Source: a virus (lineage: Duplodnaviria; Caudoviricetes). From it: 64,000 bases of DNA. Positions within the stretch are counted from its first letter, which is position 1. Each line of letters begins with the position of its first letter. The stretch lies in IMG/VR virus record IMGVR_UViG_3300028048_000042; one strand, 5' to 3'. The position numbers were made by a program, and so were the translations under genes. The notes beneath the pieces were generated by a model, which was not told the origin of the DNA, made no database searches, and was given only the letters and a program-made list of their open reading frames with translations. Of this stretch, positions 1-64,000 are shown in pieces.

Positions 1-900
1 ATTGTTTGTGTTCAGGCTAAGAATGATTCAGATTACGAAATGAAAGCGGCAATTGATAAGCTTACAAAAGATGTTGCAGGTGCGGAAAATGTCAACGCCA
101 TTGTTCCTCTTACAACTTCTCCAAGCGTAGGTGCATATTGTCAGACTCACGTTAATAGTATGTCTGCTGAAAGTGGTCGTCATGAACGTATGGTTTATCT
201 TTCTGCTTATGCAGGTCAGCCAATTAATAAAAATGCTACCGCTGCTGATAAGTCTCTTGGTATGAAACAGCAGGCAGAAGCATATTCTGATGAACGTGTT
301 GTTTATGTAGCTCCTGGTCGAGTTAAATATGATGTTAAGAATATTCAGACAGGTCGTATTAATACTCGTACACTTCCTGGTTGCTACTTGGCACTTGGTG
401 TTGCAACAGTAGCATTTACTCATGATGTAGCTGAACCACTTACTCGTAAGAAAATTGGTTGCGGTTTCACAGGTTTGGTTGATAGTTATCGTGAAATTGA
501 AAAGAATGCTTTGGCTGAATCAGGTTGCTGTGTAATTGAAGAAAAATCAAGCGGTTTGCGTGTTCGTCACGGTATTACTACTAAGGATGATGAAATTAAT
601 ACAACAGAAATTACACTCATTCAGATTAAGGACTATGTTATTGCGCAGGTTCGTAAAACTTGTGATGAAATGTATGTTGGTATTAAAAATCTTCCTTCTG
701 CGAAATCCAATATCAAATATACTATTAATAGTATTTTGAGTCAGTTCGTATCACAGGAAATTATTCTTGGTTACTCAGGCCCAACTGTTAAGGATAGTCC
801 TGATGACCCACGAGAAGTTCTTGTTAATTTCGAAATCGAAGCTGTTTACCCACTCAATTATATTACTATTAGCTTTGGCTTTAGTTCAACAGGTGCGTAA
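1..900 (+). CDS. Contractile tail sheath protein, C-terminal part (5' end outside window)
   Basis: Frame open from base 1. Sheath C-terminal signature (EPLTRKKI, LRVRHGITT, VNFEIEAVYPLNYITISF), directly upstream of tube genes. Confidence 0.85.
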   Translation: MVCVQAKNDSDYEMKAAIDKLTKDVAGAENVNAIVPLTTSPSVGAYCQTHVNSMSAESGRHERMVYLSAYAGQPINKNATAADKSLGMKQQAEAYSDERVVYVAPGRVKYDVKNIQTGRINTRTLPGCYLALGVATVAFTHDVAEPLTRKKIGCGFTGLVDSYREIEKNALAESGCCVIEEKSSGLRVRHGITTKDDEINTTEITLIQIKDYVIAQVRKTCDEMYVGIKNLPSAKSNIKYTINSILSQFVSQEIILGYSGPTVKDSPDDPREVLVNFEIEAVYPLNYITISFGFSSTGA

Positions 901-932
901 TAGTTAGTTAATTTTTTGAAAATATATTGTTG

Positions 933-962
933 TGGCAATTAGGTAAATTTACCTAATTGCCA
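933..962. repeat. Perfect 30-bp palindrome between sheath and tube 1
   Basis: TGGCAATTAGGTAAA|TTTACCTAATTGCCA; no loop, no U-tract. Confidence 0.9.
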
Positions 963-990
963 TGATGATAATAACAGGTAGGTGAATTCA

Positions 991-1623
991 ATGGCAATTG
1001 TAACAGGTACAAGCGCCGCTTATACTTCTGACACAAATAAATTTTTGCATACTCAACGTGCCACAGGTATGCCTGAAATTACCGATAATAGTTCTACGTT
1101 GCCTATTACAAGTACGAACATTGAGGTTTATTCTAATGGTATGAGACTTGGCTTTGTACAGTCATTCACTCCATCAGAACAGAGAACTATCAAGAAGGTA
1201 CAGGAATTAGGTACTGAAGGTGTAGTTCAGTCAGTTCCAGGTAATACTAATGGTGGTCAGATTGCTATTTCTCGTTTTGCAATCTTTAATGGCAACTTGT
1301 ATAATGCTTTAGGTTTGACCCCAACAGGTAAATTCGCTAAAACAGAAGACCAAGTTAATAATGATGCTACAACATATAGTGCAACAACTAATACACTTGG
1401 TAATCCTTTCAAAACATTGAAAGAACAGCGTGTACCACTTGAATTACAGGTAAAAATGCGTATGCCTGATATGGGTGCTAGTGCGTATTACATTGAAACA
1501 TATATTGATTGTTGGTTGTCACAGTACAGTAAATCAATCGTTACAAATGATATTACTGTTACTGAATCAGCAACAATTCAGTACAGTGATGTATATTCTT
1601 CATATACAAATGTAGAAGAATAA
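991..1623 (+). CDS. Tail tube protein 1
   Basis: Follows sheath; tube-like beta pattern (NIEVYSNG..GFVQSF..E.R..VQELG..YIDCWLSQYSKS). ATG 991 preferred over GTG 982 because AGGTG SD precedes it. Confidence 0.75.
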   Translation: MAIVTGTSAAYTSDTNKFLHTQRATGMPEITDNSSTLPITSTNIEVYSNGMRLGFVQSFTPSEQRTIKKVQELGTEGVVQSVPGNTNGGQIAISRFAIFNGNLYNALGLTPTGKFAKTEDQVNNDATTYSATTNTLGNPFKTLKEQRVPLELQVKMRMPDMGASAYYIETYIDCWLSQYSKSIVTNDITVTESATIQYSDVYSSYTNVEE

Positions 1624-1642
1624 GGAGAGGTGAATTAGACTT

Positions 1643-2317
1643 ATGGCTTATGATGCAACTAAACATTTTAATAACTTTGGTCAGAACACCTCTACAAATA
1701 CTCACCGTGCTACTCGAAATGATATTCGTGTAGCCAACAATACAATGAAACCAAATGACCCATACGATAACGTTGCGGCAACTACTTCCACAAACATTTT
1801 CGTAATGGCAAATGGTTGTACTGTTGGTATGATTCAGAGCTTTACTGTAAATGAATCTCGTCAGGTTCAAAAATTACAGGCTATTGGTTGGGAAGGTGTT
1901 GTTCAGGCTGTTCCTGCAAATACTGATGGCGGTACATTGAATATTACTCGTATTGCTCTTTATGAATCAAGTATTTGGAATGCTTTAGGTTTGACCACAA
2001 GTGGTGTTCCATTTAATGAATTGGGAACAAAAGTATATGATAATCCTGATGGTACAGATTCAGCAAATTGGGATAAAGCAACCCATGTAAATATGCCTGA
2101 TGGACATAAAACAAATACACGCTTGGTATTTAAAACTTTGAAAGACCAAAGAGTTCCTTTGGAAATTCAGGTTAAGACACGCCGTGAAGGTAGTAAAGAA
2201 GAATACTATATGGAAACTTACATTGATTGTTGGATTCAGAGTTATTCACGCTCGTATAGCGTTGGGAGTATAACTGTATCTGACCAGGTCACTGTATCTT
2301 ACGCGGATGTGTACTAA
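1643..2317 (+). CDS. Tail tube protein 2 (paralogue of tube 1)
   Basis: Shares TSTNI, EGVVQ.VP.NT.GG, NALGLT, FKTLK.QRVPLE.QVK and ETYIDCW with tube 1. Confidence 0.75.
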   Translation: MAYDATKHFNNFGQNTSTNTHRATRNDIRVANNTMKPNDPYDNVAATTSTNIFVMANGCTVGMIQSFTVNESRQVQKLQAIGWEGVVQAVPANTDGGTLNITRIALYESSIWNALGLTTSGVPFNELGTKVYDNPDGTDSANWDKATHVNMPDGHKTNTRLVFKTLKDQRVPLEIQVKTRREGSKEEYYMETYIDCWIQSYSRSYSVGSITVSDQVTVSYADVY

Positions 2318-2336
2318 ACAAAATAAAAATTATTTT

Positions 2337-2367
2337 AAGAACCCTTATAAAATAAGGGTTCTTTTTC
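2337..2367 (+). terminator. Rho-independent terminator
   Basis: AAGAACCCTTAT-aaa-ATAAGGGTTCTT followed by T run. Confidence 0.75.
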
Positions 2368-2468
2368 TATAATATAAATAGAAATAAGTTTAAAAAAGTT
2401 TAATGTAGTTATGTAAATTTTTTTGTGAAAGTTTGCTGTAGTTATGTGAAAAAGAAAGGAAAATAATA

Positions 2469-3653
2469 ATGGCTAAATTTGAAGACAAAACAGGAAAAAG
2501 ATATGGAAAATTGACAGTGATTAGTCGCGCAGAAAATGACAAATATGGACGAGCAAGGTGGCGTTGTAAATGTGACTGTGGAAATGAAATCGTTGTGGAT
2601 GCAGGACATTTAAATCAGGGAAATACAAAATCTTGTGGCTGTCAGAATAAATTTTATACAAATAATCCACAAAGAACACATGGAATGACGCATACACCTG
2701 AATATACTGCTTGGTGCGACATGAAAACTCGTTGTTATAACCCTAATAGTAATCGCTATGAGCAATATGGTGGACGAGGAATTAAAGTTTGTGACCGATG
2801 GAAGAATTCGTTTGAAAACTTCTTTGAAGATATGGGTGCAAGACCATCAAATAAATATTCTCTTGATAGAATTGATGTAGATGGAAATTATGAACCGAAT
2901 AATTGTCGTTGGGCTACTGAACAACAACAAGCAAATAATAAAACAACAAATCGTTTTTTGACATATAATAATGAAAAACATACTATTTCTGAATGGGCAA
3001 GAATTATTGGTATTAGTCCCAATTTAATGCAAGAAAGAATTTCAAGTGGTTGGACAGTAGAAAAATGTATCACTTATGGCAAGTCCAAGAATAACGTTTT
3101 AAAAGCAAGAAAATCAAGAAGAAAAACTGAATTAGTAATCCATACTTATGATGATTTTAAGGATGAAATTATTGATATATCTGAATTAAATAGTCGTAGT
3201 AAAAATCTTATTGGAGAACGATTTGGTAAATTGACTGTAGTTGCATTAACTAAACCAATTTTTTCAGGAAAACAGAAGAAATTGTGTTGGCTGTGTAAAT
3301 GTGATTGTGGAAATTATCATATTGCTCGTGGCGATAGTTTAAAAAACGGACACAATACGTCTTGTGGATGCGGTAGTGGTCGAGCAGAAAAATATAAAAC
3401 ACATGGATTTTCTCAAAGACCTGAATATAGAGTATGGACAAATATAAAACAATGGTGTAACAATCCAAATCACAAAAGGTATTATCAATATGGCGGCGCA
3501 GGTGTTAAGGTTTGTGAAGAGTGGGAAAATTCATTTGAACAATTCTTGAAAGACGTTGGCGAAAAACCATTGCCATATAGTGAATATAAGTTAAGCAGAC
3601 ATGATTTGGATGGAGATTTTAACAAAGATAATTGTTATTGGACAAGAAGGTAA
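2469..3653 (+). CDS. HNH-type homing endonuclease with two tandem modules
   Basis: Two copies of GKLTV..CKCDCG..SCGC..YGG.G.KVC..W.NSFE.F. First copy ends LDRIDVDGNYEPNNCRWAT..QQANN; second stops at NCYWTRR. Confidence 0.8.
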   Translation: MAKFEDKTGKRYGKLTVISRAENDKYGRARWRCKCDCGNEIVVDAGHLNQGNTKSCGCQNKFYTNNPQRTHGMTHTPEYTAWCDMKTRCYNPNSNRYEQYGGRGIKVCDRWKNSFENFFEDMGARPSNKYSLDRIDVDGNYEPNNCRWATEQQQANNKTTNRFLTYNNEKHTISEWARIIGISPNLMQERISSGWTVEKCITYGKSKNNVLKARKSRRKTELVIHTYDDFKDEIIDISELNSRSKNLIGERFGKLTVVALTKPIFSGKQKKLCWLCKCDCGNYHIARGDSLKNGHNTSCGCGSGRAEKYKTHGFSQRPEYRVWTNIKQWCNNPNHKRYYQYGGAGVKVCEEWENSFEQFLKDVGEKPLPYSEYKLSRHDLDGDFNKDNCYWTRR

Positions 3654-3665
3654 AGGAAGGTATAA

Positions 3666-4769
3666 ATGAAATCAGTTTTAAGACAATATATTAACAATAA
3701 GGAAATTAATATTCCTGCAAAAGATTGGGCAGATATAAAAGAGGATTATAGTAAAGAAGATATTGTAAATGCTTTGGCTAATCTAATTGCTAATGAAGAA
3801 ATTCAAATGCCTATGGCAAAAATCACATTAGAAGAAGCAATTGAAGCAGAAAAAGAATTGGCAGAATTAGAAACGTCAATTAAATACGGTACGTTTTATA
3901 CTAGATATGAAGATTCTAAAATTCTTTCACAGAGTTATTTTGATGAATCAAGTAAATATAATGCAGCTTCGAATTTCTTTCATCAATATAATCGTTTTTT
4001 GTGTGATAGTGTCAATTCACCTTCTCCATATAGAGTTTTTCATAATGAAAAATTTGCTAAATCTATGTGCAATGCATTATTTTCTTTAAAATGTAAAACT
4101 GTGGATATGCAGACTTTGTATTCTTGTCTTGCTTTAAGAAAATATGTGGCAAATCAATTCAAACCATCTATAGCAAAGGCAGTTTATGATTATTTTAATG
4201 CTGAGAATGTCGTAGATTTGTGTGCAGGTTGGGGAGATAGATTGGCAGGCTTTTATGCAGGCAAAACAACCAAGACATACTTTGGTATAGATGCTAATCA
4301 GAATTTGCAAGAAGGGTATTCGCAACAGATTAAACATTACTCTCAATTATTTCCTAGTAAGAAAGCTCAAATTATTTATGGGGCAACAGAAGATGAAGAT
4401 ATTGTGTTGCCAAAATGCGATTTCATTTTTACATCACCCCCTTATTTTGGAATTGAAAAATATTCTAAAGATGAAACACAAAGCTATTTGAGATATAGAA
4501 AATTTAATGCATGGCTTGAAAATTTTTTATTTGTATTGATTGAAAAATCGAAAGATGCTTTGACGGATGGTGGACATTTGGTGTTGAATGCATCAGATGT
4601 GTATATGAATCATCAGATAAATGAAATTTGTCATCCTATGATGGAATTTGCACAAAAGATTGGTTTGCATTTAGTAGATGTTTTTGGAATGAGAATGGCA
4701 AAAAGAGTGAATAGCAAATCTAGTAGAAATGGTGTATTTTGCGAACCGCTATATGTATTTGAAAAATAA
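3666..4769 (+). CDS. Amino (N4-C/N6-A) DNA methyltransferase
   Basis: SAM-binding VVDLCAGWGDRL, GIDAN, and catalytic FTSPPYF motifs. Confidence 0.85.
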   Translation: MKSVLRQYINNKEINIPAKDWADIKEDYSKEDIVNALANLIANEEIQMPMAKITLEEAIEAEKELAELETSIKYGTFYTRYEDSKILSQSYFDESSKYNAASNFFHQYNRFLCDSVNSPSPYRVFHNEKFAKSMCNALFSLKCKTVDMQTLYSCLALRKYVANQFKPSIAKAVYDYFNAENVVDLCAGWGDRLAGFYAGKTTKTYFGIDANQNLQEGYSQQIKHYSQLFPSKKAQIIYGATEDEDIVLPKCDFIFTSPPYFGIEKYSKDETQSYLRYRKFNAWLENFLFVLIEKSKDALTDGGHLVLNASDVYMNHQINEICHPMMEFAQKIGLHLVDVFGMRMAKRVNSKSSRNGVFCEPLYVFEK

Positions 4770-4771
4770 TA

Positions 4772-4800
4772 AAAAGGAGCACAACGAATGTGCTCCTTTT
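4772..4800. terminator. Bidirectional terminator between convergent genes
   Basis: AAAAGGAGCACA-acgaa-TGTGCTCCTTTT. Confidence 0.8.
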
Positions 4801-4886
4801 ATATTGCAAAAAAATAAAAATTTTGATAAATTTTGGCAAATTTTTAGAAATTTTATATAAAATTTGTGATTTTTTTTGAAAAATTT

Positions 4887-5177
4887 TTAAATTACTTGAA
4901 AATATCCATTGTCTGTAATTTCGAATGGCTTACTCCAATCACACGGTGGCATGGCATTTTCATCAATAATTTCCCAACGCAAACGATATGCAGGTGCAAA
5001 TCCATCTTCATCTAATTCGTCACCTAATTTAACTGCAATGCCTTGATAATATTCTTTCATATTGTGACCTTTATAAATAGAATCATAATATGGAATGCTA
5101 TTGACAAGAATATATTCTCCATCAGGAAGTTTGATACTACCATAGTCTTCTTTAAGCATATTGTATTCTAAAATCAT
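4887..5177 (-). CDS. Hypothetical protein (only credible minus-strand gene)
   Basis: Fills an intergenic gap; strong SD GGGAGGTGG upstream on the minus strand; natural composition with W..CDW..P motif. Confidence 0.7.
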   Translation of the reverse strand: MILEYNMLKEDYGSIKLPDGEYILVNSIPYYDSIYKGHNMKEYYQGIAVKLGDELDEDGFAPAYRLRWEIIDENAMPPCDWSKPFEITDNGYFQVI

Positions 5178-5280
5178 TTAATTTCCACCTCCCTAAGAAA
5201 ATAATAATCAGAAAGTGATTGAATTATGCGAAAATCGTATTAGTTTTTTGAGACTAACTTTAAAGAAATGAGGTACAAAT

Positions 5281-6246
5281 ATGGCTGAGAAGAAAGATGC
5301 TAATGAAAAAAAGAATGACGAGTCTGTAAGAAAAATTATTAAGGACTTGATTTTTGAAGGGCAAAGTGTCCAAACAATTGAATATAAAAATAAAAAATGG
5401 ACATTTAAGACTTTGACCCCAAAAGAAATGAATAAAACATTGGCAATTTCTAATATCAATAAAGATTATGAAGCATATTCACTTACATATAAATTGGAAA
5501 TTCTTAAATCAGCTATCGTTGCCATAAATGATATAGAAGTTAGTAACGAAGCAAAGGAAATGTTTGATAATTTGCCAATAAAAATTATTGATGAATTATA
5601 TGATGAATATTTAAAAATAAGTAGAGTTCTTGTATGCACACAGGATGACTTTGAGGTTATTCGCGATATTTCTAAAAATGATGATACAGCAATTTTGAAA
5701 TTTACTGTTATGAAGGAATTCGGTGCTTTGCCGACAGAACAGCGTGTTAAGGATTTAAATGAACATCAATGGGTTTGGTTATATAACAGTATTATTCATG
5801 AAAGAAATGAACGTGCAAAAGACCGTATAGATGAACTTGATTATTTGGCGTTCTTTGTTAATCCTGAGTTACATAACAAAGTTAAAGAAGCAAAGAAAAA
5901 CAAAGGCGAGAAAAAAGGCTTATTTAGCAAAAGTGGTGTGGAAATGGTAGAAGAACATGATGAAGAAAATCCATACAACCCAAATGTTGTAACTCATTAT
6001 GGCAATACTACTGTTGATGATGATTTCGAAGCTAAATTGAAATTGTTTGTTAATGAAAACGAAGCTACAACTGAACTTGATTCTGATACTCAGAAGGGTG
6101 ATTCTAGCGAATCTCAGGAAGACTTTATCACAAGAGCATTGCGAATGCAGAAAGTTGTTGAACAAGAGAATTTGAAAAAGTTGGAAAAAGATGCTGAAGA
6201 AGCAGGCGTAAATCCTGAGGATTTGGATGGATTTGAAATTAATTAA
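5281..6246 (+). CDS. Tail assembly chaperone (long form, G+T-like domains in one ORF)
   Basis: Lies between tubes and tape measure. N-half similar to 18276..18713; C-half LPTEQRVKDLNEHQWVWLY then an acidic tail. Confidence 0.6.
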   Translation: MAEKKDANEKKNDESVRKIIKDLIFEGQSVQTIEYKNKKWTFKTLTPKEMNKTLAISNINKDYEAYSLTYKLEILKSAIVAINDIEVSNEAKEMFDNLPIKIIDELYDEYLKISRVLVCTQDDFEVIRDISKNDDTAILKFTVMKEFGALPTEQRVKDLNEHQWVWLYNSIIHERNERAKDRIDELDYLAFFVNPELHNKVKEAKKNKGEKKGLFSKSGVEMVEEHDEENPYNPNVVTHYGNTTVDDDFEAKLKLFVNENEATTELDSDTQKGDSSESQEDFITRALRMQKVVEQENLKKLEKDAEEAGVNPEDLDGFEIN

Positions 6247-6264
6247 GGAAGGAGGTTCTTTGTT

Positions 6265-9200
6265 TTGGATAGTGTATTTGATATATACAGTGATAAAAAT
6301 AAAAAAGCTAGTGGCGATGGTAATACATCTGTGGGTAAAATTGAAAATGAAACAGCAACAAAATTAATTGCTACCCAAATTGATAAAATGTCAGAAACTT
6401 TAGAGAATGCAAACAATCAATTTGGACAATTAAAAACTGTGTTTAACGATAACCAATTGCTACCTGCAATGAATCATGTTCAGTCAATGGTTAAAGACTT
6501 GAATGAAGTTAAAACGTTGTTGTCTAATAATTCTGCTACAAGTAATGACCTAAGTCAATATTTTAGTAATGCTTCACAAGATTGTGTTAAAATGGAGCAG
6601 ATGTTTACTAACTTGTCTAAAAGTTCTGAAAACATTTCAAAAATGGCGAATGATAAGTTGGCAGCTTCCGTTTCAACTACTTCTCAAGATGTGGCTCGAC
6701 AAGCACAGGAATTAAAGAATAATCTGAGTCAGATAATGCAAATTCTTGGGCAGGTTCAGAATGCTGTAACAGAAACAACACAAGCAACACAAGGTGCTAC
6801 ACAGGATTTAAATACAGTAAATTCGCAAATTGGACAAACCTTAGAACAGCAAAAAAATAGTGCTACGATAAATCAGACAATAGCACAAAACTTAGGCAAA
6901 ATTTCTGAAAATACTCGTCAGCAATTTGATAGTGTAATGAAAGATTTGTCTGAACGTGCAGGCAACTATGAAAAACTAAATCTTGCTTTTGGAAATATGA
7001 TTTCTGATGCAAATCAAATTGCCAATGCTGAATTAGTAACTGAGCTGGAAAATTTACAACAGCAATTATCGAATGATGATAAAGACGGTTCTCAGCAATC
7101 CATTGCAAATGTTTCAAGAATTGTGGAACAAGGCAATCAGAGGATGGAACAGGTCGCAAAATATCATGAAGAAACGAAAGCGAATAGCGTTGCAAATTAT
7201 AGAAAGTTAATAGAAAACATTAAAGCAACAGAACAAAGTATAACCTCTATATTGCAGCAAAAGGAAGATGTTCTTGGTGTTAAAAACGCAGATGGATTTA
7301 AATCTGAAATTGAGTCGTTAAGAAATTTGAGAGAAGAAGTTTCAAATCAAGCAAAAACTCAAATTAACACAATTATGGAACAACAGAAAAAAGCAATTTC
7401 TGAAGCCATCAATATACAACATCAAAATCAAAATGGTGCTGTGGATAAAAATAGTTCTACATATGATTTGGTTACTTCTCAAATTATGAACGGTCAAATT
7501 CAAGGAATCAATTATGATAGATTGGTTCATGGCGTTGACGATGCTTTAATGGGATTGGAACAAAGTCGTGGTAAAAATTCTCCTTGGTATCAGTACGTAA
7601 CTACAGGTAATTTGCTTGGTAATAAAACTGAGTTAGCAAGTAATTTGCGAAATGTTCAGAGATATGGATATGCAGCACAGCAATCACAAGATGGTCTGCT
7701 AAAAGCTTTAACAGATGACCATTTGACAAATGCTCAAAAAGCACAATCTATTGGACAATTACAAGGTGCTTATAGTCCATTAATAGAGAGTATTAAGAAA
7801 ACTGCTAATGGAATGAATTTCTCCACAGGCGGTGGAAAAGGATTAACTGAACAAGATAAAAAAGTCCTCGATGGTTTTAAGGTACAAGTTGAATCTGCGT
7901 TAGATAATCTTACAAAATCTATAAATGCGATTGAAGCACATGACCCTAATGATGCTACATTGAAACAATTGCGTGAAGAACAAAAAGTTTTGCAAGATAT
8001 TAAAGATAAAGCAGATAAAGCTTCGGAATCTTCAAGTGCATTATCGAATATTTTTAGTACCATGTGGAGTGGATTGAAAAAATTCAAAAATATTCTTGCA
8101 AGTGGTTTGTCATTGCTTGGTCTTGGAGGATTGCTAAATCCTCTCACTCAACTTAAAGCAGGTATTGAACAGGAAGAAGCACAAGGAAAACGCCGTTATC
8201 GTGCAGCAAAATTAGACTTCTATATGGGTACAGGATTAAATGGTGCTCGTATGATTGATTCTGCTGATACGCAAGCTAATTATTATTGGCGTATTACAAA
8301 CGGTATGATTTCTGAGGATGAATTCTTAGATTATAATAGTGCTTTGGCACATGGTGTTGGCGGTCATTATGGTGAAAGTCAGGAAAAGGCTGCAAGCGAT
8401 ATGCACAATATCGCAAAACAGACAATGGCTTTTATTAAGACCAAAGATATTTCTACAAATTCCGCTGCAGATTTTTATAAAAATTTCTATAAAGATGCAG
8501 GTATGTCTGCGGAAGCAGCAAGTGCAGCTTTGGTAAGTGTTGCTCAAACAGCCACCACAGCAAATGTTCCTGTTGAAAAATATGTAAATATGGTTTCTCA
8601 AATGGCAGCATCGTTACGTAACCAAGGTATTAGTGCAGAACAGGTTCAAGGTTCAATGAATGCATTAGTACGTAAAGGATTACGCCCTGAAGATGCACAA
8701 AGTATGGTTGGTAGTTTTGCAAATGCCAATCAAAATATGGCAAAAGATATGAACGCTAGTGCTTTTTGGGGAATGATGGCAGGACAAGGTGGCGACCCAT
8801 TTTCATTAATTGCGGCTGGTTATAAGAGTCATAATGCTGATGGTTCTGTAAATAAACAATGGGCGAACATGATGGGGCAACGTGTGTTTGCTGAAATGGG
8901 ATTCATGGCAACTATCGGTGGAATGGACAACCCATTGGGTCAAAGTATGGCTATTGACGTTTTGACTAATAGAGGATATGGTCGTAAAGATGCAAGTATG
9001 ATTGTTGACGCATTAGAAAAAGGTGATAATGACCTTGTTGCTGATTTGTTCCAAAAAGCAGAAGACCACAAAGACGGTGGTAAAGCTATGCTTGCTGAAG
9101 CTGCTGATGAAGCTGTTGCACAATTAAAACAAGCAGGAAACCAAGTATCTGTGTTCCAAAAAATATCAACTGATATGGTTGAAATGCAGAAACAAATTGG

Positions 9201-12200
9201 TAATGCTATAAGAGATTATTTATCAGAGCCTTTGAAAAAATTTAGAGAAGGTTTTGGTGAAGTCCTTAAAACAATTGTTGATTGGTCTAAAAAATTAATT
9301 GATGCAGTAACAGGTTTGCTAGATGGTAATAGTACAGCAGGTCAAGCGTTATCATGGATGGGTGATAATCCTGGCAAAACCTTTTTAGGTGCTGTAGGAA
9401 CAGGTGCTGTATTATTTGCAGGAGCTAGGGGTCTTAAATCTTTAGGCTCAAAAGCTGTTAATAAAATTGCAGGTGGTGCTACAGGTTCAGTTATATCAAA
9501 AGCAGGTAAACTTGCTCGTGGCGGTTCTATGGGACTCGGTATGCTTGGGGCAGGTCTTGCATTAGGTGTAGGCGGTGTTGCATTAACACAACTTGTTAAG
9601 ATGTTCAGCGATGGAACAGCTACGGTTACTGCTAAAGAACAAGGTACAGCCGCGAAAAATGCAATGGATAACATAATTACAACTTATAATGCTGATAGTG
9701 TTCCTGAATATTCAAGTCCTGATTTACCAAATGATATTGTTAATGATGGTTTTGAATCACCAAATCATTTTATGGATGTTATTAATGGAGACTTTAGAGA
9801 TAAGGGTCTACAAGATGAAATTAATGACTATCAAGAAAAAGACCCATATGAATGGAGTGAGGGAACAAAAACATTAGCTGACAATGCTTTGGATATAGGT
9901 ATGGGCGTTGCCGCGGCGGCAGGATATGCAGGAAGTGCTATGTTTACACGCAATGGTAAAGCAAAATGGTTGCGTAATAAACGAACAATAAATCAAAATC
10001 TTAAAAATTTAAAAGAAGGTGTAAGAGATTTAAGATATGATGGTATTTCATTAGGCACAAGACTTTTCGCAGGTAGTTCTTATGGTAAATCACTTTGGGG
10101 CAATATGGCAAAATCCATGAAGGGATTAAAAGGCACAGGTGCTTTAGGTGCGGCTCTTACTGTTGGTGGTGATGTTTTCAGTGAATATCAGGATGCAAAA
10201 GATAATCCTGATAGATTTACCAATGGACAACGAGCAGGCCGTGTAGCATTTAAATCAGGTGGCGCACTTGTTGGAGGTGCAGTTGGTGGATTTTTAGGCT
10301 CTGCATTAGGGCCTTTAGGCACGATGGGTGGTGCTTGGGCAGGCTCAATGGTTGGCGGTTGGGCAGGCGAAAAATTAATGAATTCCCAAGTTGGTGCCGC
10401 ATTTGGTCTTGCTGATTGGCAAGGTAATGCTCGTCAAAATGAGAAAAAAGTCAAAGATTATGAAAATTCTGTTCGTCAATCAGAAGAATTATATGGTGAT
10501 GCTTCTAAGAGTATCTTGAATTCTAATAATGAAAACCATAAAGCTGTTGGAAAAGCATTAGGCGACCACGGTATAAAGGTTGAAGATGTTACTCGTGAAG
10601 AAGAACAATATATGAATGATTTGTTTAATGAATTAAAATCTAAAGGCTTTAATGAACAGTTGGCAGCATATTTAGCAGCATCGCAAATAACTGTTTATAA
10701 AGAGCAAGCAGAATTTGCGAATAAAAATGATGTTAGTTCTTTAGCTGATAGCTTGAAAAAAATTGGTCGAAATGCTTTGGATGGTGTGTCAGGAGAATCA
10801 GAAGAACAAAAACTTGCAGAACATGAATTAATGGCAAGTGCGCTATTATCAGGTACATTTTATGGCGATAGTGATATTGATACAAAAGCAGATGCTGCTG
10901 ATGCCTTTTTAAGTGCTATTAAAAATCATATTGTTCCTAACGATGAATACTTAAAAAATTGGGTAGCTGTTTATGACGAAGCAGGTATTGAGAATAGTTG
11001 GTCAAAGTATACAGAAGATGGAGAAGAGGCAGAAAAAATAAAAAAATTATACAGAGAATACGCTAAAAAATTTAGAGGTGATGATTGGTTTGATAATGAG
11101 GATAAATTAAAGATGGCAAAATGGGCTGCAATGACGGATTATGCAAGAGACAATCAAGAGTCAGGTGTAGCAAAAGATATAGCTAATGATTGGGCATATT
11201 TTGCTTCACAAAAGTATAAAAAAGAAGTTAATGACCAAACCGCAGCAATCCTTCGAGAGAAGGATGGTACACCAAAGGAAAAGGCAAATCAAATTTATAA
11301 AAATCCATATACTTTAGCTCCAAAAATCAATCCTGCAAGAACAGGTTTGCGAGAAAAATTCAGAAAAACTGTTCGTGAACAATTAGGAAAAACATATGTT
11401 GAGGGGAAAAATGGCCCTGAAGAATTTGACGATAGTGGGTTGATGGAATATGGTGGCAAACAAGCAGGTTTGACATATTTTGGTAGGCAAGCCAACAATC
11501 AATACGATTTTTTCAAAGGAAAGAATGCTTTAAAAAAATCTATAAATGAATTGACCGCAGGCGATTTGATGTTCTTCAAAGGAGATAACGGCGAAATTAA
11601 CCATGTTGGTATGTATGATGGGAATGGTAAAATCGTTCAAGCTTCACAAGGAGAAGGAAAAGTTGTTGAGGGTAATATAAATGATATTTGGTTTCGTGAC
11701 CACTTTGCAGCTGGTGGTGACTTGTCTGCTGTAGGTGCTGAAGCAGGTGCTCCTGAAAGTGGTGACGGCAGTGGTGGTGAACAAAAAACCGTTGCTGAAG
11801 TTTTGGGTGCAAGAGAAAGTCTTTATGACGCACAAATGAAACAAATTGGTGAATTTGCAGGTATGAAAGACAAAGAATTGCTAAATGATAAGATTGCGAC
11901 AGGTCAATACATTTTGGATGGCGTTAGTGCTTTATCTGCAAATGGCAATTATATGTCTATTAGAGGTGTTCGAGATTCTTTCCGTTTAAATTCAGGTGTG
12001 AAAGATAAAGACTTGTTTGGTGTTGGTCTAAAAGGTGCTTTCTCAGGTGATGGCAAAATGCTTTCTGATGCAGGCGTTCTTGAAATGGACGAGAGATTAT
12101 CAAAACAGGCAGGTGAAAAAGACAAGCACACTTATCATTTGAAAGGATATGAAGAAGCAGAAAAGTATTCTTCTGAAATGGATAAGATTGCAGAAGAAAT

Positions 12201-12435
12201 GCATGAAGCTAACAAAGAACAAAGAGAAGTTTATGCAAAAGAAAAAGAAGAAAAAGAAAAAGCCATTGAAAAAATGGATAAGTCTAAACAGACTGCAAAA
12301 ATTTCCATTACGGTTATTGGTAGTGATGGTAAAGAAAAGAAAATAATGGCTACTGAGGATGAATTGAGAGCTTTAATTGCGCAACAGAAAGAAATGATTG
12401 CTCAGTTGCATGAAGAGTTAAAACAAAGAGGATAA
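6265..12435 (+). CDS. Tape measure protein 1 with C-terminal NlpC/P60-like domain
   Basis: 2056 aa, helical/coiled coil with Gly/Ala-rich hydrophobic stretches. NlpC/P60 motifs LGKTYVEG..GPEEFDDSG..GDLMFF..HVGMYDGNGKIVQAS at ~11350-11720. Confidence 0.8.
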   Translation: MDSVFDIYSDKNKKASGDGNTSVGKIENETATKLIATQIDKMSETLENANNQFGQLKTVFNDNQLLPAMNHVQSMVKDLNEVKTLLSNNSATSNDLSQYFSNASQDCVKMEQMFTNLSKSSENISKMANDKLAASVSTTSQDVARQAQELKNNLSQIMQILGQVQNAVTETTQATQGATQDLNTVNSQIGQTLEQQKNSATINQTIAQNLGKISENTRQQFDSVMKDLSERAGNYEKLNLAFGNMISDANQIANAELVTELENLQQQLSNDDKDGSQQSIANVSRIVEQGNQRMEQVAKYHEETKANSVANYRKLIENIKATEQSITSILQQKEDVLGVKNADGFKSEIESLRNLREEVSNQAKTQINTIMEQQKKAISEAINIQHQNQNGAVDKNSSTYDLVTSQIMNGQIQGINYDRLVHGVDDALMGLEQSRGKNSPWYQYVTTGNLLGNKTELASNLRNVQRYGYAAQQSQDGLLKALTDDHLTNAQKAQSIGQLQGAYSPLIESIKKTANGMNFSTGGGKGLTEQDKKVLDGFKVQVESALDNLTKSINAIEAHDPNDATLKQLREEQKVLQDIKDKADKASESSSALSNIFSTMWSGLKKFKNILASGLSLLGLGGLLNPLTQLKAGIEQEEAQGKRRYRAAKLDFYMGTGLNGARMIDSADTQANYYWRITNGMISEDEFLDYNSALAHGVGGHYGESQEKAASDMHNIAKQTMAFIKTKDISTNSAADFYKNFYKDAGMSAEAASAALVSVAQTATTANVPVEKYVNMVSQMAASLRNQGISAEQVQGSMNALVRKGLRPEDAQSMVGSFANANQNMAKDMNASAFWGMMAGQGGDPFSLIAAGYKSHNADGSVNKQWANMMGQRVFAEMGFMATIGGMDNPLGQSMAIDVLTNRGYGRKDASMIVDALEKGDNDLVADLFQKAEDHKDGGKAMLAEAADEAVAQLKQAGNQVSVFQKISTDMVEMQKQIGNAIRDYLSEPLKKFREGFGEVLKTIVDWSKKLIDAVTGLLDGNSTAGQALSWMGDNPGKTFLGAVGTGAVLFAGARGLKSLGSKAVNKIAGGATGSVISKAGKLARGGSMGLGMLGAGLALGVGGVALTQLVKMFSDGTATVTAKEQGTAAKNAMDNIITTYNADSVPEYSSPDLPNDIVNDGFESPNHFMDVINGDFRDKGLQDEINDYQEKDPYEWSEGTKTLADNALDIGMGVAAAAGYAGSAMFTRNGKAKWLRNKRTINQNLKNLKEGVRDLRYDGISLGTRLFAGSSYGKSLWGNMAKSMKGLKGTGALGAALTVGGDVFSEYQDAKDNPDRFTNGQRAGRVAFKSGGALVGGAVGGFLGSALGPLGTMGGAWAGSMVGGWAGEKLMNSQVGAAFGLADWQGNARQNEKKVKDYENSVRQSEELYGDASKSILNSNNENHKAVGKALGDHGIKVEDVTREEEQYMNDLFNELKSKGFNEQLAAYLAASQITVYKEQAEFANKNDVSSLADSLKKIGRNALDGVSGESEEQKLAEHELMASALLSGTFYGDSDIDTKADAADAFLSAIKNHIVPNDEYLKNWVAVYDEAGIENSWSKYTEDGEEAEKIKKLYREYAKKFRGDDWFDNEDKLKMAKWAAMTDYARDNQESGVAKDIANDWAYFASQKYKKEVNDQTAAILREKDGTPKEKANQIYKNPYTLAPKINPARTGLREKFRKTVREQLGKTYVEGKNGPEEFDDSGLMEYGGKQAGLTYFGRQANNQYDFFKGKNALKKSINELTAGDLMFFKGDNGEINHVGMYDGNGKIVQASQGEGKVVEGNINDIWFRDHFAAGGDLSAVGAEAGAPESGDGSGGEQKTVAEVLGARESLYDAQMKQIGEFAGMKDKELLNDKIATGQYILDGVSALSANGNYMSIRGVRDSFRLNSGVKDKDLFGVGLKGAFSGDGKMLSDAGVLEMDERLSKQAGEKDKHTYHLKGYEEAEKYSSEMDKIAEEMHEANKEQREVYAKEKEEKEKAIEKMDKSKQTAKISITVIGSDGKEKKIMATEDELRALIAQQKEMIAQLHEELKQRG

Positions 12436-12451
12436 ATGGAAGGATATTGAA

Positions 12452-15400
12452 ATGGCAACTTTACAAACAGCGTTCCAAAAATACGCTACGAATACAGTTA
12501 ACAAACAAATAAAGTCTTCTATTTCTGATGTAAAATCGGCAATAAAGAAGTTGGAAAAAGTTCGTAAAACTTCTATAAAAGATAAACAAGAGTTGTTGAC
12601 TGAAGTTGAAAAATATATAGCGAATCTGCGTACTTGCCTTACAGAATTGAAAAAGTTAGACGAGGTTGATTTTTCAAATGCAAAAATAAAACACCAAGTT
12701 GCACAAAAGGACGCTTTGGAACAGTTGAGAAACTATGAAAATGCGATTTCAAAATATAATATTTCTGTTTTGACTTTGGCAGATTCTCTTAATATTGATA
12801 AAACAAGTATGCAGGCTTTACATGAAGCCTGCATAGCCCCTATGGGGGTTTCAATGTGGCAAGAACTGCTTGCAAGTGTTTCTTTAGCAACAACAAAGAA
12901 TTTCAGTCAAGGGCAATTAGCTTATGAGGAAAATTATCGAAAAACTTTATCTGCATCTATTGGTGATATTGCTTATGATATGTATTTACCGACAGCGCAA
13001 TATAATCCTATAGGTGGAATAACGACACAAGCTGATATTGAAGAAACAGTAAAAAAAGCATTAGACCCTTTTATTGAAGCACAGAATAGGATTATAGAAA
13101 ATGCAAAAGATTTTGAAAATCAAAAGCAAGGAAAAGAACAATTAGCCACAAAGCAAAGATTAGCGTTTTTAACTGAATTGAGTCAAACGATTCAACAGCA
13201 ATATCAAACAGGTACAATTACTACGGATTCTCGTCAAAAAGCAAATAAGCTTTTGCAGATGATGGAAGATTTTAATAATAATCTTGATAAAGCTATTATG
13301 GTAGATATTACACTTTCGGAAGGACAAATGTCTGAATTAAACAGAGAATTTATTAACTGTACCGAAAAACAAAAACAATTAAAAGATTATATTGAAAAAT
13401 TTGATAAACAGATTTTAAAAAATTCAACGGAAAAGATTCAATCGTTAGATAGTATTAATAAAGCTATTATAGATACAATTGAAAGCTTAACTACATCTTA
13501 TTTGGTTTTGATGGATAACAATATTGGAGATATAACAGATTTGTCTCCTGTCTTAAATAGTTATGCTAAATATTTTTCTCAAATCGGACAAGGTGGAGAA
13601 GTAACACAAGGTATTGAAAATGCAATGCGTAATACGTATTATAATACCAAACTTGGAAATGCTTTTTCTTCAGGGAATTTGCAAAAAGCGTACTTGGGGT
13701 TAAATACTATTGACCGAACAGGTTACGAAAATAGATTTTCCACTTATAACAATGAAACGTTGAGAAATAAAATACAACAAGGTATTTACTTAAATGAACA
13801 ATTTAGAAATGATTATAAGGATTTTGGGGAGGTTGGATATAATGGTATAACTGTACAACATGCTCAAAGCACATTAGTTCCTATTGCTTCTCAAAGTGCA
13901 GATGTACATATAGATTTGTTAAAAAATAGTCAACAAAATATTTTATTGACTCAAAAAGATAAAGAAACTCGTCAGTATATTGTGAATTCTGCAAAAAAAA
14001 TAGTTGAAGATATTGACAAATTGCTTTATAGTTTTGATTCATTGGAAGAAAAACCAAAAGCATATGAAGGATTAAAAAAACAAAAAATTGAACTCGAAGA
14101 AGAAATTGAAAAAATTGAAAATATGGGCAGTTCGTTTGACAAATTAAAAAAATTCTTGCAAACGCTTAATTCAATGAAAAATAAAATGATTGGTGGTTTG
14201 GGTGCAATTTTTGGAGCAATGGGTATAGGACAATTATTCCACCCGTTACAGATGTTAGGCGAAATAATCAACCAAATGAATGAAATGGGACGATTGAGAT
14301 ACCAAACGTCTATGGCTGATTTTAGTGCAGGACATAGTATGAATGTGGGGCTAAATGAGTACATGAGTTATACGCTTCCTAAATACTATTATGATTTGTC
14401 TTATGGACAAATTGATAGGACAAAACCTTTGGCAATGTATAAAGGTTTAATTAAAAATGTTGGTGGACATTATGGCGCAAATACAACAAATGACTTATCA
14501 TGGATGGCTTCTCAAATTGTTGCTGATTCAGAATTGTTTGATTTGGGTGATGGAGAAATTTTTGCATTTTTAAAAACCTTCTATAAAGATATGGGAGATA
14601 GTGCTACTGAAGCAATGCAAAAATTGCGTAGCTTGGAAACCTTTGCACAATTATATAACATTCCAATGGAAAAAATGCTGTCGTTAATTAATGGAATGAC
14701 AGAAGGAATGCGTTCTTTGGGTGTATCTTCTCGTGTGGTTCTTAATTCTGTAACAGGATTAGTTCGTATGAATAAAATGCGAATTGAAGATGCCGCTGAT
14801 TTAGTTCAATCTACTGCGACAAATGCAGATAAAATGTCAAAAGATTGGTCACGTAGTATTTTTTGGGGAATGATGAGTCAAATTAATAAGGGCGAACATA
14901 TGGATGACCTTTTTGACCTTGTTTTGGATGGATATAAGTCTCATTTTGCAGATGGGTCTGTAAATGAAAAATATTATGATTCTATGGTGGATAGATTATT
15001 TGCAGAAAGTGAATATTTTGGCACTCGTTGGGGTAGTGACCAAGATATGAATGATACAGATATGGGTTCTCACCTCTTAGACCAAGGTTATAATTTAAAA
15101 CAAACAGCAGAAATTATTCAACTGAAAAAAGAAGGTAAATTAGATGAATTAAAGAAAAAACTTAAAGCTTATGATGAATACAAAGACCCTCTTGCTCCTG
15201 CTGAAAAAACAAAAGAGTTTGCAGGACAGATTAAGACAATTGCAGAACAATTGGCAGAGACAACGAAACTCCAAGCAACTCTTAATAGCAAATTAAATGA
15301 AATTGCACATATTATTGATGAAAAGTTAGGCCCCACTCTTGAAAAAGGCAGAGGATTTATTCATGCAATGTTGAAAAAATATGGAAATGCAATGGCAGGT

Positions 15401-18214
15401 TTAATTGCAGGTGTAGGAGGACTTTTAAATTCACCAATAGGTAAGTTTGTTGGAGATTCATTCGCGAAGCATCCTTTTTTGACTATGGCTAGTGTTATGG
15501 GCGTATACAAATTAGGCAAATACGGTCTTGGTCAAGTGGGAAAAACTGCCAAAGCAGGTAAAATGAGTTTGCCGATGTTTTTGGCGTTAGGCACAACAGG
15601 TTTAATGTCTGCTTTAGTGACAAATGATTATTTGACAGAAAATTTAAAAGCTGAACAAGATGTTACGGATTCAGGTTACGAAGACCCTGCAACTGTATTA
15701 GTACGTATGTTCAATAATGGTACAGCAACAGCTAATATTATTTTTGACAAAGATACAAAAGATGCACAAGAAAATCTTATATGGAGAGCCACAATGGGGT
15801 TGCTTCTAGCAGGTGCTCCATATTTGGCTTATAGATTTGCTTCTCGATTTATGAGGTCAAATCCAAAAAGTGCAAGAAAATTCGATGTATCACAATTAAA
15901 AGAACGTCTAAAGTCTAGGTTAAAACAACTTACTCCCCAACAAAAAAAAGAACTTCAACAATACAAAGAACAAATGATAAGGTGGAGAAATAAGCAAAAT
16001 AGACGAGCACAAGAAATTTATAATACAATGCTAGAAGCACACAGAAAACGTGTTGCAGAAATTATTGCAATTAATGAATATAATGCAAAGGTTAGAGCAA
16101 AAAATAAGGAAATTATCGAAACAAGAATTAGAAGATTAAAAAGATTAAGGCAGTTAAGAAGAAAATCAGGAAAATATTTTAAATTAAGGAATAGAATGCG
16201 TTCTCTTCGAGGTGGATTAAAAGATTTCGGACTTAATTTGCTCGTTTCTTATGGTATTGATTTACTTACAGGTGAAAACCCTGAATCTGTCACTGATGAA
16301 ATTGGCGATTTGGCGTTAGATGCAGGGGCAATGACTGTGCTTTCAAGGAAATTTGGATTAAAAGGTGCGATTGCAGCTCCTTTTGTAACAGCAGGTGTAA
16401 AATCATTCTTGGGAGGTAAAAAAGCAGAAGCATCTCCATTACATAATGATTATTGGCCTTCAAAACCTGAAACACAAGGTACACATAATCCTGCCGAAAG
16501 TCAACGAGAAGAGGAAATGTTAAATTATCAGCAGGAAATGGCAAGGCAAATGAGTATTAATGGCTCATTTTATCGTCAATCTGATGATTGGGATGATATT
16601 TCAGAGAAAATTGGTAAAAGCAATGATGAATTAAAACAAGAAGTAAGAGAATCTTTAGGTAGACATGGTGTTAAATGGGATGAATTATCTGATTATGAAA
16701 AAAGAATATGGACTGACTCATTTAATAAATATCAAGAAATAATGGGCGATTATTTAAAAGCTATTGAACAAGCTACTAAATTAGTTTTGGCTATAAAATC
16801 TTCAAGTTTTAATTCTCAAAGCTATGACCCTGCTGGTTCAGGTAATAATGTATTTAATGCAAAGGTTGTTTATGAAAGATTGAAAGCGGCAGGTTATAGT
16901 GAAGAAGCAACTATTGGTATTATGGCTCGTTTAATGGGCGAACATCACTTCCAAACATCTGATGTTCCTCTCTATGAACCAGGTGGCGGTCTTGGTACTT
17001 GCGGTGGTTTGGGTATTATGCAATGGCAGGGTGAACGTAGAGAAAGATTGATGAAAAATCCCAATTACTTAGATATTGGTGTTCAAGTTGACTTTATGAT
17101 TGATGAAATGAAACAAAAAGGATATGGGCCTGATAAAATGAATCAATATAATGCTAGTGAAGCAGCATATTGGTTTACTAAAGATGTTGAAATCGGTAAT
17201 TTTACAACTGAACAAGAAAATATTGCATCAATCAGAGCATTAAGAGCAAGTAATTTTTCAGGCGCACAACAAACAAAGAAACCCCCTTCAAGTTTTTTAG
17301 GCGGTGGGGGAGGAATAAGATGGCAATCACAGTTTGAAAATGGTGGTAGTGATAGATGGTGTACATCTGCTGCTTTTGGTATGTTATACAATTCATTGCA
17401 TGGTACAACTTATGATGTTAATTATATTCATGCTAATATTTGGAATGGTAATTCACATAGTGTAGATAATATATTGTCAGAGCTTGGATTGCAAGGAAGT
17501 GTTTTGTATGGTAAAGCAGGCTTAGATGCTGCTTTACAAAAAGGAACACCGACATATATGTATTTTCAGGATGATGCTTATAATGCAAAAGTAAATTCAG
17601 GTACTGGAACACACGCAGTAATTATTCAAGCTAATGGTCAAGGAGGATTTACATATTATAACCCTGCAAGGACAAGTGAAAGTGAAGGTATAGGAACAAT
17701 TTCTTACGAAGAATTGGCAAATACAATTAGTGGTAGAACTGAATTCCTTGTACCTGATTCCTTTAATAGTAAATATAGTGGTAAGTTTAATGTTAAGTTG
17801 CCACAGCTCAAACCATACAAGCCAAAAACAATAAAAGAAAATTTCGAAGATAGCATTAAAGCGTATCAAAAAGCAATTGGGTTTGATGGTAAAAAAACTA
17901 TTAAGGGAAGAATTATTAATGGTATGTATGTTGACCCTAATCAAAAATTTGTTTCAATTGAAGATGAAATTAAGAAATTGAAAAAAGATTATGGAGTTTC
18001 ATCAAGCGATGTTACTGCTGCTGAAAGTGAAAAAGCTGTAAAAGATGCTACGAAAGCTAGTTTAGAACAAGCAAAAAAAGTTGCTGATAAAAATTGGGCA
18101 GATGTACAGGCTGCAAGAGAAGCCCAAGGCATTCGAATTAATTCCCTTATCCAAAAGGTCAAAGCCTTGTTAAAAAAATATTTTGATAATGTTGAAATAA
18201 GAAGTGATATTTGA
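12452..18214 (+). CDS. Tape measure protein 2 with phage tail lysozyme and C39-like peptidase domains
   Basis: 1920 aa paralogue of TMP1. Lysozyme-like GYSEEATIGIMARLMGE..GLGIMQW..QVDFMIDEM (~16850-17250); papain-like SQ..WCTSAAFGM..HAVII..YYNP (~17310-17760). Confidence 0.75.
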   Translation: MATLQTAFQKYATNTVNKQIKSSISDVKSAIKKLEKVRKTSIKDKQELLTEVEKYIANLRTCLTELKKLDEVDFSNAKIKHQVAQKDALEQLRNYENAISKYNISVLTLADSLNIDKTSMQALHEACIAPMGVSMWQELLASVSLATTKNFSQGQLAYEENYRKTLSASIGDIAYDMYLPTAQYNPIGGITTQADIEETVKKALDPFIEAQNRIIENAKDFENQKQGKEQLATKQRLAFLTELSQTIQQQYQTGTITTDSRQKANKLLQMMEDFNNNLDKAIMVDITLSEGQMSELNREFINCTEKQKQLKDYIEKFDKQILKNSTEKIQSLDSINKAIIDTIESLTTSYLVLMDNNIGDITDLSPVLNSYAKYFSQIGQGGEVTQGIENAMRNTYYNTKLGNAFSSGNLQKAYLGLNTIDRTGYENRFSTYNNETLRNKIQQGIYLNEQFRNDYKDFGEVGYNGITVQHAQSTLVPIASQSADVHIDLLKNSQQNILLTQKDKETRQYIVNSAKKIVEDIDKLLYSFDSLEEKPKAYEGLKKQKIELEEEIEKIENMGSSFDKLKKFLQTLNSMKNKMIGGLGAIFGAMGIGQLFHPLQMLGEIINQMNEMGRLRYQTSMADFSAGHSMNVGLNEYMSYTLPKYYYDLSYGQIDRTKPLAMYKGLIKNVGGHYGANTTNDLSWMASQIVADSELFDLGDGEIFAFLKTFYKDMGDSATEAMQKLRSLETFAQLYNIPMEKMLSLINGMTEGMRSLGVSSRVVLNSVTGLVRMNKMRIEDAADLVQSTATNADKMSKDWSRSIFWGMMSQINKGEHMDDLFDLVLDGYKSHFADGSVNEKYYDSMVDRLFAESEYFGTRWGSDQDMNDTDMGSHLLDQGYNLKQTAEIIQLKKEGKLDELKKKLKAYDEYKDPLAPAEKTKEFAGQIKTIAEQLAETTKLQATLNSKLNEIAHIIDEKLGPTLEKGRGFIHAMLKKYGNAMAGLIAGVGGLLNSPIGKFVGDSFAKHPFLTMASVMGVYKLGKYGLGQVGKTAKAGKMSLPMFLALGTTGLMSALVTNDYLTENLKAEQDVTDSGYEDPATVLVRMFNNGTATANIIFDKDTKDAQENLIWRATMGLLLAGAPYLAYRFASRFMRSNPKSARKFDVSQLKERLKSRLKQLTPQQKKELQQYKEQMIRWRNKQNRRAQEIYNTMLEAHRKRVAEIIAINEYNAKVRAKNKEIIETRIRRLKRLRQLRRKSGKYFKLRNRMRSLRGGLKDFGLNLLVSYGIDLLTGENPESVTDEIGDLALDAGAMTVLSRKFGLKGAIAAPFVTAGVKSFLGGKKAEASPLHNDYWPSKPETQGTHNPAESQREEEMLNYQQEMARQMSINGSFYRQSDDWDDISEKIGKSNDELKQEVRESLGRHGVKWDELSDYEKRIWTDSFNKYQEIMGDYLKAIEQATKLVLAIKSSSFNSQSYDPAGSGNNVFNAKVVYERLKAAGYSEEATIGIMARLMGEHHFQTSDVPLYEPGGGLGTCGGLGIMQWQGERRERLMKNPNYLDIGVQVDFMIDEMKQKGYGPDKMNQYNASEAAYWFTKDVEIGNFTTEQENIASIRALRASNFSGAQQTKKPPSSFLGGGGGIRWQSQFENGGSDRWCTSAAFGMLYNSLHGTTYDVNYIHANIWNGNSHSVDNILSELGLQGSVLYGKAGLDAALQKGTPTYMYFQDDAYNAKVNSGTGTHAVIIQANGQGGFTYYNPARTSESEGIGTISYEELANTISGRTEFLVPDSFNSKYSGKFNVKLPQLKPYKPKTIKENFEDSIKAYQKAIGFDGKKTIKGRIINGMYVDPNQKFVSIEDEIKKLKKDYGVSSSDVTAAESEKAVKDATKASLEQAKKVADKNWADVQAAREAQGIRINSLIQKVKALLKKYFDNVEIRSDI

Positions 18215-18275
18215 CTGTAATTAAATTATTGTTAGAGTAGAAGATTAAAAATTATACCGAAAGGAAGATTATATA

Positions 18276-18713
18276 ATGGCAAAGAAAAAGTCTGATAAAC
18301 TTGTTGCTGATTTACTTGCGGATTTGATTGAAAGTCCACAGGATATTGATTATGTAGAATTGTTTGATAAGAAGTGGGGTTTTCGTCAGATTACAACAAA
18401 AGACCATTTGGGAGTTTTGAAGAAAACACAGGCTCTTAATAAAGATGAAGCTGCTCGTGTTTTTGGTATTACTCTTGAATATTTACGCAATGCACTTGTC
18501 AGTGTCGAAGGTATTATCCTTACTGATGAACAGAAATCTCAGTTGCTTGAAAATATTTCTCCTGCAATGCTGAACGCTTTGTTCTTTGAATTTGAAAAAG
18601 TTTCAAGACGAAAAGCTGATGAACGAATTGAATCCGAAAAGGCAGAAGAAACAGAATCTGATGAAGATGAAGCTGATGAAAAAACAACTAGCAACAATGT
18701 AATTGATGCCTAA
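18276..18713 (+). CDS. Second tail assembly chaperone (short form)
   Basis: KKWGFRQITTKD..LEYLRNALVSVEGI matches KKWTFKTLTPKE..LEILKSAIVAINDI of 5281..6246; precedes TMP3. Confidence 0.6.
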   Translation: MAKKKSDKLVADLLADLIESPQDIDYVELFDKKWGFRQITTKDHLGVLKKTQALNKDEAARVFGITLEYLRNALVSVEGIILTDEQKSQLLENISPAMLNALFFEFEKVSRRKADERIESEKAEETESDEDEADEKTTSNNVIDA

Positions 18714-18721
18714 AAAAAATG

Positions 18722-18750
18722 AAAGCAAGTGGTTAAACCACTTGCTTTTT
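18722..18750 (+). terminator. Terminator-like near-perfect palindrome
   Basis: AAAGCAAGTGGTT-a-AACCACTTGCTTT then TT. Confidence 0.7.
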
Positions 18751-18796
18751 CTATTGTTTAGTTGTAGAGATTTTTTGTGTTTAGGATGGTGAAATA

Positions 18797-21700
18797 ATGT
18801 CAACAATTGATGAAATTCAATCAAACATTCAAGAAGAAGACCAAGAATTGTTTGATACACTGCAAAGTGTTTTTACTTTAAAAAGTGATATAACAAAAAT
18901 TATTGAAAATAAAAATAATCAATTTTTGCAATTAAAAGAAATGTTGGAATCAATTGCTGATTATGTTAAACAGGAGCAACATTTACGTCAAGTTATTGCA
19001 GAAAAAAAAGTTAATGATTTAGATGAAATTCAACGGATATTTAATGCTCAAAATGAAGCTATGTCCGAATTATATCATGGTTATTATAAGGCTAAAGAAG
19101 AAAGCGACCAAAAATTAGAAGGTTTTATAAGCGATTTAGCGGAGGTTATTGGAGGTCTTACTTCAGCCCATAATCAATTGATAGATGTTGTGAAAAGAGA
19201 TTATCCAAATTTTGGAAATCAAATTAAATTCGTTTCAGCACAACATAAAAAAATAATTGATGCAATTAAAAAAGTATATAATCAAGAAAGACAAAGAACA
19301 ACTGAACAAACACAAAAAATAGATGAATTCATACAGCAGACTCAGCAAGTAAAAGAAAGTGAATCTCTCTCTAATATTAACCGTTCTGTTACGCAGCGAT
19401 TAAATGCTTTGATTAATAAGATTGTTTCAGATAACGAAATATTATTAACCAAAGGCACTTTTGTTAAAAATAATAATCGTGAATATTATCGTGTAAAGGA
19501 TGCAATGGAAGAAATTACACGAAAGCTTAAATATTCTCGTGAGTTGGGGGACGAAGAAAATTATTCAGATAGTTTATCTAAATTGTTAATAAACACGAAA
19601 CAAATTGTTACTATAATGTCGGAAGATTTTAATAATTGGAAAGATTTAAAATATGAGGACATTGCAGGATTTAACAAAAAGATAGATAAATATGATGGAC
19701 TGTCTGCATTAAATCAAGAGATTTTAAATGAATTGAATCCTGATAAATTTAAAGATGAATTTGCAGGGTTTAATGAAGTGATGCGAAATGCACAAAAAAT
19801 CTCAAATGAAAAATTAAAACAATTCATAAGTGATGGAATTAATTCGTATAGACAAAATCCTTTAGGCAAATTTGATTATATTAATGGTAATAGAGGTCTT
19901 ATAGATAGGACAAAAAAAGTTGCCAATCATGTAGATTATCAATCTTTGCATGACCCTGCACATATGAATTTTGCAAGAGCAAGAGCAGGGTATACGAATG
20001 TACTAAATTCAATCCATGAAGAACATTTAGAGGTTGCACAAAGAAGAGCACAATATGCAGGCACTGATAAAAATAGGGATGCTATTATTAATCAGGAAAT
20101 GCAAAAGTTGACTAGGGAAGATTTTAAAAACGGTAGATATACACAACCACTTATAGATTATAATGATAATTTGTTAAAATCTGCCAAGTTAGAAAAAAAA
20201 TCTTCAAAAGAAACCTCTAAAAATTTAGAAGAAGCAATCAAAACTACATATAGTCAAATTTATGCAATTTCGCATTTTGACCCTCAGAGTAAACTACTTG
20301 ATAAACTACGCTCTCAATGCAAAATGTTAGAAGATACAAAGAGAGATGTGGACGCAACACTAAAAGATAAAAAGACAATTCAGCTAAAAGATTTTCTAAA
20401 AAATCCATTGAAAGCAGCAGGATTAGGTACGCTTTTAACGTTGTTAGGTGCAGGAGGATTATTTTCTTTCAATAAATGGAAGAATATGATTAAGAGTCAG
20501 GCTGACAAGTCAGGGCAATTAATGTACAACAACTATCTGATAAATGCTAGTGCAGGTCTACCAATGGGTTATGGAGCATTAGACAGGGTATATAATCAAG
20601 GACGTACATTATATGCTATATCTAATGGCATGGTAGGATTTGAAGCTCCAACAAAAATGTATCATTCGCTAATCAAAAGAGTTGGTGGTGGTATGTATGG
20701 TGGAGCAAAAGACCCACAAGGCTTGTCAGCTATGGCAAAATACATGACATTACCTGCGCAATTATATGATATAAACGAAAACACTTTGGCTGATTTTGCG
20801 AATAGTATGTATAAAACCAACAAAATGAGTTCCCAAGATACATTAGATACACTCAATAGAGTAATGAATGATGCAAAAAGAGCAAATGTACCAATGGAGA
20901 AATATATTAAATTAATTTCTTCGATGGCAACTCAAATGAGACATTTGGGATATAATGGTAGACACGCTGTTGGTATTATGACGCATATGATTAATAGAGG
21001 TATGCGTGTAGAAGATGCTCATGCGATGCAAACATCCATTTTAGGTGTACAGACGAACTATTCTAAGAATAAAAGTAATGCTGTATATGCAGTTATGACA
21101 GGTCAAGCAGGCAACATGTGGGCAGGTATACTAATGAATTTGAAAACGCATGATGCTAATGGCGACCCAATAGGGAATCGCCAAAAAATGATTGGTCAGC
21201 AGATGAAAGCCGAATTAGGATTTTATCAATTTGGGTTTAGTGAAAATCCTGAAATGCAAAGATTTTTGATGGCACAAAAACTGCAAATGATGGGTTTTGA
21301 TAGACAGCGTATTGCACAATTAACAGACACTGCAATTTCAGGTAGTGATGAAGATTTAGGCAAATTACTTGAAGGTTTTGAAGAAGAAGACATAGCCAAG
21401 ACAGAAAAAGCAGCAGACGGATTAAAACGAATGGCAGCAGAATTAAAAACTGTTGGAGCACAAGTAAGCCATTGGCAAAAGATGAAAACCGATATGACTG
21501 TTGCAGCAAATAAAATAGCAGAGAGTTTGGGAAGTCATCATGCCGCAATGCAAGAATTGTCTGAAATGATTCACAATCAAATTAAAAATTTAACACCTGA
21601 GTACACAGAATTTATCAAAAAAATCGGTGAATTACCTGATAAGATAAAGAAATTTAAGGAAGAACATGGTGAATTAACAAGCTTTATATTAGCCCATCCT

Positions 21701-24700
21701 GTGCTTGCACTTGCAGGAGTATTAGGCGGTACATATTTAGGGTATCGTGGACTAAAAGCTTTGGGCAAGAAAGCATTTAGCCATTGGAATGACCCTAAAA
21801 CAGGTAATTCTTCTTCAAATAATGCTAAAAGTAATAAGAAATCATCTTCAAAAGGCGGTGGAAAAAACTCTTGGTGGAATAAAGCTAAGAATGGTGCAAA
21901 AAAAGCGAAGGGTTTGTTTGGCAAAGGTAAACTAGGATTTCTTGGTGGCTTGGCAACAACCTTATTATTAGGTAATGATATTGCTAATGCTAGTGCTCTT
22001 GATAATTATGAAGAGGAAGATTTAGAAGATAAAACTGAGGATGAACTCTCAGTAAAATTCCTTCAGATGTTTGCTACAGGTGAAGCAAAAGCAAGGTTAA
22101 GGAAATCAGATGGTTCACCGATGGAAATTTATGGTGAAACAGCAATGCAAACTTGGTTGCGAAATGAAATTGGTATGTCTGCGCAAGGGTTGATTAGTGG
22201 AGGAATATTTAGTGCTATATTGTTGAAGAAATTGTATGATTTGATAAAACGAAAATATTCCAAACTAAAAAAATTTCCAAAATTACCCCCATTACCCCCA
22301 TTACCTATGAAGGAAAAACTTTTGAGTGGAGTAGAGTCTGTCAAAGATAAATTATCAATGGGAGAATTAGGCTCTATTTTAAAGAATGAAGTAAAAAGTA
22401 GTTCACCGAGTATAGGTATTGATGGAGGAAAAGGTAAATTTGGTTCTACGTTAAAGAATACTGCAAAATGGTCAGGTGCATTTAATTTAATATCTGAATT
22501 TATGGACACTGATTCTCCATATACCACAAGTCAAAAAATTGCAAGAGCAGGTATTGATACAGCAATTGATACACCGATTTATGCGGTAGCTTCAAAAATC
22601 AGTCCGTGGCTTGCTTTAGGATTACCTATAGCTAGTTGGGGAATTGGTAAAATAACAGGCACAGACCCATTAGCGTGGATGCATGAAAAAGCGAAATCAT
22701 ATTTTGGATTATCTAGCGAATTGGATAAATATAACGCTCAATTCTTAGAAACATTGTTTAATGATACAGAAATGGATGCGGATAGTTTCCTAGAATTATG
22801 TGAAAAAAAAGATGAACAAGGGAAGTTAATCAAAGAATACATGAAAAAAAATGGTGTAGACTTTGATAGCATGACCGAAGTAGAAAAGAAAATTTTTGCT
22901 GAAGAAATTAAGAGTTTAGGAAATGCTACAGCTACGTTGGCACAAATTATGGCATTAGCAATAATAGCAGCAAAAGAAGCACAAAAAAGGCGCAAAAACC
23001 CAAATCATAACGGTAAAAAATTAAAACCTTGGGTTGAAAAAACCATAGAAGATTGGGCAAATAGTGCTTTTGATGATAATGATAACATTAAATGGGGCGA
23101 AGCATTAGTAGGTATTGAATGGTTGATTAAAAAGAATTATGAAATAGTTCAAAACCCTGATGCAAGTGATGAAGAAAAACAAAAAGCACAAGACCTTTTA
23201 GGTACATTGTTTAATATGCGTGCAGTTGCCAAATATAAAATTGGTGGAGAAGACCATGATGAAGTTGTAAACGAAATGGTAACAGGTGCGAATGAATCTT
23301 ATGCAGATTGGATAGCAAGCGGTCAGGCAACTAAAAAATTACCTGCTAATATGCAAATTGTATTAAATGATGGATATAAGGCAAGTATTCAAAAAACAGT
23401 AGATAGTTTAGATTGGGGCTTTGTAAAAAAAACAATGGAAGGTTCTGAATTTAGTTTTGAAGACTATTTTGATGAATATATTGCTGATTATATGGGGCAA
23501 TGGAGTGGAGATTTTTTCAATAATAAAGACTTGGTTAAACAAGCATATATCGAAGCAAAATCTCAAAAAATACTTGAAGAAGCTAATCCTGACCAAGTAG
23601 AAGATGTAGGTGCGGACTCCCCATTACCTGAAATAACAAATCCTATTGATTCAGAGGGTAACGAAGGAACTATTAATGGTATGACTGTATATCGACAGTT
23701 TGACCCTCGTTGGGCTGACAATGTTATTGCAGGTAGCAGCACAATGCGCGAAGCAGGGTGTGGCCCTACATCATTTGCTATGGTTGCTTCTGCACATGGC
23801 TCACATTATAGCCCTTGGCAAATTGCACAAATATTTGCACAAAGAGGAATTTATATTCCTGATGTAGGTAGTGATGCAAGTAAATATCCTGAGTTAGCAA
23901 GAGAAATGGGTTTTGAGCTTATACCGACAAAAGACAAAGATTATGTAAAACAGATGTTAGCATCAGGACACCGTGTAGTTGCAGCGCATGGCAGAGGTAA
24001 GTTTACAAAAAGAGGACACCACATGGTATATGCAGGATTAAATCAAAATGGTAAATTGTTAATTGCAAATCCAGGTCGTGATGAATCTGTATATACAGAA
24101 TATGATGTAGACGAAGTATTAAATGATGCAGGTGGTGATATAGATTGGTATGTAGATACAGGTGAAGGTACAGTTATAGATGGAGCTTTGGGTAATTTAA
24201 ATTTGGGTAATTTAAATTTAAGCGGTTTAGCTTCATACAAACCACTTACGATTAAAGAAGCACACGAACAAAGTGTTGCGGCATACCAAAAAGCAATAGG
24301 ATTTAGTGATAAAAATGCAGTACAAGGTCGAATAATCAATGGTATGTATGTAGACCCAAATCAGTCATTTGTTTCTATTGAGGAATTAAAAAAACGAATA
24401 ATTGCAGAAAGAAATGGCGAAATCTACCAATCAAAAGAATTGGAAAAACCACCTTCTGAAAAAGAAATTAAAGATAGTGGAGAAGATGCTGCAAATAAAT
24501 CTGTTCAAAGAGAATCAGAAAAAAAAGCAAAAGAAGCTGAAGAAAAACGTAGAGTTTTACAATTAGCTATTCAAAAGCAGAAACAACAAGAAGAGCAAGA
24601 AAAGGCAAAAGAAGCTGATGTAGCACATCTAAATGTATATGGTGAATTAAAAAAAGGTATGAGTATGGCTGATTTTCATCGAGAATTGGAAGAAATATTA

Positions 24701-24748
24701 TCATCAATGAATTTTGACCCTGATACTGCAATTGTAGATTTTGATTGA
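18797..24748 (+). CDS. Tape measure protein 3 with C39-like peptidase domain
   Basis: 1983 aa paralogue of TMP1/2. YRQFDPRW..AGCGPTSFAMV..FTKRGHHMV..IANPG at ~23680-24160. Confidence 0.78.
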   Translation: MSTIDEIQSNIQEEDQELFDTLQSVFTLKSDITKIIENKNNQFLQLKEMLESIADYVKQEQHLRQVIAEKKVNDLDEIQRIFNAQNEAMSELYHGYYKAKEESDQKLEGFISDLAEVIGGLTSAHNQLIDVVKRDYPNFGNQIKFVSAQHKKIIDAIKKVYNQERQRTTEQTQKIDEFIQQTQQVKESESLSNINRSVTQRLNALINKIVSDNEILLTKGTFVKNNNREYYRVKDAMEEITRKLKYSRELGDEENYSDSLSKLLINTKQIVTIMSEDFNNWKDLKYEDIAGFNKKIDKYDGLSALNQEILNELNPDKFKDEFAGFNEVMRNAQKISNEKLKQFISDGINSYRQNPLGKFDYINGNRGLIDRTKKVANHVDYQSLHDPAHMNFARARAGYTNVLNSIHEEHLEVAQRRAQYAGTDKNRDAIINQEMQKLTREDFKNGRYTQPLIDYNDNLLKSAKLEKKSSKETSKNLEEAIKTTYSQIYAISHFDPQSKLLDKLRSQCKMLEDTKRDVDATLKDKKTIQLKDFLKNPLKAAGLGTLLTLLGAGGLFSFNKWKNMIKSQADKSGQLMYNNYLINASAGLPMGYGALDRVYNQGRTLYAISNGMVGFEAPTKMYHSLIKRVGGGMYGGAKDPQGLSAMAKYMTLPAQLYDINENTLADFANSMYKTNKMSSQDTLDTLNRVMNDAKRANVPMEKYIKLISSMATQMRHLGYNGRHAVGIMTHMINRGMRVEDAHAMQTSILGVQTNYSKNKSNAVYAVMTGQAGNMWAGILMNLKTHDANGDPIGNRQKMIGQQMKAELGFYQFGFSENPEMQRFLMAQKLQMMGFDRQRIAQLTDTAISGSDEDLGKLLEGFEEEDIAKTEKAADGLKRMAAELKTVGAQVSHWQKMKTDMTVAANKIAESLGSHHAAMQELSEMIHNQIKNLTPEYTEFIKKIGELPDKIKKFKEEHGELTSFILAHPVLALAGVLGGTYLGYRGLKALGKKAFSHWNDPKTGNSSSNNAKSNKKSSSKGGGKNSWWNKAKNGAKKAKGLFGKGKLGFLGGLATTLLLGNDIANASALDNYEEEDLEDKTEDELSVKFLQMFATGEAKARLRKSDGSPMEIYGETAMQTWLRNEIGMSAQGLISGGIFSAILLKKLYDLIKRKYSKLKKFPKLPPLPPLPMKEKLLSGVESVKDKLSMGELGSILKNEVKSSSPSIGIDGGKGKFGSTLKNTAKWSGAFNLISEFMDTDSPYTTSQKIARAGIDTAIDTPIYAVASKISPWLALGLPIASWGIGKITGTDPLAWMHEKAKSYFGLSSELDKYNAQFLETLFNDTEMDADSFLELCEKKDEQGKLIKEYMKKNGVDFDSMTEVEKKIFAEEIKSLGNATATLAQIMALAIIAAKEAQKRRKNPNHNGKKLKPWVEKTIEDWANSAFDDNDNIKWGEALVGIEWLIKKNYEIVQNPDASDEEKQKAQDLLGTLFNMRAVAKYKIGGEDHDEVVNEMVTGANESYADWIASGQATKKLPANMQIVLNDGYKASIQKTVDSLDWGFVKKTMEGSEFSFEDYFDEYIADYMGQWSGDFFNNKDLVKQAYIEAKSQKILEEANPDQVEDVGADSPLPEITNPIDSEGNEGTINGMTVYRQFDPRWADNVIAGSSTMREAGCGPTSFAMVASAHGSHYSPWQIAQIFAQRGIYIPDVGSDASKYPELAREMGFELIPTKDKDYVKQMLASGHRVVAAHGRGKFTKRGHHMVYAGLNQNGKLLIANPGRDESVYTEYDVDEVLNDAGGDIDWYVDTGEGTVIDGALGNLNLGNLNLSGLASYKPLTIKEAHEQSVAAYQKAIGFSDKNAVQGRIINGMYVDPNQSFVSIEELKKRIIAERNGEIYQSKELEKPPSEKEIKDSGEDAANKSVQRESEKKAKEAEEKRRVLQLAIQKQKQQEEQEKAKEADVAHLNVYGELKKGMSMADFHRELEEILSSMNFDPDTAIVDFD

Positions 24749-24752
24749 TGTG

Positions 24753-24784
24753 AAAACACTCCTTAATTTAAAAGGAGTGTTTTT
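24753..24784 (+). terminator. Rho-independent terminator after TMP3
   Basis: AAAACACTCCTT...AAGGAGTGTTTT. Confidence 0.75.
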
Positions 24785-24893
24785 AATTTTCTTAGTATAG
24801 AGTTTGTTTATATAGTTTATAGAAAAATAAAGCAAAATATAGAAATATTTTCTATATTTTGCTTTATTTTTATTTTTGAAGGAGTGATTTGTA

Positions 24894-25454
24894 TTGAAAC
24901 TTAGCGAATATGCAAAAAAGAATAATGTTACTTATCGTACTGCATGGAATCATTTTAAAAATGGTAAAATTTCCAATGCACAACAGTTACCTTCAGGTAC
25001 TATTGTAATTTCAGAAGAACTATCAAAAAAACCTGAATATACAGTTATTTATGCTAGAGTGTCTTCTTCGGAGAATAAAGGCAATCTTGATTCTCAAGTA
25101 GAAAGATTACAAAATTTCTGTATTGCAAATGGTTGGATAGTAAATGAAGTAGTAAAAGAATGCGCTAGTGGATTAAATGACGAGCGTCCAAAATTGACAA
25201 AAATTTTTAAAGAAAGGAAAGCTACTAGATTAGTTGTTGAACATAAAGATAGATTAACTAGATTTGGATTTAATTATATTAAAGAACTTTTTAATGATTG
25301 TGAAATCATTGTTGTTAATGAATGTGAGGATAAACAGGATTTGTTTGAAGATTTTGTTTCGCTAGTAACAAGTTTTTGTGCAAGAATATATGGTAGACGA
25401 AGAACAAAGAGAAAAACGGAACAAATTATAAAACAATTGAAAGAAGAAAATTAA
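24894..25454 (+). CDS. tnpA: IS607 transposase (HTH + serine recombinase)
   Basis: N-terminal HTH, VIYARVSS catalytic motif, ASGLN..R, VVEHKDRLTRFG, SFCARIYG. Confidence 0.92.
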   Translation: MKLSEYAKKNNVTYRTAWNHFKNGKISNAQQLPSGTIVISEELSKKPEYTVIYARVSSSENKGNLDSQVERLQNFCIANGWIVNEVVKECASGLNDERPKLTKIFKERKATRLVVEHKDRLTRFGFNYIKELFNDCEIIVVNECEDKQDLFEDFVSLVTSFCARIYGRRRTKRKTEQIIKQLKEEN

Positions 25455-25490
25455 GATGTAAAAATTTTTAATTAAAGGAGGTGAATTAAA

Positions 25491-26711
25491 ATGATATTAG
25501 CAGAAAGGCATATTTATAAACCAACACATAGATATTATGCTGAATTGGATAAACTTTGTTTTCTCAGTAAAAATCTTTACAATGCAACGTTATATGACAT
25601 TAGACAATATTTTTTTTATACAGGAGAATATAAAAATTACAATAAGGTTAACAAAGAATTTGCACATAATAATCAAATTGATTATAGAATGTTACCCTCA
25701 AAAGTTTCTCAGCAAATACAGAAATTGGCAGATAAAAATTTTAAATCCTTCTTTGCCTTACTGAGAAAGAAAAACCAAGGTAATTATAGCAAACGAATTT
25801 CAATTCCTAAATATCTTGACAAAGCAAATGGTAAAGAAATAGTTCCATATACAAAACAAGCAATTTCTTATAGTAATAACATTATAACTTTAAGCGGAAC
25901 AGATATAAAAATTAAAACAAAAATCTCCAAAGAAAATATTCAAGCTGTAAGAGTAGTTCCTTGTAATGGTCATATTAAAATTGAGGTTTTATACAATATA
26001 CAAGAATGTAATCTTAAACGAAAAGACAATAACATTGCAAGTATTGATTTGGGTTTAAATAATCTTATGACTATAACATTTACAAATAACAAACCGTTAA
26101 TTATAAATGGTAAACCAATTAAATCCATAAACCAATATTACAACAAGAAAAAGTCTTTTTATCAATCTTTGTTAGAAAAATGCAATAGCAAAAAGACAAG
26201 TAAACGATTACAAAGATTATCTTTAAAGAGATTTAATAAAATTGATGATTATTTACATAAATCGGTTTCTTATTTGATGAATCAATTAGTTTCTAATAAC
26301 ATCTCAACTTTAGTTGTAGGATATAATCAAAATTGGAAACAAGACATTAATATAGGAAAAATAAATAATCAAAATTTTACAAATATATCTCATTTAAAGT
26401 TGGTCAAAATGTTAGAGTATAAATGTCAGTTATATGGAATAAATTTTATTTTGCAAGAAGAAAGTTATACTTCCAAATCTTCTTTTGTTGATAGAGATAT
26501 TTTGCCTATCTATAAACCCAATGAAAATAAAAAACATTCTTTCTTGGGAAAAAGAGTAAAACGAGGATTATATCAAACAAAAGAAGGAAAGTTTCTTAAT
26601 GCGGACGTAAATGGTTCATATAACATTATGAGAAAAGTAGTTGGAAATGCTATATATGATATAGTTAATCCAATAGAGGTGTGTAGTACGCCACAAAAAT
26701 ATATTGTTTAA
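25491..26711 (+). CDS. tnpB: TnpB RNA-guided nuclease
   Basis: SKNLYN; RuvC-I SIDLGLNNL; EESYTSK; RuvC-III NADVNGSYNI. Confidence 0.92.
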   Translation: MILAERHIYKPTHRYYAELDKLCFLSKNLYNATLYDIRQYFFYTGEYKNYNKVNKEFAHNNQIDYRMLPSKVSQQIQKLADKNFKSFFALLRKKNQGNYSKRISIPKYLDKANGKEIVPYTKQAISYSNNIITLSGTDIKIKTKISKENIQAVRVVPCNGHIKIEVLYNIQECNLKRKDNNIASIDLGLNNLMTITFTNNKPLIINGKPIKSINQYYNKKKSFYQSLLEKCNSKKTSKRLQRLSLKRFNKIDDYLHKSVSYLMNQLVSNNISTLVVGYNQNWKQDINIGKINNQNFTNISHLKLVKMLEYKCQLYGINFILQEESYTSKSSFVDRDILPIYKPNENKKHSFLGKRVKRGLYQTKEGKFLNADVNGSYNIMRKVVGNAIYDIVNPIEVCSTPQKYIV

Positions 26712-26803
26712 TATATTTTGAAAAATAATTATATGGCAATATATTTCTATATAATTATTAACTATTTGTATTTGTATTGTAGAATACGAGGTGGTGAATC
26801 TAA

Positions 26804-28687
26804 ATGAAACAGAATACAACATTAGTTCCTATTCCTCCAGCGTCAGACCCCAATAACCCTGCGAACAAAAACAGGTCGCTTAATGTTGAAGACCCAAACC
26901 GTTGGGATAACGAACGAAATACAAATGATGCGGATTTAGCAAAACAGACACATTCTCGCGATACAGGAGATTACGCAGGACAAGATAAAGGTCATACGGA
27001 AGAAGAATTAGTTAAACCACAAGAAGGTTCAACTGAAAATGGTAAAAGTGATAAAAATAAAAAAAGTGGTAAAACTACCGCAGGTGGAGATACTTTAGTT
27101 GCTACTTTGGGGCAGGCTGTTGTTGGTGCCGCTTTAGGTAAAGTTTTTGACAAATGGCTTGGCACAGGAAAAAAAAAGAAAACTGTGGGCAATAACGCTC
27201 AAATAAATGCAATGCCTTTATGTGGAACATTAGGCAGTGTTGAAAATACAAAAGAATATATGCAGACCACTGCAAGGTACAATAATTATTTGACTTGTAA
27301 TTTAGGCTTGGCACAAATGGCTTCAGACAGATATATGTCTTTGAAAGAGAGAATACCAATGTGTATTGAATATTATGCTACACCTGAGGAACGCAAGTCA
27401 ATTACAATGTATGTAAATCCTGAAAATATGTCAATTAGTACCGCAAAAGTAAAACAAAAGGTTTTTACTCGTGGTGGTATTTATTTCCATCATTATGGTG
27501 ATGATGTATGGACGTTAAAGATAAATGGTACAACAGGTTATTCGCAAATGAAAGGTATTGAAGCTCTTGAAGAAGTTTATTTCCATTCAGGAACTTTGTT
27601 AAAATATCAAAATGTATCTGTAACGACGGTACATACAAATCAAATGACTTTATATAAACCAACAGATATGCAAGATGCATTGGATAAATTAAAAAGTGCA
27701 GGTGGCGTAAGTGGTTGGCTTGGTAAAGTAATTAGTACAGCTACTGATGCATTGGGGTATACAGGCGATGGCTCTAAGTCATTGGGAACAAAAATTTTTG
27801 GTGCAAAAACGGCTTCAGGAAAAAGCAATGCTAATTTGTTTGATGCACTGAATAATTCGTGTATCGGATTGAGCAATCATATGATTGATGTTATTAACGG
27901 TGGTTCAGGAAATGGTTCAGGAAATGGTAGTGTGCTTAATTTAATGCAGGCCGCTTCTCTTGTAACAGGTAATCCTACTGCAATTAAAGAATATTTTAAT
28001 CAGACTGTTGGTAGTTTAAAACAAGGTTTTGGTGGGTTTACCGCCCAAGCTTTGTTGGGTGCATTCGCAGCAGACAGTTGTGCTACGATTAGTGGTAAAC
28101 AAGGACATAATATGGAAAATATGTTTAAACAAATGAATGGTGCAACAAAAAATGCTTTCGGTAGTGTTTTGAATATGCTGACAGGTAATTTTACAGGAGC
28201 AGCAACTTATGCATTGCCAATGACAGGTACAAGCGGTAATTTCTATACTTTGGGTAGAATGACGGCTAATGAATTAAATAATGTAGTTGGTTCAGTGCAA
28301 TCATTTAATAAAGAACATATGATAGATAAAGATAAAGCTAGAGAAAATTGGGCAGATATGGAAGACCAATTGACTGATTTGTATAGACCAAGACAGATTA
28401 TTATTTATTTTGATGATAGAGTTTATATTGGTCATTTTGATTCGTTTAATTATAATCGAAAAGCAGCCACACCATTAATTTATTATGATATGACATTTAC
28501 TGTCACGCGACAGATAAAAATAGATAAACAACCGCAAGATAGCGCAGGTTCTGCTAGTTTGGGTAGTCTGCTTGGTATGGCAGCCGCAGGTTCAATTGTT
28601 CGTGGTATTTCAAATTCGATAAAAAAAGGTAAAGGTGGAGGACTTGACCCTAGAGGAAATGAAAATACAAATGACCCTAGAGTATAA
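26804..28687 (+). CDS. Tail tube initiator / baseplate tube-fold protein
   Basis: ITMYVNPENMSIS..TRGG..HYGDD..INGTTG and YIGHFDSFNY..IYYDMTFTV halves; position after the TMPs. Confidence 0.55.
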   Translation: MKQNTTLVPIPPASDPNNPANKNRSLNVEDPNRWDNERNTNDADLAKQTHSRDTGDYAGQDKGHTEEELVKPQEGSTENGKSDKNKKSGKTTAGGDTLVATLGQAVVGAALGKVFDKWLGTGKKKKTVGNNAQINAMPLCGTLGSVENTKEYMQTTARYNNYLTCNLGLAQMASDRYMSLKERIPMCIEYYATPEERKSITMYVNPENMSISTAKVKQKVFTRGGIYFHHYGDDVWTLKINGTTGYSQMKGIEALEEVYFHSGTLLKYQNVSVTTVHTNQMTLYKPTDMQDALDKLKSAGGVSGWLGKVISTATDALGYTGDGSKSLGTKIFGAKTASGKSNANLFDALNNSCIGLSNHMIDVINGGSGNGSGNGSVLNLMQAASLVTGNPTAIKEYFNQTVGSLKQGFGGFTAQALLGAFAADSCATISGKQGHNMENMFKQMNGATKNAFGSVLNMLTGNFTGAATYALPMTGTSGNFYTLGRMTANELNNVVGSVQSFNKEHMIDKDKARENWADMEDQLTDLYRPRQIIIYFDDRVYIGHFDSFNYNRKAATPLIYYDMTFTVTRQIKIDKQPQDSAGSASLGSLLGMAAAGSIVRGISNSIKKGKGGGLDPRGNENTNDPRV

Positions 28688-28706
28688 ATAAAGGAAGGAT
28701 AATTTC

Positions 28707-31700
28707 ATGGCTGAAGAAAAAGATGAAAAGAAGGAAAAAGAGGAACAAAAAAACCAAGAGATTAGTAAAAATCAGGCAGATGCAAAAGCTAAGACTAAAA
28801 ACGCAAAAGGGCTTTTACCTGAAGGTGTGGATGATGGTTCAAATCCTTTTGCTACAGGTGAAATAAACACAAGTGGCACTTATGGTATGAATGTTGGTCG
28901 TGACATTCTTAAAGGAGCTACTTTCAGGAAATATGAATTTCCTGAAAAACTCGAAGGTGTACAATTACAGTATGCTAATACAGAAAAACAGTTAAAAGTA
29001 GTTAACTTTAAACAGGATTATGTTGTTTTGATTCGTAAAAAATTGTTTTATGCGGCAAATTCACAAGGGCAGATTGGTAATGATGCTGCAACAATTGATG
29101 ATGGTAATTATATTCGCAGTTATAAATTAGATACTTTTACTTCTATTAGAACAAATATTTCTATTGCAGGTACAGCAGGAAATTGTCAGATTGAATTACA
29201 AGGCGCAGAAAGAGCTTATTGTTTTGAAGAAAGTAAAAAAACACCTCATGGTGCTCCTTTATTAAAAGGTATGATTAGTGACCAATGGCCTGACAATTAT
29301 GCTCAAATTGTTTATGACTCAAACAACTCTATGGGAGTGAGAGATTCAACTGATGAAAAGGATGACAAAAAAACAGATTCAATTTATGACAATCAAGATT
29401 TTGAAAGTAAGGGTAGAGGTACTGTTTGGAATCGTGATGATGCACAATCTGTGGAATATAATGGAAGAAAGGCAGAAATTCACACACGTTATCAAAAATA
29501 TGCTACAGAAGATGGATATTCTTATGGTGTAGTTGGTAAAGTACGTATTTATCAGAATAATATTGATGATAAATATGTTGAACAATTGAAAGTGGATGCT
29601 AAAAATCCTGATGAAAAAATATCTAAGCCTGCTAAACAAAAATTAGAATTGTTACACAGTGATGAAAACGGCAAGTGGTATTACGAGGGAACTTTGCCTG
29701 CTCGTTCTTCGGAAGAAAGTCAAGAAGAACCTGAACGTATTAGCGGTTGGAAAATTGTAGAAAAATGCGATTTTGAACCAATGGACGAGGTTTGGGTTTT
29801 TGGCAAATCTAATTTCGAACGTGATGAAACAGGCGATTTTGCCATGAAACAAATTTTCTTCGGTTATATTGATACAATCACAAAACAACATAGTGCAGGT
29901 AAAACCGCAGGTTGTACAGTAACAATTTCTGCAAGTGACCAATTAAAACTTTTGGATTTATCATATGTAACTATGAATCCGTCAATGACACCAGGTATTA
30001 GTATGGGTAATGGCGGTATTGATTTAAGATTTTCAGCGCAAGATAAAGCGCATTTTGGTACATTCGAAGTATTTAACCCATATGCTGTTGCACAAATGAT
30101 TGGAGCAAAGGGAACAGTTGAAGATGCTTCAGATGCGCAAAAGGAAGTAATTCGCAGTGCGTGGAGATATTTGTCTTTAAGCAATTGTTTCGCAGGTAAG
30201 CCTGTCTGTGAAATCATTAAGACCCTTTGCATTGATGCAGGTATACCAACATGGTATCTAAAAGATAGGATTGAACCAATCCGATTCCCTCCTTTTGTGT
30301 ATATGCTGAAACAAGCAAATTCAGGGACATTGTTTAACGCTGTGATGCAGAAACGTTTACAAATGTGTGCAACTGCGGCAAATAAATTGATGCTTGAATT
30401 CTTTGCAGATGAAGAGGGTAATATTGTTTTAAAAGTTCCAAACTATATTTTGGGTGCAAATACTTTAACTAAAAACAATATGGGTTTTTCACAATTGGAC
30501 GGTGGCGTTTTAAATTCAATAAATATTGATGATATAAAACCGTTCTATTCAGCAATTGGTATTGACCAAGCAAGAGAACAAGACAAAGAAAGAATTTCAA
30601 AAGATACAGATGAGTCTTCACAAGAAGCATTATCTCATGCAGGTGATGATTTAACGCCTGAAGCAAAGCAATATTATTATCAGCAAATGGCAGAACGAGT
30701 GGCGTTATTTAATGAAGGTAACTATACTATGGCGGCAAATATGCTGAATGGTGTGGTTGAAACAAATGAAGCCGCTCAATATATTTCTGATTTCCGAACT
30801 TTCAATCCGCAGTTAAATCCAACCTCGCAAGCGAGTGTAGATTATGAAATAAAATCGCCTGATACGTTTTGGACAATTGCTCAAAAATATTTAAATACAG
30901 GTGAAAGATATAATGAAATTTTGCTTGATGTTAGAGAACAAGTCCCTGGCATGGAAAATCTTGGAGCAAATGAATGCGAAAGGGTTTATGGAAAAACAAT
31001 AACAATTAATCTTAATCGAAGTTTTAATGAATTGGATAAAAACGGAAAAAGTGTTGTTCGTGAATCTTCACAAGCTATGTATGAAAAATTTCAAAATGGT
31101 ACATATAATATTTGGCAAAAAGGAGTAAGAAGAAAACCAAAAACTCAGCAAGATTACGAAAGAAATGTGCTAAACCGATACGACCAAAGTTTATCAGAAA
31201 TGACAGATGCATTGATTCCTGAAATTCCACAAGAATATGTGATTTCTTTTAACCTTACAGATTCTGATAAACAATTGTACAATATGTATGAAGTGAATAT
31301 TGAGGGCGATTTCGGTATTTTTGATAAAGGTGGTCTAATTAATAAAATTGCTCGTGTATTCCCTGATTTTAGTAGTATGCTACGTTTTGGTTGCAGACCT
31401 GCACCGCAAACTATTAGTTTCCCTTATATGGGTAATAGAGAAAATGCACATCTGTTGGGTTTTATGCTTACAGCTCAATCAGTAGCAAAACGTCATTCTG
31501 CTACATTAAGTATGATTGAAGATTCTTCAATTAAGGTTGGAAATCCAATTCGTATATTTACTTATGATGAACATCCTGATTTACCATTATATCCACAAGG
31601 AAATCATACAGTTGGTAATACTGCATATACTGCAACAGGTGCTAATGGTAATACTGCTACATTGGAACAAAATCAAATGGCACAAATTTATCAACAGCAA

Positions 31701-32516
31701 GCAGCTTATATTAAGCGAAATGGTATAGGAAAAACTTTAACAGGAAGAGGAAACAAGTTAACAACTGATGAATCTGATAAAACAAATGGTACAGCAAAAC
31801 CAAAAGATACAAAAAAATCTAAATATGTAAAAATTCCTTCGAATGGTACAGTTCTTGATGCTACAGCAGGTGTTCCAACGCCATCTAAATATGATGGCCC
31901 TAGTGCGGCAGTAATTGCGAGTCAGACAGATTCACAAAGTGTTTATTATGTAGAGCAAATTTCTCGTAGCATTGGTGCAGCAAAAGAAAGCACTATGACA
32001 TTGACACTTACTTGTGGTCGTATGATGGGAAAACCTTCAGCAATGGATTTAATGATGATGTTGTATAAGACTTATTATGACCCTGCGTTAGGGTATGTTG
32101 CAGATTTAGGTACAATTGCAAAATATCAAGAAAAATATAAAGGCGCAACAAAAGAACATGAAATTAAACCTGCTGATACATTGACATTGATGGCAATGGC
32201 AGAATATCCTGATGTATTTACTTTTGAAGTAGCACATAATCCAAAAATAGAACAGACTGAAGATGCTCAAAATGACCCATATTTGTTGGCAAACATTTTG
32301 GCAGGAAAATCAGAATTTAAACCAACAGATGATGAAAAAAAAGTTTTCCAACAAGCGATAGATAAAGGATGGAAAAAATTAACTTCAATAATTAAAGGAA
32401 AGACTTATAGAGTAAATCCTGAAGACCCATCTGAAGGTGAAGAAGTTTTTGATTATGTTTACTATGTATATGACAATTCAAGACAAAGATGGAGTTTTAT
32501 TCGTAGTGGAGATTAA
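28707..32516 (+). CDS. Baseplate hub (gp27-like) with LysM
   Basis: QIFFGYID..ISASDQLKLL, EFFADEEGNIVLK, IKVGNPIRI, YYVEQISRS..MTLTL; LysM YEIKSPDTFWTIAQKYL at ~30840-31015. Confidence 0.65.
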   Translation: MAEEKDEKKEKEEQKNQEISKNQADAKAKTKNAKGLLPEGVDDGSNPFATGEINTSGTYGMNVGRDILKGATFRKYEFPEKLEGVQLQYANTEKQLKVVNFKQDYVVLIRKKLFYAANSQGQIGNDAATIDDGNYIRSYKLDTFTSIRTNISIAGTAGNCQIELQGAERAYCFEESKKTPHGAPLLKGMISDQWPDNYAQIVYDSNNSMGVRDSTDEKDDKKTDSIYDNQDFESKGRGTVWNRDDAQSVEYNGRKAEIHTRYQKYATEDGYSYGVVGKVRIYQNNIDDKYVEQLKVDAKNPDEKISKPAKQKLELLHSDENGKWYYEGTLPARSSEESQEEPERISGWKIVEKCDFEPMDEVWVFGKSNFERDETGDFAMKQIFFGYIDTITKQHSAGKTAGCTVTISASDQLKLLDLSYVTMNPSMTPGISMGNGGIDLRFSAQDKAHFGTFEVFNPYAVAQMIGAKGTVEDASDAQKEVIRSAWRYLSLSNCFAGKPVCEIIKTLCIDAGIPTWYLKDRIEPIRFPPFVYMLKQANSGTLFNAVMQKRLQMCATAANKLMLEFFADEEGNIVLKVPNYILGANTLTKNNMGFSQLDGGVLNSINIDDIKPFYSAIGIDQAREQDKERISKDTDESSQEALSHAGDDLTPEAKQYYYQQMAERVALFNEGNYTMAANMLNGVVETNEAAQYISDFRTFNPQLNPTSQASVDYEIKSPDTFWTIAQKYLNTGERYNEILLDVREQVPGMENLGANECERVYGKTITINLNRSFNELDKNGKSVVRESSQAMYEKFQNGTYNIWQKGVRRKPKTQQDYERNVLNRYDQSLSEMTDALIPEIPQEYVISFNLTDSDKQLYNMYEVNIEGDFGIFDKGGLINKIARVFPDFSSMLRFGCRPAPQTISFPYMGNRENAHLLGFMLTAQSVAKRHSATLSMIEDSSIKVGNPIRIFTYDEHPDLPLYPQGNHTVGNTAYTATGANGNTATLEQNQMAQIYQQQAAYIKRNGIGKTLTGRGNKLTTDESDKTNGTAKPKDTKKSKYVKIPSNGTVLDATAGVPTPSKYDGPSAAVIASQTDSQSVYYVEQISRSIGAAKESTMTLTLTCGRMMGKPSAMDLMMMLYKTYYDPALGYVADLGTIAKYQEKYKGATKEHEIKPADTLTLMAMAEYPDVFTFEVAHNPKIEQTEDAQNDPYLLANILAGKSEFKPTDDEKKVFQQAIDKGWKKLTSIIKGKTYRVNPEDPSEGEEVFDYVYYVYDNSRQRWSFIRSGD

Positions 32517-32553
32517 TGTTGTGTGAACAATTAAAAGCTTAATAAAATATAAA

Positions 32554-32592
32554 ATTTCAAAAGACCTTTCTAAATGTGAGGTCTTTTGAAAT
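32554..32592. repeat. 14-bp-arm hairpin between hub and next ORF
   Basis: ATTTCAAAAGACCT...AGGTCTTTTGAAAT. Confidence 0.8.
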
Positions 32593-32612
32593 ATTTTAGA
32601 AAGGAAATAATT

Positions 32613-33491
32613 ATGGGAAGAAATTATGGCATTGAAAAAATACATACTTCAGATGGTACAGAGGTTCTTTCATTGTGGAATAATGAAATGGCAAAAACAA
32701 TGCATATCGTTGCAATGAAAAAAGATAAAGATTCATCTCAATTTAAATCAATGTCTAGTGATGAAAGAATTTTTGATGTTCAATCTTTTGAAGTATCTAA
32801 TACAATGCAGGAGAAAACTCACGAACAGAAGATGTTGGAAGAATTATTTCGTGCGAGTATTTCGTTAAATCCTGAAGTTTTTGGTAATGCTTTGGATATA
32901 AATCTAAAACAATATAATGATTCTATGAATGCTCATAAAGGAACAAAAATAAAAATACCAACAGGATTAACTCTTGGTTTTCAAGAAAAACCTGCAACAC
33001 GAGCAAAAGATGGTACAGAAGCAAAAACAGAAAAACCAAAAGAAAAAAAAGAAGAAAAGCCACAAAATAGTGCAGAACAAAAAGACCCTGAATCTAATGA
33101 AAAAACAAACAAACCAAAGGCTGATGAAAAATCAGATGAACAGAATTCTGACAAAAATAAGGGTGAGAAAAAAACTGCTCCAAAAATTGAAGAAGCTAAA
33201 AAAGACAAAGATAAAAGTGTAAAAGAAAAAATTCAAGATAAATATGGTAAAGGTGGTAAAATACCTAAAGAGGATTTGAAAACAGTTAATGTGGAATCTT
33301 CAGGATATGGAAAAATGGAGAATCAAGCACGTATGGCTGCAAGATTAAGCGCAGGGAAAGTTGCAATAGATAAAGGATTGTTGGTATCTTATGACCAAAC
33401 AAAAATTAAAGAAGTTGGCAAAGGTGTTTATGATTCAAAAACAGGAAAATATACAGGAACTTTTTCAGTTGTAGGTTTGGAAAAGGTATGA
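32613..33491 (+). CDS. Hypothetical virion-module protein with Lys/Glu-rich linker
   Basis: SD GAAAGGAA before ATG 32613; contains a LysM C-half-like segment (SLNPEVF..KGTKIKIP). Confidence 0.6.
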   Translation: MGRNYGIEKIHTSDGTEVLSLWNNEMAKTMHIVAMKKDKDSSQFKSMSSDERIFDVQSFEVSNTMQEKTHEQKMLEELFRASISLNPEVFGNALDINLKQYNDSMNAHKGTKIKIPTGLTLGFQEKPATRAKDGTEAKTEKPKEKKEEKPQNSAEQKDPESNEKTNKPKADEKSDEQNSDKNKGEKKTAPKIEEAKKDKDKSVKEKIQDKYGKGGKIPKEDLKTVNVESSGYGKMENQARMAARLSAGKVAIDKGLLVSYDQTKIKEVGKGVYDSKTGKYTGTFSVVGLEKV

Positions 33492-34548
33492 AGGTGATAT
33501 AATTGGCAAATATACCAAGTTATAATCAAATTGATTATGAAAATGATGATTTATCGGTAATTGAAGCAAAAAAGAAAGCAATTGCTAAACAGGAAGCTGC
33601 TGAAAAAGCAAAACAAGAAGCTTCTGAAAAAGAAAAGTCTGCAAATAAATCGAGAGAAACTGCTAGTCAAAAGACCAATCAAGCAAAAGAAAAAGATTCG
33701 CAGAAAAAAAACTCTGCATTAACAACTGCTACAGAAAAAGCAAAAGCGGCAGGTAGTGAAAAAGTGGCTGATGTAAAAAATAAAGCGGCGGATGCTAAAG
33801 CACAAATTGATAAAGCAAAGGATAAAGCAAAAAATTTAAAAAGTGCTCTTAGCGGTGAAGGAATGTCTTTGATTCAAAATGCAGTGTTAGGTGCTGTAAT
33901 GGGGAAACTGTCAAGTGTGCCTGCAATGGGCGTTATTAATAAGATAGCAGGCGTTGCAGGTGTTGTTGGTGGTGTGAGTGCGTTAACTAAAATAATGAAA
34001 AAAGCAAAACTAAAACGCAATGATAAAAATGCTAACACTATTGAACAAAGCAAAAAGGATTCTAGTGATATAAAAACTGATGAAACTTTGGCAGGAGAAA
34101 CAGGGAAAGAACAAACAAATGCTAAAGTTTCCACAGGAGAAACTACAGAGAGTTTAAAATCAAACACTCAAAAAATTCAGATTCAAAATGCTGATATAAT
34201 AAAAGCGAAAAATTCAATACCGAATGTAGATAAAGTATTGATTTATGTTGGAAAAAATAAAAAGGGTATAAAGAATAAACTTGGCTCTTCTGTAAAAAAG
34301 AGGTGATATAATTGGCAAATATACCAAGTTATAATCAAATTGATTATGAAAATGATGATTTATCGGTAATCGAAGCGAAAAAAAAAGCGATTGCTAAACA
34401 GGAAGCTGCTGAAAGAGCAAGACAAGCAAAAACAATAAACATACCGAGTTATAATCAAATAGATTATGAAAATGATGATTTGTCTGTAATTGAAGCAAAG
34501 AAAAAAGCCATTGCAAAGCAAGAAGCGGCTGAAAGAGCAAAACAAGCA
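33492..34548 (+). repeat. Three direct repeats of ~110-120 nt encoding NIPSYNQIDYENDDLSVIEAKKKAIAKQEAAE
   Basis: Copies at ~33492-33612, ~34301-34420 and ~34436-34548; the first two include the RBS and TTG start. Confidence 0.92.
33503..34306 (+). CDS. Lys/Ala-rich hypothetical protein with repeated leader and hydrophobic Gly-rich helix
   Basis: SD AAGGTGA, TTG start, co-oriented within the tail operon. Confidence 0.65.
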   Translation: MANIPSYNQIDYENDDLSVIEAKKKAIAKQEAAEKAKQEASEKEKSANKSRETASQKTNQAKEKDSQKKNSALTTATEKAKAAGSEKVADVKNKAADAKAQIDKAKDKAKNLKSALSGEGMSLIQNAVLGAVMGKLSSVPAMGVINKIAGVAGVVGGVSALTKIMKKAKLKRNDKNANTIEQSKKDSSDIKTDETLAGETGKEQTNAKVSTGETTESLKSNTQKIQIQNADIIKAKNSIPNVDKVLIYVGKNKKGIKNKLGSSVKKR

Positions 34549-35121
34549 GAATTAGCAACAAAATCTAAAAATGCAGAATCAAATGAATTGGCAAAAGAAT
34601 TTAAAGAAGTTTCGAAACAGCATAAAATAGAGAATGCAGGCACAGACCCCAATGCACAAGATGGTAAAAATGACAGTGCTGTACAAGAAAAAGCACAAGA
34701 AATGGATGACCAAGCGAAAACAATTTCAGGTTCTTTATCAGGCGCAGGTGCAGGTGCTAAAAAAAAGAAAAAAACGAAATTGTTAGATAAAGCAAAAAAA
34801 GCTATTGATAAGAAAAAAGAAAAAATATCATCAAAAGCGGCATCAAAAATAATGAGTAAATTGAGCGAACATTTGGGAAATAATGCTTTAAAAATTGTGG
34901 CTCAAACAGCAGGCACTACAGTATTAACTCAGGGACTTGTTAAAGGTATAAATAGTATACTGAATGGTCAAAAAACAATAGGTTCTAAAAAAACACCCAA
35001 TGGTAATAAAACGGCAACATCAGCAGATGGTTTAAAAAAGGTTAAAAAAGAAGATTTGGAGTCGATTCCAAAATCTGTAGTCTTTGCGAATAATACTATA
35101 GGAGCAAGGACAAAAAAATAA
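34312..35121 (+). CDS. Lys/Ala-rich hypothetical protein with two leader copies
   Basis: Same RBS and N-terminus as 33503..34306. Confidence 0.65.
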   Translation: MANIPSYNQIDYENDDLSVIEAKKKAIAKQEAAERARQAKTINIPSYNQIDYENDDLSVIEAKKKAIAKQEAAERAKQAELATKSKNAESNELAKEFKEVSKQHKIENAGTDPNAQDGKNDSAVQEKAQEMDDQAKTISGSLSGAGAGAKKKKKTKLLDKAKKAIDKKKEKISSKAASKIMSKLSEHLGNNALKIVAQTAGTTVLTQGLVKGINSILNGQKTIGSKKTPNGNKTATSADGLKKVKKEDLESIPKSVVFANNTIGARTKK

Positions 35122-35129
35122 AAGTTATT

Positions 35130-35159
35130 AAAATAAGCTAACCTTGTTAGCTTATTTTT
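35130..35159 (+). terminator. Terminator-like hairpin
   Basis: AAAATAAGCTAAC-ctt-GTTAGCTTATTTT. Confidence 0.65.
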
Positions 35160-35191
35160 CTTTTAGATACACTAGAAGAAAGGAAAAAATT

Positions 35192-36175
35192 ATGCCAATT
35201 TTTAATACAGAAGCACAACAAACAGCAAAATTGAATAGTGAATCACAACCAAGAATTCAAAGAACAGTTCCTCCTTCTGTTTCCACTTATCAGTTGGATA
35301 AAAATAAAAATAGAGTAGAGGATATGTATCAATTGCAATTACGAGTTGCCACAATTCAAAATCCAATGAGAAGTATTAATAGTCCAATTAGTCAAGACCC
35401 ATTGGAAACAAGTGGAGTTATTAACTTAAATACAGGTAATTGTGTGTTGCGTTTTAATGACCTTGGCGGTGTTGGTGCAGGTTCGTTGAATGCTTCAGGG
35501 CAACAGGCTAATGGCCCTATTTCATATGCTCCGTGTGACAGGACATTAAATGAAATGTCAGATGATGATAATACATCGACAGTGCCGTTGACATATCCAT
35601 TTATTTTTACAAATGCTAAAAATTGGTGTGGCATAAATTATATGCCACCTGTAAATAGTAAGGTTATTATAGGATTTGGAAAAAGCCATTTTCCTTTTAT
35701 TCTTGGTTATTTAACAGAGAATTATAAAATATTAACTCCCCCATTGATGCCAGGTGAGGTATGTATAAAAGGTTGGGGTAATAATTATATTCATTGGCAA
35801 TGGAGCAATAAAATTGAAATTGTTGCAGGTGCAAATCAAGGAACTCAAGATTTAGATGATTCTTCAGGTGGAAAAAGTTCTACAGCGGATGCAAGAGCAA
35901 GAATAAGTGTTGACGGAGATAATGGGTCAATATCATTAACTGTTAATGGGTCAGGAATTCTCATTAATGATTCAGGTGTATTCTTACAATCCAATGGTTC
36001 AAGTTCTTTATCTATTACAGAAGATTCTGCACGTTTGCAAGTAAAAGGTAATAGCTCATTGAGTTTGCAAGAAAATGGTATTGGAGTAGCTACTTCAGGT
36101 GGTGTTGATGTCAACAGCTCTACTTATGGCAATAATGCTGCGAATATTGGCGGTAACTCCACAGTACCTGCTTAA
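35192..36175 (+). CDS. Baseplate central spike (gpV/gp5-like)
   Basis: OB-fold motif GINYMPPVNSKVIIGF..PFILGYL; C-terminal Ser/Gly beta-helix repeats. ATG 35192 follows an SD. Confidence 0.7.
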   Translation: MPIFNTEAQQTAKLNSESQPRIQRTVPPSVSTYQLDKNKNRVEDMYQLQLRVATIQNPMRSINSPISQDPLETSGVINLNTGNCVLRFNDLGGVGAGSLNASGQQANGPISYAPCDRTLNEMSDDDNTSTVPLTYPFIFTNAKNWCGINYMPPVNSKVIIGFGKSHFPFILGYLTENYKILTPPLMPGEVCIKGWGNNYIHWQWSNKIEIVAGANQGTQDLDDSSGGKSSTADARARISVDGDNGSISLTVNGSGILINDSGVFLQSNGSSSLSITEDSARLQVKGNSSLSLQENGIGVATSGGVDVNSSTYGNNAANIGGNSTVPA

Positions 36176-36189
36176 AAAAGGTGATATAA

Positions 36190-36675
36190 ATGTCAGTTGA
36201 CGCTAAAATTTTTACATTGTGTGACCATACCACAGGCGGTAAGGTATATTCGGTTGATTTGTGTCCAAAATGTTTAGGCAAAGGATATTATTATGATATT
36301 GATTTCGATTTACAAGGACAGGCGAAATTAATTACAGGAACACAAAAACTACAACAGGAAGTTCTTAAAATTATAAATGATGAACGAGGAAACAATTTGT
36401 ATTTTAATCGTTGGGGTTCAGACGTACATGATTTGATTGGCTCAAAACAGGATAAATTAACAAATTCTCGTTTGCAAATAATGGTCAGGATGTCGTTGGA
36501 ATATTTGCAGTTGTTACAACAATCTGCACACAGTGAATATGAAAATTTCTCTTCAGATGAAATTTTGTTAGGCATAGAAAGTATTGAAATGCAGAGTTAT
36601 GTTGTTGGTTATGATATGAGAGTAACTTTAAAAAATCAATCTAACGATATACTAGACCAAACAATTCTTCTATAA
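36190..36675 (+). CDS. Baseplate gp25-like sheath initiator with N-terminal Zn knuckle
   Basis: GTQKLQQEVLKI..RG.N..WGS..DLIG; CDH..CPKC at the N-terminus. Confidence 0.7.
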   Translation: MSVDAKIFTLCDHTTGGKVYSVDLCPKCLGKGYYYDIDFDLQGQAKLITGTQKLQQEVLKIINDERGNNLYFNRWGSDVHDLIGSKQDKLTNSRLQIMVRMSLEYLQLLQQSAHSEYENFSSDEILLGIESIEMQSYVVGYDMRVTLKNQSNDILDQTILL

Positions 36676-36693
36676 TAAAGTAGGTGCAAAATT

Positions 36694-38679
36694 TTGATTA
36701 GACAAAGAGTATATGACGAAATTCGTCAATCTATTCGTGATAATATTAATGATAAAGACCCACGAATAGATAGTAAGGCAGGTACATTTGTATCAGATGT
36801 GTTTGTAGCACCTGCTTCGGACGAATTAGCGGCTACTTATATTGATATGAAATATATGGAGTTACAACAATCAATTTTAACCGCAGTTGGTTATGATTTG
36901 GATAGATTGGCTCAAAATTATTTTACATATCGTAAAAGTGGCATGAAAGCTACAGGACGAGTTAAATTCTTTATTAAGAATTCAAATAGACCTAATTTAA
37001 CAGAAAGTATGTTACCAAGTGAAATTTCAATTCCTACAGGTTATGAAGTTGCAACGGCAGGTTCAATGACTGATGCACAAATAATCTACAAAACTCTTGA
37101 ACCTGTATATATGACACGAAGACAGATGTTTAATTCTGCTTTGGTTGACAGTGCAACAGGTTATAAATATGTAGAGGTTGAAGTTGAGTGTGAGGAAACA
37201 GGTGAAAGAGGTAACGTTGGTGCAAATACCATCATTCAATTCTATAGTGGTAATCTTGACGGTATTGTAGCAGTATCTAATTCATTGGCCACAACAGGTG
37301 GGCAAGATGCTGAATCAGATACATCTTTAAGATTTAGAATTATGTTGAATGTGCTTGGTGCAAGCATTTGTACTAAAGCAGGTTATCAAAAATGGACTTT
37401 CCAAAAAGATGACGTAAATGGTGTTGAGGTTATCGGAGCAGGCGATGATTTGATGTTCCGTGATGGTGGATTTATTAATGCAGCTCAACAGTATTCATAT
37501 GGCCGTGGAGGAATGGTTGATATATGGGTTCGTGGACAACGCCCACAGCAAAGAACAATTCAATATGAAATTACCACAAGTTATAAGACAGGTGTTGGAC
37601 AAACAGGTGGGTATGAAGGTATTCCATGTCATGATTTGGAATTACCTGACCAACCAATTTTAAGAATCTCTTCAATTGTTTCTAAAAATACAGGTTATGC
37701 TTATGAAAATGCAGACAATTATGAAGTGGAATATGGATATACAGGCTCAAAAATTGAACGAACATATTATAAAGATATTCTTTGGGATTTTTCTGTAACA
37801 GAAAATTTTGATGATACAGAATATTATCCGTTGGACGTAATTGATAAAACAGAAATTGAAGTTTTGAGAAAACAAGTCAATGAAGAATTACAGCGTTTGT
37901 CTGAAGAATTGACTAATATGAACTTTTCGTTGAATTGGAAATTGGCTCAGTATGAAGACCTGTCTTCTTATGATGTAACTCCAATGTTTAGAAAAGTTTA
38001 TTTTAACTCTAATGGCAATGTTGGTAATGTGTATAAATTGATTGCTGTGGACAAACGCTTAAATGGTCGTACATTTGTAAAACGCAACAATCGTATTTAT
38101 TTACGAGTATATCAAGACCCTGATTTCGCTCTTGTTCCAACACAATATAGTGATGAAGAAAAATCAAAATCACAATTGGGTAAAGATATTGGTGGAAGTA
38201 TTCTTGCAAAAGATTTAATTCATTTTACAGACAAAGGTAAAGAATTGATTCAGGATGGCGATTCATTAATTATTACATATACATATAATGCGTTGATTAG
38301 CTCTTTGCAGGCAGAAATGAATGCAATGAGAATTTTAACAGCAGACATTCTTGTTCGCCAAGCACGAGAAGTTCCTTTGCAAATTTCAATGGATGTCAAT
38401 TGTGAATTAACTGCGGATTCGGTAATTGTTCGTAATAATATTGAAACGTTAATAAGTACCTATGTAAATTCATTTATTCCTATGGGCGGCAGTTTGGAAG
38501 ATTCGCAATTGGTAACTATGGCAAGAAGTCTTGAAGGTGTTGAACACGTAGATATTGATAATGTTCAATTGTGTAAACGTGGTGGAAGTGATGTACCTGC
38601 CATTAAATTGCAGAAAAATGAATATTTCCTTATTAGCGATTTGTCAATTAGAGTTACTTCAGGTAAGGTAGTAAAGTAA
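36694..38679 (+). CDS. Baseplate J-like wedge protein
   Basis: TAVGYDLDRLA..R..KATGRVKF, GERGNVGANTI, TGGQDAESDTSLRFRI. Confidence 0.88.
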   Translation: MIRQRVYDEIRQSIRDNINDKDPRIDSKAGTFVSDVFVAPASDELAATYIDMKYMELQQSILTAVGYDLDRLAQNYFTYRKSGMKATGRVKFFIKNSNRPNLTESMLPSEISIPTGYEVATAGSMTDAQIIYKTLEPVYMTRRQMFNSALVDSATGYKYVEVEVECEETGERGNVGANTIIQFYSGNLDGIVAVSNSLATTGGQDAESDTSLRFRIMLNVLGASICTKAGYQKWTFQKDDVNGVEVIGAGDDLMFRDGGFINAAQQYSYGRGGMVDIWVRGQRPQQRTIQYEITTSYKTGVGQTGGYEGIPCHDLELPDQPILRISSIVSKNTGYAYENADNYEVEYGYTGSKIERTYYKDILWDFSVTENFDDTEYYPLDVIDKTEIEVLRKQVNEELQRLSEELTNMNFSLNWKLAQYEDLSSYDVTPMFRKVYFNSNGNVGNVYKLIAVDKRLNGRTFVKRNNRIYLRVYQDPDFALVPTQYSDEEKSKSQLGKDIGGSILAKDLIHFTDKGKELIQDGDSLIITYTYNALISSLQAEMNAMRILTADILVRQAREVPLQISMDVNCELTADSVIVRNNIETLISTYVNSFIPMGGSLEDSQLVTMARSLEGVEHVDIDNVQLCKRGGSDVPAIKLQKNEYFLISDLSIRVTSGKVVK

Positions 38680-38694
38680 GAAAGTAGGGGTATC

Positions 38695-41673
38695 GTGGAA
38701 ACAGGTATTCGATTTACTTGTTTAAAAAATGGTGATAACTTATTAGGACAGACATGGGAATATAAAGGCAAAACAGATGTAGAAGCCATTGAAGAAAAAG
38801 TAAAGGATATGTTTAAACACGTTGACATTTGTAAAGTCAATTATGTAATTGATACTTTGCTTGTTTCCAAAGATGCTTTGAATAATGTGTATTTGCCTAA
38901 TACAGGTGTAAATGGTGATTTGTGGCCTATGAATCGCCGTTTACAGTTGTATAAACAATGTAATGATATATATAAAGATGTTAAACTTGTAGTTGAATTG
39001 GAGTTTCCTACAGTAGTTACTGCATTTAACTATATGCAATATGCACAATTTGCTACAGAAATTATAAAAAAATATTCTTATATAAAATATTGGCAGATAA
39101 TGACTGTCCCTGAAAGTTATGATGAAACAGGTGCTCAAAAATGTCCACCTGATGTTTATGTTCAATTAATTAAATATATTCATACAACGATTCATGAAAA
39201 CTTTTCAGATATAAACATTGGTGGCCCTGCTGTTTTTACAGCAGTTAATGAATATGTTGAATCTGAATATCTTAATAGCGAAAAACAAACATTTCATAAA
39301 GGTTGGCTTGCAGAAGCCACAGGTGAATTTTATGGTACTGACCCAAAGTATGATTTAACTGAAAAAAGTGGTTTTCTTCCATATATTGATTTTTTCTCAT
39401 TTTGGGGAGATAACAGTACAGGTGAATTCAAATATGAAACGTTCCCATTAGTGATAAAAAAAATGCAATTGGGATTAATCGAGCAAGGACAAAGAACAGG
39501 ATTTAATTTAAATGTTCCGTTTTGGTCTACAAAACAAGGTCACTTTGCAGATAAGGAGAACAATCAAGATTTGCAATTGCAGGCTTATCGTGACTTGAAG
39601 GAATATATGGGGGATTTTATAGTTAATGTTGTCCCTTTTAAATCTCAGTTGGTTGATGAATTTTATAATCCGCTTGATGGAAATGCGGTTAAAAATGTTT
39701 ATGGTATTTTGTATTACTATTTAGGTAATGATAGAAAACCATCATATACAGAGTTTAATTTCGTTTTAAATATGTTGTCGGAATATCATGAAGTATGTCG
39801 TGATGAAATGCTCATTAAAGCTAAAAGACCTTATGAATATACAGCAGATGTATATAGTGTAATGTTCATAAATGACAATAAAGATAAAATCTTGACAGCT
39901 ATTTATCCAACACAAGAACGAATTATTTCTCCTTCAAACAAGATTTTTACAACAGTTAGTTTAAAACCTGCATTAAATCGAGTTGTGTATATTCCTAATG
40001 GAACAAAAGCACAAATTGATAGTATGACTGACGTTAATTTCAAAAATTATGATTTTATTTTGGTTGAGGAAAAATTAGTCGTTGATACAAAAACAAATGA
40101 AGATTTGCAGGCAGAAGTCGAAGAAAAATTAAATTTCTACGAAACTTATGTAAAAAATTGGATGGAACATGTTCCTGATGATTACAACAAAGAAATTTTT
40201 GATACTAATTTTTACAAACTTGTTCGTGCGGTAGCTATGGAATTTGGCGAAATGCGACATGAATTTAAAATTCTTAAAGATAATAATTATTTATCAACAG
40301 CACATGGAGATGCAATTTGGAACAATTTTGGTGCTTTGATTGGTGTTAAATGGAAGCCCAAATGGTCAGAAGAAGAATATCGCCGTGCGGTATCTGCAAT
40401 TATCGAAAGTATTCTTGCAGGAGCAAATAAGAATTCGATTCAGAAAGCTATTAAAGGATATACAGGTTTTGATGTTAAGATTTATGAAATGTTTAAAGAT
40501 TATGAACATTATGGTTTAAGTCAAGACTTGAATTGGGATAATCAATATAAATTTACAATAGAAGTCGAAAAAGGCTTGGATGACAATCAGAGTTTAGCTG
40601 AAGTGACGGAAGAAATTAAAGAGGTTGTTGATTTAACAAGACCTGCTCATACATTGCCTGTAATTATGATTGTGCTTGTTGGTGAGGAAAATTATCGCGA
40701 GTGGTATAAAGAACGATATGGACGAGATTTTGCTAATTCTGATGAATTTAATACAGAAATTTATCAATTAGAAGAAAGCAACAAGTATGGTTGGAAAGGT
40801 TATAATTATGATTGGGTTCTTCAGTCAGATTCGAATCATTCTGTGAAAGTTAATTCTGCATTTCCTATTGGAGCAAGGTATACATTGTATGATAGAATGT
40901 CGAGAGATATTTTGACTACATTTGATGTTAAAGTTCCAAAACCAAAAGAAAATTTATTGGCTCATTATTATATGCAGTATGAAGATGTATATAATCGACC
41001 CATAAAAGAAGAATTGTCTCATGATATGACATATTATTTTTCTGAACGTAAGTTTGGCATTAAACCGCTTGTTACAGACCGAATTTTAAAAACAAATGGT
41101 GGGTTAATTTATGATGACGATGGTAATGTAATTGGAAATGAAGGCCGAAAAGTCAACCATTTTGTTACAGGATTTAAATATGCTCTATATGATGATTTTT
41201 GGATGTTATTTGAATATTTTGGAGAAGAGAAATTCCATAAGGTAAAAGAATCAGGTTTTTGGTCTGATGTTCTTTGGACATTTAAAGAAAAATATGAAAC
41301 TCCAAAAGAAGAAAAGCATTTGCATTTGGAAGTTGGTTTTGAAGAATTAAAGTATGGTTTAGTTCCGCTAAATCAGAAAGTTATGATTACCTCATATCCT
41401 GATGAACCTGCGGCAGCAAATAAACTCAGGCGAATTACGGACAGATATAGATATGCTGTTCATTATCGTGTAAAAGATGAAATGCCACAGATTATTACGG
41501 AATTGAATGAGGAAACTTTCAAAAAGCCAACAGAAAGTTCTATAATAAATAAAATGACAAGTACATTTACTGAAGAACCTTATAAAGTCAAAAATGAAGA
41601 ATTTGGAATTAAATTATATAAGGTAAAAGATGATGGGACGGAAGAGATTATCCGTCAGGAAGGGGTGCTTTAA
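38695..41673 (+). CDS. Baseplate wedge (gpI-like) fused to N-terminal degenerate glycoside-hydrolase-like domain
   Basis: Wedge motif LSTAHGDAIWNNFGALIG..EEEYR..RPAHT (~40150-40680); N-terminal clan GH-A-like pattern. Confidence 0.55.
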   Translation: METGIRFTCLKNGDNLLGQTWEYKGKTDVEAIEEKVKDMFKHVDICKVNYVIDTLLVSKDALNNVYLPNTGVNGDLWPMNRRLQLYKQCNDIYKDVKLVVELEFPTVVTAFNYMQYAQFATEIIKKYSYIKYWQIMTVPESYDETGAQKCPPDVYVQLIKYIHTTIHENFSDINIGGPAVFTAVNEYVESEYLNSEKQTFHKGWLAEATGEFYGTDPKYDLTEKSGFLPYIDFFSFWGDNSTGEFKYETFPLVIKKMQLGLIEQGQRTGFNLNVPFWSTKQGHFADKENNQDLQLQAYRDLKEYMGDFIVNVVPFKSQLVDEFYNPLDGNAVKNVYGILYYYLGNDRKPSYTEFNFVLNMLSEYHEVCRDEMLIKAKRPYEYTADVYSVMFINDNKDKILTAIYPTQERIISPSNKIFTTVSLKPALNRVVYIPNGTKAQIDSMTDVNFKNYDFILVEEKLVVDTKTNEDLQAEVEEKLNFYETYVKNWMEHVPDDYNKEIFDTNFYKLVRAVAMEFGEMRHEFKILKDNNYLSTAHGDAIWNNFGALIGVKWKPKWSEEEYRRAVSAIIESILAGANKNSIQKAIKGYTGFDVKIYEMFKDYEHYGLSQDLNWDNQYKFTIEVEKGLDDNQSLAEVTEEIKEVVDLTRPAHTLPVIMIVLVGEENYREWYKERYGRDFANSDEFNTEIYQLEESNKYGWKGYNYDWVLQSDSNHSVKVNSAFPIGARYTLYDRMSRDILTTFDVKVPKPKENLLAHYYMQYEDVYNRPIKEELSHDMTYYFSERKFGIKPLVTDRILKTNGGLIYDDDGNVIGNEGRKVNHFVTGFKYALYDDFWMLFEYFGEEKFHKVKESGFWSDVLWTFKEKYETPKEEKHLHLEVGFEELKYGLVPLNQKVMITSYPDEPAAANKLRRITDRYRYAVHYRVKDEMPQIITELNEETFKKPTESSIINKMTSTFTEEPYKVKNEEFGIKLYKVKDDGTEEIIRQEGVL

Positions 41674-42329
41674 TGTACGTTCTCTTTGAAGAAGGGAGTG
41701 ATTATGCCTGTGATTATAGTGAAAGGGTAAAACCTTTCACTACAGGTATTTACATTGATGATGTATCAATGTTAACGAAAGAAATCTCCCAAAGTTATTA
41801 TGTGGATGAAGAAAACGGTGGAACGAAATGGTATGTGGATAAATTTGGTATGCCAACTACTGATAGTCGTTATGTAAAACCGTTACAGCGAAAAGTAGAG
41901 TTGAATGAAACTATTGATTTTTTGCATTATCCTGATAAATTTACAAAGATTGATGTAATGAAACACAAACGCAGATTGTTATTAAAAGATGAAAAATACA
42001 CAGATTGTATGATGTATGAGTTTAATCTTAATGATTTTGTAAATGAGGAAAATAGTGAAAATTATCAAGTAACTGATAGCATTATTGAGTTGCTACCTAA
42101 TGGTGTAGTTTATACAAAAGCCATTGATGTTAAAGGTTTTAAAGAATTCTCAATTCGAGTTGATTCTGAAAATTCAGTAGAATGCTATTATGCTTATGAT
42201 GGTGTAAACTATGCAAAGGCTAAGAAGAATAATAAGTTTGAAGATGAAATTGAAACTTTATACATTTGTTTTAAGAACAAAGTAAAAGAAAAAAATATCA
42301 TTAATTCCTATCAAGTTCTTCTGAAGTGA
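41673..42329 (+). CDS. Hypothetical virion protein
   Basis: TAATG coupling to the upstream gene; beta-rich C-terminus. Confidence 0.55.
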   Translation: MYVLFEEGSDYACDYSERVKPFTTGIYIDDVSMLTKEISQSYYVDEENGGTKWYVDKFGMPTTDSRYVKPLQRKVELNETIDFLHYPDKFTKIDVMKHKRRLLLKDEKYTDCMMYEFNLNDFVNEENSENYQVTDSIIELLPNGVVYTKAIDVKGFKEFSIRVDSENSVECYYAYDGVNYAKAKKNNKFEDEIETLYICFKNKVKEKNIINSYQVLLK

Positions 42330-42390
42330 TTTTTTTGAGTGATAATCTTATTCTTAGAGTAGGAGAACAGTGAAAGGACTGAGATAATAG

Positions 42391-44382
42391 ATGGCTTCGA
42401 CCATAACAGATTATAAGCCCACTTTTTTACAGCCCATTAAAGGTTCATATAAAGATAGTACGCATTTTGTTGCATTGAATGTCGGAACTGATGCTTATGT
42501 AACAGAACGTGAAATGAATGAGCTTCAGTGGGTTCAGACTGAAAAAGCGGCAGAAACTTTAAGAGAAATTACCAAAAGTGGTGTTTTGACAATAGATGAT
42601 TCAAGTAATTTGGAGTTCTGTTTTAAGGTAAAAAATAATGATAAAAATCATTTAAATGGATTTGAATTACCTCCTTTCAAAACAGTACAGAATGGTTATT
42701 TGACTCACCATGAATATTATCGTTCAACTGAACCTGACAAAAAAGATATTCCTGTAAGATTGCCCAACCCTCCTGTTGGTGGTTATAGACATGATTTTTT
42801 GTTTATTGAGTTTTGGTTTAAAGAGTTGAAAAAGACAGATAAAGTACCGAAGTTTGGGTTTGATACAAATTCTGCTTTACCTTTTAATATTCTTGATGAA
42901 CGAATTTCAGAGGAAACTTCTCGTAGAATTCAGTTGCAGTGGACAATTTCACATTATGAAGACTATGATGATTGGTGTGACAATGGGTTTATTAAGCCTG
43001 ATGGGAAACCAAATGAAAAGATTCATCCATTGGCACAAACAGGTTATCGTGCAGAAAGTTATTATTTTGAACCTGTTGAATATGACCCATATCTTTTCCG
43101 TGCAGGTGAGGGTTTAGTTAAAAATCAAAAAATTCATACTGTAGATGGTTATGTGTATGCCATTCCTTTGTTTAATATTTTGCGATATAACAATAGTGGT
43201 TATGATGCTCGTTATAATCCAATGGGCGGTATTGATTATGTAAGTGATGAAGCTACACCAACTCCTGACAGACCTGATGGAAAATATTCTAATATCATTT
43301 ATAGTGATGATATTAAAGATTTAAGACATTTAGCACCAATGAGTGAAGCACAGTATAATAAAATTTATACTAGCTTGAATGAATATTATCAAGACCAAAC
43401 GATTCTTAGGAATAAGATTTATCGTTTGACCTATGATTGGGAAGTTATGAGATATAATCTTCGTAATCTTGATATTGATATTCCTTCCATTCATGATAAA
43501 GAGGTTTATGGTGTTGAAATGTTCCATCAGTGGGGTACAACTTCAGGTGGTATGATTGACCCCATGAATGAGGATAAAAAAATTGCATATCATAAGCATA
43601 ATAAGTATTATGTAGGTCGTGAATTGAAAGGTAAGAATTATGCTGTTCTTTCTACATTAATTGATTATGACTGGGAAGACAAGGGTACTCTTGGTGATTT
43701 GTATATTAACAAATTTGCTGATAAATTCCGAGTATATAATACAGGTGCTAAAGGTTTGCGCATGAGTTTTGAAGCATTGCAGGCTGATGGTACGACAGTA
43801 TTGATGGGCGAAGATACATTTAGTGGCATGGATGGTACTGCTATTAAAATGCCATTTAAGTTGGATGATGATAGATACTTTGTTCAGGTAACAGCTATTA
43901 ATAATGCTGAAGGACGCAATGGTGAAATCTTTGTTAAATATGTTGAAGATACTATGTATGTTTACAATACAGGTATGAAAACTGATAAATACGGAAGCGT
44001 AACTGCAACGACAGGCAATAAGTTCCAATGGGTAGTAATTGACTTATATTCTGATGCTTGGAAAAATATCAATTATATGAACGTTACATTGGATGGTCAA
44101 GAGGGTGTTCAGGTATCTTCTAAAGAATTTGGTGAAATGTATCGCTTGACTTTGGGTACGCCTATTGTTAATTCATCTATGATGATTGAACAGGGCAGTA
44201 TTGGTGATATTTATGCCGATGTTGATGAAGAAGATATTTTTACTGTATATAATACAGGCGGTGCAGGTGCTACAGTACAGTGCTTAGTATTTAATGATGT
44301 TCTATATGATGAATATTACGATACATTATCAGTAAAAAGACCTACAATTGAACCTAATATTGTGGTTCGTGAGAAGGAATAA
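42391..44382 (+). CDS. Distal tail/baseplate structural protein A
   Basis: EREMNELQ, FIEFWF, EETSRRIQLQW, YAIPL, RPDG..DLRH shared with 46644..50234; C-terminal YNTG repeats. Confidence 0.6.
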   Translation: MASTITDYKPTFLQPIKGSYKDSTHFVALNVGTDAYVTEREMNELQWVQTEKAAETLREITKSGVLTIDDSSNLEFCFKVKNNDKNHLNGFELPPFKTVQNGYLTHHEYYRSTEPDKKDIPVRLPNPPVGGYRHDFLFIEFWFKELKKTDKVPKFGFDTNSALPFNILDERISEETSRRIQLQWTISHYEDYDDWCDNGFIKPDGKPNEKIHPLAQTGYRAESYYFEPVEYDPYLFRAGEGLVKNQKIHTVDGYVYAIPLFNILRYNNSGYDARYNPMGGIDYVSDEATPTPDRPDGKYSNIIYSDDIKDLRHLAPMSEAQYNKIYTSLNEYYQDQTILRNKIYRLTYDWEVMRYNLRNLDIDIPSIHDKEVYGVEMFHQWGTTSGGMIDPMNEDKKIAYHKHNKYYVGRELKGKNYAVLSTLIDYDWEDKGTLGDLYINKFADKFRVYNTGAKGLRMSFEALQADGTTVLMGEDTFSGMDGTAIKMPFKLDDDRYFVQVTAINNAEGRNGEIFVKYVEDTMYVYNTGMKTDKYGSVTATTGNKFQWVVIDLYSDAWKNINYMNVTLDGQEGVQVSSKEFGEMYRLTLGTPIVNSSMMIEQGSIGDIYADVDEEDIFTVYNTGGAGATVQCLVFNDVLYDEYYDTLSVKRPTIEPNIVVREKE

Positions 44383-44398
44383 AGGAAGGAATTAAATA

Positions 44399-45055
44399 AT
44401 GAAAGTATTACATGATTTAGTTGATACAAAATCCGTTCGTGGTCAGCTTAGTTTGATTGAACACAAGGGCGGTGAATTCATCAATGGTAAGTTGGTTGGT
44501 GGCGAAATTATCCACGAAGAAACGATTCAGAACCTTATCGTTGATACAGCTTCTCAGTTGATGGCTGCTAGAATGGCTCCAGGTGCTATTACAGGTGCTA
44601 CTGACCCTGCTTTTCAGGGAAATTTCGTAGATAAAGGTTTGCAGTATTTAGCTGTTGGTGTTGGTGTTCTTCAAGACCCATCACTTCCATATGATGAAGT
44701 AACAAATAACGTAGACCGTACACAGTGGGATTTGCAAAACCCACCATCTGAAACTCTTACAACAACAAAACTTGTTGGTGAGTTTTACCGCAAGCGTTTT
44801 ACTTCTTGGTGTTTCTTGGATGCGGCAGGTAACGAAACATCTTCTCTTACAAATGTTTTGAAGATTACAACTACATTCCTTGAAAACGAAGCAAATGGCC
44901 CAATTACTGAAATCGGTCTTTATGGTGGTGATGCACAGGCATGGAATGCAGGCGCAGGTAAAGACAGCGGTTACTTATTTAATTATAAGACGGTTAAAGT
45001 TTGGAACAAAATTGATGAATCTCGTTTGACAATTGTTTGGAAATTGACATTCTAA
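44399..45055 (+). CDS. Tail fibre collar/attachment-like protein
   Basis: NLIVD..YLAVGVG..LVGEFYRK..TTTFLENEANGPITEIGLYG..LTIVWKLTF. Confidence 0.6.
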   Translation: MKVLHDLVDTKSVRGQLSLIEHKGGEFINGKLVGGEIIHEETIQNLIVDTASQLMAARMAPGAITGATDPAFQGNFVDKGLQYLAVGVGVLQDPSLPYDEVTNNVDRTQWDLQNPPSETLTTTKLVGEFYRKRFTSWCFLDAAGNETSSLTNVLKITTTFLENEANGPITEIGLYGGDAQAWNAGAGKDSGYLFNYKTVKVWNKIDESRLTIVWKLTF

Positions 45056-45064
45056 TATAATTTT

Positions 45065-45097
45065 AAGGTATGTGTTTGTACAAACACATACCTTTTT
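45065..45097 (+). terminator. Perfect 30-bp palindrome with T tail
   Basis: AAGGTATGTGTTTGT|ACAAACACATACCTT then TTT; TATAAT at 45101. Confidence 0.75.
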
Positions 45098-45135
45098 ACG
45101 TATAATAAAGGAAATAAAAAAAGGAGAAAAATATT

Positions 45136-46210
45136 ATGGGGCTTGTATTACCACAGACTGTGAAGGCAAAATGGCAAGGTAGAGCTATAACTCATTATAT
45201 TAGTAAAGGTTATAAATTTACAAATAGAGGTGACGAATTGGAAGTTAATGTTGAAGATTTGTCTAAAGGCTCAGAAATAAAAGTAAGGTGTAATTGTGAC
45301 TATTGTGGTGAAAGTAGTATTGTAATGTATTGTAACTACGTTAAGCAAATTGCTAAATTTGGAAATTTTAGTTGTCGTAAATGTTCAAGGGCTATACGAG
45401 TGAAACAAACATGGCAACAAAAAACAGATATACAAATAAAAGAAATTAATGAAAAGAAAAAACAAACTTGTAGAAAAAAATATGGAAAAGACAATCCATT
45501 TCAAGTGGAAAAATTTAAAACAATTGCAAAACAAACTTGTAGAGAAAAATACGGAAAAGATTATTTTTTTGCAAACAGAAGAAGGAAAAGAAAAAAGAAG
45601 ACAAAACTTTAAAGAAAAATATGGAAAAGATAATCCTTCACAATTGGAAGAAATTAAAGAGAAAAAGAAACAAGTATGTAGAGATAGGTATGGAAAAGAT
45701 TATCCTTCACAAGTGGAGGAATTTAAAGAAAAACAAAGACAAACATGTAGAGAAAAATATGGAAAAGATAGTTTTACACAAGTAGAAATATTTAAAATAA
45801 AAGCAAATAGAACAAAAATTAAAAAATATGGGAGTTGCTTTGGTGGTGCTTGGATTTATGGTTCAAGTCAACAAAAACATATTTTTGAGATTGTTGGAGG
45901 AAAATATAATTATCCGTTTCATGGTTTTTTTGTTGACATTGCTTTGCTGAAAAATAAAATAGCAATTGAGTATGATGGTACAGGACATACTGTATCAGTA
46001 AAAAGTAAAAAAATGACACAAGAAGAATTTACTCAAAAAGAGCAGAATAAAGAAAATAAATTATTTGAAGAAGGTTGGAAAATTATTCGTTTGGTCAATG
46101 AAAAGACGGATAAACTTCCTGATGATGAAACAATTGTAAATCTCATTAACGAAAAAATTCATATACTCAAAACAACCGATACCAAAAAAGTAGTTGTTAA
46201 ATGGAGTTAA
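45136..46210 (+). pseudogene. Frameshifted Vsr/DUF559-like homing endonuclease (Zn ribbon + KYGKD repeats)
   Basis: Two overlapping ORFs join if one T is removed from T7 at 45564-45570; C-terminal VDIAL..IAIEYDGTGH..GWKIIRL. Confidence 0.75.
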
Positions 46211-46214
46211 AATG

Positions 46215-46249
46215 TAAGGCAGATATGATAAAACGTCATATCTGTCTTA
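46215..46249 (+). terminator. Hairpin/terminator after endonuclease
   Basis: TAAGGCAGATATGA...TCATATCTGTCTTA. Confidence 0.6.
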
Positions 46250-46279
46250 TTCTTTCTATATATGAAAGGAATGAGATAT

Positions 46280-46537
46280 TTGAAACGTTTAGTAGCAGTA
46301 AATTGGAATGAACCTGCAATTAATTTTGAAGGGAAAACATTAAATCAAATGGCAGATGAAGTAATTGATAAATTGCCTAAGGAAAAACCATCCGACAAGG
46401 AGAAATATGAAGCAATTAATGATGTTATGAAAAAAGAACTTCATGATGCTAACGAAGAAGTAGACCAATTTGAACGAAATTGGAAAGAAAACGAAATGGT
46501 TTTAAAGAATGATATAGATGATTACTACAATAATTAA
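46280..46537 (+). CDS. Small hypothetical protein
   Basis: SD GAAAGGA upstream of TTG 46280 (track start 46262). Confidence 0.5.
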   Translation: MKRLVAVNWNEPAINFEGKTLNQMADEVIDKLPKEKPSDKEKYEAINDVMKKELHDANEEVDQFERNWKENEMVLKNDIDDYYNN

Positions 46538-46643
46538 CCAGACAAAATTATATTAAAAATTTACAAACGTTTTGCAGATTTTTGCAAGACGTTTTTGTAT
46601 TTTTCTTTTAGAAACAGTAGATTTTTAGAAAGGAGAAATTCTT

Positions 46644-49600
46644 TTGGATAAATTTGAACGTTTTTCAAATTATAATGAACAGTCTGCTTATCAGCAGGTA
46701 ATTTTTGGTCATGACAATCCAATTCTTGAAACAGAATTGAATGAAATGCAGCAGTTGCAAGATAATTCAAGACTGTCATTAATTAGAAAACAGGTTTTTA
46801 GTGGTTTCACTGAATTAGTACAAAAAGAATTTAAAGGTGAACCAATTATTTATAATCCAACCGAGAATGGTTTAACTTTGGTTAATAAAATTGCCATTGC
46901 TCCATTTAGGGCTAACGTTGCAGGTTATGAAATAAATGGTCAGGGTAATTTTACATATAACAAAATTGATAATTATATCCTTGTAGACTTAGGTCAAACT
47001 AGCAAAGATGCATTGAATGATACATTGGTGTATTTGGAGGTATGGTTTGAAACTGCAAAGGGCGATACAGCAGTAACTAAATTTGGTTACATTGATGGTG
47101 ATGTTTTGGGAACACCTGCAAAAGATAATCGAGTTGCAGAGGAAACTTCAAGACGATTGACTTTGTGTTGGGCAATTCGTGTAAAGAATGAATGCGATTT
47201 TAATTCGTATGCTGATGGTATGGGATATAATGATATTTTTCATTATTCTCACGTATTTGCAAAGGCAAATGGTCAGTTTGGTAATGCGGATAACGTAAAT
47301 ATGGCTTTTTGTGAAGCTACAAATGATTTGTTCCGTGCAGAGGATTTCCATAGTGATAAAAATTTGTATGTGGGCGGCAGACCTACTTATGAAGTGAAAT
47401 CATCAACACTGCATGGTAAATATGTGTTTGCGTTACCTATGTTTCGTATTCGCCGTAGAAATAGAACCAAATATAGTTTGTCTAATTTTAATGGTTCTTC
47501 TTCCTACAATGAAATGGTTGTTTCAAACAATAGTTCGTTAAAAGGCGATATTTTGAATGATTTTCGTCCTGATGGATTAGCCTATGATGTAATTGATGTG
47601 AATGATGTTATGGATTTACGTAGGTCTGTAAACTACGCAGATTATAATGAGAATTCAATTGCTGATGAAACAGTTAATTTGCTGTTCTCAAATCAATTGC
47701 AGACCAAAATTACAAAGAAAATGCGCCGTGTACAAATTGGCAATAAGCAAGTACCCCTTGATGATATTGAATCAGCTACAGTGTTTGTTCCATTTGAAAA
47801 AAGTGTTTTACCAACAATCGGCGGTTCTGCAAATGCTCCGTTAATTGCGGAAAAGGCTGATGTGGAATATCAGGATTCGGTTTGCGGATTCGGTGCAGTA
47901 ATTAAGAATAATACTCAATTGGTTTACAATATTCGTAGAGATGCTGATAATCCGTTGATGAATAGAGACAAAGGTACTGTGGATTTCTTCCTCAAACCTT
48001 TTTGGAATGGTAGTGATGAAGAAGTTTCACAAGAAATTTTATGGTTGACTGATACAGCAAACAAACCAATTCTTAAATTTGAAAAGAAAGGATTAAATCT
48101 TGTTCTTACTCATTATAATGATTTGATTGGTTCAAGTCAGGCTGTAGCGACTGTTGATTTAAGTACGGAATTAATTAAATCTCACCAATTTTATCATTTC
48201 CGCATTGCTTGGACAAATAAACCAATGCCTATTAATGGAATGATTTATTTCTATATTAACGGTCAGATTAAAGCACAGGCTGAAATTGCTACTTGTAAAT
48301 TGGTTGCAAGTTATTTGAAAATTGGTGGTCAATCAAATACAGACAAGGGATTTTTGATTGATAGTATGATTGCGTATAATACCAATTTTGAAATTCTAGC
48401 AATGCAGGGGTCAGAATATGGTTATGCAAAGAACACATTTTTCCCCATGTTGCCAAATGATTTTATTCATTCTGACACATTGTTATTGCCTGCATTTAAT
48501 GGTTATGTTAATAATCTTGGTGATAATGCATATACACAACAAAAAGTAACCACAGAATTATTCCCTATATCTGAAACTTCTTCAGGGAAAACATTTACAT
48601 TGTCTGTATCTTCTGACAAAAAGATTAAGAGCATTGATAAAGTATACAATTATGAAACGCATCAATTGTATACCCTTGCAAATTACTCTGTGGTTAATAA
48701 CGGCAATTCTGCTAAAATTGTATTTACAACATCATTCAATTCTATTAAGAAAATTATTGTTGAATTCACGTTAGAATTAAATACAGGCTGTGGTGGTCAG
48801 GATATTCCTACTGAAATTTTAGGTGCTACTTGGGTTAAATACGAGGATGAAGCAGATAACTATGATTACGGTCTGCACAATAAGGCAGAGGTATCATTTA
48901 ATGCAGAAGGTGCATATCCACGACAAGTTCCGTTGCTGAAGCCTAGAAAAGTTAATGGCGAAGAGGATAAAGCATATGATATATCTAATAAAGTCAGGAC
49001 ACAAAATCAATGTTATGCTCGACTTCTGTACTATAATATGTCAGGAAATGGTACAATAGAATATAATATACCTACATATTTATACGGATATAAAGTCGTT
49101 GGTGTAATTGGTTGTAGTGATATTGCTGAAATTAATGAAGTTTATAGAACTCCTTCAGATATTCCTGATGAACCTGAACAATATATTACAGTTCATCTAA
49201 AAGAGCCTTTGCTTATTGGTGAAACAATTACATTTACATTGGCAACTGAAGGTGAATCTTTTGACTATGATTTAAATTCAAAGACAATTTTCACAAATAT
49301 GTGTCAGTGTAAAACATTGCAAATTCAGACAGACGGAAAAACACAAACATTTACAGTGCCTTGTATGAGCAATGCAGATGAAGTAATGCATGGTGGTATA
49401 TTGGTGTCTGCATTTACATTCTATGACGCACAAGGTAAAAAACATTTTCAGTGCTATGAGAACTCACAAGTTTTCTATAATGAATATGGTGAGGTAGATG
49501 AAGATAAACATCGTTTCAATACGAGAGAAGTAAAAGTTTCAGGATTTGGCACTCCATTTATTACCATTACTTTAGATACAATTTTACCCGCAGGTAACAT

Positions 49601-50234
49601 TATTGAAATTCCTATTATGACTACATATCAGCCATTGAAGGATGAATTGTTGTCCATTTGGTACAATTATATCCCATATCAGGGTGTTATGGAAAATAAA
49701 ACTCAGAATTTGAAACGAATTACTGATTGGAAATATTTTGTTACAACATTAGGTACAGGTAAAGGTAATGATGAACAAATCAGGAAAAACATCATTAATG
49801 ATTTACCTGGTGGTATGGCTGAAGGATATATTGTAGATAATAATGATATTATTCTGAAAAATTTTGATACAGATATGAAATCTGCATTGTATGATGTAAA
49901 TAAGAAATTAGTATTCCCAACAGATTATGCACTGAAACAGGATGCGGAATTCTGCAATCTTGTTACTGATTATAAGGTAAGAAAAAATTGTAGTAATTAT
50001 CAGGATGGTAAGATTAATTTTCAAAACGTTGATTTTTGTTTGTATTTTGATGATTGCACAATGCCTATTAAAAAATATGTTGGTGCATATTGCGTTGTTG
50101 TTACAGATACAGGCGAATTGATGGTTTTTGTGGTCGGTAATTTTGATAAAAATGCAACGGTTATCAATAAATTGTCTCCTGTATATGGAGATTTGTACCA
50201 TATGAAAGGTAGACCGACCACCGTAAGGAATTAA
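46644..50234 (+). CDS. Distal tail/baseplate structural protein B with LamG/concanavalin-like domain
   Basis: N-terminus paralogous to 42391..44382; GTVDFFLKPFW..FYHFRIAW..FYING LamG-like pattern. Confidence 0.62.
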   Translation: MDKFERFSNYNEQSAYQQVIFGHDNPILETELNEMQQLQDNSRLSLIRKQVFSGFTELVQKEFKGEPIIYNPTENGLTLVNKIAIAPFRANVAGYEINGQGNFTYNKIDNYILVDLGQTSKDALNDTLVYLEVWFETAKGDTAVTKFGYIDGDVLGTPAKDNRVAEETSRRLTLCWAIRVKNECDFNSYADGMGYNDIFHYSHVFAKANGQFGNADNVNMAFCEATNDLFRAEDFHSDKNLYVGGRPTYEVKSSTLHGKYVFALPMFRIRRRNRTKYSLSNFNGSSSYNEMVVSNNSSLKGDILNDFRPDGLAYDVIDVNDVMDLRRSVNYADYNENSIADETVNLLFSNQLQTKITKKMRRVQIGNKQVPLDDIESATVFVPFEKSVLPTIGGSANAPLIAEKADVEYQDSVCGFGAVIKNNTQLVYNIRRDADNPLMNRDKGTVDFFLKPFWNGSDEEVSQEILWLTDTANKPILKFEKKGLNLVLTHYNDLIGSSQAVATVDLSTELIKSHQFYHFRIAWTNKPMPINGMIYFYINGQIKAQAEIATCKLVASYLKIGGQSNTDKGFLIDSMIAYNTNFEILAMQGSEYGYAKNTFFPMLPNDFIHSDTLLLPAFNGYVNNLGDNAYTQQKVTTELFPISETSSGKTFTLSVSSDKKIKSIDKVYNYETHQLYTLANYSVVNNGNSAKIVFTTSFNSIKKIIVEFTLELNTGCGGQDIPTEILGATWVKYEDEADNYDYGLHNKAEVSFNAEGAYPRQVPLLKPRKVNGEEDKAYDISNKVRTQNQCYARLLYYNMSGNGTIEYNIPTYLYGYKVVGVIGCSDIAEINEVYRTPSDIPDEPEQYITVHLKEPLLIGETITFTLATEGESFDYDLNSKTIFTNMCQCKTLQIQTDGKTQTFTVPCMSNADEVMHGGILVSAFTFYDAQGKKHFQCYENSQVFYNEYGEVDEDKHRFNTREVKVSGFGTPFITITLDTILPAGNIIEIPIMTTYQPLKDELLSIWYNYIPYQGVMENKTQNLKRITDWKYFVTTLGTGKGNDEQIRKNIINDLPGGMAEGYIVDNNDIILKNFDTDMKSALYDVNKKLVFPTDYALKQDAEFCNLVTDYKVRKNCSNYQDGKINFQNVDFCLYFDDCTMPIKKYVGAYCVVVTDTGELMVFVVGNFDKNATVINKLSPVYGDLYHMKGRPTTVRN

Positions 50235-50252
50235 ATCATAAGGAAAAAGCAC

Positions 50253-50281
50253 TTGCAATTTTTTAAAATAAATGCTATAAT
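50253..50281 (+). promoter_or_regulatory. Sigma-A-type promoter opening the replication module
   Basis: TTGCAA-17 nt-TATAAT with TG extended -10. Confidence 0.75.
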
Positions 50282-50319
50282 ACAGTTGTTAGAAATTCAA
50301 AGTAATTTTTGAAAGGAAG

Positions 50320-50583
50320 ATGACAATGGCATTTGTAGATAATAACAATACATTGCATGAAAGTGTTATTTCAACAGATACGAATAAGGAAATGAAGTTC
50401 TCTTTGCTTGAAAATAAGAAGAGTGGCTTGCTTCGTGCAAGCATTCGTGAATTTCAGCATAGTGATGCTTATGATGGCCCAACGAAGAACGGTATGATGC
50501 TTAAAATCAATACCACAGAGGACATTGAAAAGTATCAGAAAGCGTTTAATGATTTTTTTGAGACTTTGAAGAACTTTTATTAA
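50320..50583 (+). CDS. PC4-like ssDNA-binding protein
   Basis: SIREF..PTKNGMML pattern, 87 aa. Confidence 0.55.
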   Translation: MTMAFVDNNNTLHESVISTDTNKEMKFSLLENKKSGLLRASIREFQHSDAYDGPTKNGMMLKINTTEDIEKYQKAFNDFFETLKNFY

Positions 50584-50589
50584 GTAGAA

Positions 50590-50622
50590 GGAACTCAAAA
50601 CATTTTGTTTTGAGTTCCCTTT
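50590..50622 (+). terminator. Hairpin/terminator
   Basis: GGAACTCAAAACA-ttt-TGTTTTGAGTTCC. Confidence 0.6.
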
Positions 50623-50641
50623 GCTATGCAAAGGAATAATT

Positions 50642-51022
50642 ATGCCAAGAAAAAAATTAACAGAAGAAGAAAAAATTGAGCGAAACAAAGAAAGAGTTCG
50701 CAATAAAATTTTAAATAATGAACCATTAACAATTACAGATTTAGCAAAACTACTAAATAAGAAATCTTGTACTATTAAAAAGTGGGAATGGGATGAAATG
50801 ATTCCTAAACCTAATTTGGTTAATGGTGTAAGAATGTATAATGTAAAAGATTTAAGTAAGGTTTTGCATGGAATTTATAACTATCCTTGGCAAAGAAAAG
50901 TTGTCGATTTGGCTGAAATAAAACAATTGATGGATTATGTAGATTCTGTTGTAAATGTTAATTCAATAAAAAAACGTGATATTTGTGCGAGTCCTTATGA
51001 ATTTAAAGGCGAATTATACTAG
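50642..51022 (+). CDS. MerR-type HTH DNA-binding protein
   Basis: TITDLAKLLN..TIKKWE..IPKP..NGVRMYNVKDL; ATG 50642 after an SD. Confidence 0.7.
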   Translation: MPRKKLTEEEKIERNKERVRNKILNNEPLTITDLAKLLNKKSCTIKKWEWDEMIPKPNLVNGVRMYNVKDLSKVLHGIYNYPWQRKVVDLAEIKQLMDYVDSVVNVNSIKKRDICASPYEFKGELY

Positions 51023-51033
51023 GAGTGAATAAA

Positions 51034-51330
51034 ATGGATGAAAAAGAATTTTTGAATCGTTTTGATAATGGTGAAGAATTCACTGAAGAAGAATTGTCTG
51101 CTTTTAGATGGGAGTTCGTAGAAGTAAATGTGAAGTATGGTGATAACCATCGGTGGAATAGACCTGTAACTACGGTTTTTAGAGTAGATGATAGATTGTT
51201 TGCTTTGGAATGGTGGGAAGGTTTAACAGAAATGCAAGAACATGAGTTCTATAAACAGCCATATGAAGTGGAAGAAATTGAAAAAACAATTATTGTGAAA
51301 GAATATATTAAGAAAGGTGAAAAAAAGTAA
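51034..51330 (+). CDS. Hypothetical phage protein
   Basis: AGGAG SD; acidic; GLTEMQE..PYEV motif. Confidence 0.6.
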   Translation: MDEKEFLNRFDNGEEFTEEELSAFRWEFVEVNVKYGDNHRWNRPVTTVFRVDDRLFALEWWEGLTEMQEHEFYKQPYEVEEIEKTIIVKEYIKKGEKK

Positions 51331-53895
51331 ATGGTTCAGTTGGACTTAGATAATGTCTATTTGAAGATTACAAATTTAGATAAAGACCCTGAAATGAAAC
51401 TTTGGAATGAATTAAGTTTTCAGGTTCAGGTTTATGGTCAGCAAGAAATTCATTATAGACATTTGTATAATCGAAAAACGAAAAAAACTTATGCAGGTTT
51501 GATGGATTATGTGGTTGATTTTTTCAAAAAAGAAGAAATTGATTATCAATTGATTGACCACCGCACCAAACATGAGAGTAATGCAGATTTTAGTTTGGTT
51601 GATTATATAGATAAAGAAAACAACATTGAATTAAAACTTCGTCCTTATCAACAGGAAATTGTTGATAATTGTCGTGAGCGTGAAGTAATTCAGGCAGCGA
51701 CAGGAGCAGGCAAGGCGTTACCGCTGTATACTCCTATTCTTACACCTGATGGATGGAAAGCAATGGAAGATATTCACGTTGGCGATACTGTATATGATGA
51801 AGACGGTAAAGAAACAAAAGTCATTGGTGAATTCCCACAGGGGAAACTCGAAGTTTGGGAATTGGAATTTGATGACGGAAATACTATTGAATGCAGTAAA
51901 GACCATTTGTGGAAATTTTGCATAGTCAACAAAAAGTCTCGTGAGAAAAGCGAATGGTTTGAAAAAACAACAGAAGAAATGCTTAAATTGTTAAAAGACA
52001 ATGAGCTGTTTATCCCTGTTGTTAAACCAATTGAAATGTCTAAGAAAAATCTTCCATATCACCCATATTTGGCAGGTCAAATTTTCGCAGAAAAAGAATT
52101 GAAATTGGGAAAATATGCCAATCGCTTTTATGAAATGACTAAGGATTTTTCACAAGAAGAATTGGATAAGCTGTACGCATTTGATAACTTTAAACAATAT
52201 GTGTGGTCAAGCATTGCAGATAGACAAGAATTCTTAAAAGGATTAACCGAAATCATTGATGGTAAAAGTGTTGCAGAGCGTTGGGACTGTGATTTTGAAA
52301 CCATAATGGAATTTAAATTTTCAAAAGCTGAAAAAACCGAATTTGTATATAGAATTTTTTGCAGTTTAGGATTTAGCCCTGTGTGGGACAAAGATGATTT
52401 GTCTTTCAGCGTTGGTTTTATGGACGATGATTTTAATGTTGAATATAACAATAACGAGCAAATGTTATATTATCATATTGAAAATATTTATTCAATTAAC
52501 CATAAAACAGAAATGAAATGTATTGCAGTGGATAGTCCGAAGAAAACATATGTTTGTCAGAATTACATTGTAACGCATAATACTTTAATGATGGCTGCAA
52601 TTATTGCAAAATTCAATGTAAAACCTGTGTTTGTTTTTGCTGATAAGATTGGACTTTGTATGCAATTAAAGCAGGAAATTGAAAAATTCTTAGGTGTAGA
52701 AGTTGGACTTGTTGGTGATGGTATTGAAGAATACAAAGACATTACAGTGGTATCTTTGCAATCGGCAAAAGAGGAACAAATTCAAAAAGCAAAAATGATT
52801 TTGTTTGACGAATGCTTACCACCAAAAGCCAAAGTTATGCTTGCTGATGGAACATATAGTGAAATTAGCAGGATTGTAACGAGGTTAAAAAAAGGTGAAC
52901 AAATTAGGGTCATGTCTTATAATGTTGACACAAAACAATTTGAACCAAAATCTGTTATTAATTATGGAAGAATGCAAAAAAAAGACAGAAAAATGGTTAG
53001 AATTAACATTAGACAGGCAGATGGTACATTAAAAACCGTTACTTGTACTGACAATCATAAAATTTGGGTTGAAAGTTTAAAACAATATATTCCTGCCAAA
53101 GATTTGGTGAGTGGGCAAAAGGTTGTTTCTGTACAAAGAAAATACAAATGTGAAGAGTGTGAGAAAGTTTTTGATTCACATTTGGTTTTGGGTGCTCACA
53201 AGTCTTCTGCTCACGGAGAACTTAACAAAAAAAAGAAGTTTAAATGTGAAGTGTGTGGGGAAGAATTGTTTTGTAGTTTACCAACATATAAAGCCCATGT
53301 AAAATCTCATGATGTGGAATATCGTCAACTTCGAGGTAAACATATCAGTATTGCAAAAAAGATTTTTTACGCTGATGAAGAACGTTCAAAATTTGCAAGA
53401 GAATATATGAGTGAGTATATGAAACAAAACAATCCAATGGATAGGCAGGATGTCATTGAAAAAATGGTTCGTTCACGCAAAGAATATTTTGATAATATGA
53501 CAGATGAAGAATACAGTAATTTTGTAAGAAATTTTATCAATGCTTCTCCTACTTCTTTTAAAGAACCAACGCACCCTGAACGAGTGATTATGAGTTTAAA
53601 TATCCCAAATTTAGAGTATAATGGTTCTGTTGAAGATTCAAAAACATATAGATTTAAGAAAGACAATTCTTTAAAAAAATCTGCAACACCTGATTTTATC
53701 TACTATGACCCTATTACAGGTGTCGAAAAGTTTGTTGAGTGCTTCGGTGAACATTGGCATAAAAAAGGTGAAGATATTGCATTGGAAATGGCTTATAAAA
53801 ATAATGGATATGAAGCTCTCGTGTTGTGGGAATATGAGCCGTTAGAAAAACAGATTGAAAAACTTGAAAAGTTTTTGGGGGTGACAATTAGATGA
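51331..53895 (+). CDS. SF2 (UvsW/Rad25-like) helicase, N-terminal part, with intein 1 and N-half of intein 2
   Basis: LRPYQ Q-motif; ATGAGK|T Walker A interrupted at 51715; ILFDE| motif II interrupted at 52813. Confidence 0.88.
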   Translation: MVQLDLDNVYLKITNLDKDPEMKLWNELSFQVQVYGQQEIHYRHLYNRKTKKTYAGLMDYVVDFFKKEEIDYQLIDHRTKHESNADFSLVDYIDKENNIELKLRPYQQEIVDNCREREVIQAATGAGKALPLYTPILTPDGWKAMEDIHVGDTVYDEDGKETKVIGEFPQGKLEVWELEFDDGNTIECSKDHLWKFCIVNKKSREKSEWFEKTTEEMLKLLKDNELFIPVVKPIEMSKKNLPYHPYLAGQIFAEKELKLGKYANRFYEMTKDFSQEELDKLYAFDNFKQYVWSSIADRQEFLKGLTEIIDGKSVAERWDCDFETIMEFKFSKAEKTEFVYRIFCSLGFSPVWDKDDLSFSVGFMDDDFNVEYNNNEQMLYYHIENIYSINHKTEMKCIAVDSPKKTYVCQNYIVTHNTLMMAAIIAKFNVKPVFVFADKIGLCMQLKQEIEKFLGVEVGLVGDGIEEYKDITVVSLQSAKEEQIQKAKMILFDECLPPKAKVMLADGTYSEISRIVTRLKKGEQIRVMSYNVDTKQFEPKSVINYGRMQKKDRKMVRINIRQADGTLKTVTCTDNHKIWVESLKQYIPAKDLVSGQKVVSVQRKYKCEECEKVFDSHLVLGAHKSSAHGELNKKKKFKCEVCGEELFCSLPTYKAHVKSHDVEYRQLRGKHISIAKKIFYADEERSKFAREYMSEYMKQNNPMDRQDVIEKMVRSRKEYFDNMTDEEYSNFVRNFINASPTSFKEPTHPERVIMSLNIPNLEYNGSVEDSKTYRFKKDNSLKKSATPDFIYYDPITGVEKFVECFGEHWHKKGEDIALEMAYKNNGYEALVLWEYEPLEKQIEKLEKFLGVTIR
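51715..52581 (+). mobile_element. Class 3 intein (289 aa) with degenerate LAGLIDADG region
   Basis: Ala1 (ALPLYTPILTPDGW), block B DHLW, block F KCIAV, block G VTHN|T. Confidence 0.85.
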
Positions 53896-54026
53896 TTTAT
53901 TGTGAGAGCTTAGAAGGTGTAGTTGAATCTGTTGAATATATTGAAAATGATAAAACTCAATTTGTTTATGATTTGACTGTTGCAGATAACCATAATTTTG
54001 TTACAGAAGATGTTGTTGTGTCTAAT
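52813..54026 (+). mobile_element. Intein 2, split over two ORFs, carrying a Zn-finger/Vsr-like endonuclease
   Basis: CLPPKAKVMLADG and CTDNHKIW in ORF1; VYDLTVADNHNF..VSN|C in ORF2; ATGA overlap at 53892-53895. Confidence 0.85.
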
Positions 54027-54848
54027 TGTCATCATATACCTTCTGCGACTTGCGTTGACGTTGCCAATAAATGTAAGGATGCATATTATCGCATTGGTGT
54101 ATCTGCAACCCCTTGGCGTGATGCAGGTGATGAAATGCTTATTGAAGCCTGTCTTGCAAGAAAAAAACAAGGTGTAAGTATCAATGCAAGTAAGTTGATT
54201 GAACTTGGCTATCTTGTTAAACCTGATATTTATTTTGTGCCTATTAAACAGGTGTTTAAAGGTAAAAATTACAATGCCCTTTATAATCAGGCGATTGTTG
54301 AAAATAATACAAGAAATAAAATTATTTACAAAATTGCTGAACAGATGTATAATCGTGATAAACACATTCTTATCTTGTTTAAAACAATTAAACACGGTGA
54401 AGAAATGCAAAAACAATTGTTGAAACGTCTTGGAGAAAAGGTTACGCCAATCCGTGTAATTAATCCTAAAAATGGTAAAGAAACAACAATTCGTGTAAAG
54501 AATGTAGAAATTCTTTCAGGTGTTGATGATTCATTGCGCCGTACTGCTGTATTTGAAGCAGTAAAACAGGGAGTGTGTCGTTGTCTTTTGGCTTCTACTA
54601 TTGCAGATGAAGGACTGGATTTACCAATTCTTGATACATTGATTCTTGCAGGTGGTGGAAAATCATCTACACGAGCTTTTCAACGTGTAGGTCGTGTAAT
54701 TCGCTTGTATAAAGATAAAACTAAGGCTATAGTTTTTGATTTTATTGATTATACACCCATGTTGCGTAGACATTCACGAGCAAGACAAAAATATTATGAA
54801 ACAGAACCGTTGTGGGATTTACATAAATTTGTTGTAAATCCTGATTGA
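53892..54848 (+). CDS. Intein-C plus SF2 helicase C-terminal part
   Basis: 45-aa IntC then CHH, GVSATPWR (III), TIADEGLDLP (V), FQRVGRVIR (VI); SD GGGGTGA upstream. Confidence 0.88.
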   Translation: MIYCESLEGVVESVEYIENDKTQFVYDLTVADNHNFVTEDVVVSNCHHIPSATCVDVANKCKDAYYRIGVSATPWRDAGDEMLIEACLARKKQGVSINASKLIELGYLVKPDIYFVPIKQVFKGKNYNALYNQAIVENNTRNKIIYKIAEQMYNRDKHILILFKTIKHGEEMQKQLLKRLGEKVTPIRVINPKNGKETTIRVKNVEILSGVDDSLRRTAVFEAVKQGVCRCLLASTIADEGLDLPILDTLILAGGGKSSTRAFQRVGRVIRLYKDKTKAIVFDFIDYTPMLRRHSRARQKYYETEPLWDLHKFVVNPD

Positions 54849-54858
54849 GGTAAAAAGC

Positions 54859-55446
54859 ATGGTGAATGAATCGTTACAAGTATGTATGAAAAAAGCAATT
54901 TATTGCTTATTTCCTAATGGAATGGTGTGGGTGCGCTTCAACAAAGAAGATGTTATGACAATATACTTCATGAGCATTGCTATTGGTGAAGTGGATTATA
55001 AAACAAGAACACTTACCTTTTTTGATATAGATTCTCACAGAGAAATGTATCAGAAAGAAATTGATAATTATCAAAAAATTATTTTACAACTTCCTGATAT
55101 AATAGTAAGTCTTGATAAAATGTTAAATAAAAATATTCTGTTTAGGTTTTTATCAAAAGCTATTTTCTGTAAAACCATTTTTGTGTTCGATGAAATTAAA
55201 GCCGAGAGACAAGAACTCAAAAGAATGCATTATGAAGTGATGGAAAAATTAGTACATTGTCAAGAACAAGTGGCAAGACTTGAACGAAATCGAAAGCCGT
55301 TTATTTCTGCTTTGAATAATGTAACTATAAAAATTTATCGAGAATTTTTGCCGTTAGGTTTTAATTATAACTTAGATGAATTGACAGCTCCGCAAAATTA
55401 TTTGTCGGCTGTCGAACGTTTGGAAGATTATGTTTTAAAAAAATGA
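54859..55446 (+). CDS. Hypothetical protein
   Basis: GAGGT SD, in operon. Confidence 0.55.
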   Translation: MVNESLQVCMKKAIYCLFPNGMVWVRFNKEDVMTIYFMSIAIGEVDYKTRTLTFFDIDSHREMYQKEIDNYQKIILQLPDIIVSLDKMLNKNILFRFLSKAIFCKTIFVFDEIKAERQELKRMHYEVMEKLVHCQEQVARLERNRKPFISALNNVTIKIYREFLPLGFNYNLDELTAPQNYLSAVERLEDYVLKK

Positions 55447-55470
55447 TGCAATACAATTGGAGGGATATGA

Positions 55471-56730
55471 ATGGCTGAAAGCGTATTTTGTGGTTTGTGC
55501 CATAAAGAATTTAAATCCGCTGTAGCTATGAAAAACCACATTTGTAAAGAATCAGAAAGTAGACATGAGTTGATGGCTCATGTCTATAATTCTGATATTA
55601 AAATCAAGTGCGGAGAAATTAATGATTATATTGTAAAATATAGTGAATGGTTTCAAAGAGTAAATGAGATTAATTTGGAACAGACTTGCGTAGACTTTGT
55701 TGATAAAATCAAAGAAGATATTCAGAAAGAAAAAGAAGAAAAAGAATTTCAAAAAGCTGAAGAACGTAGACAAAGAGAATATCAAAAACAATTAGAGCAA
55801 ATGCAACGTCTAAAAGACCTTGAAGAAGAACGAAAGCTTCGTAAAAAGGTTGAAAGTGCTCATTTTAAACAAATGGATGAAAAAGACCGCCCAAAAGCAT
55901 TGCTTGATGAATATTACACTTTGACAGGTGGGTATTGTTATCAATATATGATTGAAATGCAGTTAGTTAAAGGTTTGTATACAAAACATAATTTTGATTC
56001 CGAAACAGCGCATTTCATTATTCGTTATATGGCAAAAATGAGAATCCCTTTAAAAAACATCAATTATAAACTTGATGATGCTATGAAATTCAAAAAAGGA
56101 TTGGAAGATGCTAAAGTAGAAGGTACAATTCCGTTTTTAATTAAATATTTTTATCAAAAGACGAAACAAAAACGAAATAATAAACTTTTTGTTCGTGAAA
56201 TTGACCGTTTGGAATCTAGTCAGTCTTCAAATGATTTAACTTATGAACAGTTGAAACGAGTTCTTGATGGAATGATTGCTAAAGGTGAAAAAAATATTGC
56301 ATTTTTTGATACATATGTATCTCAATTTGCATTTAAACAGGCAGAGTCTGCTGATAATGACCCTGTACATAATTTCACAGATGAACGAGAAGTTAAAGAA
56401 AATGTAAAACAGATTGTTTTGGGTAATTTGACGTTAGATGATGTTAATTCCAATATTCGTCAACAGTGTGCAGTAAAATTAAAACAGATTTATCTTCAAG
56501 GCAAGTTCAATAATAATTACAATTATTTTGAATGGGCATATAAAGCAAAACTTCCCTTAGATAAAGAATTATATTCTTTTGGTATGGAACATAGTGAAGA
56601 ACGTAATAGTCGCTTTAAAACATGGTATTTAAAGGCAAAAATGAGTGGAAACGCAACAATGTTTGAAAAATATCAGAAAGCGAAACAAAAATTTGATAAT
56701 TGGGTAGCTTCGTGTAAATATAATTCGTAA
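55471..56730 (+). CDS. Hypothetical protein with N-terminal C2H2-like finger; possible replication initiator
   Basis: CGLC..NH..H; sits immediately upstream of loader and DnaB (initiator role inferred from position only). Confidence 0.45.
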   Translation: MAESVFCGLCHKEFKSAVAMKNHICKESESRHELMAHVYNSDIKIKCGEINDYIVKYSEWFQRVNEINLEQTCVDFVDKIKEDIQKEKEEKEFQKAEERRQREYQKQLEQMQRLKDLEEERKLRKKVESAHFKQMDEKDRPKALLDEYYTLTGGYCYQYMIEMQLVKGLYTKHNFDSETAHFIIRYMAKMRIPLKNINYKLDDAMKFKKGLEDAKVEGTIPFLIKYFYQKTKQKRNNKLFVREIDRLESSQSSNDLTYEQLKRVLDGMIAKGEKNIAFFDTYVSQFAFKQAESADNDPVHNFTDEREVKENVKQIVLGNLTLDDVNSNIRQQCAVKLKQIYLQGKFNNNYNYFEWAYKAKLPLDKELYSFGMEHSEERNSRFKTWYLKAKMSGNATMFEKYQKAKQKFDNWVASCKYNS

Positions 56731-56766
56731 AAAGGCATATAATACACCTAAAGGAAGGTGTAAAAA

Positions 56767-57552
56767 ATGTTTTTGACGAAAGAAGAAAAAGCGAAGTTCC
56801 GTAAGAGATTGCGAGGGGATTTGGTTCTCCATTGTCCGAAGTGTAATGGTACAGGTTATATTACACGTATTGAGGAACGAAATGGAGTAAAGGGCGAAAT
56901 TTCCTCGCATTGTTCTTGTGTGCAGGAAGTTGAAAGAAAAATGAAACTTCTTGATTCAGGGATTACTCTTGAAAGTATTCGAGATTGGAATATAGATAAA
57001 ATTAAAGATAAACATTATTACAAGAAGGTTTTTGATTATATTAAAAACTTTAATGATAATTACTCAAAAGGCAAAGGGTTGTTTATTCATGGTCGGCAGG
57101 GTATTGGTAAAACGACTGTAAGCTGTATTATTGCAGAGGAAGTTTCGAAAATTAAACCATATTTTGAACAGGATGAATATACAGTTGGGTTTATCATGTT
57201 TGCTGATGTTATTGACAATAACTTTGATGAAGAGCGTAAGCGTAAAACTGAAAAACTTTTGATGGGTGTAGATTTGCTTATTATTGATAATCTTGGTAAT
57301 GAAGCAGGTCGTAATAAAGAAAGTCAGTTTGCACAACGCATTCTCGAAATGACTTTGCGTAAACGGCATAATAATTTACTTCCTACGGTCATCACTACAA
57401 ATTATGAACTAGATGAAATTGAAAAAATGTATAATAAAGATATACATGATTTCTTAATTCAGAATAATGAAGATGTTTTCTTTTCTGATGAAAATCATAG
57501 AACGATTCAGGAAACAACAGATAAAAATGCAGATGATGATTTCGATTTTTAA
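56767..57552 (+). CDS. dnaC: DnaC/IstB-like helicase loader ATPase
   Basis: CPKC..CSC zinc site, GRQGIGKT, LLIIDNLG.E, PTVITTN. Confidence 0.82.
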   Translation: MFLTKEEKAKFRKRLRGDLVLHCPKCNGTGYITRIEERNGVKGEISSHCSCVQEVERKMKLLDSGITLESIRDWNIDKIKDKHYYKKVFDYIKNFNDNYSKGKGLFIHGRQGIGKTTVSCIIAEEVSKIKPYFEQDEYTVGFIMFADVIDNNFDEERKRKTEKLLMGVDLLIIDNLGNEAGRNKESQFAQRILEMTLRKRHNNLLPTVITTNYELDEIEKMYNKDIHDFLIQNNEDVFFSDENHRTIQETTDKNADDDFDF

Positions 57553-57566
57553 TAGGGAGTAGTTAA

Positions 57567-58961
57567 ATGCACGTTACAGATGCTTATAAAGAAAAAACAA
57601 GAGAATTGTTGTCTTATATGTTGTTGGATAAGAAATTCGTAGTTTTATCCATGACAAGATTGCGCAATGAATTCTTCCTTGGCAGAGTTTCGAAGTTGTT
57701 ATATACCATTGTTATGGATTATTACAACAAACATCAAGAAATTATTACAGAAGAACGTCTTGGTGAACAAATTAATAATCATAAGTCTCAGTTAAAAACT
57801 GCTGATGATAGACTTGCATTAATTAAATTGTTTGGTGAAGCAAGTGCTCAAAAAGAAACGTTGTCTAAGGATGCAGAGGGTGAAAGTAATTTCAAGGGTT
57901 TGATGGAAGAATTTATCAACGAATACAAGCGTGATAAAATTCTTGATATGGCAAACATTTCCCTTAATTCTGATATAAAATCTCTTAATGAAGAAGGTAT
58001 GGAAGAAGTCACTAAAAAATTGATGGCAAATCTTCTTGATATTGAGAGTACAAAATATGATGTTCGCCGTGAAGGTTCTTTGATTGATAATGCACAAGAA
58101 CGACTTGATAGATATAAAGCAATTGAACAAGACCCATCTAGTGTGAATTTGCTTAAATCAGGATTTAAACACATTGATGAATCAATCATTGGGTGGTCTG
58201 AAGGGTCAGAAAATATTGTTTGTGGTCGTAAAGGTGACGGTAAATCAGTCATGCTTTTGAACCTTGGACATAATCTTTGGAAACAGGGCGAAAATGTAAT
58301 CTTTTTCTCTTTGGAAATTGATAAAGAACAGTATGAACGCCGTTGGGATGCTCGTGCAGCTCTTGTGAGTTCTAAAGGATTAAAAGGTGGTATGCTTGAT
58401 GAAAAGGACAGACAGTGTTATATTAAATATATTGAAGCCATGAAACAAGGTAAGGATATGTTTGGTAATACTGTTGGTGATGTGTATATCGTTGACTGTC
58501 CATCTAAAGTTACTGCAAATTATATTTCTGCTAAAGTGGAAGAAGTAGAACGTGCTATGGGTAAGGAATATAAAGTAGTAATTGTAGACTATATGGGGAT
58601 TATGCAAGCCGTTAGTCCAACAGGCACTCCACATATTGATTTTGGTAATATTGCTTTGGAATTAAAACAATTTGCTCGTGACAAGCGTAAAGTTTTGTTT
58701 ACCGCAGTTCAGATGAACCGTTCAGGTAAGAAGGATATGGATGGTAAGAATGCTAAAGCTGATACTGATAGTATTGCAGGTTCAGATAGCATTGCAGACC
58801 ATGCAGATACAATTTTTGTTGTTCGCTCTTTGGATGAAGAAACGGCTTTGGTTGAATCGTCTAAAACTCGTGATGGTAGCCATTTTAGTTTCCATATTCA
58901 GAAAAAGTATGACCAAATGTATATGCTTGAAATTGACAATTCAGATTGGGAAGAAGCGTAG
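57567..58961 (+). CDS. dnaB: DnaB-like replicative helicase
   Basis: GRKGDGKS, FFSLEI, VIVDYMGIM, LKQFA..TAVQMNR, KTRDG. Confidence 0.88.
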   Translation: MHVTDAYKEKTRELLSYMLLDKKFVVLSMTRLRNEFFLGRVSKLLYTIVMDYYNKHQEIITEERLGEQINNHKSQLKTADDRLALIKLFGEASAQKETLSKDAEGESNFKGLMEEFINEYKRDKILDMANISLNSDIKSLNEEGMEEVTKKLMANLLDIESTKYDVRREGSLIDNAQERLDRYKAIEQDPSSVNLLKSGFKHIDESIIGWSEGSENIVCGRKGDGKSVMLLNLGHNLWKQGENVIFFSLEIDKEQYERRWDARAALVSSKGLKGGMLDEKDRQCYIKYIEAMKQGKDMFGNTVGDVYIVDCPSKVTANYISAKVEEVERAMGKEYKVVIVDYMGIMQAVSPTGTPHIDFGNIALELKQFARDKRKVLFTAVQMNRSGKKDMDGKNAKADTDSIAGSDSIADHADTIFVVRSLDEETALVESSKTRDGSHFSFHIQKKYDQMYMLEIDNSDWEEA

Positions 58962-58984
58962 TTCATCCCAAAAGAGGATAAAAT

Positions 58985-59614
58985 ATGAATTACGAAGAAA
59001 TTAAAGAACAAAGAAAATGGATAAATGAACATATTGACGGTGTAGATTATTTAAAACAACTGATTAAATTGAAGAAGATGGGCAATATCTATACCGCACT
59101 TTGTCCTTTTCATAAAGAAAAAACACCATCGCTTAGAGTTTACCCTGAAGGACATAAGGGAGAAGACGGTACGCCACAAGACCATACATCTTGGTACTGT
59201 TTTGGATGTAAAAAGGGTGGAGATATTGTTAAGTTCGAAGAATTGTACTATGATTGTGATACAGCAGAACAAGCTATTGAAAGCATAAAGGCTAAGTACA
59301 ATCTTGAATATAGTGGAGATATTCATTTGAACGAAATGCGAAAATCTCTACTAGAAATGCAAGCCCCCACAGTTAGTGCAAAATTTAGTTTACAAGAAGT
59401 AAATTTGATTTGTTCAGAAATGTGTAGAAATCATCTTCATGAAGTTTTGCATAAATATCCTGAACAATTTGATGAACATTTTAAAAAAATTCAGTCAATT
59501 TATGACAAATTGGACAAGGAACTTAGTAAAAGAAACGCAATTGAAGCGGAAATTCTTATAAATCTCACACAAAATTCATTAAAAAACATGAAAATGATGT
59601 TGACAAAACAATGA
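58985..59614 (+). CDS. CHC2 zinc-finger protein (primase ZBD without TOPRIM)
   Basis: CPFHKEKTPS..WYCFGCKKGGD; 209 aa only. Confidence 0.8.
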   Translation: MNYEEIKEQRKWINEHIDGVDYLKQLIKLKKMGNIYTALCPFHKEKTPSLRVYPEGHKGEDGTPQDHTSWYCFGCKKGGDIVKFEELYYDCDTAEQAIESIKAKYNLEYSGDIHLNEMRKSLLEMQAPTVSAKFSLQEVNLICSEMCRNHLHEVLHKYPEQFDEHFKKIQSIYDKLDKELSKRNAIEAEILINLTQNSLKNMKMMLTKQ

Positions 59615-59628
59615 AGGTTGTGTATAAT
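59600..59628 (+). promoter_or_regulatory. Consensus sigma-A promoter for HU 1
   Basis: TTGACA-17 nt-TATAAT. Confidence 0.88.
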
Positions 59629-59688
59629 ATAAATGTAAGTTGGTTCGAATGAACCGAAAATAAACAAAAAAGAAAGAGGAATTTAATT

Positions 59689-59967
59689 ATGACTAAGAAG
59701 GACATTGTAAATGTAGTAGCAGAGAATGTAGAAATGACTAAGGCTGATGTTGAGAAAGTTGTAAATGCAACTATCGAAGCTATCGAAAATGCCCTTGTAA
59801 ATGGTGACAACGTTCAGTTCACAGGTTTCGGTACTTTTGAGGTTCGCGAACGTGCAGAGCGTAAGGGTCGCAATCCTAAGACAGGTGAGGAACTTGTGAT
59901 TCCTGCAAGCAAAACTCCTGCTTTCAAGGTAGGTAAGTCCTTTAAGAATGCTGTCAACGGCAAGTGA
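59689..59967 (+). CDS. hup: HU DNA-binding protein 1
   Basis: GFGTFEVRERAERKGRNPKTGEELVIPASKTPAFK. Confidence 0.95.
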   Translation: MTKKDIVNVVAENVEMTKADVEKVVNATIEAIENALVNGDNVQFTGFGTFEVRERAERKGRNPKTGEELVIPASKTPAFKVGKSFKNAVNGK

Positions 59968-60017
59968 TTAATTCCAAGACTTGCCGATAGATAGATTTCA
60001 GGTTTTTCATAATCCCC

Positions 60018-60048
60018 AAAAAAGGCGATATGTATATCGCCTTTTTTT
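60018..60048 (+). terminator. Rho-independent terminator
   Basis: AAAAAAGGCGATAT-gt-ATATCGCCTTTTTT. Confidence 0.85.
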
Positions 60049-60072
60049 ATTGGAAAATGTTTTAAAAAATTG

Positions 60073-60101
60073 TTGACAAAACATTTAGAAAGAGTTATAA
60101 T
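60073..60101 (+). promoter_or_regulatory. Consensus sigma-A promoter
   Basis: TTGACA-17 nt-TATAAT. Confidence 0.88.
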
Positions 60102-60122
60102 ATAATCAAAGGAGAGAAGAAA

Positions 60123-60350
60123 ATGAAAATAAAATTTGGGAATATAAAAAATAAGAAATTGCAAGCAATACTTAAAATGAATGAATATATTATTCGCCAT
60201 GGAGAAGAAACAAAAATTTGTGAAAAGATGGTTGATGAAATTCTTGTACAATTCCTTTCTAAACAAATTGTACAAGATAATGAAGATGATTTAGAGTTGG
60301 ATGAAACAAAATCCTTGCAGTTAATATTGTTAAGAGTTTTTGGAATTTGA
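60123..60350 (+). CDS. Hypothetical protein
   Basis: AAGGAG SD directly behind the promoter. Confidence 0.6.
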   Translation: MKIKFGNIKNKKLQAILKMNEYIIRHGEETKICEKMVDEILVQFLSKQIVQDNEDDLELDETKSLQLILLRVFGI

Positions 60351-60364
60351 AGGGAGAATATAAA

Positions 60365-61147
60365 ATGGGCGCACTGAGTGTTTTGTTGATGCTTGTAGGA
60401 ATAATTTTAGTTGGTTTTGCATTATTCTATTTACTTGGGGGTATTATTTGGGGGTTAATTTGTGTAGTATTTGCAGCTATTAGGGGATTGTTTAATGGTG
60501 CATATCATTTGGCAAACAAACGTCAGATTGACCCTGAATATGCAGAATATATGGAAATGCAGGAGAAAAACAAACAGTTTGCTAAAGAAATGCAAACTCG
60601 TTTGAAAAAAGAAAATTCTCAGCAGGAAGCATATGACCGCCTTGCTTACTCTGTTTCTAAGAGAGTCAATGATTTGAAGGTAAAATATCCTCTTGCAGAT
60701 AAGTATTTGTTCGATGAATTTATTGATGCTTTCACCTCTCGTACCATTGCAGAAAGTAAACAGATTGAAAAGCAGATTGAAATGTCTCACAATGCAAAGT
60801 TACAGTCTACTCAATCCTATAATAAGGAAAAGAAATATGAACTCCGTGAAGTGAAGAATTTCAATAAAGTTTCGGAGAAATCGTTTGAAGAGGTAACAGT
60901 AACAGTTTATCAAAATGGTTTGGATTACATTGTTGTTATTCATAATGACAAAACTGATTCTAATGTGATGTATGTTACTCAGAGTATTGTTGTGGCTAAT
61001 CAGATGGCAATTAATGTGATTGACAAAGCAAGCCATAATTATTACAAGAATACTGCACACGTTGAAGAAAAGACCAATACTATTATGACGGAATCAGATG
61101 TAAATGATTTGATTGCATATACACTCAATATGGTAAATAAAAAATAA
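60365..61147 (+). CDS. Membrane protein (N-terminal transmembrane helices)
   Basis: About 45-aa hydrophobic N-terminus; GGGAG SD before ATG 60365. Confidence 0.6.
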   Translation: MGALSVLLMLVGIILVGFALFYLLGGIIWGLICVVFAAIRGLFNGAYHLANKRQIDPEYAEYMEMQEKNKQFAKEMQTRLKKENSQQEAYDRLAYSVSKRVNDLKVKYPLADKYLFDEFIDAFTSRTIAESKQIEKQIEMSHNAKLQSTQSYNKEKKYELREVKNFNKVSEKSFEEVTVTVYQNGLDYIVVIHNDKTDSNVMYVTQSIVVANQMAINVIDKASHNYYKNTAHVEEKTNTIMTESDVNDLIAYTLNMVNKK

Positions 61148-61319
61148 ACCAATGTAGAATGTAATGTAAAATTTAACTGAAATCAAAAAGACAAATAATT
61201 GACTCAAATACACTCGCAAATAAAAGTTTTTTGTGAGTGTATTTTATTGATGGAAATCGAAAGTTAGTTTGTTAATATTTTGATTGAATTTAATTTTAAT
61301 TTAACATAGGTGATTAATT

Positions 61320-61595
61320 ATGAAAAAACGTGATATGGCTAAAGCCGTTTCTGAACGTTTAGATGGACTTTCCTTGGTTCAGATTGAGGATTGCATTGAT
61401 GTGTTTTTCGAAGTTTTGGCAGATTGCCTTGCTGAAGGTGAAGCATACAATCAGAAAAACTTTGGTACATTTAAGCGTATTGACCGTGCTCCTAGAAAAG
61501 GTCGCAACCCACAGACTCGTGAGACTGTAGAAATTCCTGCAACTCGTGCGTTGAAGGTTGTTGTTTCTAAGGCTCTAAAAGAAAAATTAAATTAA
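61320..61595 (+). CDS. HU/IHF-family protein 2
   Basis: NFGTFKRIDRAPRKGRNPQTRETVEIPA..SKALKEKLN. Confidence 0.9.
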   Translation: MKKRDMAKAVSERLDGLSLVQIEDCIDVFFEVLADCLAEGEAYNQKNFGTFKRIDRAPRKGRNPQTRETVEIPATRALKVVVSKALKEKLN

Positions 61596-61603
61596 ACAAT
61601 AAT

Positions 61604-61631
61604 GAGGGATATAGATTAATCTATATCCCTC
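61604..61631. repeat. Perfect 28-bp palindrome after HU 2
   Basis: GAGGGATATAGATT|AATCTATATCCCTC. Confidence 0.9.
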
Positions 61632-61763
61632 TGTTGCTTAAAATATGACTTTAAAATCAAGGTATTTAATAAGTGGAAAAATAAAAATTTTTGACACGTA
61701 AAGAGGTGAAAAGGTTTAACTGTTATCTTATTTTTTCCAACAATAATAGTTTTACCTATAAAA

Positions 61764-62126
61764 ATGAATATGTCACAATATTTTGATGAAGAAACTTTGG
61801 CTTGTCCACATTGCGGTTGGATGCCTGAGGATGGTGTAGAAAAGGATTTAGCTGAATTCCTAGATGCTTTGCAGGAAGAAATTGATGAACCTTTAGAAGT
61901 TGTTAGTTGCATTCGCTGTCGTGAGTATAATGAGCTTATTGGTGGATTCGAAAATAGTTATCACATTCAGGGTATTGCAGTTGACCTCGGAGTTCCAACA
62001 GAAATGACAATTGAGGAATTTGCAGATTTGTGTGAAGAACTCGGAGCAGAAGGGTTGGTACTAAAACATGATGAAAGAATTGTTCACGTTGATATGCGTG
62101 GATATAAAGAAAGAATTGATATTTGA
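61764..62126 (+). CDS. Peptidase M15A-like Zn peptidase
   Basis: F..E..CPHCG, S.IRC..N..IGG..SYH..G.AVDL, VHVDMRG. Confidence 0.8.
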   Translation: MNMSQYFDEETLACPHCGWMPEDGVEKDLAEFLDALQEEIDEPLEVVSCIRCREYNELIGGFENSYHIQGIAVDLGVPTEMTIEEFADLCEELGAEGLVLKHDERIVHVDMRGYKERIDI

Positions 62127-62136
62127 TTTCTTGTAG

Positions 62137-62180
62137 AAGTCGTTACATGATGAAACTTATGTAGCGACTTTTATTTTTTT
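62137..62180 (+). terminator. Terminator
   Basis: AAGTCGTTACAT...ATGTAGCGACTT then T-rich tract. Confidence 0.65.
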
Positions 62181-62226
62181 TTAAAAAATATATATAATAT
62201 GAAGGACAATAAAGGAGGTTAATAAG

Positions 62227-62463
62227 ATGGAGTATTTAAAAGATAGGATTTTACTTAGTATTCCAATGGTTTGCTTTTTTTACGTTGCAACACTGAATTA
62301 TGGGGCGATTGGATATGCGGTCTTCGGAGAAGGTATGCTGTCTATTCCGATGGCTTTATTCGTTCTTTGGATTGCTTGCTTACTTGCCATTTTTGAAGTT
62401 GACGTAATTTCAAAACTTTGGAATTTTGCAAAGGAAAAATGGGGTGGACGAAAAAATGATTAA
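62227..62463 (+). CDS. Small two-TM membrane protein
   Basis: AAAGGAGGT SD; two hydrophobic segments and a basic C-terminus. Confidence 0.6.
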   Translation: MEYLKDRILLSIPMVCFFYVATLNYGAIGYAVFGEGMLSIPMALFVLWIACLLAIFEVDVISKLWNFAKEKWGGRKND

Positions 62464-62797
62464 GGTTTTTTCAAAAATGATTATATCTGAAAAAGAACCA
62501 AAGCAATATTTTCAGGGCGTTGTAGGAACGAGAATTAAATTGTATACGGATGAAGGAGTAGAATCTTCAGGTATATGTATTGCACATTTTACAGGAATAG
62601 ATGAAGAAAATTATTTTGACGTAGAAAATAATTTGACTGCTTTGCAGGAATTTATGCCTGAAGCAAATGTAATCAATGAGTATGGTTTGGAGTATGAATT
62701 TGATGAACCAATGAAATTAAATTTCTATATTACAAATGTAGAACATCCTTTTAAATTGTATGTAGAAGTTGAAGATGGGAGCGAAGACGTTGAGTAA
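62456..62797 (+). CDS. Hypothetical acidic protein
   Basis: ATG 62456 overlaps the end of the upstream gene; GGGGTGG SD. Confidence 0.55.
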   Translation: MIKVFSKMIISEKEPKQYFQGVVGTRIKLYTDEGVESSGICIAHFTGIDEENYFDVENNLTALQEFMPEANVINEYGLEYEFDEPMKLNFYITNVEHPFKLYVEVEDGSEDVE

Positions 62798-64000
62798 AGC
62801 AACAGAAGTAAAAGCGGAATATGGTGTAAAACAAATTCATGTACTTAAAGGTCTTGAAGCGGTGCAACAGCGTCCTGGTATGTATATAGGTAGTACATCA
62901 CAGTCAGGTATTGACCAACTTGTATATGAAGTTATTGATAATAGTATTGATGAATTTGTAGCAGGTTGGGGTGATGAAATTTCTGTTACTATTCGTAAGG
63001 ATTACTCTGTAGAAGTGGTTGACCATGCTCGTGGTATTCCTGTTGGTATTAGTGATACATTTAAGGATGATGAAGGTAATCCTATAGATACATTGACAGG
63101 TATTCTTACAAACCTTCATGCAGGTGGTAAATTTTCATCTGAGGGGTACAAATGTTCATCAGGTTTGCACGGCGTTGGCACTAAATGCGTCAATGCATTG
63201 AGTGATTCTTTTGATGTTGTAGTAAAACGTGATGGCTATACTTGGCATCAGCATTTTTGCAAAGGTAATCCAACAACAAAAGTGGAAAAACTTGAAGTCA
63301 CAAAAGAAACAGGTACAACAATTGTATATCATCCTGATAAGAAAATTTTTAAATTGACGCTACAGCCGAGTGAACATGTTAAACATCGTTTGAAAGAATT
63401 AGCTTCGCTTAATGCAGGGTTAAAAATCATTTATAAGAATGAGATTACAAAAGATGAACAAGAATATCTTTTTACTAACGGTGTAGAAGGTTATACCCTT
63501 GCTATGGTTGAAGGTAAAAAGAAATTGTACGACAAACCTTTAACCTTTAATAAAGTTTATAAGCAGGAAGGTCAACATGACATTATTTGTGATATTTCTT
63601 TTATTCATGATGATGAAGTAGAGCCAAATAGTCAATTAAAGTCATTTGCTAATAACATTAATACTTATGAAGGTGGTTATCACTTAAAAGGATTTAAAGA
63701 TTCTTTCAAAGAATGTATTAACTCCTACGGCATTGATAAAAAACTTATTAAAGAACCTATTGAAATGCAGTATTTAATGGATGGTATTCATGCTACAATT
63801 TCCATTAAATTGTATGACCCTGAGTTTGAAGGTCAGACAAAAACGAAACTTGGCAGTGAAGAAGCTCAGACAGCAGTAAATGCAGTAATGCATGAATTCT
63901 TTGATGAAATTTCAAAGAAAAAGGATTACAAGCCAATTCTTGATGCTATTGTAAATCGTGCTAGTAAGACTAAGGAAGCAGAACTTGCTGCTAGAAAAGC
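62790..64000 (+). CDS. gyrB: Type II topoisomerase B subunit (GyrB/ParE), 3' end outside window; absent from the ORF track
   Basis: Manual translation from TTG 62790: IHVLKGLEAVQQRPGMYIG, YEVIDNSIDE, DHARGIP, LHAGGKF, SGLHGVG, FANNINTYEGG, PEFEGQTKTKL. Confidence 0.92.
   Translation, partial: MSKATEVKAEYGVKQIHVLKGLEAVQQRPGMYIGSTSQSGIDQLVYEVIDNSIDEFVAGWGDEISVTIRKDYSVEVVDHARGIPVGISDTFKDDEGNPIDTLTGILTNLHAGGKFSSEGYKCSSGLHGVGTKCVNALSDSFDVVVKRDGYTWHQHFCKGNPTTKVEKLEVTKETGTTIVYHPDKKIFKLTLQPSEHVKHRLKELASLNAGLKIIYKNEITKDEQEYLFTNGVEGYTLAMVEGKKKLYDKPLTFNKVYKQEGQHDIICDISFIHDDEVEPNSQLKSFANNINTYEGGYHLKGFKDSFKECINSYGIDKKLIKEPIEMQYLMDGIHATISIKLYDPEFEGQTKTKLGSEEAQTAVNAVMHEFFDEISKKKDYKPILDAIVNRASKTKEAELAARK

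Follow-up and report, generated by a model that had tools for sequence, protein, structure and literature searches.

The tape measure is the standard example of how one protein can, by its length, set the size of a structure, and in most phages it is the product of a single gene. In phage T5 (Pb2) and in mycobacteriophage TM4 (Tmp) it is a single-gene homomer in which the ruler is joined to a wall hydrolase acting at infection (PMC1796659; Boulanger et al. 2008 via PMC4870245). Solved structures hold three tape-measure chains per tail (PMC11445458), and in the myophage phi92 the C-terminus of the protein lies at the baseplate (PMC13450770). Bacillus phage G (Donellivirus) encodes one tape measure of 2893 aa, gp183, which is annotated as carrying a tail lysin and was detected in virions (PMC12484599). 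Staphylococcus jumbo phages have two adjacent tape-measure-like genes, of ~1960 and ~1990 aa (bioRxiv 10.1101/2020.12.14.422802; PMC10638138); in MarsHill, Madawaska, Machias and DC4 these are annotated as pairs of "tape measure" and "tail lysin" or "lysozyme", and their authors wrote of two potential tape measures.

Here, we analysed a window of 64,000 nucleotides of phage DNA in which three such genes, TMP-A, TMP-B and TMP-C, stand in one tail module (Table 1). The order is tail sheath, whose frame is open from base 1 of the window, two tail-tube genes, a long tail assembly chaperone, TMP-A, TMP-B, a short chaperone, TMP-C and baseplate genes. The locus resembles gp178-gp183 of phage G in its homologous tape-measure core, in the order of the module and in the C-terminal place of the lysin domains. 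It differs in having three tape measures of ~2000 aa where phage G has one, and a long chaperone read in a single frame plus a separate short gene where phage G relies on programmed frameshifting in its only chaperone gene. Compared with the Staphylococcus pair as published, which also consists of adjacent, same-strand, length-matched giants (1990 and 1962 aa in DC4), both helical with transmembrane segments and bearing different wall hydrolases (M23; PF18013 and PF00877), there are three genes instead of two; for that pair there is no report of co-varying lengths, of a second chaperone or of co-assembly. A tblastn search of full-length TMP-A and TMP-B against our phage collection returned no Staphylococcus phage among its matches, hence the pair is not detectably related to these two proteins. 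Unlike Pb2 and Tmp, the tape measures described here are diverging paralogs with exchangeable enzyme cassettes.

Table 1. Positions in the window of the tail-module genes, enzyme domains and hairpins discussed in the text.
Feature	Coordinates	Strand	Size or residues	Basis and remarks
Tail sheath, C-terminal part	40..900	+		phrog_279, phrog_2839, E 2e-29; place of phage G gp178
Tail-tube paralog 1	982-1623	+		phrog_985, E 1e-21
Tail-tube paralog 2	1643-2317	+		phrog_985, E 9e-19
Long tail assembly chaperone	5281..6246	+	321 aa	G and T parts read in a single frame
TMP-A	6265..12435	+	2056 aa	ORF and translation, TTG start
NlpC/P60 domain of TMP-A	11386..11691	+	1708-1809	PF00877, 48.5 bits (cut-off 23)
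TMP-B	12452..18214	+	1920 aa	ORF and translation, ATG start
Phage_lysozyme2 domain of TMP-B	16856..17194	+	1469-1581	PF18013, 51.4 bits (cut-off 28.2)
Papain-like C39-type cysteine peptidase fold of TMP-B	17321..17773	+	~1624-1774	predicted fold
Short tail assembly chaperone paralog	18276..18713	+	145 aa	G part only
Intrinsic-terminator-like hairpin between short chaperone and TMP-C	18721..18749	+		13-bp stem and T run
TMP-C	18797..24748	+	1983 aa	ORF and translation, ATG start
Peptidase_C39_2 domain of TMP-C	23687..24073	+	1631-1759	PF13529, 32 bits (cut-off 24)
Terminator-like hairpin directly after TMP-C	24751..24785	+		14-bp stem and T run

An earlier note made from this DNA had proposed three intact, full-length and collinear tape-measure paralogs, and this was borne out. 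The three frames contain no internal stop, and all five quoted motif sets were found in the same order (residues 698/670/629, 766/735/696, 852/827/782, 1112/1085/1090 and 1435/1405/1352 of A/B/C). The pairwise alignments that it had called for reveal similarity far beyond chance (BLASTP): TMP-A matches TMP-B at E 2e-49 (30% identity over 589 aa) and TMP-C at E 2e-41 (23% over 1073 aa), and TMP-B matches TMP-C at E 7e-27. A profile of 14 cores delimits a common core of ~470 residues (A 601-1072, B 573-1040, C 534-1008), on either side of which all three proteins have hydrophobic, glycine-rich segments, in TMP-A at 609-628, 1039-1115 and 1333-1352. Each also has a conserved module 100-170 residues before the C-terminus. 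This C-terminal motif is common to TMP-B and TMP-C (53% identical; hhalign 99.4%), and that of TMP-A has no significant match to theirs by hhalign (E 0.08). At the level of sequence, A, B and C are thus shown to be old copies of a single tape-measure gene.

Their identity as tape measures follows from their position in the module, their homology to gp183 and their great length with hydrophobic segments. Phage G gp183 is matched by TMP-A at E 3e-18, by TMP-B at E 2e-13 and by the core of TMP-C at E 5e-11, and phrog_6700 by TMP-A at E 1.7e-25 and TMP-B at E 8e-16. The Pfam tape-measure families were below their gathering cut-offs in TMP-A (PF10145 PhageMin_Tail, 18.7 bits for a cut-off of 33.2; PF20155 TMP_3, 17.7 bits for a cut-off of 41), TMP-C reached only E 0.49 and TMP-B had no match to either; among the 14 cores, sub-threshold matches to PF10145 were seen in seven (best E 1.6e-6) and to PF20155 in five. 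When the core profile was searched against the PDB, matches did not rise above chance level, and megablast with the entire region matched nothing in the phage collection. Taken together, the sequence comparisons support the view that the tail module of this myophage contains three genuine, full-length tape-measure paralogs, and the best explanation of the locus is that it is the tape-measure unit of an uncultured, phage-G-like giant myophage.

The arrangement is not peculiar to this genome. Scanning IMG/VR with a three-row alignment of TMP-B retrieved relatives, whereas the same scan with the single core of TMP-A found nothing. Roughly 70 clusters of relatives were found in a separate search. 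The order chaperone, A, B, small ORF, C is intact in 11 related contigs (those named being L002, L003, L005, L007 and L009-L014), the identity of the A cores falling as low as 36%. The synteny suggested for examination thus recurs, and the extra copies, whose decay in relatives would have spoken against a functional triplet, are intact in all 11. In the tree, the A clade and the C clade (support 95/97) each consist of the window, L002, L003 and L005, and the B clade of the window, L002 and L003, the middle gene of L005 not being placed. Copy number varies more widely: L006 has two tape measures and phage G one. The two copies of L006 pair in the free tree (83/98), which hints at an independent duplication. 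We did not adopt this interpretation, since membership of its second copy in the C clade is not rejected by an AU test (p 0.32) and the short chaperone of L006 most resembles those of the other relatives.

The lengths of the three proteins are matched, as the earlier note had stressed for this DNA. We find such a match within each phage, and co-variation between phages. Across 8 lineages total lengths, counted in residues and thus including globular enzyme domains that add little physical length, correlate with r of 0.83 (A-B), 0.72 (A-C) and 0.85 (B-C). The permutation p is 1e-4, or 0.006 without the longest phage; these values are based on only ~8 independent lineages and the co-variation weakens once L005 is removed. 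The signal comes from the residues that follow the core, although the enzyme cassettes found there differ, whereas the N-terminal segments have fixed differences of 25-65 residues that do not co-vary, so the chains would not be strictly in register. Such concerted changes of length among relatives suggest that the copies probably share one tail, and matched, co-varying lengths favour parallel use in that tail over an end-to-end arrangement. Rulers in series, giving a tail about three times as long (~0.9 um), would account for the need of three genes, and very long tails are possible in giant phages. Yet chains in series have no reason to be of equal or co-varying length, every copy keeps a C-terminal module of the kind found at the baseplate end of solved tails, and in phage G a single chain of 2893 aa measures the tail. 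We consider the serial arrangement very improbable.

Our best reading of the locus, inferred and to which we give a probability of about one half, is that A, B and C form a mixed, probably heterotrimeric, ruler within one tail tube. All three would then be rulers of the same tube. Since solved tails hold three tape-measure chains, one A, one B and one C per mixed trimer is the simplest model, although the two copies of L006 and the single one of phage G imply that this type of tail can do without a 1:1:1 trimer. Loading of the chains would fall to the two chaperones, one long (GT-like) and one short (G-like), and the constant N-terminal and core parts would make up the ruler proper. The variable C-terminal third would lie at the baseplate end and be the first part out on contraction, carrying exchangeable wall enzymes (lysozyme/transglycosylase, papain-like and NlpC/P60 peptidases), so that a tail could deliver up to three enzyme sets with no single chain enlarged. 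A complex prediction for the C-terminal regions of the three proteins scored 0.13 (mark 0.32), which we counted neither for nor against binding.

To our knowledge, several tape measures sharing one tail have been shown for no phage, and a mixed trimer, if true, would give viruses their first example of a heteromeric molecular ruler. Three different chains held to equal length in one ruler would be a new design principle. The series from phage G with one copy through L006 with two to the three found here would exemplify a stepwise passage from homotrimer to heterotrimer. Annotation pipelines expecting one tape measure will mislabel two of the three genes, and to deduce tail length from gene length one needs to know which copies count. 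The earlier note had suspected an undescribed system. A literature search found no relevant paper on three, duplicated or heterotrimeric tape measures, and to this extent the claim holds; it must be tempered by the two tape-measure-like genes already known in Staphylococcus jumbo phages.

These jumbo phages also suggest a different role for the extra copies. One protein might be the ruler and the other two passengers, i.e. ejection or lysin proteins derived from tape measures, housed in the lumen or baseplate and limited in size by the space there. The second tape-measure-like gene of the Staphylococcus phages is indeed annotated as a tail lysin (10.1101/2020.12.14.422802), the enzyme cassettes are the most variable parts of our proteins, and the lengths of B and C co-vary more tightly than those of A and B or A and C. 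But the core, the hydrophobic segments and the C-terminal module have been kept in all three proteins over deep divergence, and a pure lysin has no need of a conserved N-terminal half of 1000 residues and near-constant length. This makes passengers rather improbable.

The C-terminal parts qualify the simple picture of one enzyme per ruler. The differing domains described in the earlier note were recovered by Pfam for NlpC/P60 in TMP-A, lysozyme in TMP-B (55.8 bits for a sub-fragment against PF18013) and C39 in TMP-C (36.2 bits for a fragment against PF13529), but two of its assignments need restriction. In TMP-A, the NlpC/P60 domain reads FDDSGL where seven of seven aligned orthologs have DCS, so that Asp replaces Cys as the nucleophile (codon GAT, 11431-11433), while the His column is retained. 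The Cys is kept in a relative that is 98% identical (P0007). As judged from these residues, the domain has probably lost its activity or been repurposed in the window genome. In TMP-B, the second domain can be called C39-like only from its predicted fold and its set of Gln, Cys and His, which occur in this order and are invariant in the three aligned sequences. Its model, of moderate quality and made from a three-row alignment (AF2 pLDDT 72, pTM 0.73), matches the C39 peptidase domains 6mpz, 5xe8, 3erv and PCAT1 with a Foldseek probability of 1.0. The domain has no Pfam match up to E 1, neither to PF13529 nor to PF03412, and is not significantly similar to the C39 domain of TMP-C by BLASTP. 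Searching the phage collection by tblastn with the lysozyme part of TMP-B gave no match, and the search from the C-terminal part of TMP-C returned five proteins, making for a shallow alignment.

Cassettes vary between orthologs and are swapped freely, even between 99%-identical strains, and the TMP-A orthologs of one subclade have no enzyme domain whatever. Hence, the proposal that each strand delivers a different muralytic activity was overstated, given a TMP-A without its catalytic Cys, a subclade in which this protein is enzyme-less, and cassettes that change hands. Since the enzyme of TMP-A is probably inactive here, enzyme diversity cannot be the sole reason for keeping three copies. A mixed ruler, if true, would nevertheless explain how several wall-cutting activities come to lie in one injection device, in very large phages of thick-walled hosts.

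The layout of the genes bears on whether the three proteins would meet. TMP-A and TMP-B are tightly packed, with gaps of 17-19 nt around them. TMP-C is set apart by a terminator-like hairpin in the gap before it, and this gap holds a strong hairpin with a T run in 12 of 12 genomes, the sequence being different each time. The sequence between TMP-B and TMP-C possibly contains a promoter as well. Because the terminator, and perhaps the promoter, split C from A and B, its amount or timing may differ from theirs. One might then suppose that each protein forms homotrimers, and that a burst contains three kinds of tail of the same length with different enzyme loads, as bet-hedging against wall states or hosts. 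The terminator-bounded unit of C makes separate regulation possible, and the tape of phage G is homomeric and the product of one gene. The fast exchange of cassettes is as in host-range-type modules, and matched lengths would be needed here too if a single design of sheath and fibres has to suit all tails. Yet A and B come from one packed message and have homologous cores, and it is hard to see how either would exclude the other chain. Moreover, an A-only tail would be without lysin, both here, where its enzyme is apparently dead, and in the subclade where it is absent. On balance we think separate homotrimeric tails unlikely.

The mixed ruler would be served by two chaperones. In lambda, gpG and gpGT are short and long chaperones with a common N-terminal part, both encoded directly upstream of the tape measure, and phage G keeps the classic frameshift. 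In the window, residues 16-110 of the long chaperone match phage G gp181 and residues 133-194 match the frameshifted gp182 extension (tblastn joint E 6e-15), which in the DNA of phage G sits in another frame. On these matches, the 321-aa protein is an in-frame version of the phage G frameshift product. It is one ORF in 12 of 12 genomes, and its orthologs (304-330 aa) lie immediately 5' of TMP-A in all relatives. The 145-aa ORF between TMP-B and TMP-C is, by its similarity to the long chaperone (32% identity over 111 aa, E 1e-13), a paralog of the G part of the latter. Orthologs of 122-174 aa precede the last tape measure in every relative, the two-copy L006 included, and that of L003 matches gp181 itself at E 1e-6. 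All multi-copy genomes thus have a second chaperone paralog, whereas phage G has just one such gene.

We considered whether the short form might arise from the long chaperone gene by a -1 frameshift at its codon 110, which lies in TTTAAAA. We rejected it, as conservation of this site is lacking in 11 orthologs and heptamers of this kind are found at ~1% of codons here. In contrast to lambda, then, an ordinary ORF encodes the long form, and the source of the short form would seem to be the separate paralogous gene between TMP-B and TMP-C. The short chaperone paralog, the in-frame long chaperone and the conserved terminator hairpin before TMP-C are features newly noted at this locus. One may go further and propose that the A/B/C trimer is obligate, that two genes have replaced the frameshift chaperone pair, that each tail carries three independently exchangeable enzyme sets, and that giant myophages have taken this route more than once; such an extension is tentative, and we would sooner bet against it than for it. 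That a second gene seems to have taken the place of a programmed frameshift is in itself a small, clean evolutionary case.

The earlier note had described the three giant ORFs A, B and C as intact paralogs: the coordinates were exact, no internal stops were found, and all five of its shared motif sets are present and collinear. Pairwise BLASTP is significant for each pair, with 30% identity across 589 residues between A and B (E 2e-49), 23% across 1073 residues, from about residue 40, between A and C (E 2e-41), and E 7e-27 between B and C, which also share a near-C-terminal motif (53% identical in BLASTP; hhalign 99.4%, E 8e-22). At the sequence level this shows a paralogy that is genuine yet ancient.

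The window encodes, in order, a tail sheath, two tube paralogs, an HNH endonuclease insert, a 321-aa ORF, A/B/C, an IS607-like pair and baseplate genes. Bacillus phage G, the only cultured relative within the phage collection searched, offers the closest known system, a single-gene tape-measure module. All three cores, segments of fixed length (about 470 residues) delimited by a profile built from 14 cores, find a match in its gp183 (2893 aa; annotated 'tapemeasure' and 'tail protein with lysin activity'). gp183 also occupies the same slot, after the sheath (gp178), tube (gp179/180) and chaperones (gp181/182), and is present in phage G virions (PMC12484599). Hydrophobic Gly-rich segments lie on both sides of the core in A, B and C alike. 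PF10145 matches 7 of the 14 cores (best E 1.6e-6) and PF20155 five, all under the Pfam cut-off, and at the sequence level the core has no match among solved structures. Hence, we file A, B and C as putative tape measures by synteny and homology to gp183, not by Pfam membership.

Features of the tail module and of the tube-chaperone gap (nucleotides, except cores, in residues)
Feature	Position	Strand	Description
A	6265-12435	+	2056 aa, TTG start, no internal stop
B	12452-18214	+	1920 aa, no internal stop
C	18797-24748	+	1983 aa, no internal stop
Core of A	601-1072		profile of 14 cores
Core of B	573-1040		profile of 14 cores
Core of C	534-1008		profile of 14 cores
Short chaperone	18276-18713	+	145 aa, between B and C
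IS607-like serine recombinase	within 24894-26711		186 aa, phrog_6620
IS607-like TnpB-like gene	within 24894-26711		406 aa, phrog_506
Tube-chaperone gap, window	2469-4769		HNH endonuclease + 367-aa ORF
Tube-chaperone gap, L002	5651-6955		TnpB
Tube-chaperone gap, L003	5578-8202		DNA methylase with intein
Tube-chaperone gap, L005	6047-7339		TnpB

The homologs, from gut and rumen-type assemblies, form 76 clusters. Every related contig with enough flank (L002, L003/L004, L005, L007, L008/L009, L010-L014) keeps the order 321-aa ORF, A, B, small ORF, C. We looked there for decay of the extra copies and found all genes intact, with A cores 36-51% identical to that of the window. In a maximum-likelihood tree of the cores, A and C clades are well supported over the window, L002, L003 and L005; the B clade unites the window, L002 and L003, the middle gene of L005 lying outside any supported placement. 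Constant order, intact genes, divergent cores and the A and C clades argue that the triplication is old and maintained. Phage G has one copy and the 172-kb contig L006 two, with a small ORF in between. The L006 copies pair together in the free tree; since the AU test does not reject the second one joining the C clade (p 0.32) and the nearest kin of the L006 small ORF are the other genomes' small ORFs, a stepwise one-two-three history is plausible, not proven.

Protein lengths (aa) in ten genomes
Genome	A	B	C
Window	2056	1920	1983
L002	2023	1876	1865
L003	1923	1951	2016
L005	2248	2165	2155
L009	1940	1952	2020
L010	1956	1963	2024
L011	1932	1793	1689
L012	2067	1947	2082
L013	1906	1837	1849
L014	2028	1838	1952

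The matched lengths that had drawn attention in the window recur among these relatives. With close relatives collapsed into 8 lineages, lengths correlate between A and B (0.83), A and C (0.72) and B and C (0.85), and the lengths within one phage lie closer together than those of shuffled sets (p 1e-4, or 0.006 when L005 is left out). The segment preceding the core hardly varies in length (about 605 residues for A, 575 for B and 550 for C) and takes no part in the co-variation, which is located in the post-core segment (690-1150 residues), despite enzyme cassettes that differ between orthologs. Parallel chains within one tube would be predicted to have equal, co-varying totals. Such totals are unexpected if a single ruler travels with two tape-derived passengers, which we consider improbable, or if the rulers act serially, end to end, which seems very improbable indeed. 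With a small sample of related lineages, the co-variation is suggestive, not proof. On the most parsimonious reading, to which we give roughly even odds (about 0.5), one tube would house A, B and C together in its lumen, in the simplest case as a 1:1:1 trimer. Both chaperones would load them, the conserved N-terminal half of each chain would serve as ruler, and the variable C-terminal parts, first out after contraction, would cut the wall. The main points that fit a simple symmetric heterotrimer poorly are the probable separate transcription unit of C, the two-copy relative L006 and the constant N-terminal stagger. Three kinds of tails, each homotrimeric, are an unlikely alternative to this shared lumen, if less so than the single ruler with passengers.

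The separate transcription unit is probable because a strong hairpin and T run lie 3' of the short chaperone and 5' of C in 12/12 genomes, with stem sequences unrelated between them, and because of an upstream motif. This TTAG..(A/G)GTAGA-like motif, possibly a late promoter element, precedes the short chaperone, C and several structural genes, and also TMP-C in relatives; in the window it occurs at 18233-18245, 18760-18775, 42355-42367 and about 46610. The 321-aa ORF, A and B are separated by gaps of just 17-19 nt, A and B each having a ribosome-binding site of their own.

By homology, the 321-aa ORF is a tail assembly chaperone: residues 16-110 match gp181 and residues 133-194 the frameshifted extension of gp182. 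These parts lie in different frames in phage G, whereas the window joins them in one. A TTTAAAA heptamer (5610-5616, codon 110) stands in frame at the boundary, where a ribosome slipping by -1 would meet a stop 4 codons later, yielding a short product of ~113 aa; the heptamer is not conserved among 11 orthologs and is thus probably there by chance. The short chaperone is a paralog of the G part of the long one (E 1e-13) with orthologs in every multi-copy genome, whereas phage G has gp181 only. Hence, the short and long forms seem to come from two genes here, replacing one frameshifting gene.

The claim that each strand delivers a different muralytic activity goes too far: taken literally, three distinct active hydrolases do not apply to this genome. 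In the NlpC/P60 domain of TMP-A, Asp replaces the catalytic Cys (FDDSGL; GAT at 11431-11433), where seven orthologs have DCS. P0007, a 98% identical relative, keeps the Cys; P0006, from another assembly, has the Asp. No enzyme could be recognised in A proteins of the L003/L009 type. The first enzyme domain of TMP-B is lysozyme-like (PF18013). The second has no Pfam match; its AF2 model (pLDDT 72) resembles C39-type papain-like peptidases, with Gln/Cys/His retained, and other B orthologs carry quite different cassettes at this position. TMP-C has Peptidase_C39_2 in the window and SLT in several relatives. Such differences between orthologs mark the C-terminal third as what is, on domain comparison, an exchangeable enzyme rack. 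The NlpC/P60 cassettes of strain P0005 (residues 1679-1836) and of TMP-A in the window (1680-1830) are 52% identical and the TMP-A cores 99%, which indicates a recent exchange of cassettes within the gene. Among 1.8 billion representative proteins, significant full-domain matches to the second TMP-B domain were limited to P0083 (2386 aa) and P0084 (2293 aa), with a weak one in P0085 (353 aa, E 3e-5); the domain seems almost confined to tape-measure-sized proteins.

Muralytic tape measures have precedents in TM4 and T5. In Staphylococcus jumbo phages, a neighbouring pair of tape-measure-like genes that differ in their lysins has been noted, for which no mechanism was given (10.1101/2020.12.14.422802; PMC10638138). 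Full-length TMP-A and TMP-B matched no Staphylococcus phage in tblastn against the phage collection, so the two families are not detectably related. Neither three tape measures nor a heteromeric tape turned up in a literature search for earlier descriptions. The main interest of the locus is that a heteromeric ruler becomes testable.

A long perfect palindrome (24823-24871, ~23-bp arms) lies ~38 nt 3' of the TMP-C terminator. The IS607-like pair sits directly 3' of TMP-C, within the tail operon, and is absent after TMP-C in L009 and L010. The gap from tube genes to chaperone is a hotspot of mobile and selfish genes.

Follow-up and report, generated by a model that had tools for sequence, protein, structure and literature searches.

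A phage helicase gene pair likely to form a natural split intein with its nuclease fused to the N-terminal half

Organization of the split helicase locus

In reviews, inteins are divided into three forms, i.e., full-length, mini, and split (PMC7765530). [quoted passage not shown] At all loci of Dassa 2009 a stop codon and a non-coding spacer of 27–51 nt lead from IntN to the nuclease gene, and the endonuclease and IntC genes overlap by 6–69 bp at the 3' end of the former (PMC2677866). The prototype of the EDxHD homing endonucleases, I-Bth0305I, comes from a group I intron and uses NUMOD/HTH motifs for DNA binding (PDB 3R3P; PMC3239194).

The locus described here lies in a window of 64,000 nt (the whole stretch of DNA analysed) from a giant, uncultured relative of Bacillus phage G, and its two genes, both on the + strand as are all features given below, encode an SF2 DNA helicase (ResIII and Helicase_C). 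It is very likely that the gene pair constitutes a working natural split intein with a nuclease fused to IntN, and it is best read as a half-integrated form of the fractured genes known from Dassa 2009. ORF1 (51331–53895) specifies 854 aa, a product also found in an assembly from another sample (P0004), and comprises the helicase N-half, a contiguous intein, IntN, two zinc fingers, and the nuclease. The first part of the N-extein (51331–51714, residues 1–128) ends at the Walker A sequence GAGK and aligns with an intein-free allele (L002) and with gp221 of phage G. The contiguous intein (51715–52581, residues 129–417) is missing in P0005, L002, and phage G, and is followed by the second part of the N-extein (52582–52812, residues 418–494), which ends in ILFDE, the first half of motif II. 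IntN (52813–53133, residues 495–601) was delimited by alignment to contiguous inteins, by charges, and by a modelled interface. As the original prediction held, the nuclease is still fused to it: ORF1 runs on in frame through two C2H2-type zinc fingers (53134–53310, residues 602–660) into a helical region and the EDxHD/Vsr-like nuclease (53311–53892, residues 661–854). ORF2 (53892–54848) begins with an IntC of 45 aa (53892–54026), placed by alignment with contiguous inteins, charges, and the model, and continues into a C-extein of 273 aa plus stop (54027–54848), which starts with CHH, the second half of motif II, and holds the Helicase_C domain. The predicted division of motif II can be read directly (a slash marks the splice site): ORF1 has ...KMILFDE/CLPPKAKV... 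and ends ...KFLGVTIR before its TGA, and ORF2 reads MIYCESLEG...VVVSN/CHHIPSAT.

The two genes meet at an ATGA stop/start overlap (53892–53895), as had been noticed before, and the overlap is also present in L003 and in the P0004 contig. The TGA of ORF1 is at 53893–53895 and ORF2 is in the -1 frame, and no single chain spans blocks A to G at the locus. ORF2 does have the ribosome-binding site ascribed to it, GGGGTGA at 53878–53884, 7 nt ahead of the ATG and within the last codons of the nuclease (FLGV). The 3' end of the nuclease thus supplies the start of ORF2 with an overlap of 4 nt, and the ribosome site is retained in L011 after deletion of the nuclease (GGAGGTGA). Equivalent sites are found in L003 (GGGGGTGA), L013 (AGGAG), L004 (GAGGAG), and L006 (GAGGAA). 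Reading of the TGA as Trp was dismissed, as ORF1 would gain only six codons before a TAG.

The extein boundaries are known because the intein-free allele L002, which is 83% identical and has the same neighbouring genes, aligns across the site, where it reads ILFDECHHVPAAT. The insertion is precise, in frame, and located in a conserved host motif that is uninterrupted in L002 (ILFDECHH), and the joined exteins amount to 478 aa compared to 477–495 aa for intein-free homologues. The intein in Walker A is separate from the split element and has a homologue at the same site in P0010. By its sequence (Ala1, DHLW, KCIAVD, THN/T, and LAGLIDADG-like motifs) it looks like a class 3 intein, and it would also need to be spliced out, in cis.

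Conservation of the break

A similar picture could result from an indel in sequencing or assembly, or from recent pseudogene formation, the intein then being truly contiguous or the helicase dead. The frames of ORF1 and ORF2 are only one base apart, and a frameshifted nested intein is known elsewhere: L007, broken within a zinc finger, is a contiguous intein and removed P0138 as a candidate for the mirror layout with the nuclease on IntC. At the present locus, however, the break sits at a domain boundary together with a ribosome site, and a TAG at 53889–53891 closes the ORF2 frame immediately 5' of the ATG; therefore, any indel fusing the frames is confined to 53892–53894. Furthermore, the same break is found in homologues, i.e., in the 99% identical assembly of another sample (P0004; ORF1 of identical length, 4-nt overlap with the next gene), in L003, a relative with 79% identity that has the ATGA and the ribosome site as well, and at about 51% identity (P0006 and L013; same fused ORF1, IntC starting at a 23-nt overlap). 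The break is conserved in four lineages. Between the window and L003, dN/dS is 0.08–0.13 in IntN, fingers, nuclease, IntC, and exteins, and dS is 1.2–1.6 in every part but the 45-codon IntC (0.53). Judged from these values, synonymous sites are near saturation and all parts are under purifying selection. An identical stop/start in independent assemblies and in lineages this far diverged, with dN/dS about 0.1 throughout, makes an indel or pseudogene extremely improbable.

The half-integrated layout, with the nuclease on IntN and IntC separate, is real and conserved, and no description of it was found in the literature searched. Among the 120 best clusters of ORF2 homologues, about 47 represent C-halves that open with an IntC of 37–53 aa. 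In a Megablast comparison with 50,697 phage records the locus had no match, and a locus like that of P0006 had no match in a scan of viral contigs and was recovered as L013 in a metagenome scan. Two readings of these relatives were dropped: the P0006 tail NIYENSISI is not an in-frame run into IntC, as IntC of L013 has its own ATG, which lies in a different frame and overlaps by 23 nt, and a recent intein swap between L013 and L014 on near-identical exteins does not agree with exteins that are just 83–84% identical in DNA. One further homologue, P0104, begins at a contig end.

Splicing parts, nuclease, and proposed working

The features of class 1 HINT domains are present, distributed over C495, T573, and H576 in ORF1 and D27, H34, N45, and the +1 residue C46 in ORF2. 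IntN carries Cys1, block B as T573-x-x-H576, and a basic strand (KMVRINIRQ); IntC carries an acidic strand (VVESVEYIE), D27 and H34 of block F, and ends in S44-N45. The penultimate intein residue is Ser instead of His, which is common to contiguous relatives, and Pfam Intein_splicing matches both ORFs under its cut-off. The break lies between blocks B and F, i.e., at the endonuclease insertion site, and the pairing strands are complementary in charge. Hand counts made earlier were exact (10 D/E and 1 K in the 45-aa IntC; 21 K/R and 10 D/E in the 107-aa IntN), and the complementarity stands; the polarity of basic N and acidic C, noted earlier as opposite to that of DnaE, is not new, as it is shared with gp41-1 and gp41-8 (PMC2677866). 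In a model of the IntN and IntC complex the ipSAE was 0.74, compared to 0.00 for the best of three controls; in the calibration of the method, this level was attained by 58 of 80 solved complexes and by 2 of 110 mismatched pairs. Three runs share at least 93% of contacts, the partner pLDDT is at least 72, and VRINIR pairs with VVESVEY at the modelled interface. As split-intein complexes have already been solved, the pass may mirror likeness to known structures.

It is likely that the locus works as follows. ORF1 would be translated into one chain that starts with the helicase N-half and IntN, continues through the two C2H2 fingers, and ends in an EDxHD/Vsr-like homing nuclease, and ORF2, translated by coupling at the ATGA, would give IntC and the helicase C-half. 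The basic strand of IntN and the acidic strand of IntC would zip into a single HINT fold, and trans-splicing would link FDE to CHH. The excised product would be IntN, fingers, and nuclease holding IntC, i.e., a full-length intein in two pieces, and its nuclease probably cleaves intein-free alleles and thereby promotes homing. It might even be that the reassembled HINT fold aids target recognition, resulting in a two-chain homing enzyme. The original prediction that the DECH motif is completed solely via trans-splicing agrees with the location of the halves on separate ORFs, the conserved break, the purifying selection, and the modelled docking of IntC on IntN.

Alternatively, the intein pieces could hold the halves together as a non-covalent clasp without splicing, or programmed frameshifting could make a contiguous precursor. 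Fractured phage genes that assemble without splicing are known (Aeh1 NrdA; PMC3045599), and the absence of the penultimate His could fit a clasp. On the other hand, the splicing nucleophiles and the residues of blocks B and F are all kept, as in contiguous relatives which are obliged to splice. Frameshifting is opposed by the lack of a slippery heptamer, by junction codons that vary among relatives (AGA, AAA), and by the TAG or TAA that an upstream -1 shift would meet. Both possibilities are, taken together, very unlikely, and we infer that the two chains are joined by trans-splicing. Use of IntN and IntC as an orthogonal trans-splicing pair is plausible, and their strong charge complementarity makes this new pair a candidate tool.

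The nuclease is, by sequence and predicted fold, of the EDxHD/Vsr-like type. The suggestion that the region PDFI..VECFGEHWH belongs to a Vsr-like nuclease was confirmed with a profile of 62 homologues, which finds I-Bth0305I (3R3P; E 3e-7) and Vsr (E 0.002–0.004). Pfam, PHROGs, and single-sequence PDB searches gave no match for the nuclease part, and the homologue profile alone succeeded. The conserved residues are E750, P787-D788, E803, and W809-H810, of which E750, D788, E803, and H810 vary little or not at all among the 62 homologues. In the HMM alignment E814/D815 take the place of Vsr Asp97, and the composite EDxHD set of E, D, H, and D is present along with a Glu at Vsr Phe62. The structure model (pLDDT 95.6) aligned by VIA-align to 3R3P with Z 7.8 (rmsd 3.0, 87 residues aligned) and to 1CW0 with Z 6.5, and Foldseek against PDB gave weak PD-(D/E)xK matches only. 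The C2H2 fingers at residues 605–628 and 637–660 are sub-threshold Pfam matches and resemble designed zinc-finger proteins in PDB, and free-standing relatives of the nuclease have at least three fingers. The element would then include a natural zinc-finger nuclease of EDxHD type. Neither the nuclease nor the intein parts have paralogues elsewhere in the 64,000-nt window. The nuclease module can decay, as one contig of the 51% lineage (L013) is frameshifted inside it.

Origin of the element and relation to known systems

Relatives of the locus provide a series of alleles at the DE/CH site. The site is empty in L002 and occupied by contiguous mini-inteins in P0008, P0012, and L014. The helicase is fractured in both L010 and L009; the free-standing nuclease gene has the same orientation as the helicase in the former and is antisense in the latter. 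In L011 and L012 the nuclease is deleted, leaving a stub of the first finger and the last 44 nt with the ribosome site and ATG. In Bacillus phage G the helicase is divided into gp221 and gp223 at this very site; neither the 94-aa N-terminal extension of gp223 nor the longer one of P0184 has similarity to the nuclease profile. In remoter helicases (P0033, P0059, P0076, and P0101) the DE/CH site holds contiguous inteins with nested fingers and an EDxHD nuclease, and the same fused IntN-nuclease layout as in the window is found in terminase genes (L004 and L006). One insertion site thus gives nearly the whole path, from empty over mini, fractured, and half-fused to nuclease-lost, with natural examples for steps that Dassa 2009 proposed without observing. 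The view of the locus as an intermediate stage of gene fracture holds as far as the loss of the nuclease in L011 and L012 leaves a plain split intein; fracture of a full intein, which that view took as the origin, is the less likely course.

Such an origin would start from a contiguous full intein with a nested zinc-finger nuclease, in which a stop/start emerged where the nuclease borders on IntC. The nested finger and EDxHD inteins do occur at DE/CH in remoter helicases, the break is exactly where nuclease meets IntC in the nested proteins, and the IntN-fused forms of the terminase genes fall within the nested clade. In the nuclease tree, however, the nuclease of the window is sister to the free-standing genes of the fractured alleles of the same helicase, as in L010 and L009 (SH-aLRT 98), apart from the intein-nested ones (97), although the tree is unrooted and formally compatible with the direction from fused to free as well. 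The splicing parts are also nearest to the mini-inteins of sibling phages (45–58% identity in alignments) and farther from the nested inteins (23–38%), and products of 469–1495 aa included no contiguous protein with a nuclease of this clade. Fracture of a full intein is therefore unlikely, and it is more likely that a free-standing nuclease gene fractured a mini-intein and later fused to IntN. In that case a free-standing zinc-finger nuclease gene would have invaded a resident mini-intein and fractured the helicase gene, the stop and spacer before it would then have been lost, and the downstream half would still be served by the ribosome site, start, and stop at the 3' end of the nuclease gene. 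For the terminase genes, the position of their nucleases inside the nested clade of the unrooted tree suggests the opposite route.

It is tempting to speculate, with somewhat less than even confidence, that the half-integrated state is a stable design under selection as well as a general route in intein evolution, in which the nuclease end is a portable start signal and the helicase and terminase versions arose independently. If so, the conserved nuclease end (...EEFL or ...KFLG) doubles as ribosome site and start codon, invasion of a mini-intein is viable at once, and the start signal outlasts deletion of the nuclease. The locus illustrates how a selfish nuclease gene can bring along translation signals by which the disrupted host gene stays functional. 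Annotated genomes such as that of Bacillus phage G hold an unrecognised split-intein helicase.

Compared to known systems, the locus resembles those of Dassa 2009 in that a phage DNA-metabolism gene is affected, the intein is broken where the endonuclease is inserted, and a Vsr-like nuclease is encoded on the same strand, its 3' end running into the start of the IntC gene, here by 4 nt. The basic N and acidic C of complementary charge are as in gp41-1 and gp41-8. The locus differs by having neither stop nor spacer between IntN and the fingers, i.e., two genes and not three (the three-gene layout being that of its relatives L010 and L009), by its host, an SF2 helicase split at DE/CH, and by DNA binding predicted to occur via C2H2 fingers. 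Like I-Bth0305I, the nuclease has the composite E, D, H, and D residues as well as an additional Glu at Vsr position 62, but it is fused to an intein half behind two C2H2 fingers and a helical region. As in cyanobacterial DnaE (Ssp and Npu), the intein is a natural two-piece one with electrostatic zippering of two long strands; the DnaE halves are, however, at distant loci, without nuclease, and of reverse charge polarity. As in full-length inteins such as PI-SceI, splicing domain and nuclease are in one polypeptide under the signals of the host gene, and the excised product is predicted to bear both activities, but the chain is broken between nuclease and IntC, so that splicing must be in trans, and the nuclease is of EDxHD type, neither LAGLIDADG nor HNH. 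The locus corresponds to half of step IIIa proposed by Dassa 2009, itself unobserved there (PMC2677866), and its element is full-length and split together, i.e., two of the three forms of the review.

The interrupted helicase locus

ORF1 (51331-53895, + strand, 854 aa) and ORF2 (53892-54848, + strand, 318 aa) share an ATGA at their junction and encode the halves of an SF2 helicase of an uncultured giant phage; among cultured phages, Bacillus phage G is its nearest relative (C-half 58% identical). ORF1 carries the N-half (Pfam ResIII); after ...KMILFDE the intein starts (CLPPKAKVMLADG...) with a splicing domain of 107 residues (IntN), followed by two C2H2-type fingers (ORF1 residues 605-628 and 637-660) and 194 further residues with ...PDFIYYD...VECFGEHWH...KFLGVTIR at the end. 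ORF2 consists of IntC (MIYCESLEG...DNHNF...VVVSN), CHHIPSAT and Helicase_C, with GGGGTGA 7 nt upstream of its ATG. As a TAG in the ORF2 frame lies immediately 5' of this ATG, the frames are jointly open at 53892-53894 only.

The same helicase is unbroken (GAGKT and ILFDECHH) in a viral contig with shared flanking genes (L002, 83% identical), and without both insertions the two ORFs amount to 478 aa, compared with 477-495 aa for intein-free homologues. Judged by these alignments, the insertion boundaries are the intein boundaries. Alignment with contiguous inteins of the same site shows all splicing residues to be present, with Cys1 and T573-x-x-H576 contributed by ORF1, and Asp27 and His34 of block F, Asn45 and the +1 Cys46 by ORF2. 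Ser occupies the penultimate intein position, a feature that several contiguous relatives share. A second, contiguous intein (51715-52581) interrupts the Walker A motif (GAGK|T) of this helicase, and the homologous protein P0010 has a homologous intein at this site. Its Ala1, DHLW, KCIAVD and THN|T, which we take to be class 3 hallmarks, are accompanied by LAGLIDADG-like motifs. The mature helicase would therefore require one cis-splicing and one trans-splicing event.

Conservation of the break

A separate sequencing run gave a product of 854 aa that matches ORF1 at 99% identity, again with a 4-nt overlap with the next gene. The related locus L003 (79% identical) lacks the first intein but is otherwise built alike, and its junction has the same ATGA, TAA replacing TAG, and GGGGGTGA. 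In the P0006/L013 lineage (~51% identical) ORF1 stops at the same domain boundary and a separate ATG begins IntC with a 23-nt overlap, an AGGAG site likewise lying in the FLG codons. The break, sought in homologues, is kept in the 99% identical product and in the 79% and ~51% identical relatives. In the comparison of the window with L003, IntN, fingers, nuclease, IntC and the two exteins all have dN/dS values of 0.08-0.13. Their dS lies at 1.2-1.6, apart from the 45-codon IntC (0.53). These values indicate that the layout has survived a long period of divergence and that selection acts on every part. From these comparisons we conclude that the break is not an artefact. It is unlikely that programmed frameshifting joins the two frames, as a slippery heptamer is absent at the junction, the junction codons are not constant among relatives, and a -1 shift upstream would meet the stop.

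An incidental break is seen, by contrast, in locus L007 (2440-2540), where the contiguous finger-nuclease intein of a DEAD helicase carries a frameshift inside a zinc finger, at a point with no ribosome site; recent decay or an error in sequencing may account for it. In L013 (860-970), a single contig from the P0006 lineage, the nuclease frame is interrupted, with IntN, IntC and exteins intact.

The same layout is found in terminase large-subunit genes (P0040 in L004, P0060 in L006, and P0025), whose products run from the N-extein through IntN and zinc ribbons to the same nuclease, each stopping at the same ...EEFL boundary. In L004 and L006 the next ORF overlaps by 4 or 19 nt and begins with a 36-37-aa IntC, and GAGGAG or GAGGAA in the nuclease's last codons acts as predicted ribosome site.

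The nuclease and the allelic series at the DE|CH site

A search of 1.84 billion representative proteins gave 195 relatives of residues 661-854; when 62 of these were aligned, E750, P787 and D788 showed no variation and E803, W809 and H810 almost none. The profile matches the I-Bth0305I catalytic domain (3R3P, E 3e-7) and next Vsr (E 0.002-0.004), with PDF on Vsr Asp51 and IEvfGxYWH on IFTHGCFWH. The structure is predicted with high confidence (pLDDT 95.6); top VIA-align matches include 3HRL (Z 8.0), 3R3P (Z 7.8, rmsd 3.0, 87 residues) and 1CW0 (Z 6.5), while Foldseek gave weak matches only, to the restriction-endonuclease fold. The nuclease belongs to the EDxHD family (Dassa 2009, PMC2677866; Taylor 2011, PMC3239194) and here has C2H2 fingers instead of NUMOD motifs.

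The DE|CH site is empty in L002; in sibling phages a contiguous mini-intein occupies it (P0008, P0010, P0012, P0015, L014). L010 is a classic fractured allele, i.e., IntN gene, stop, nuclease gene, 64-nt gap and IntC gene, with a free-standing, multi-finger nuclease (P0018). L009 is similar, but here the free-standing, three-finger EDxHD nuclease gene (P0016; 677-1555, + strand) lies antisense between the halves of the same helicase, with IntN at 1547-1699 and IntC at 3-551 (both - strand). In the window the nuclease is fused in-frame to IntN. A derivative of the window layout that has lost the nuclease occurs in two samples (L011, 500-600, and L012; Logan ERR5683758, ERR5683766), where the equivalent of ~53160-53853 (about 0.69 kb of finger-nuclease coding sequence) is gone. 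A first-finger stub (KYKCEECG) and the nuclease gene's last 44 nt remain, the latter holding GGAGGTGA and ATG as ribosome site and start, and on this sequence evidence L011 and L012 are plain split inteins just after nuclease loss. More distant helicases carry fully nested finger-plus-nuclease inteins at the DE|CH site (P0033, P0059, P0076, P0101). About 47 of the best 120 ORF2 homologue clusters are C-halves starting with a 37-53-aa IntC, so splitting at this site is widespread.

In Bacillus phage G (L001, JN638751, 3286-5918) the helicase is likewise split at DE|CH: gp221 ends in IntN, gp222 is an intervening ORF of 73 aa, and in gp223 IntC is preceded by 94 additional residues. gp221 and gp223 are the two helicase halves, and the split intein is unannotated in the published genome. 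N-terminal extensions of 94-150 aa before IntC are found in gp223 and many relatives (P0184, P0199, P0208).

In an unrooted tree of 62 nuclease domains, the nucleases of the window, P0005 and P0006 form one clade (SH-aLRT 96), sister to P0016-P0019, the free-standing genes of fractured alleles (SH-aLRT 98), and nested nucleases form a separate clade that includes the terminase IntN-fused forms (SH-aLRT 97). Because of this tree, and because the splicing parts of the window are nearest to mini-inteins of sibling phages, the data favour an order in which a mini-intein resident in the helicase gene would have been invaded by a free nuclease gene, which would then have become fused to IntN through loss of the stop and spacer ahead of it. 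As the tree is unrooted, an origin in the reverse direction, through fracture of a nested intein, keeps a clear minority chance.

Fit of the halves and comparison with known inteins

The original prediction was of a charge-complementary split intein with its own endonuclease, an intermediate of gene fracture; a recount reproduced its IntN and IntC residue counts exactly. When IntN with 5 and IntC with 8 extein residues were modelled as a complex, ipSAE was 0.74 compared with 0.00 for the best of three controls (58/80 solved complexes and 2/110 mismatched pairs reach this mark in the tool's calibration), contacts agreed to at least 93% across three runs, and partner pLDDT was at least 72. As split-intein complexes have already been solved, this shows likeness to them in a model and is not proof of binding. 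The most confident contacts are between VRINIR of IntN and VVESVEY of IntC, the two long strands whose opposite charges were proposed to act as a zipper (Dassa 2009; PMC2677866).

Homologue breaks, intein boundaries and dN/dS bear out a real and conserved split intein, which is very probably functional. Its main value is the evolutionary series that it anchors. In the literature searched, the coverage of which is incomplete, no description was found of a natural split intein with a nuclease fused to one half; a 2020 review divides inteins into three types (PMC7765530). At all loci of Dassa 2009 a non-coding stretch of 27-51 nt separates IntN from the nuclease gene, and in-frame integration via flank loss was put forward as a model only (PMC2677866).

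EDxHD/Vsr-like nucleases are also nested in-frame in contiguous inteins (P0026, P0029, P0031, P0033, P0036, P0059, P0061, P0076, P0101) of helicases, UvrD-like proteins and clamp-loader/pol III subunits. According to a 2025 survey, reports of VSR-like nucleases had been limited to split inteins, and its list has them only there or in antisense orientation (10.1101/2025.01.02.630785). The polarity of the halves, basic N and acidic C, is that of gp41-1 and gp41-8. Compared with the Dassa model, the order proposed for the window would correspond to steps II and half of IIIa, and the nuclease loss in L011 and L012, which comes later, to step III.
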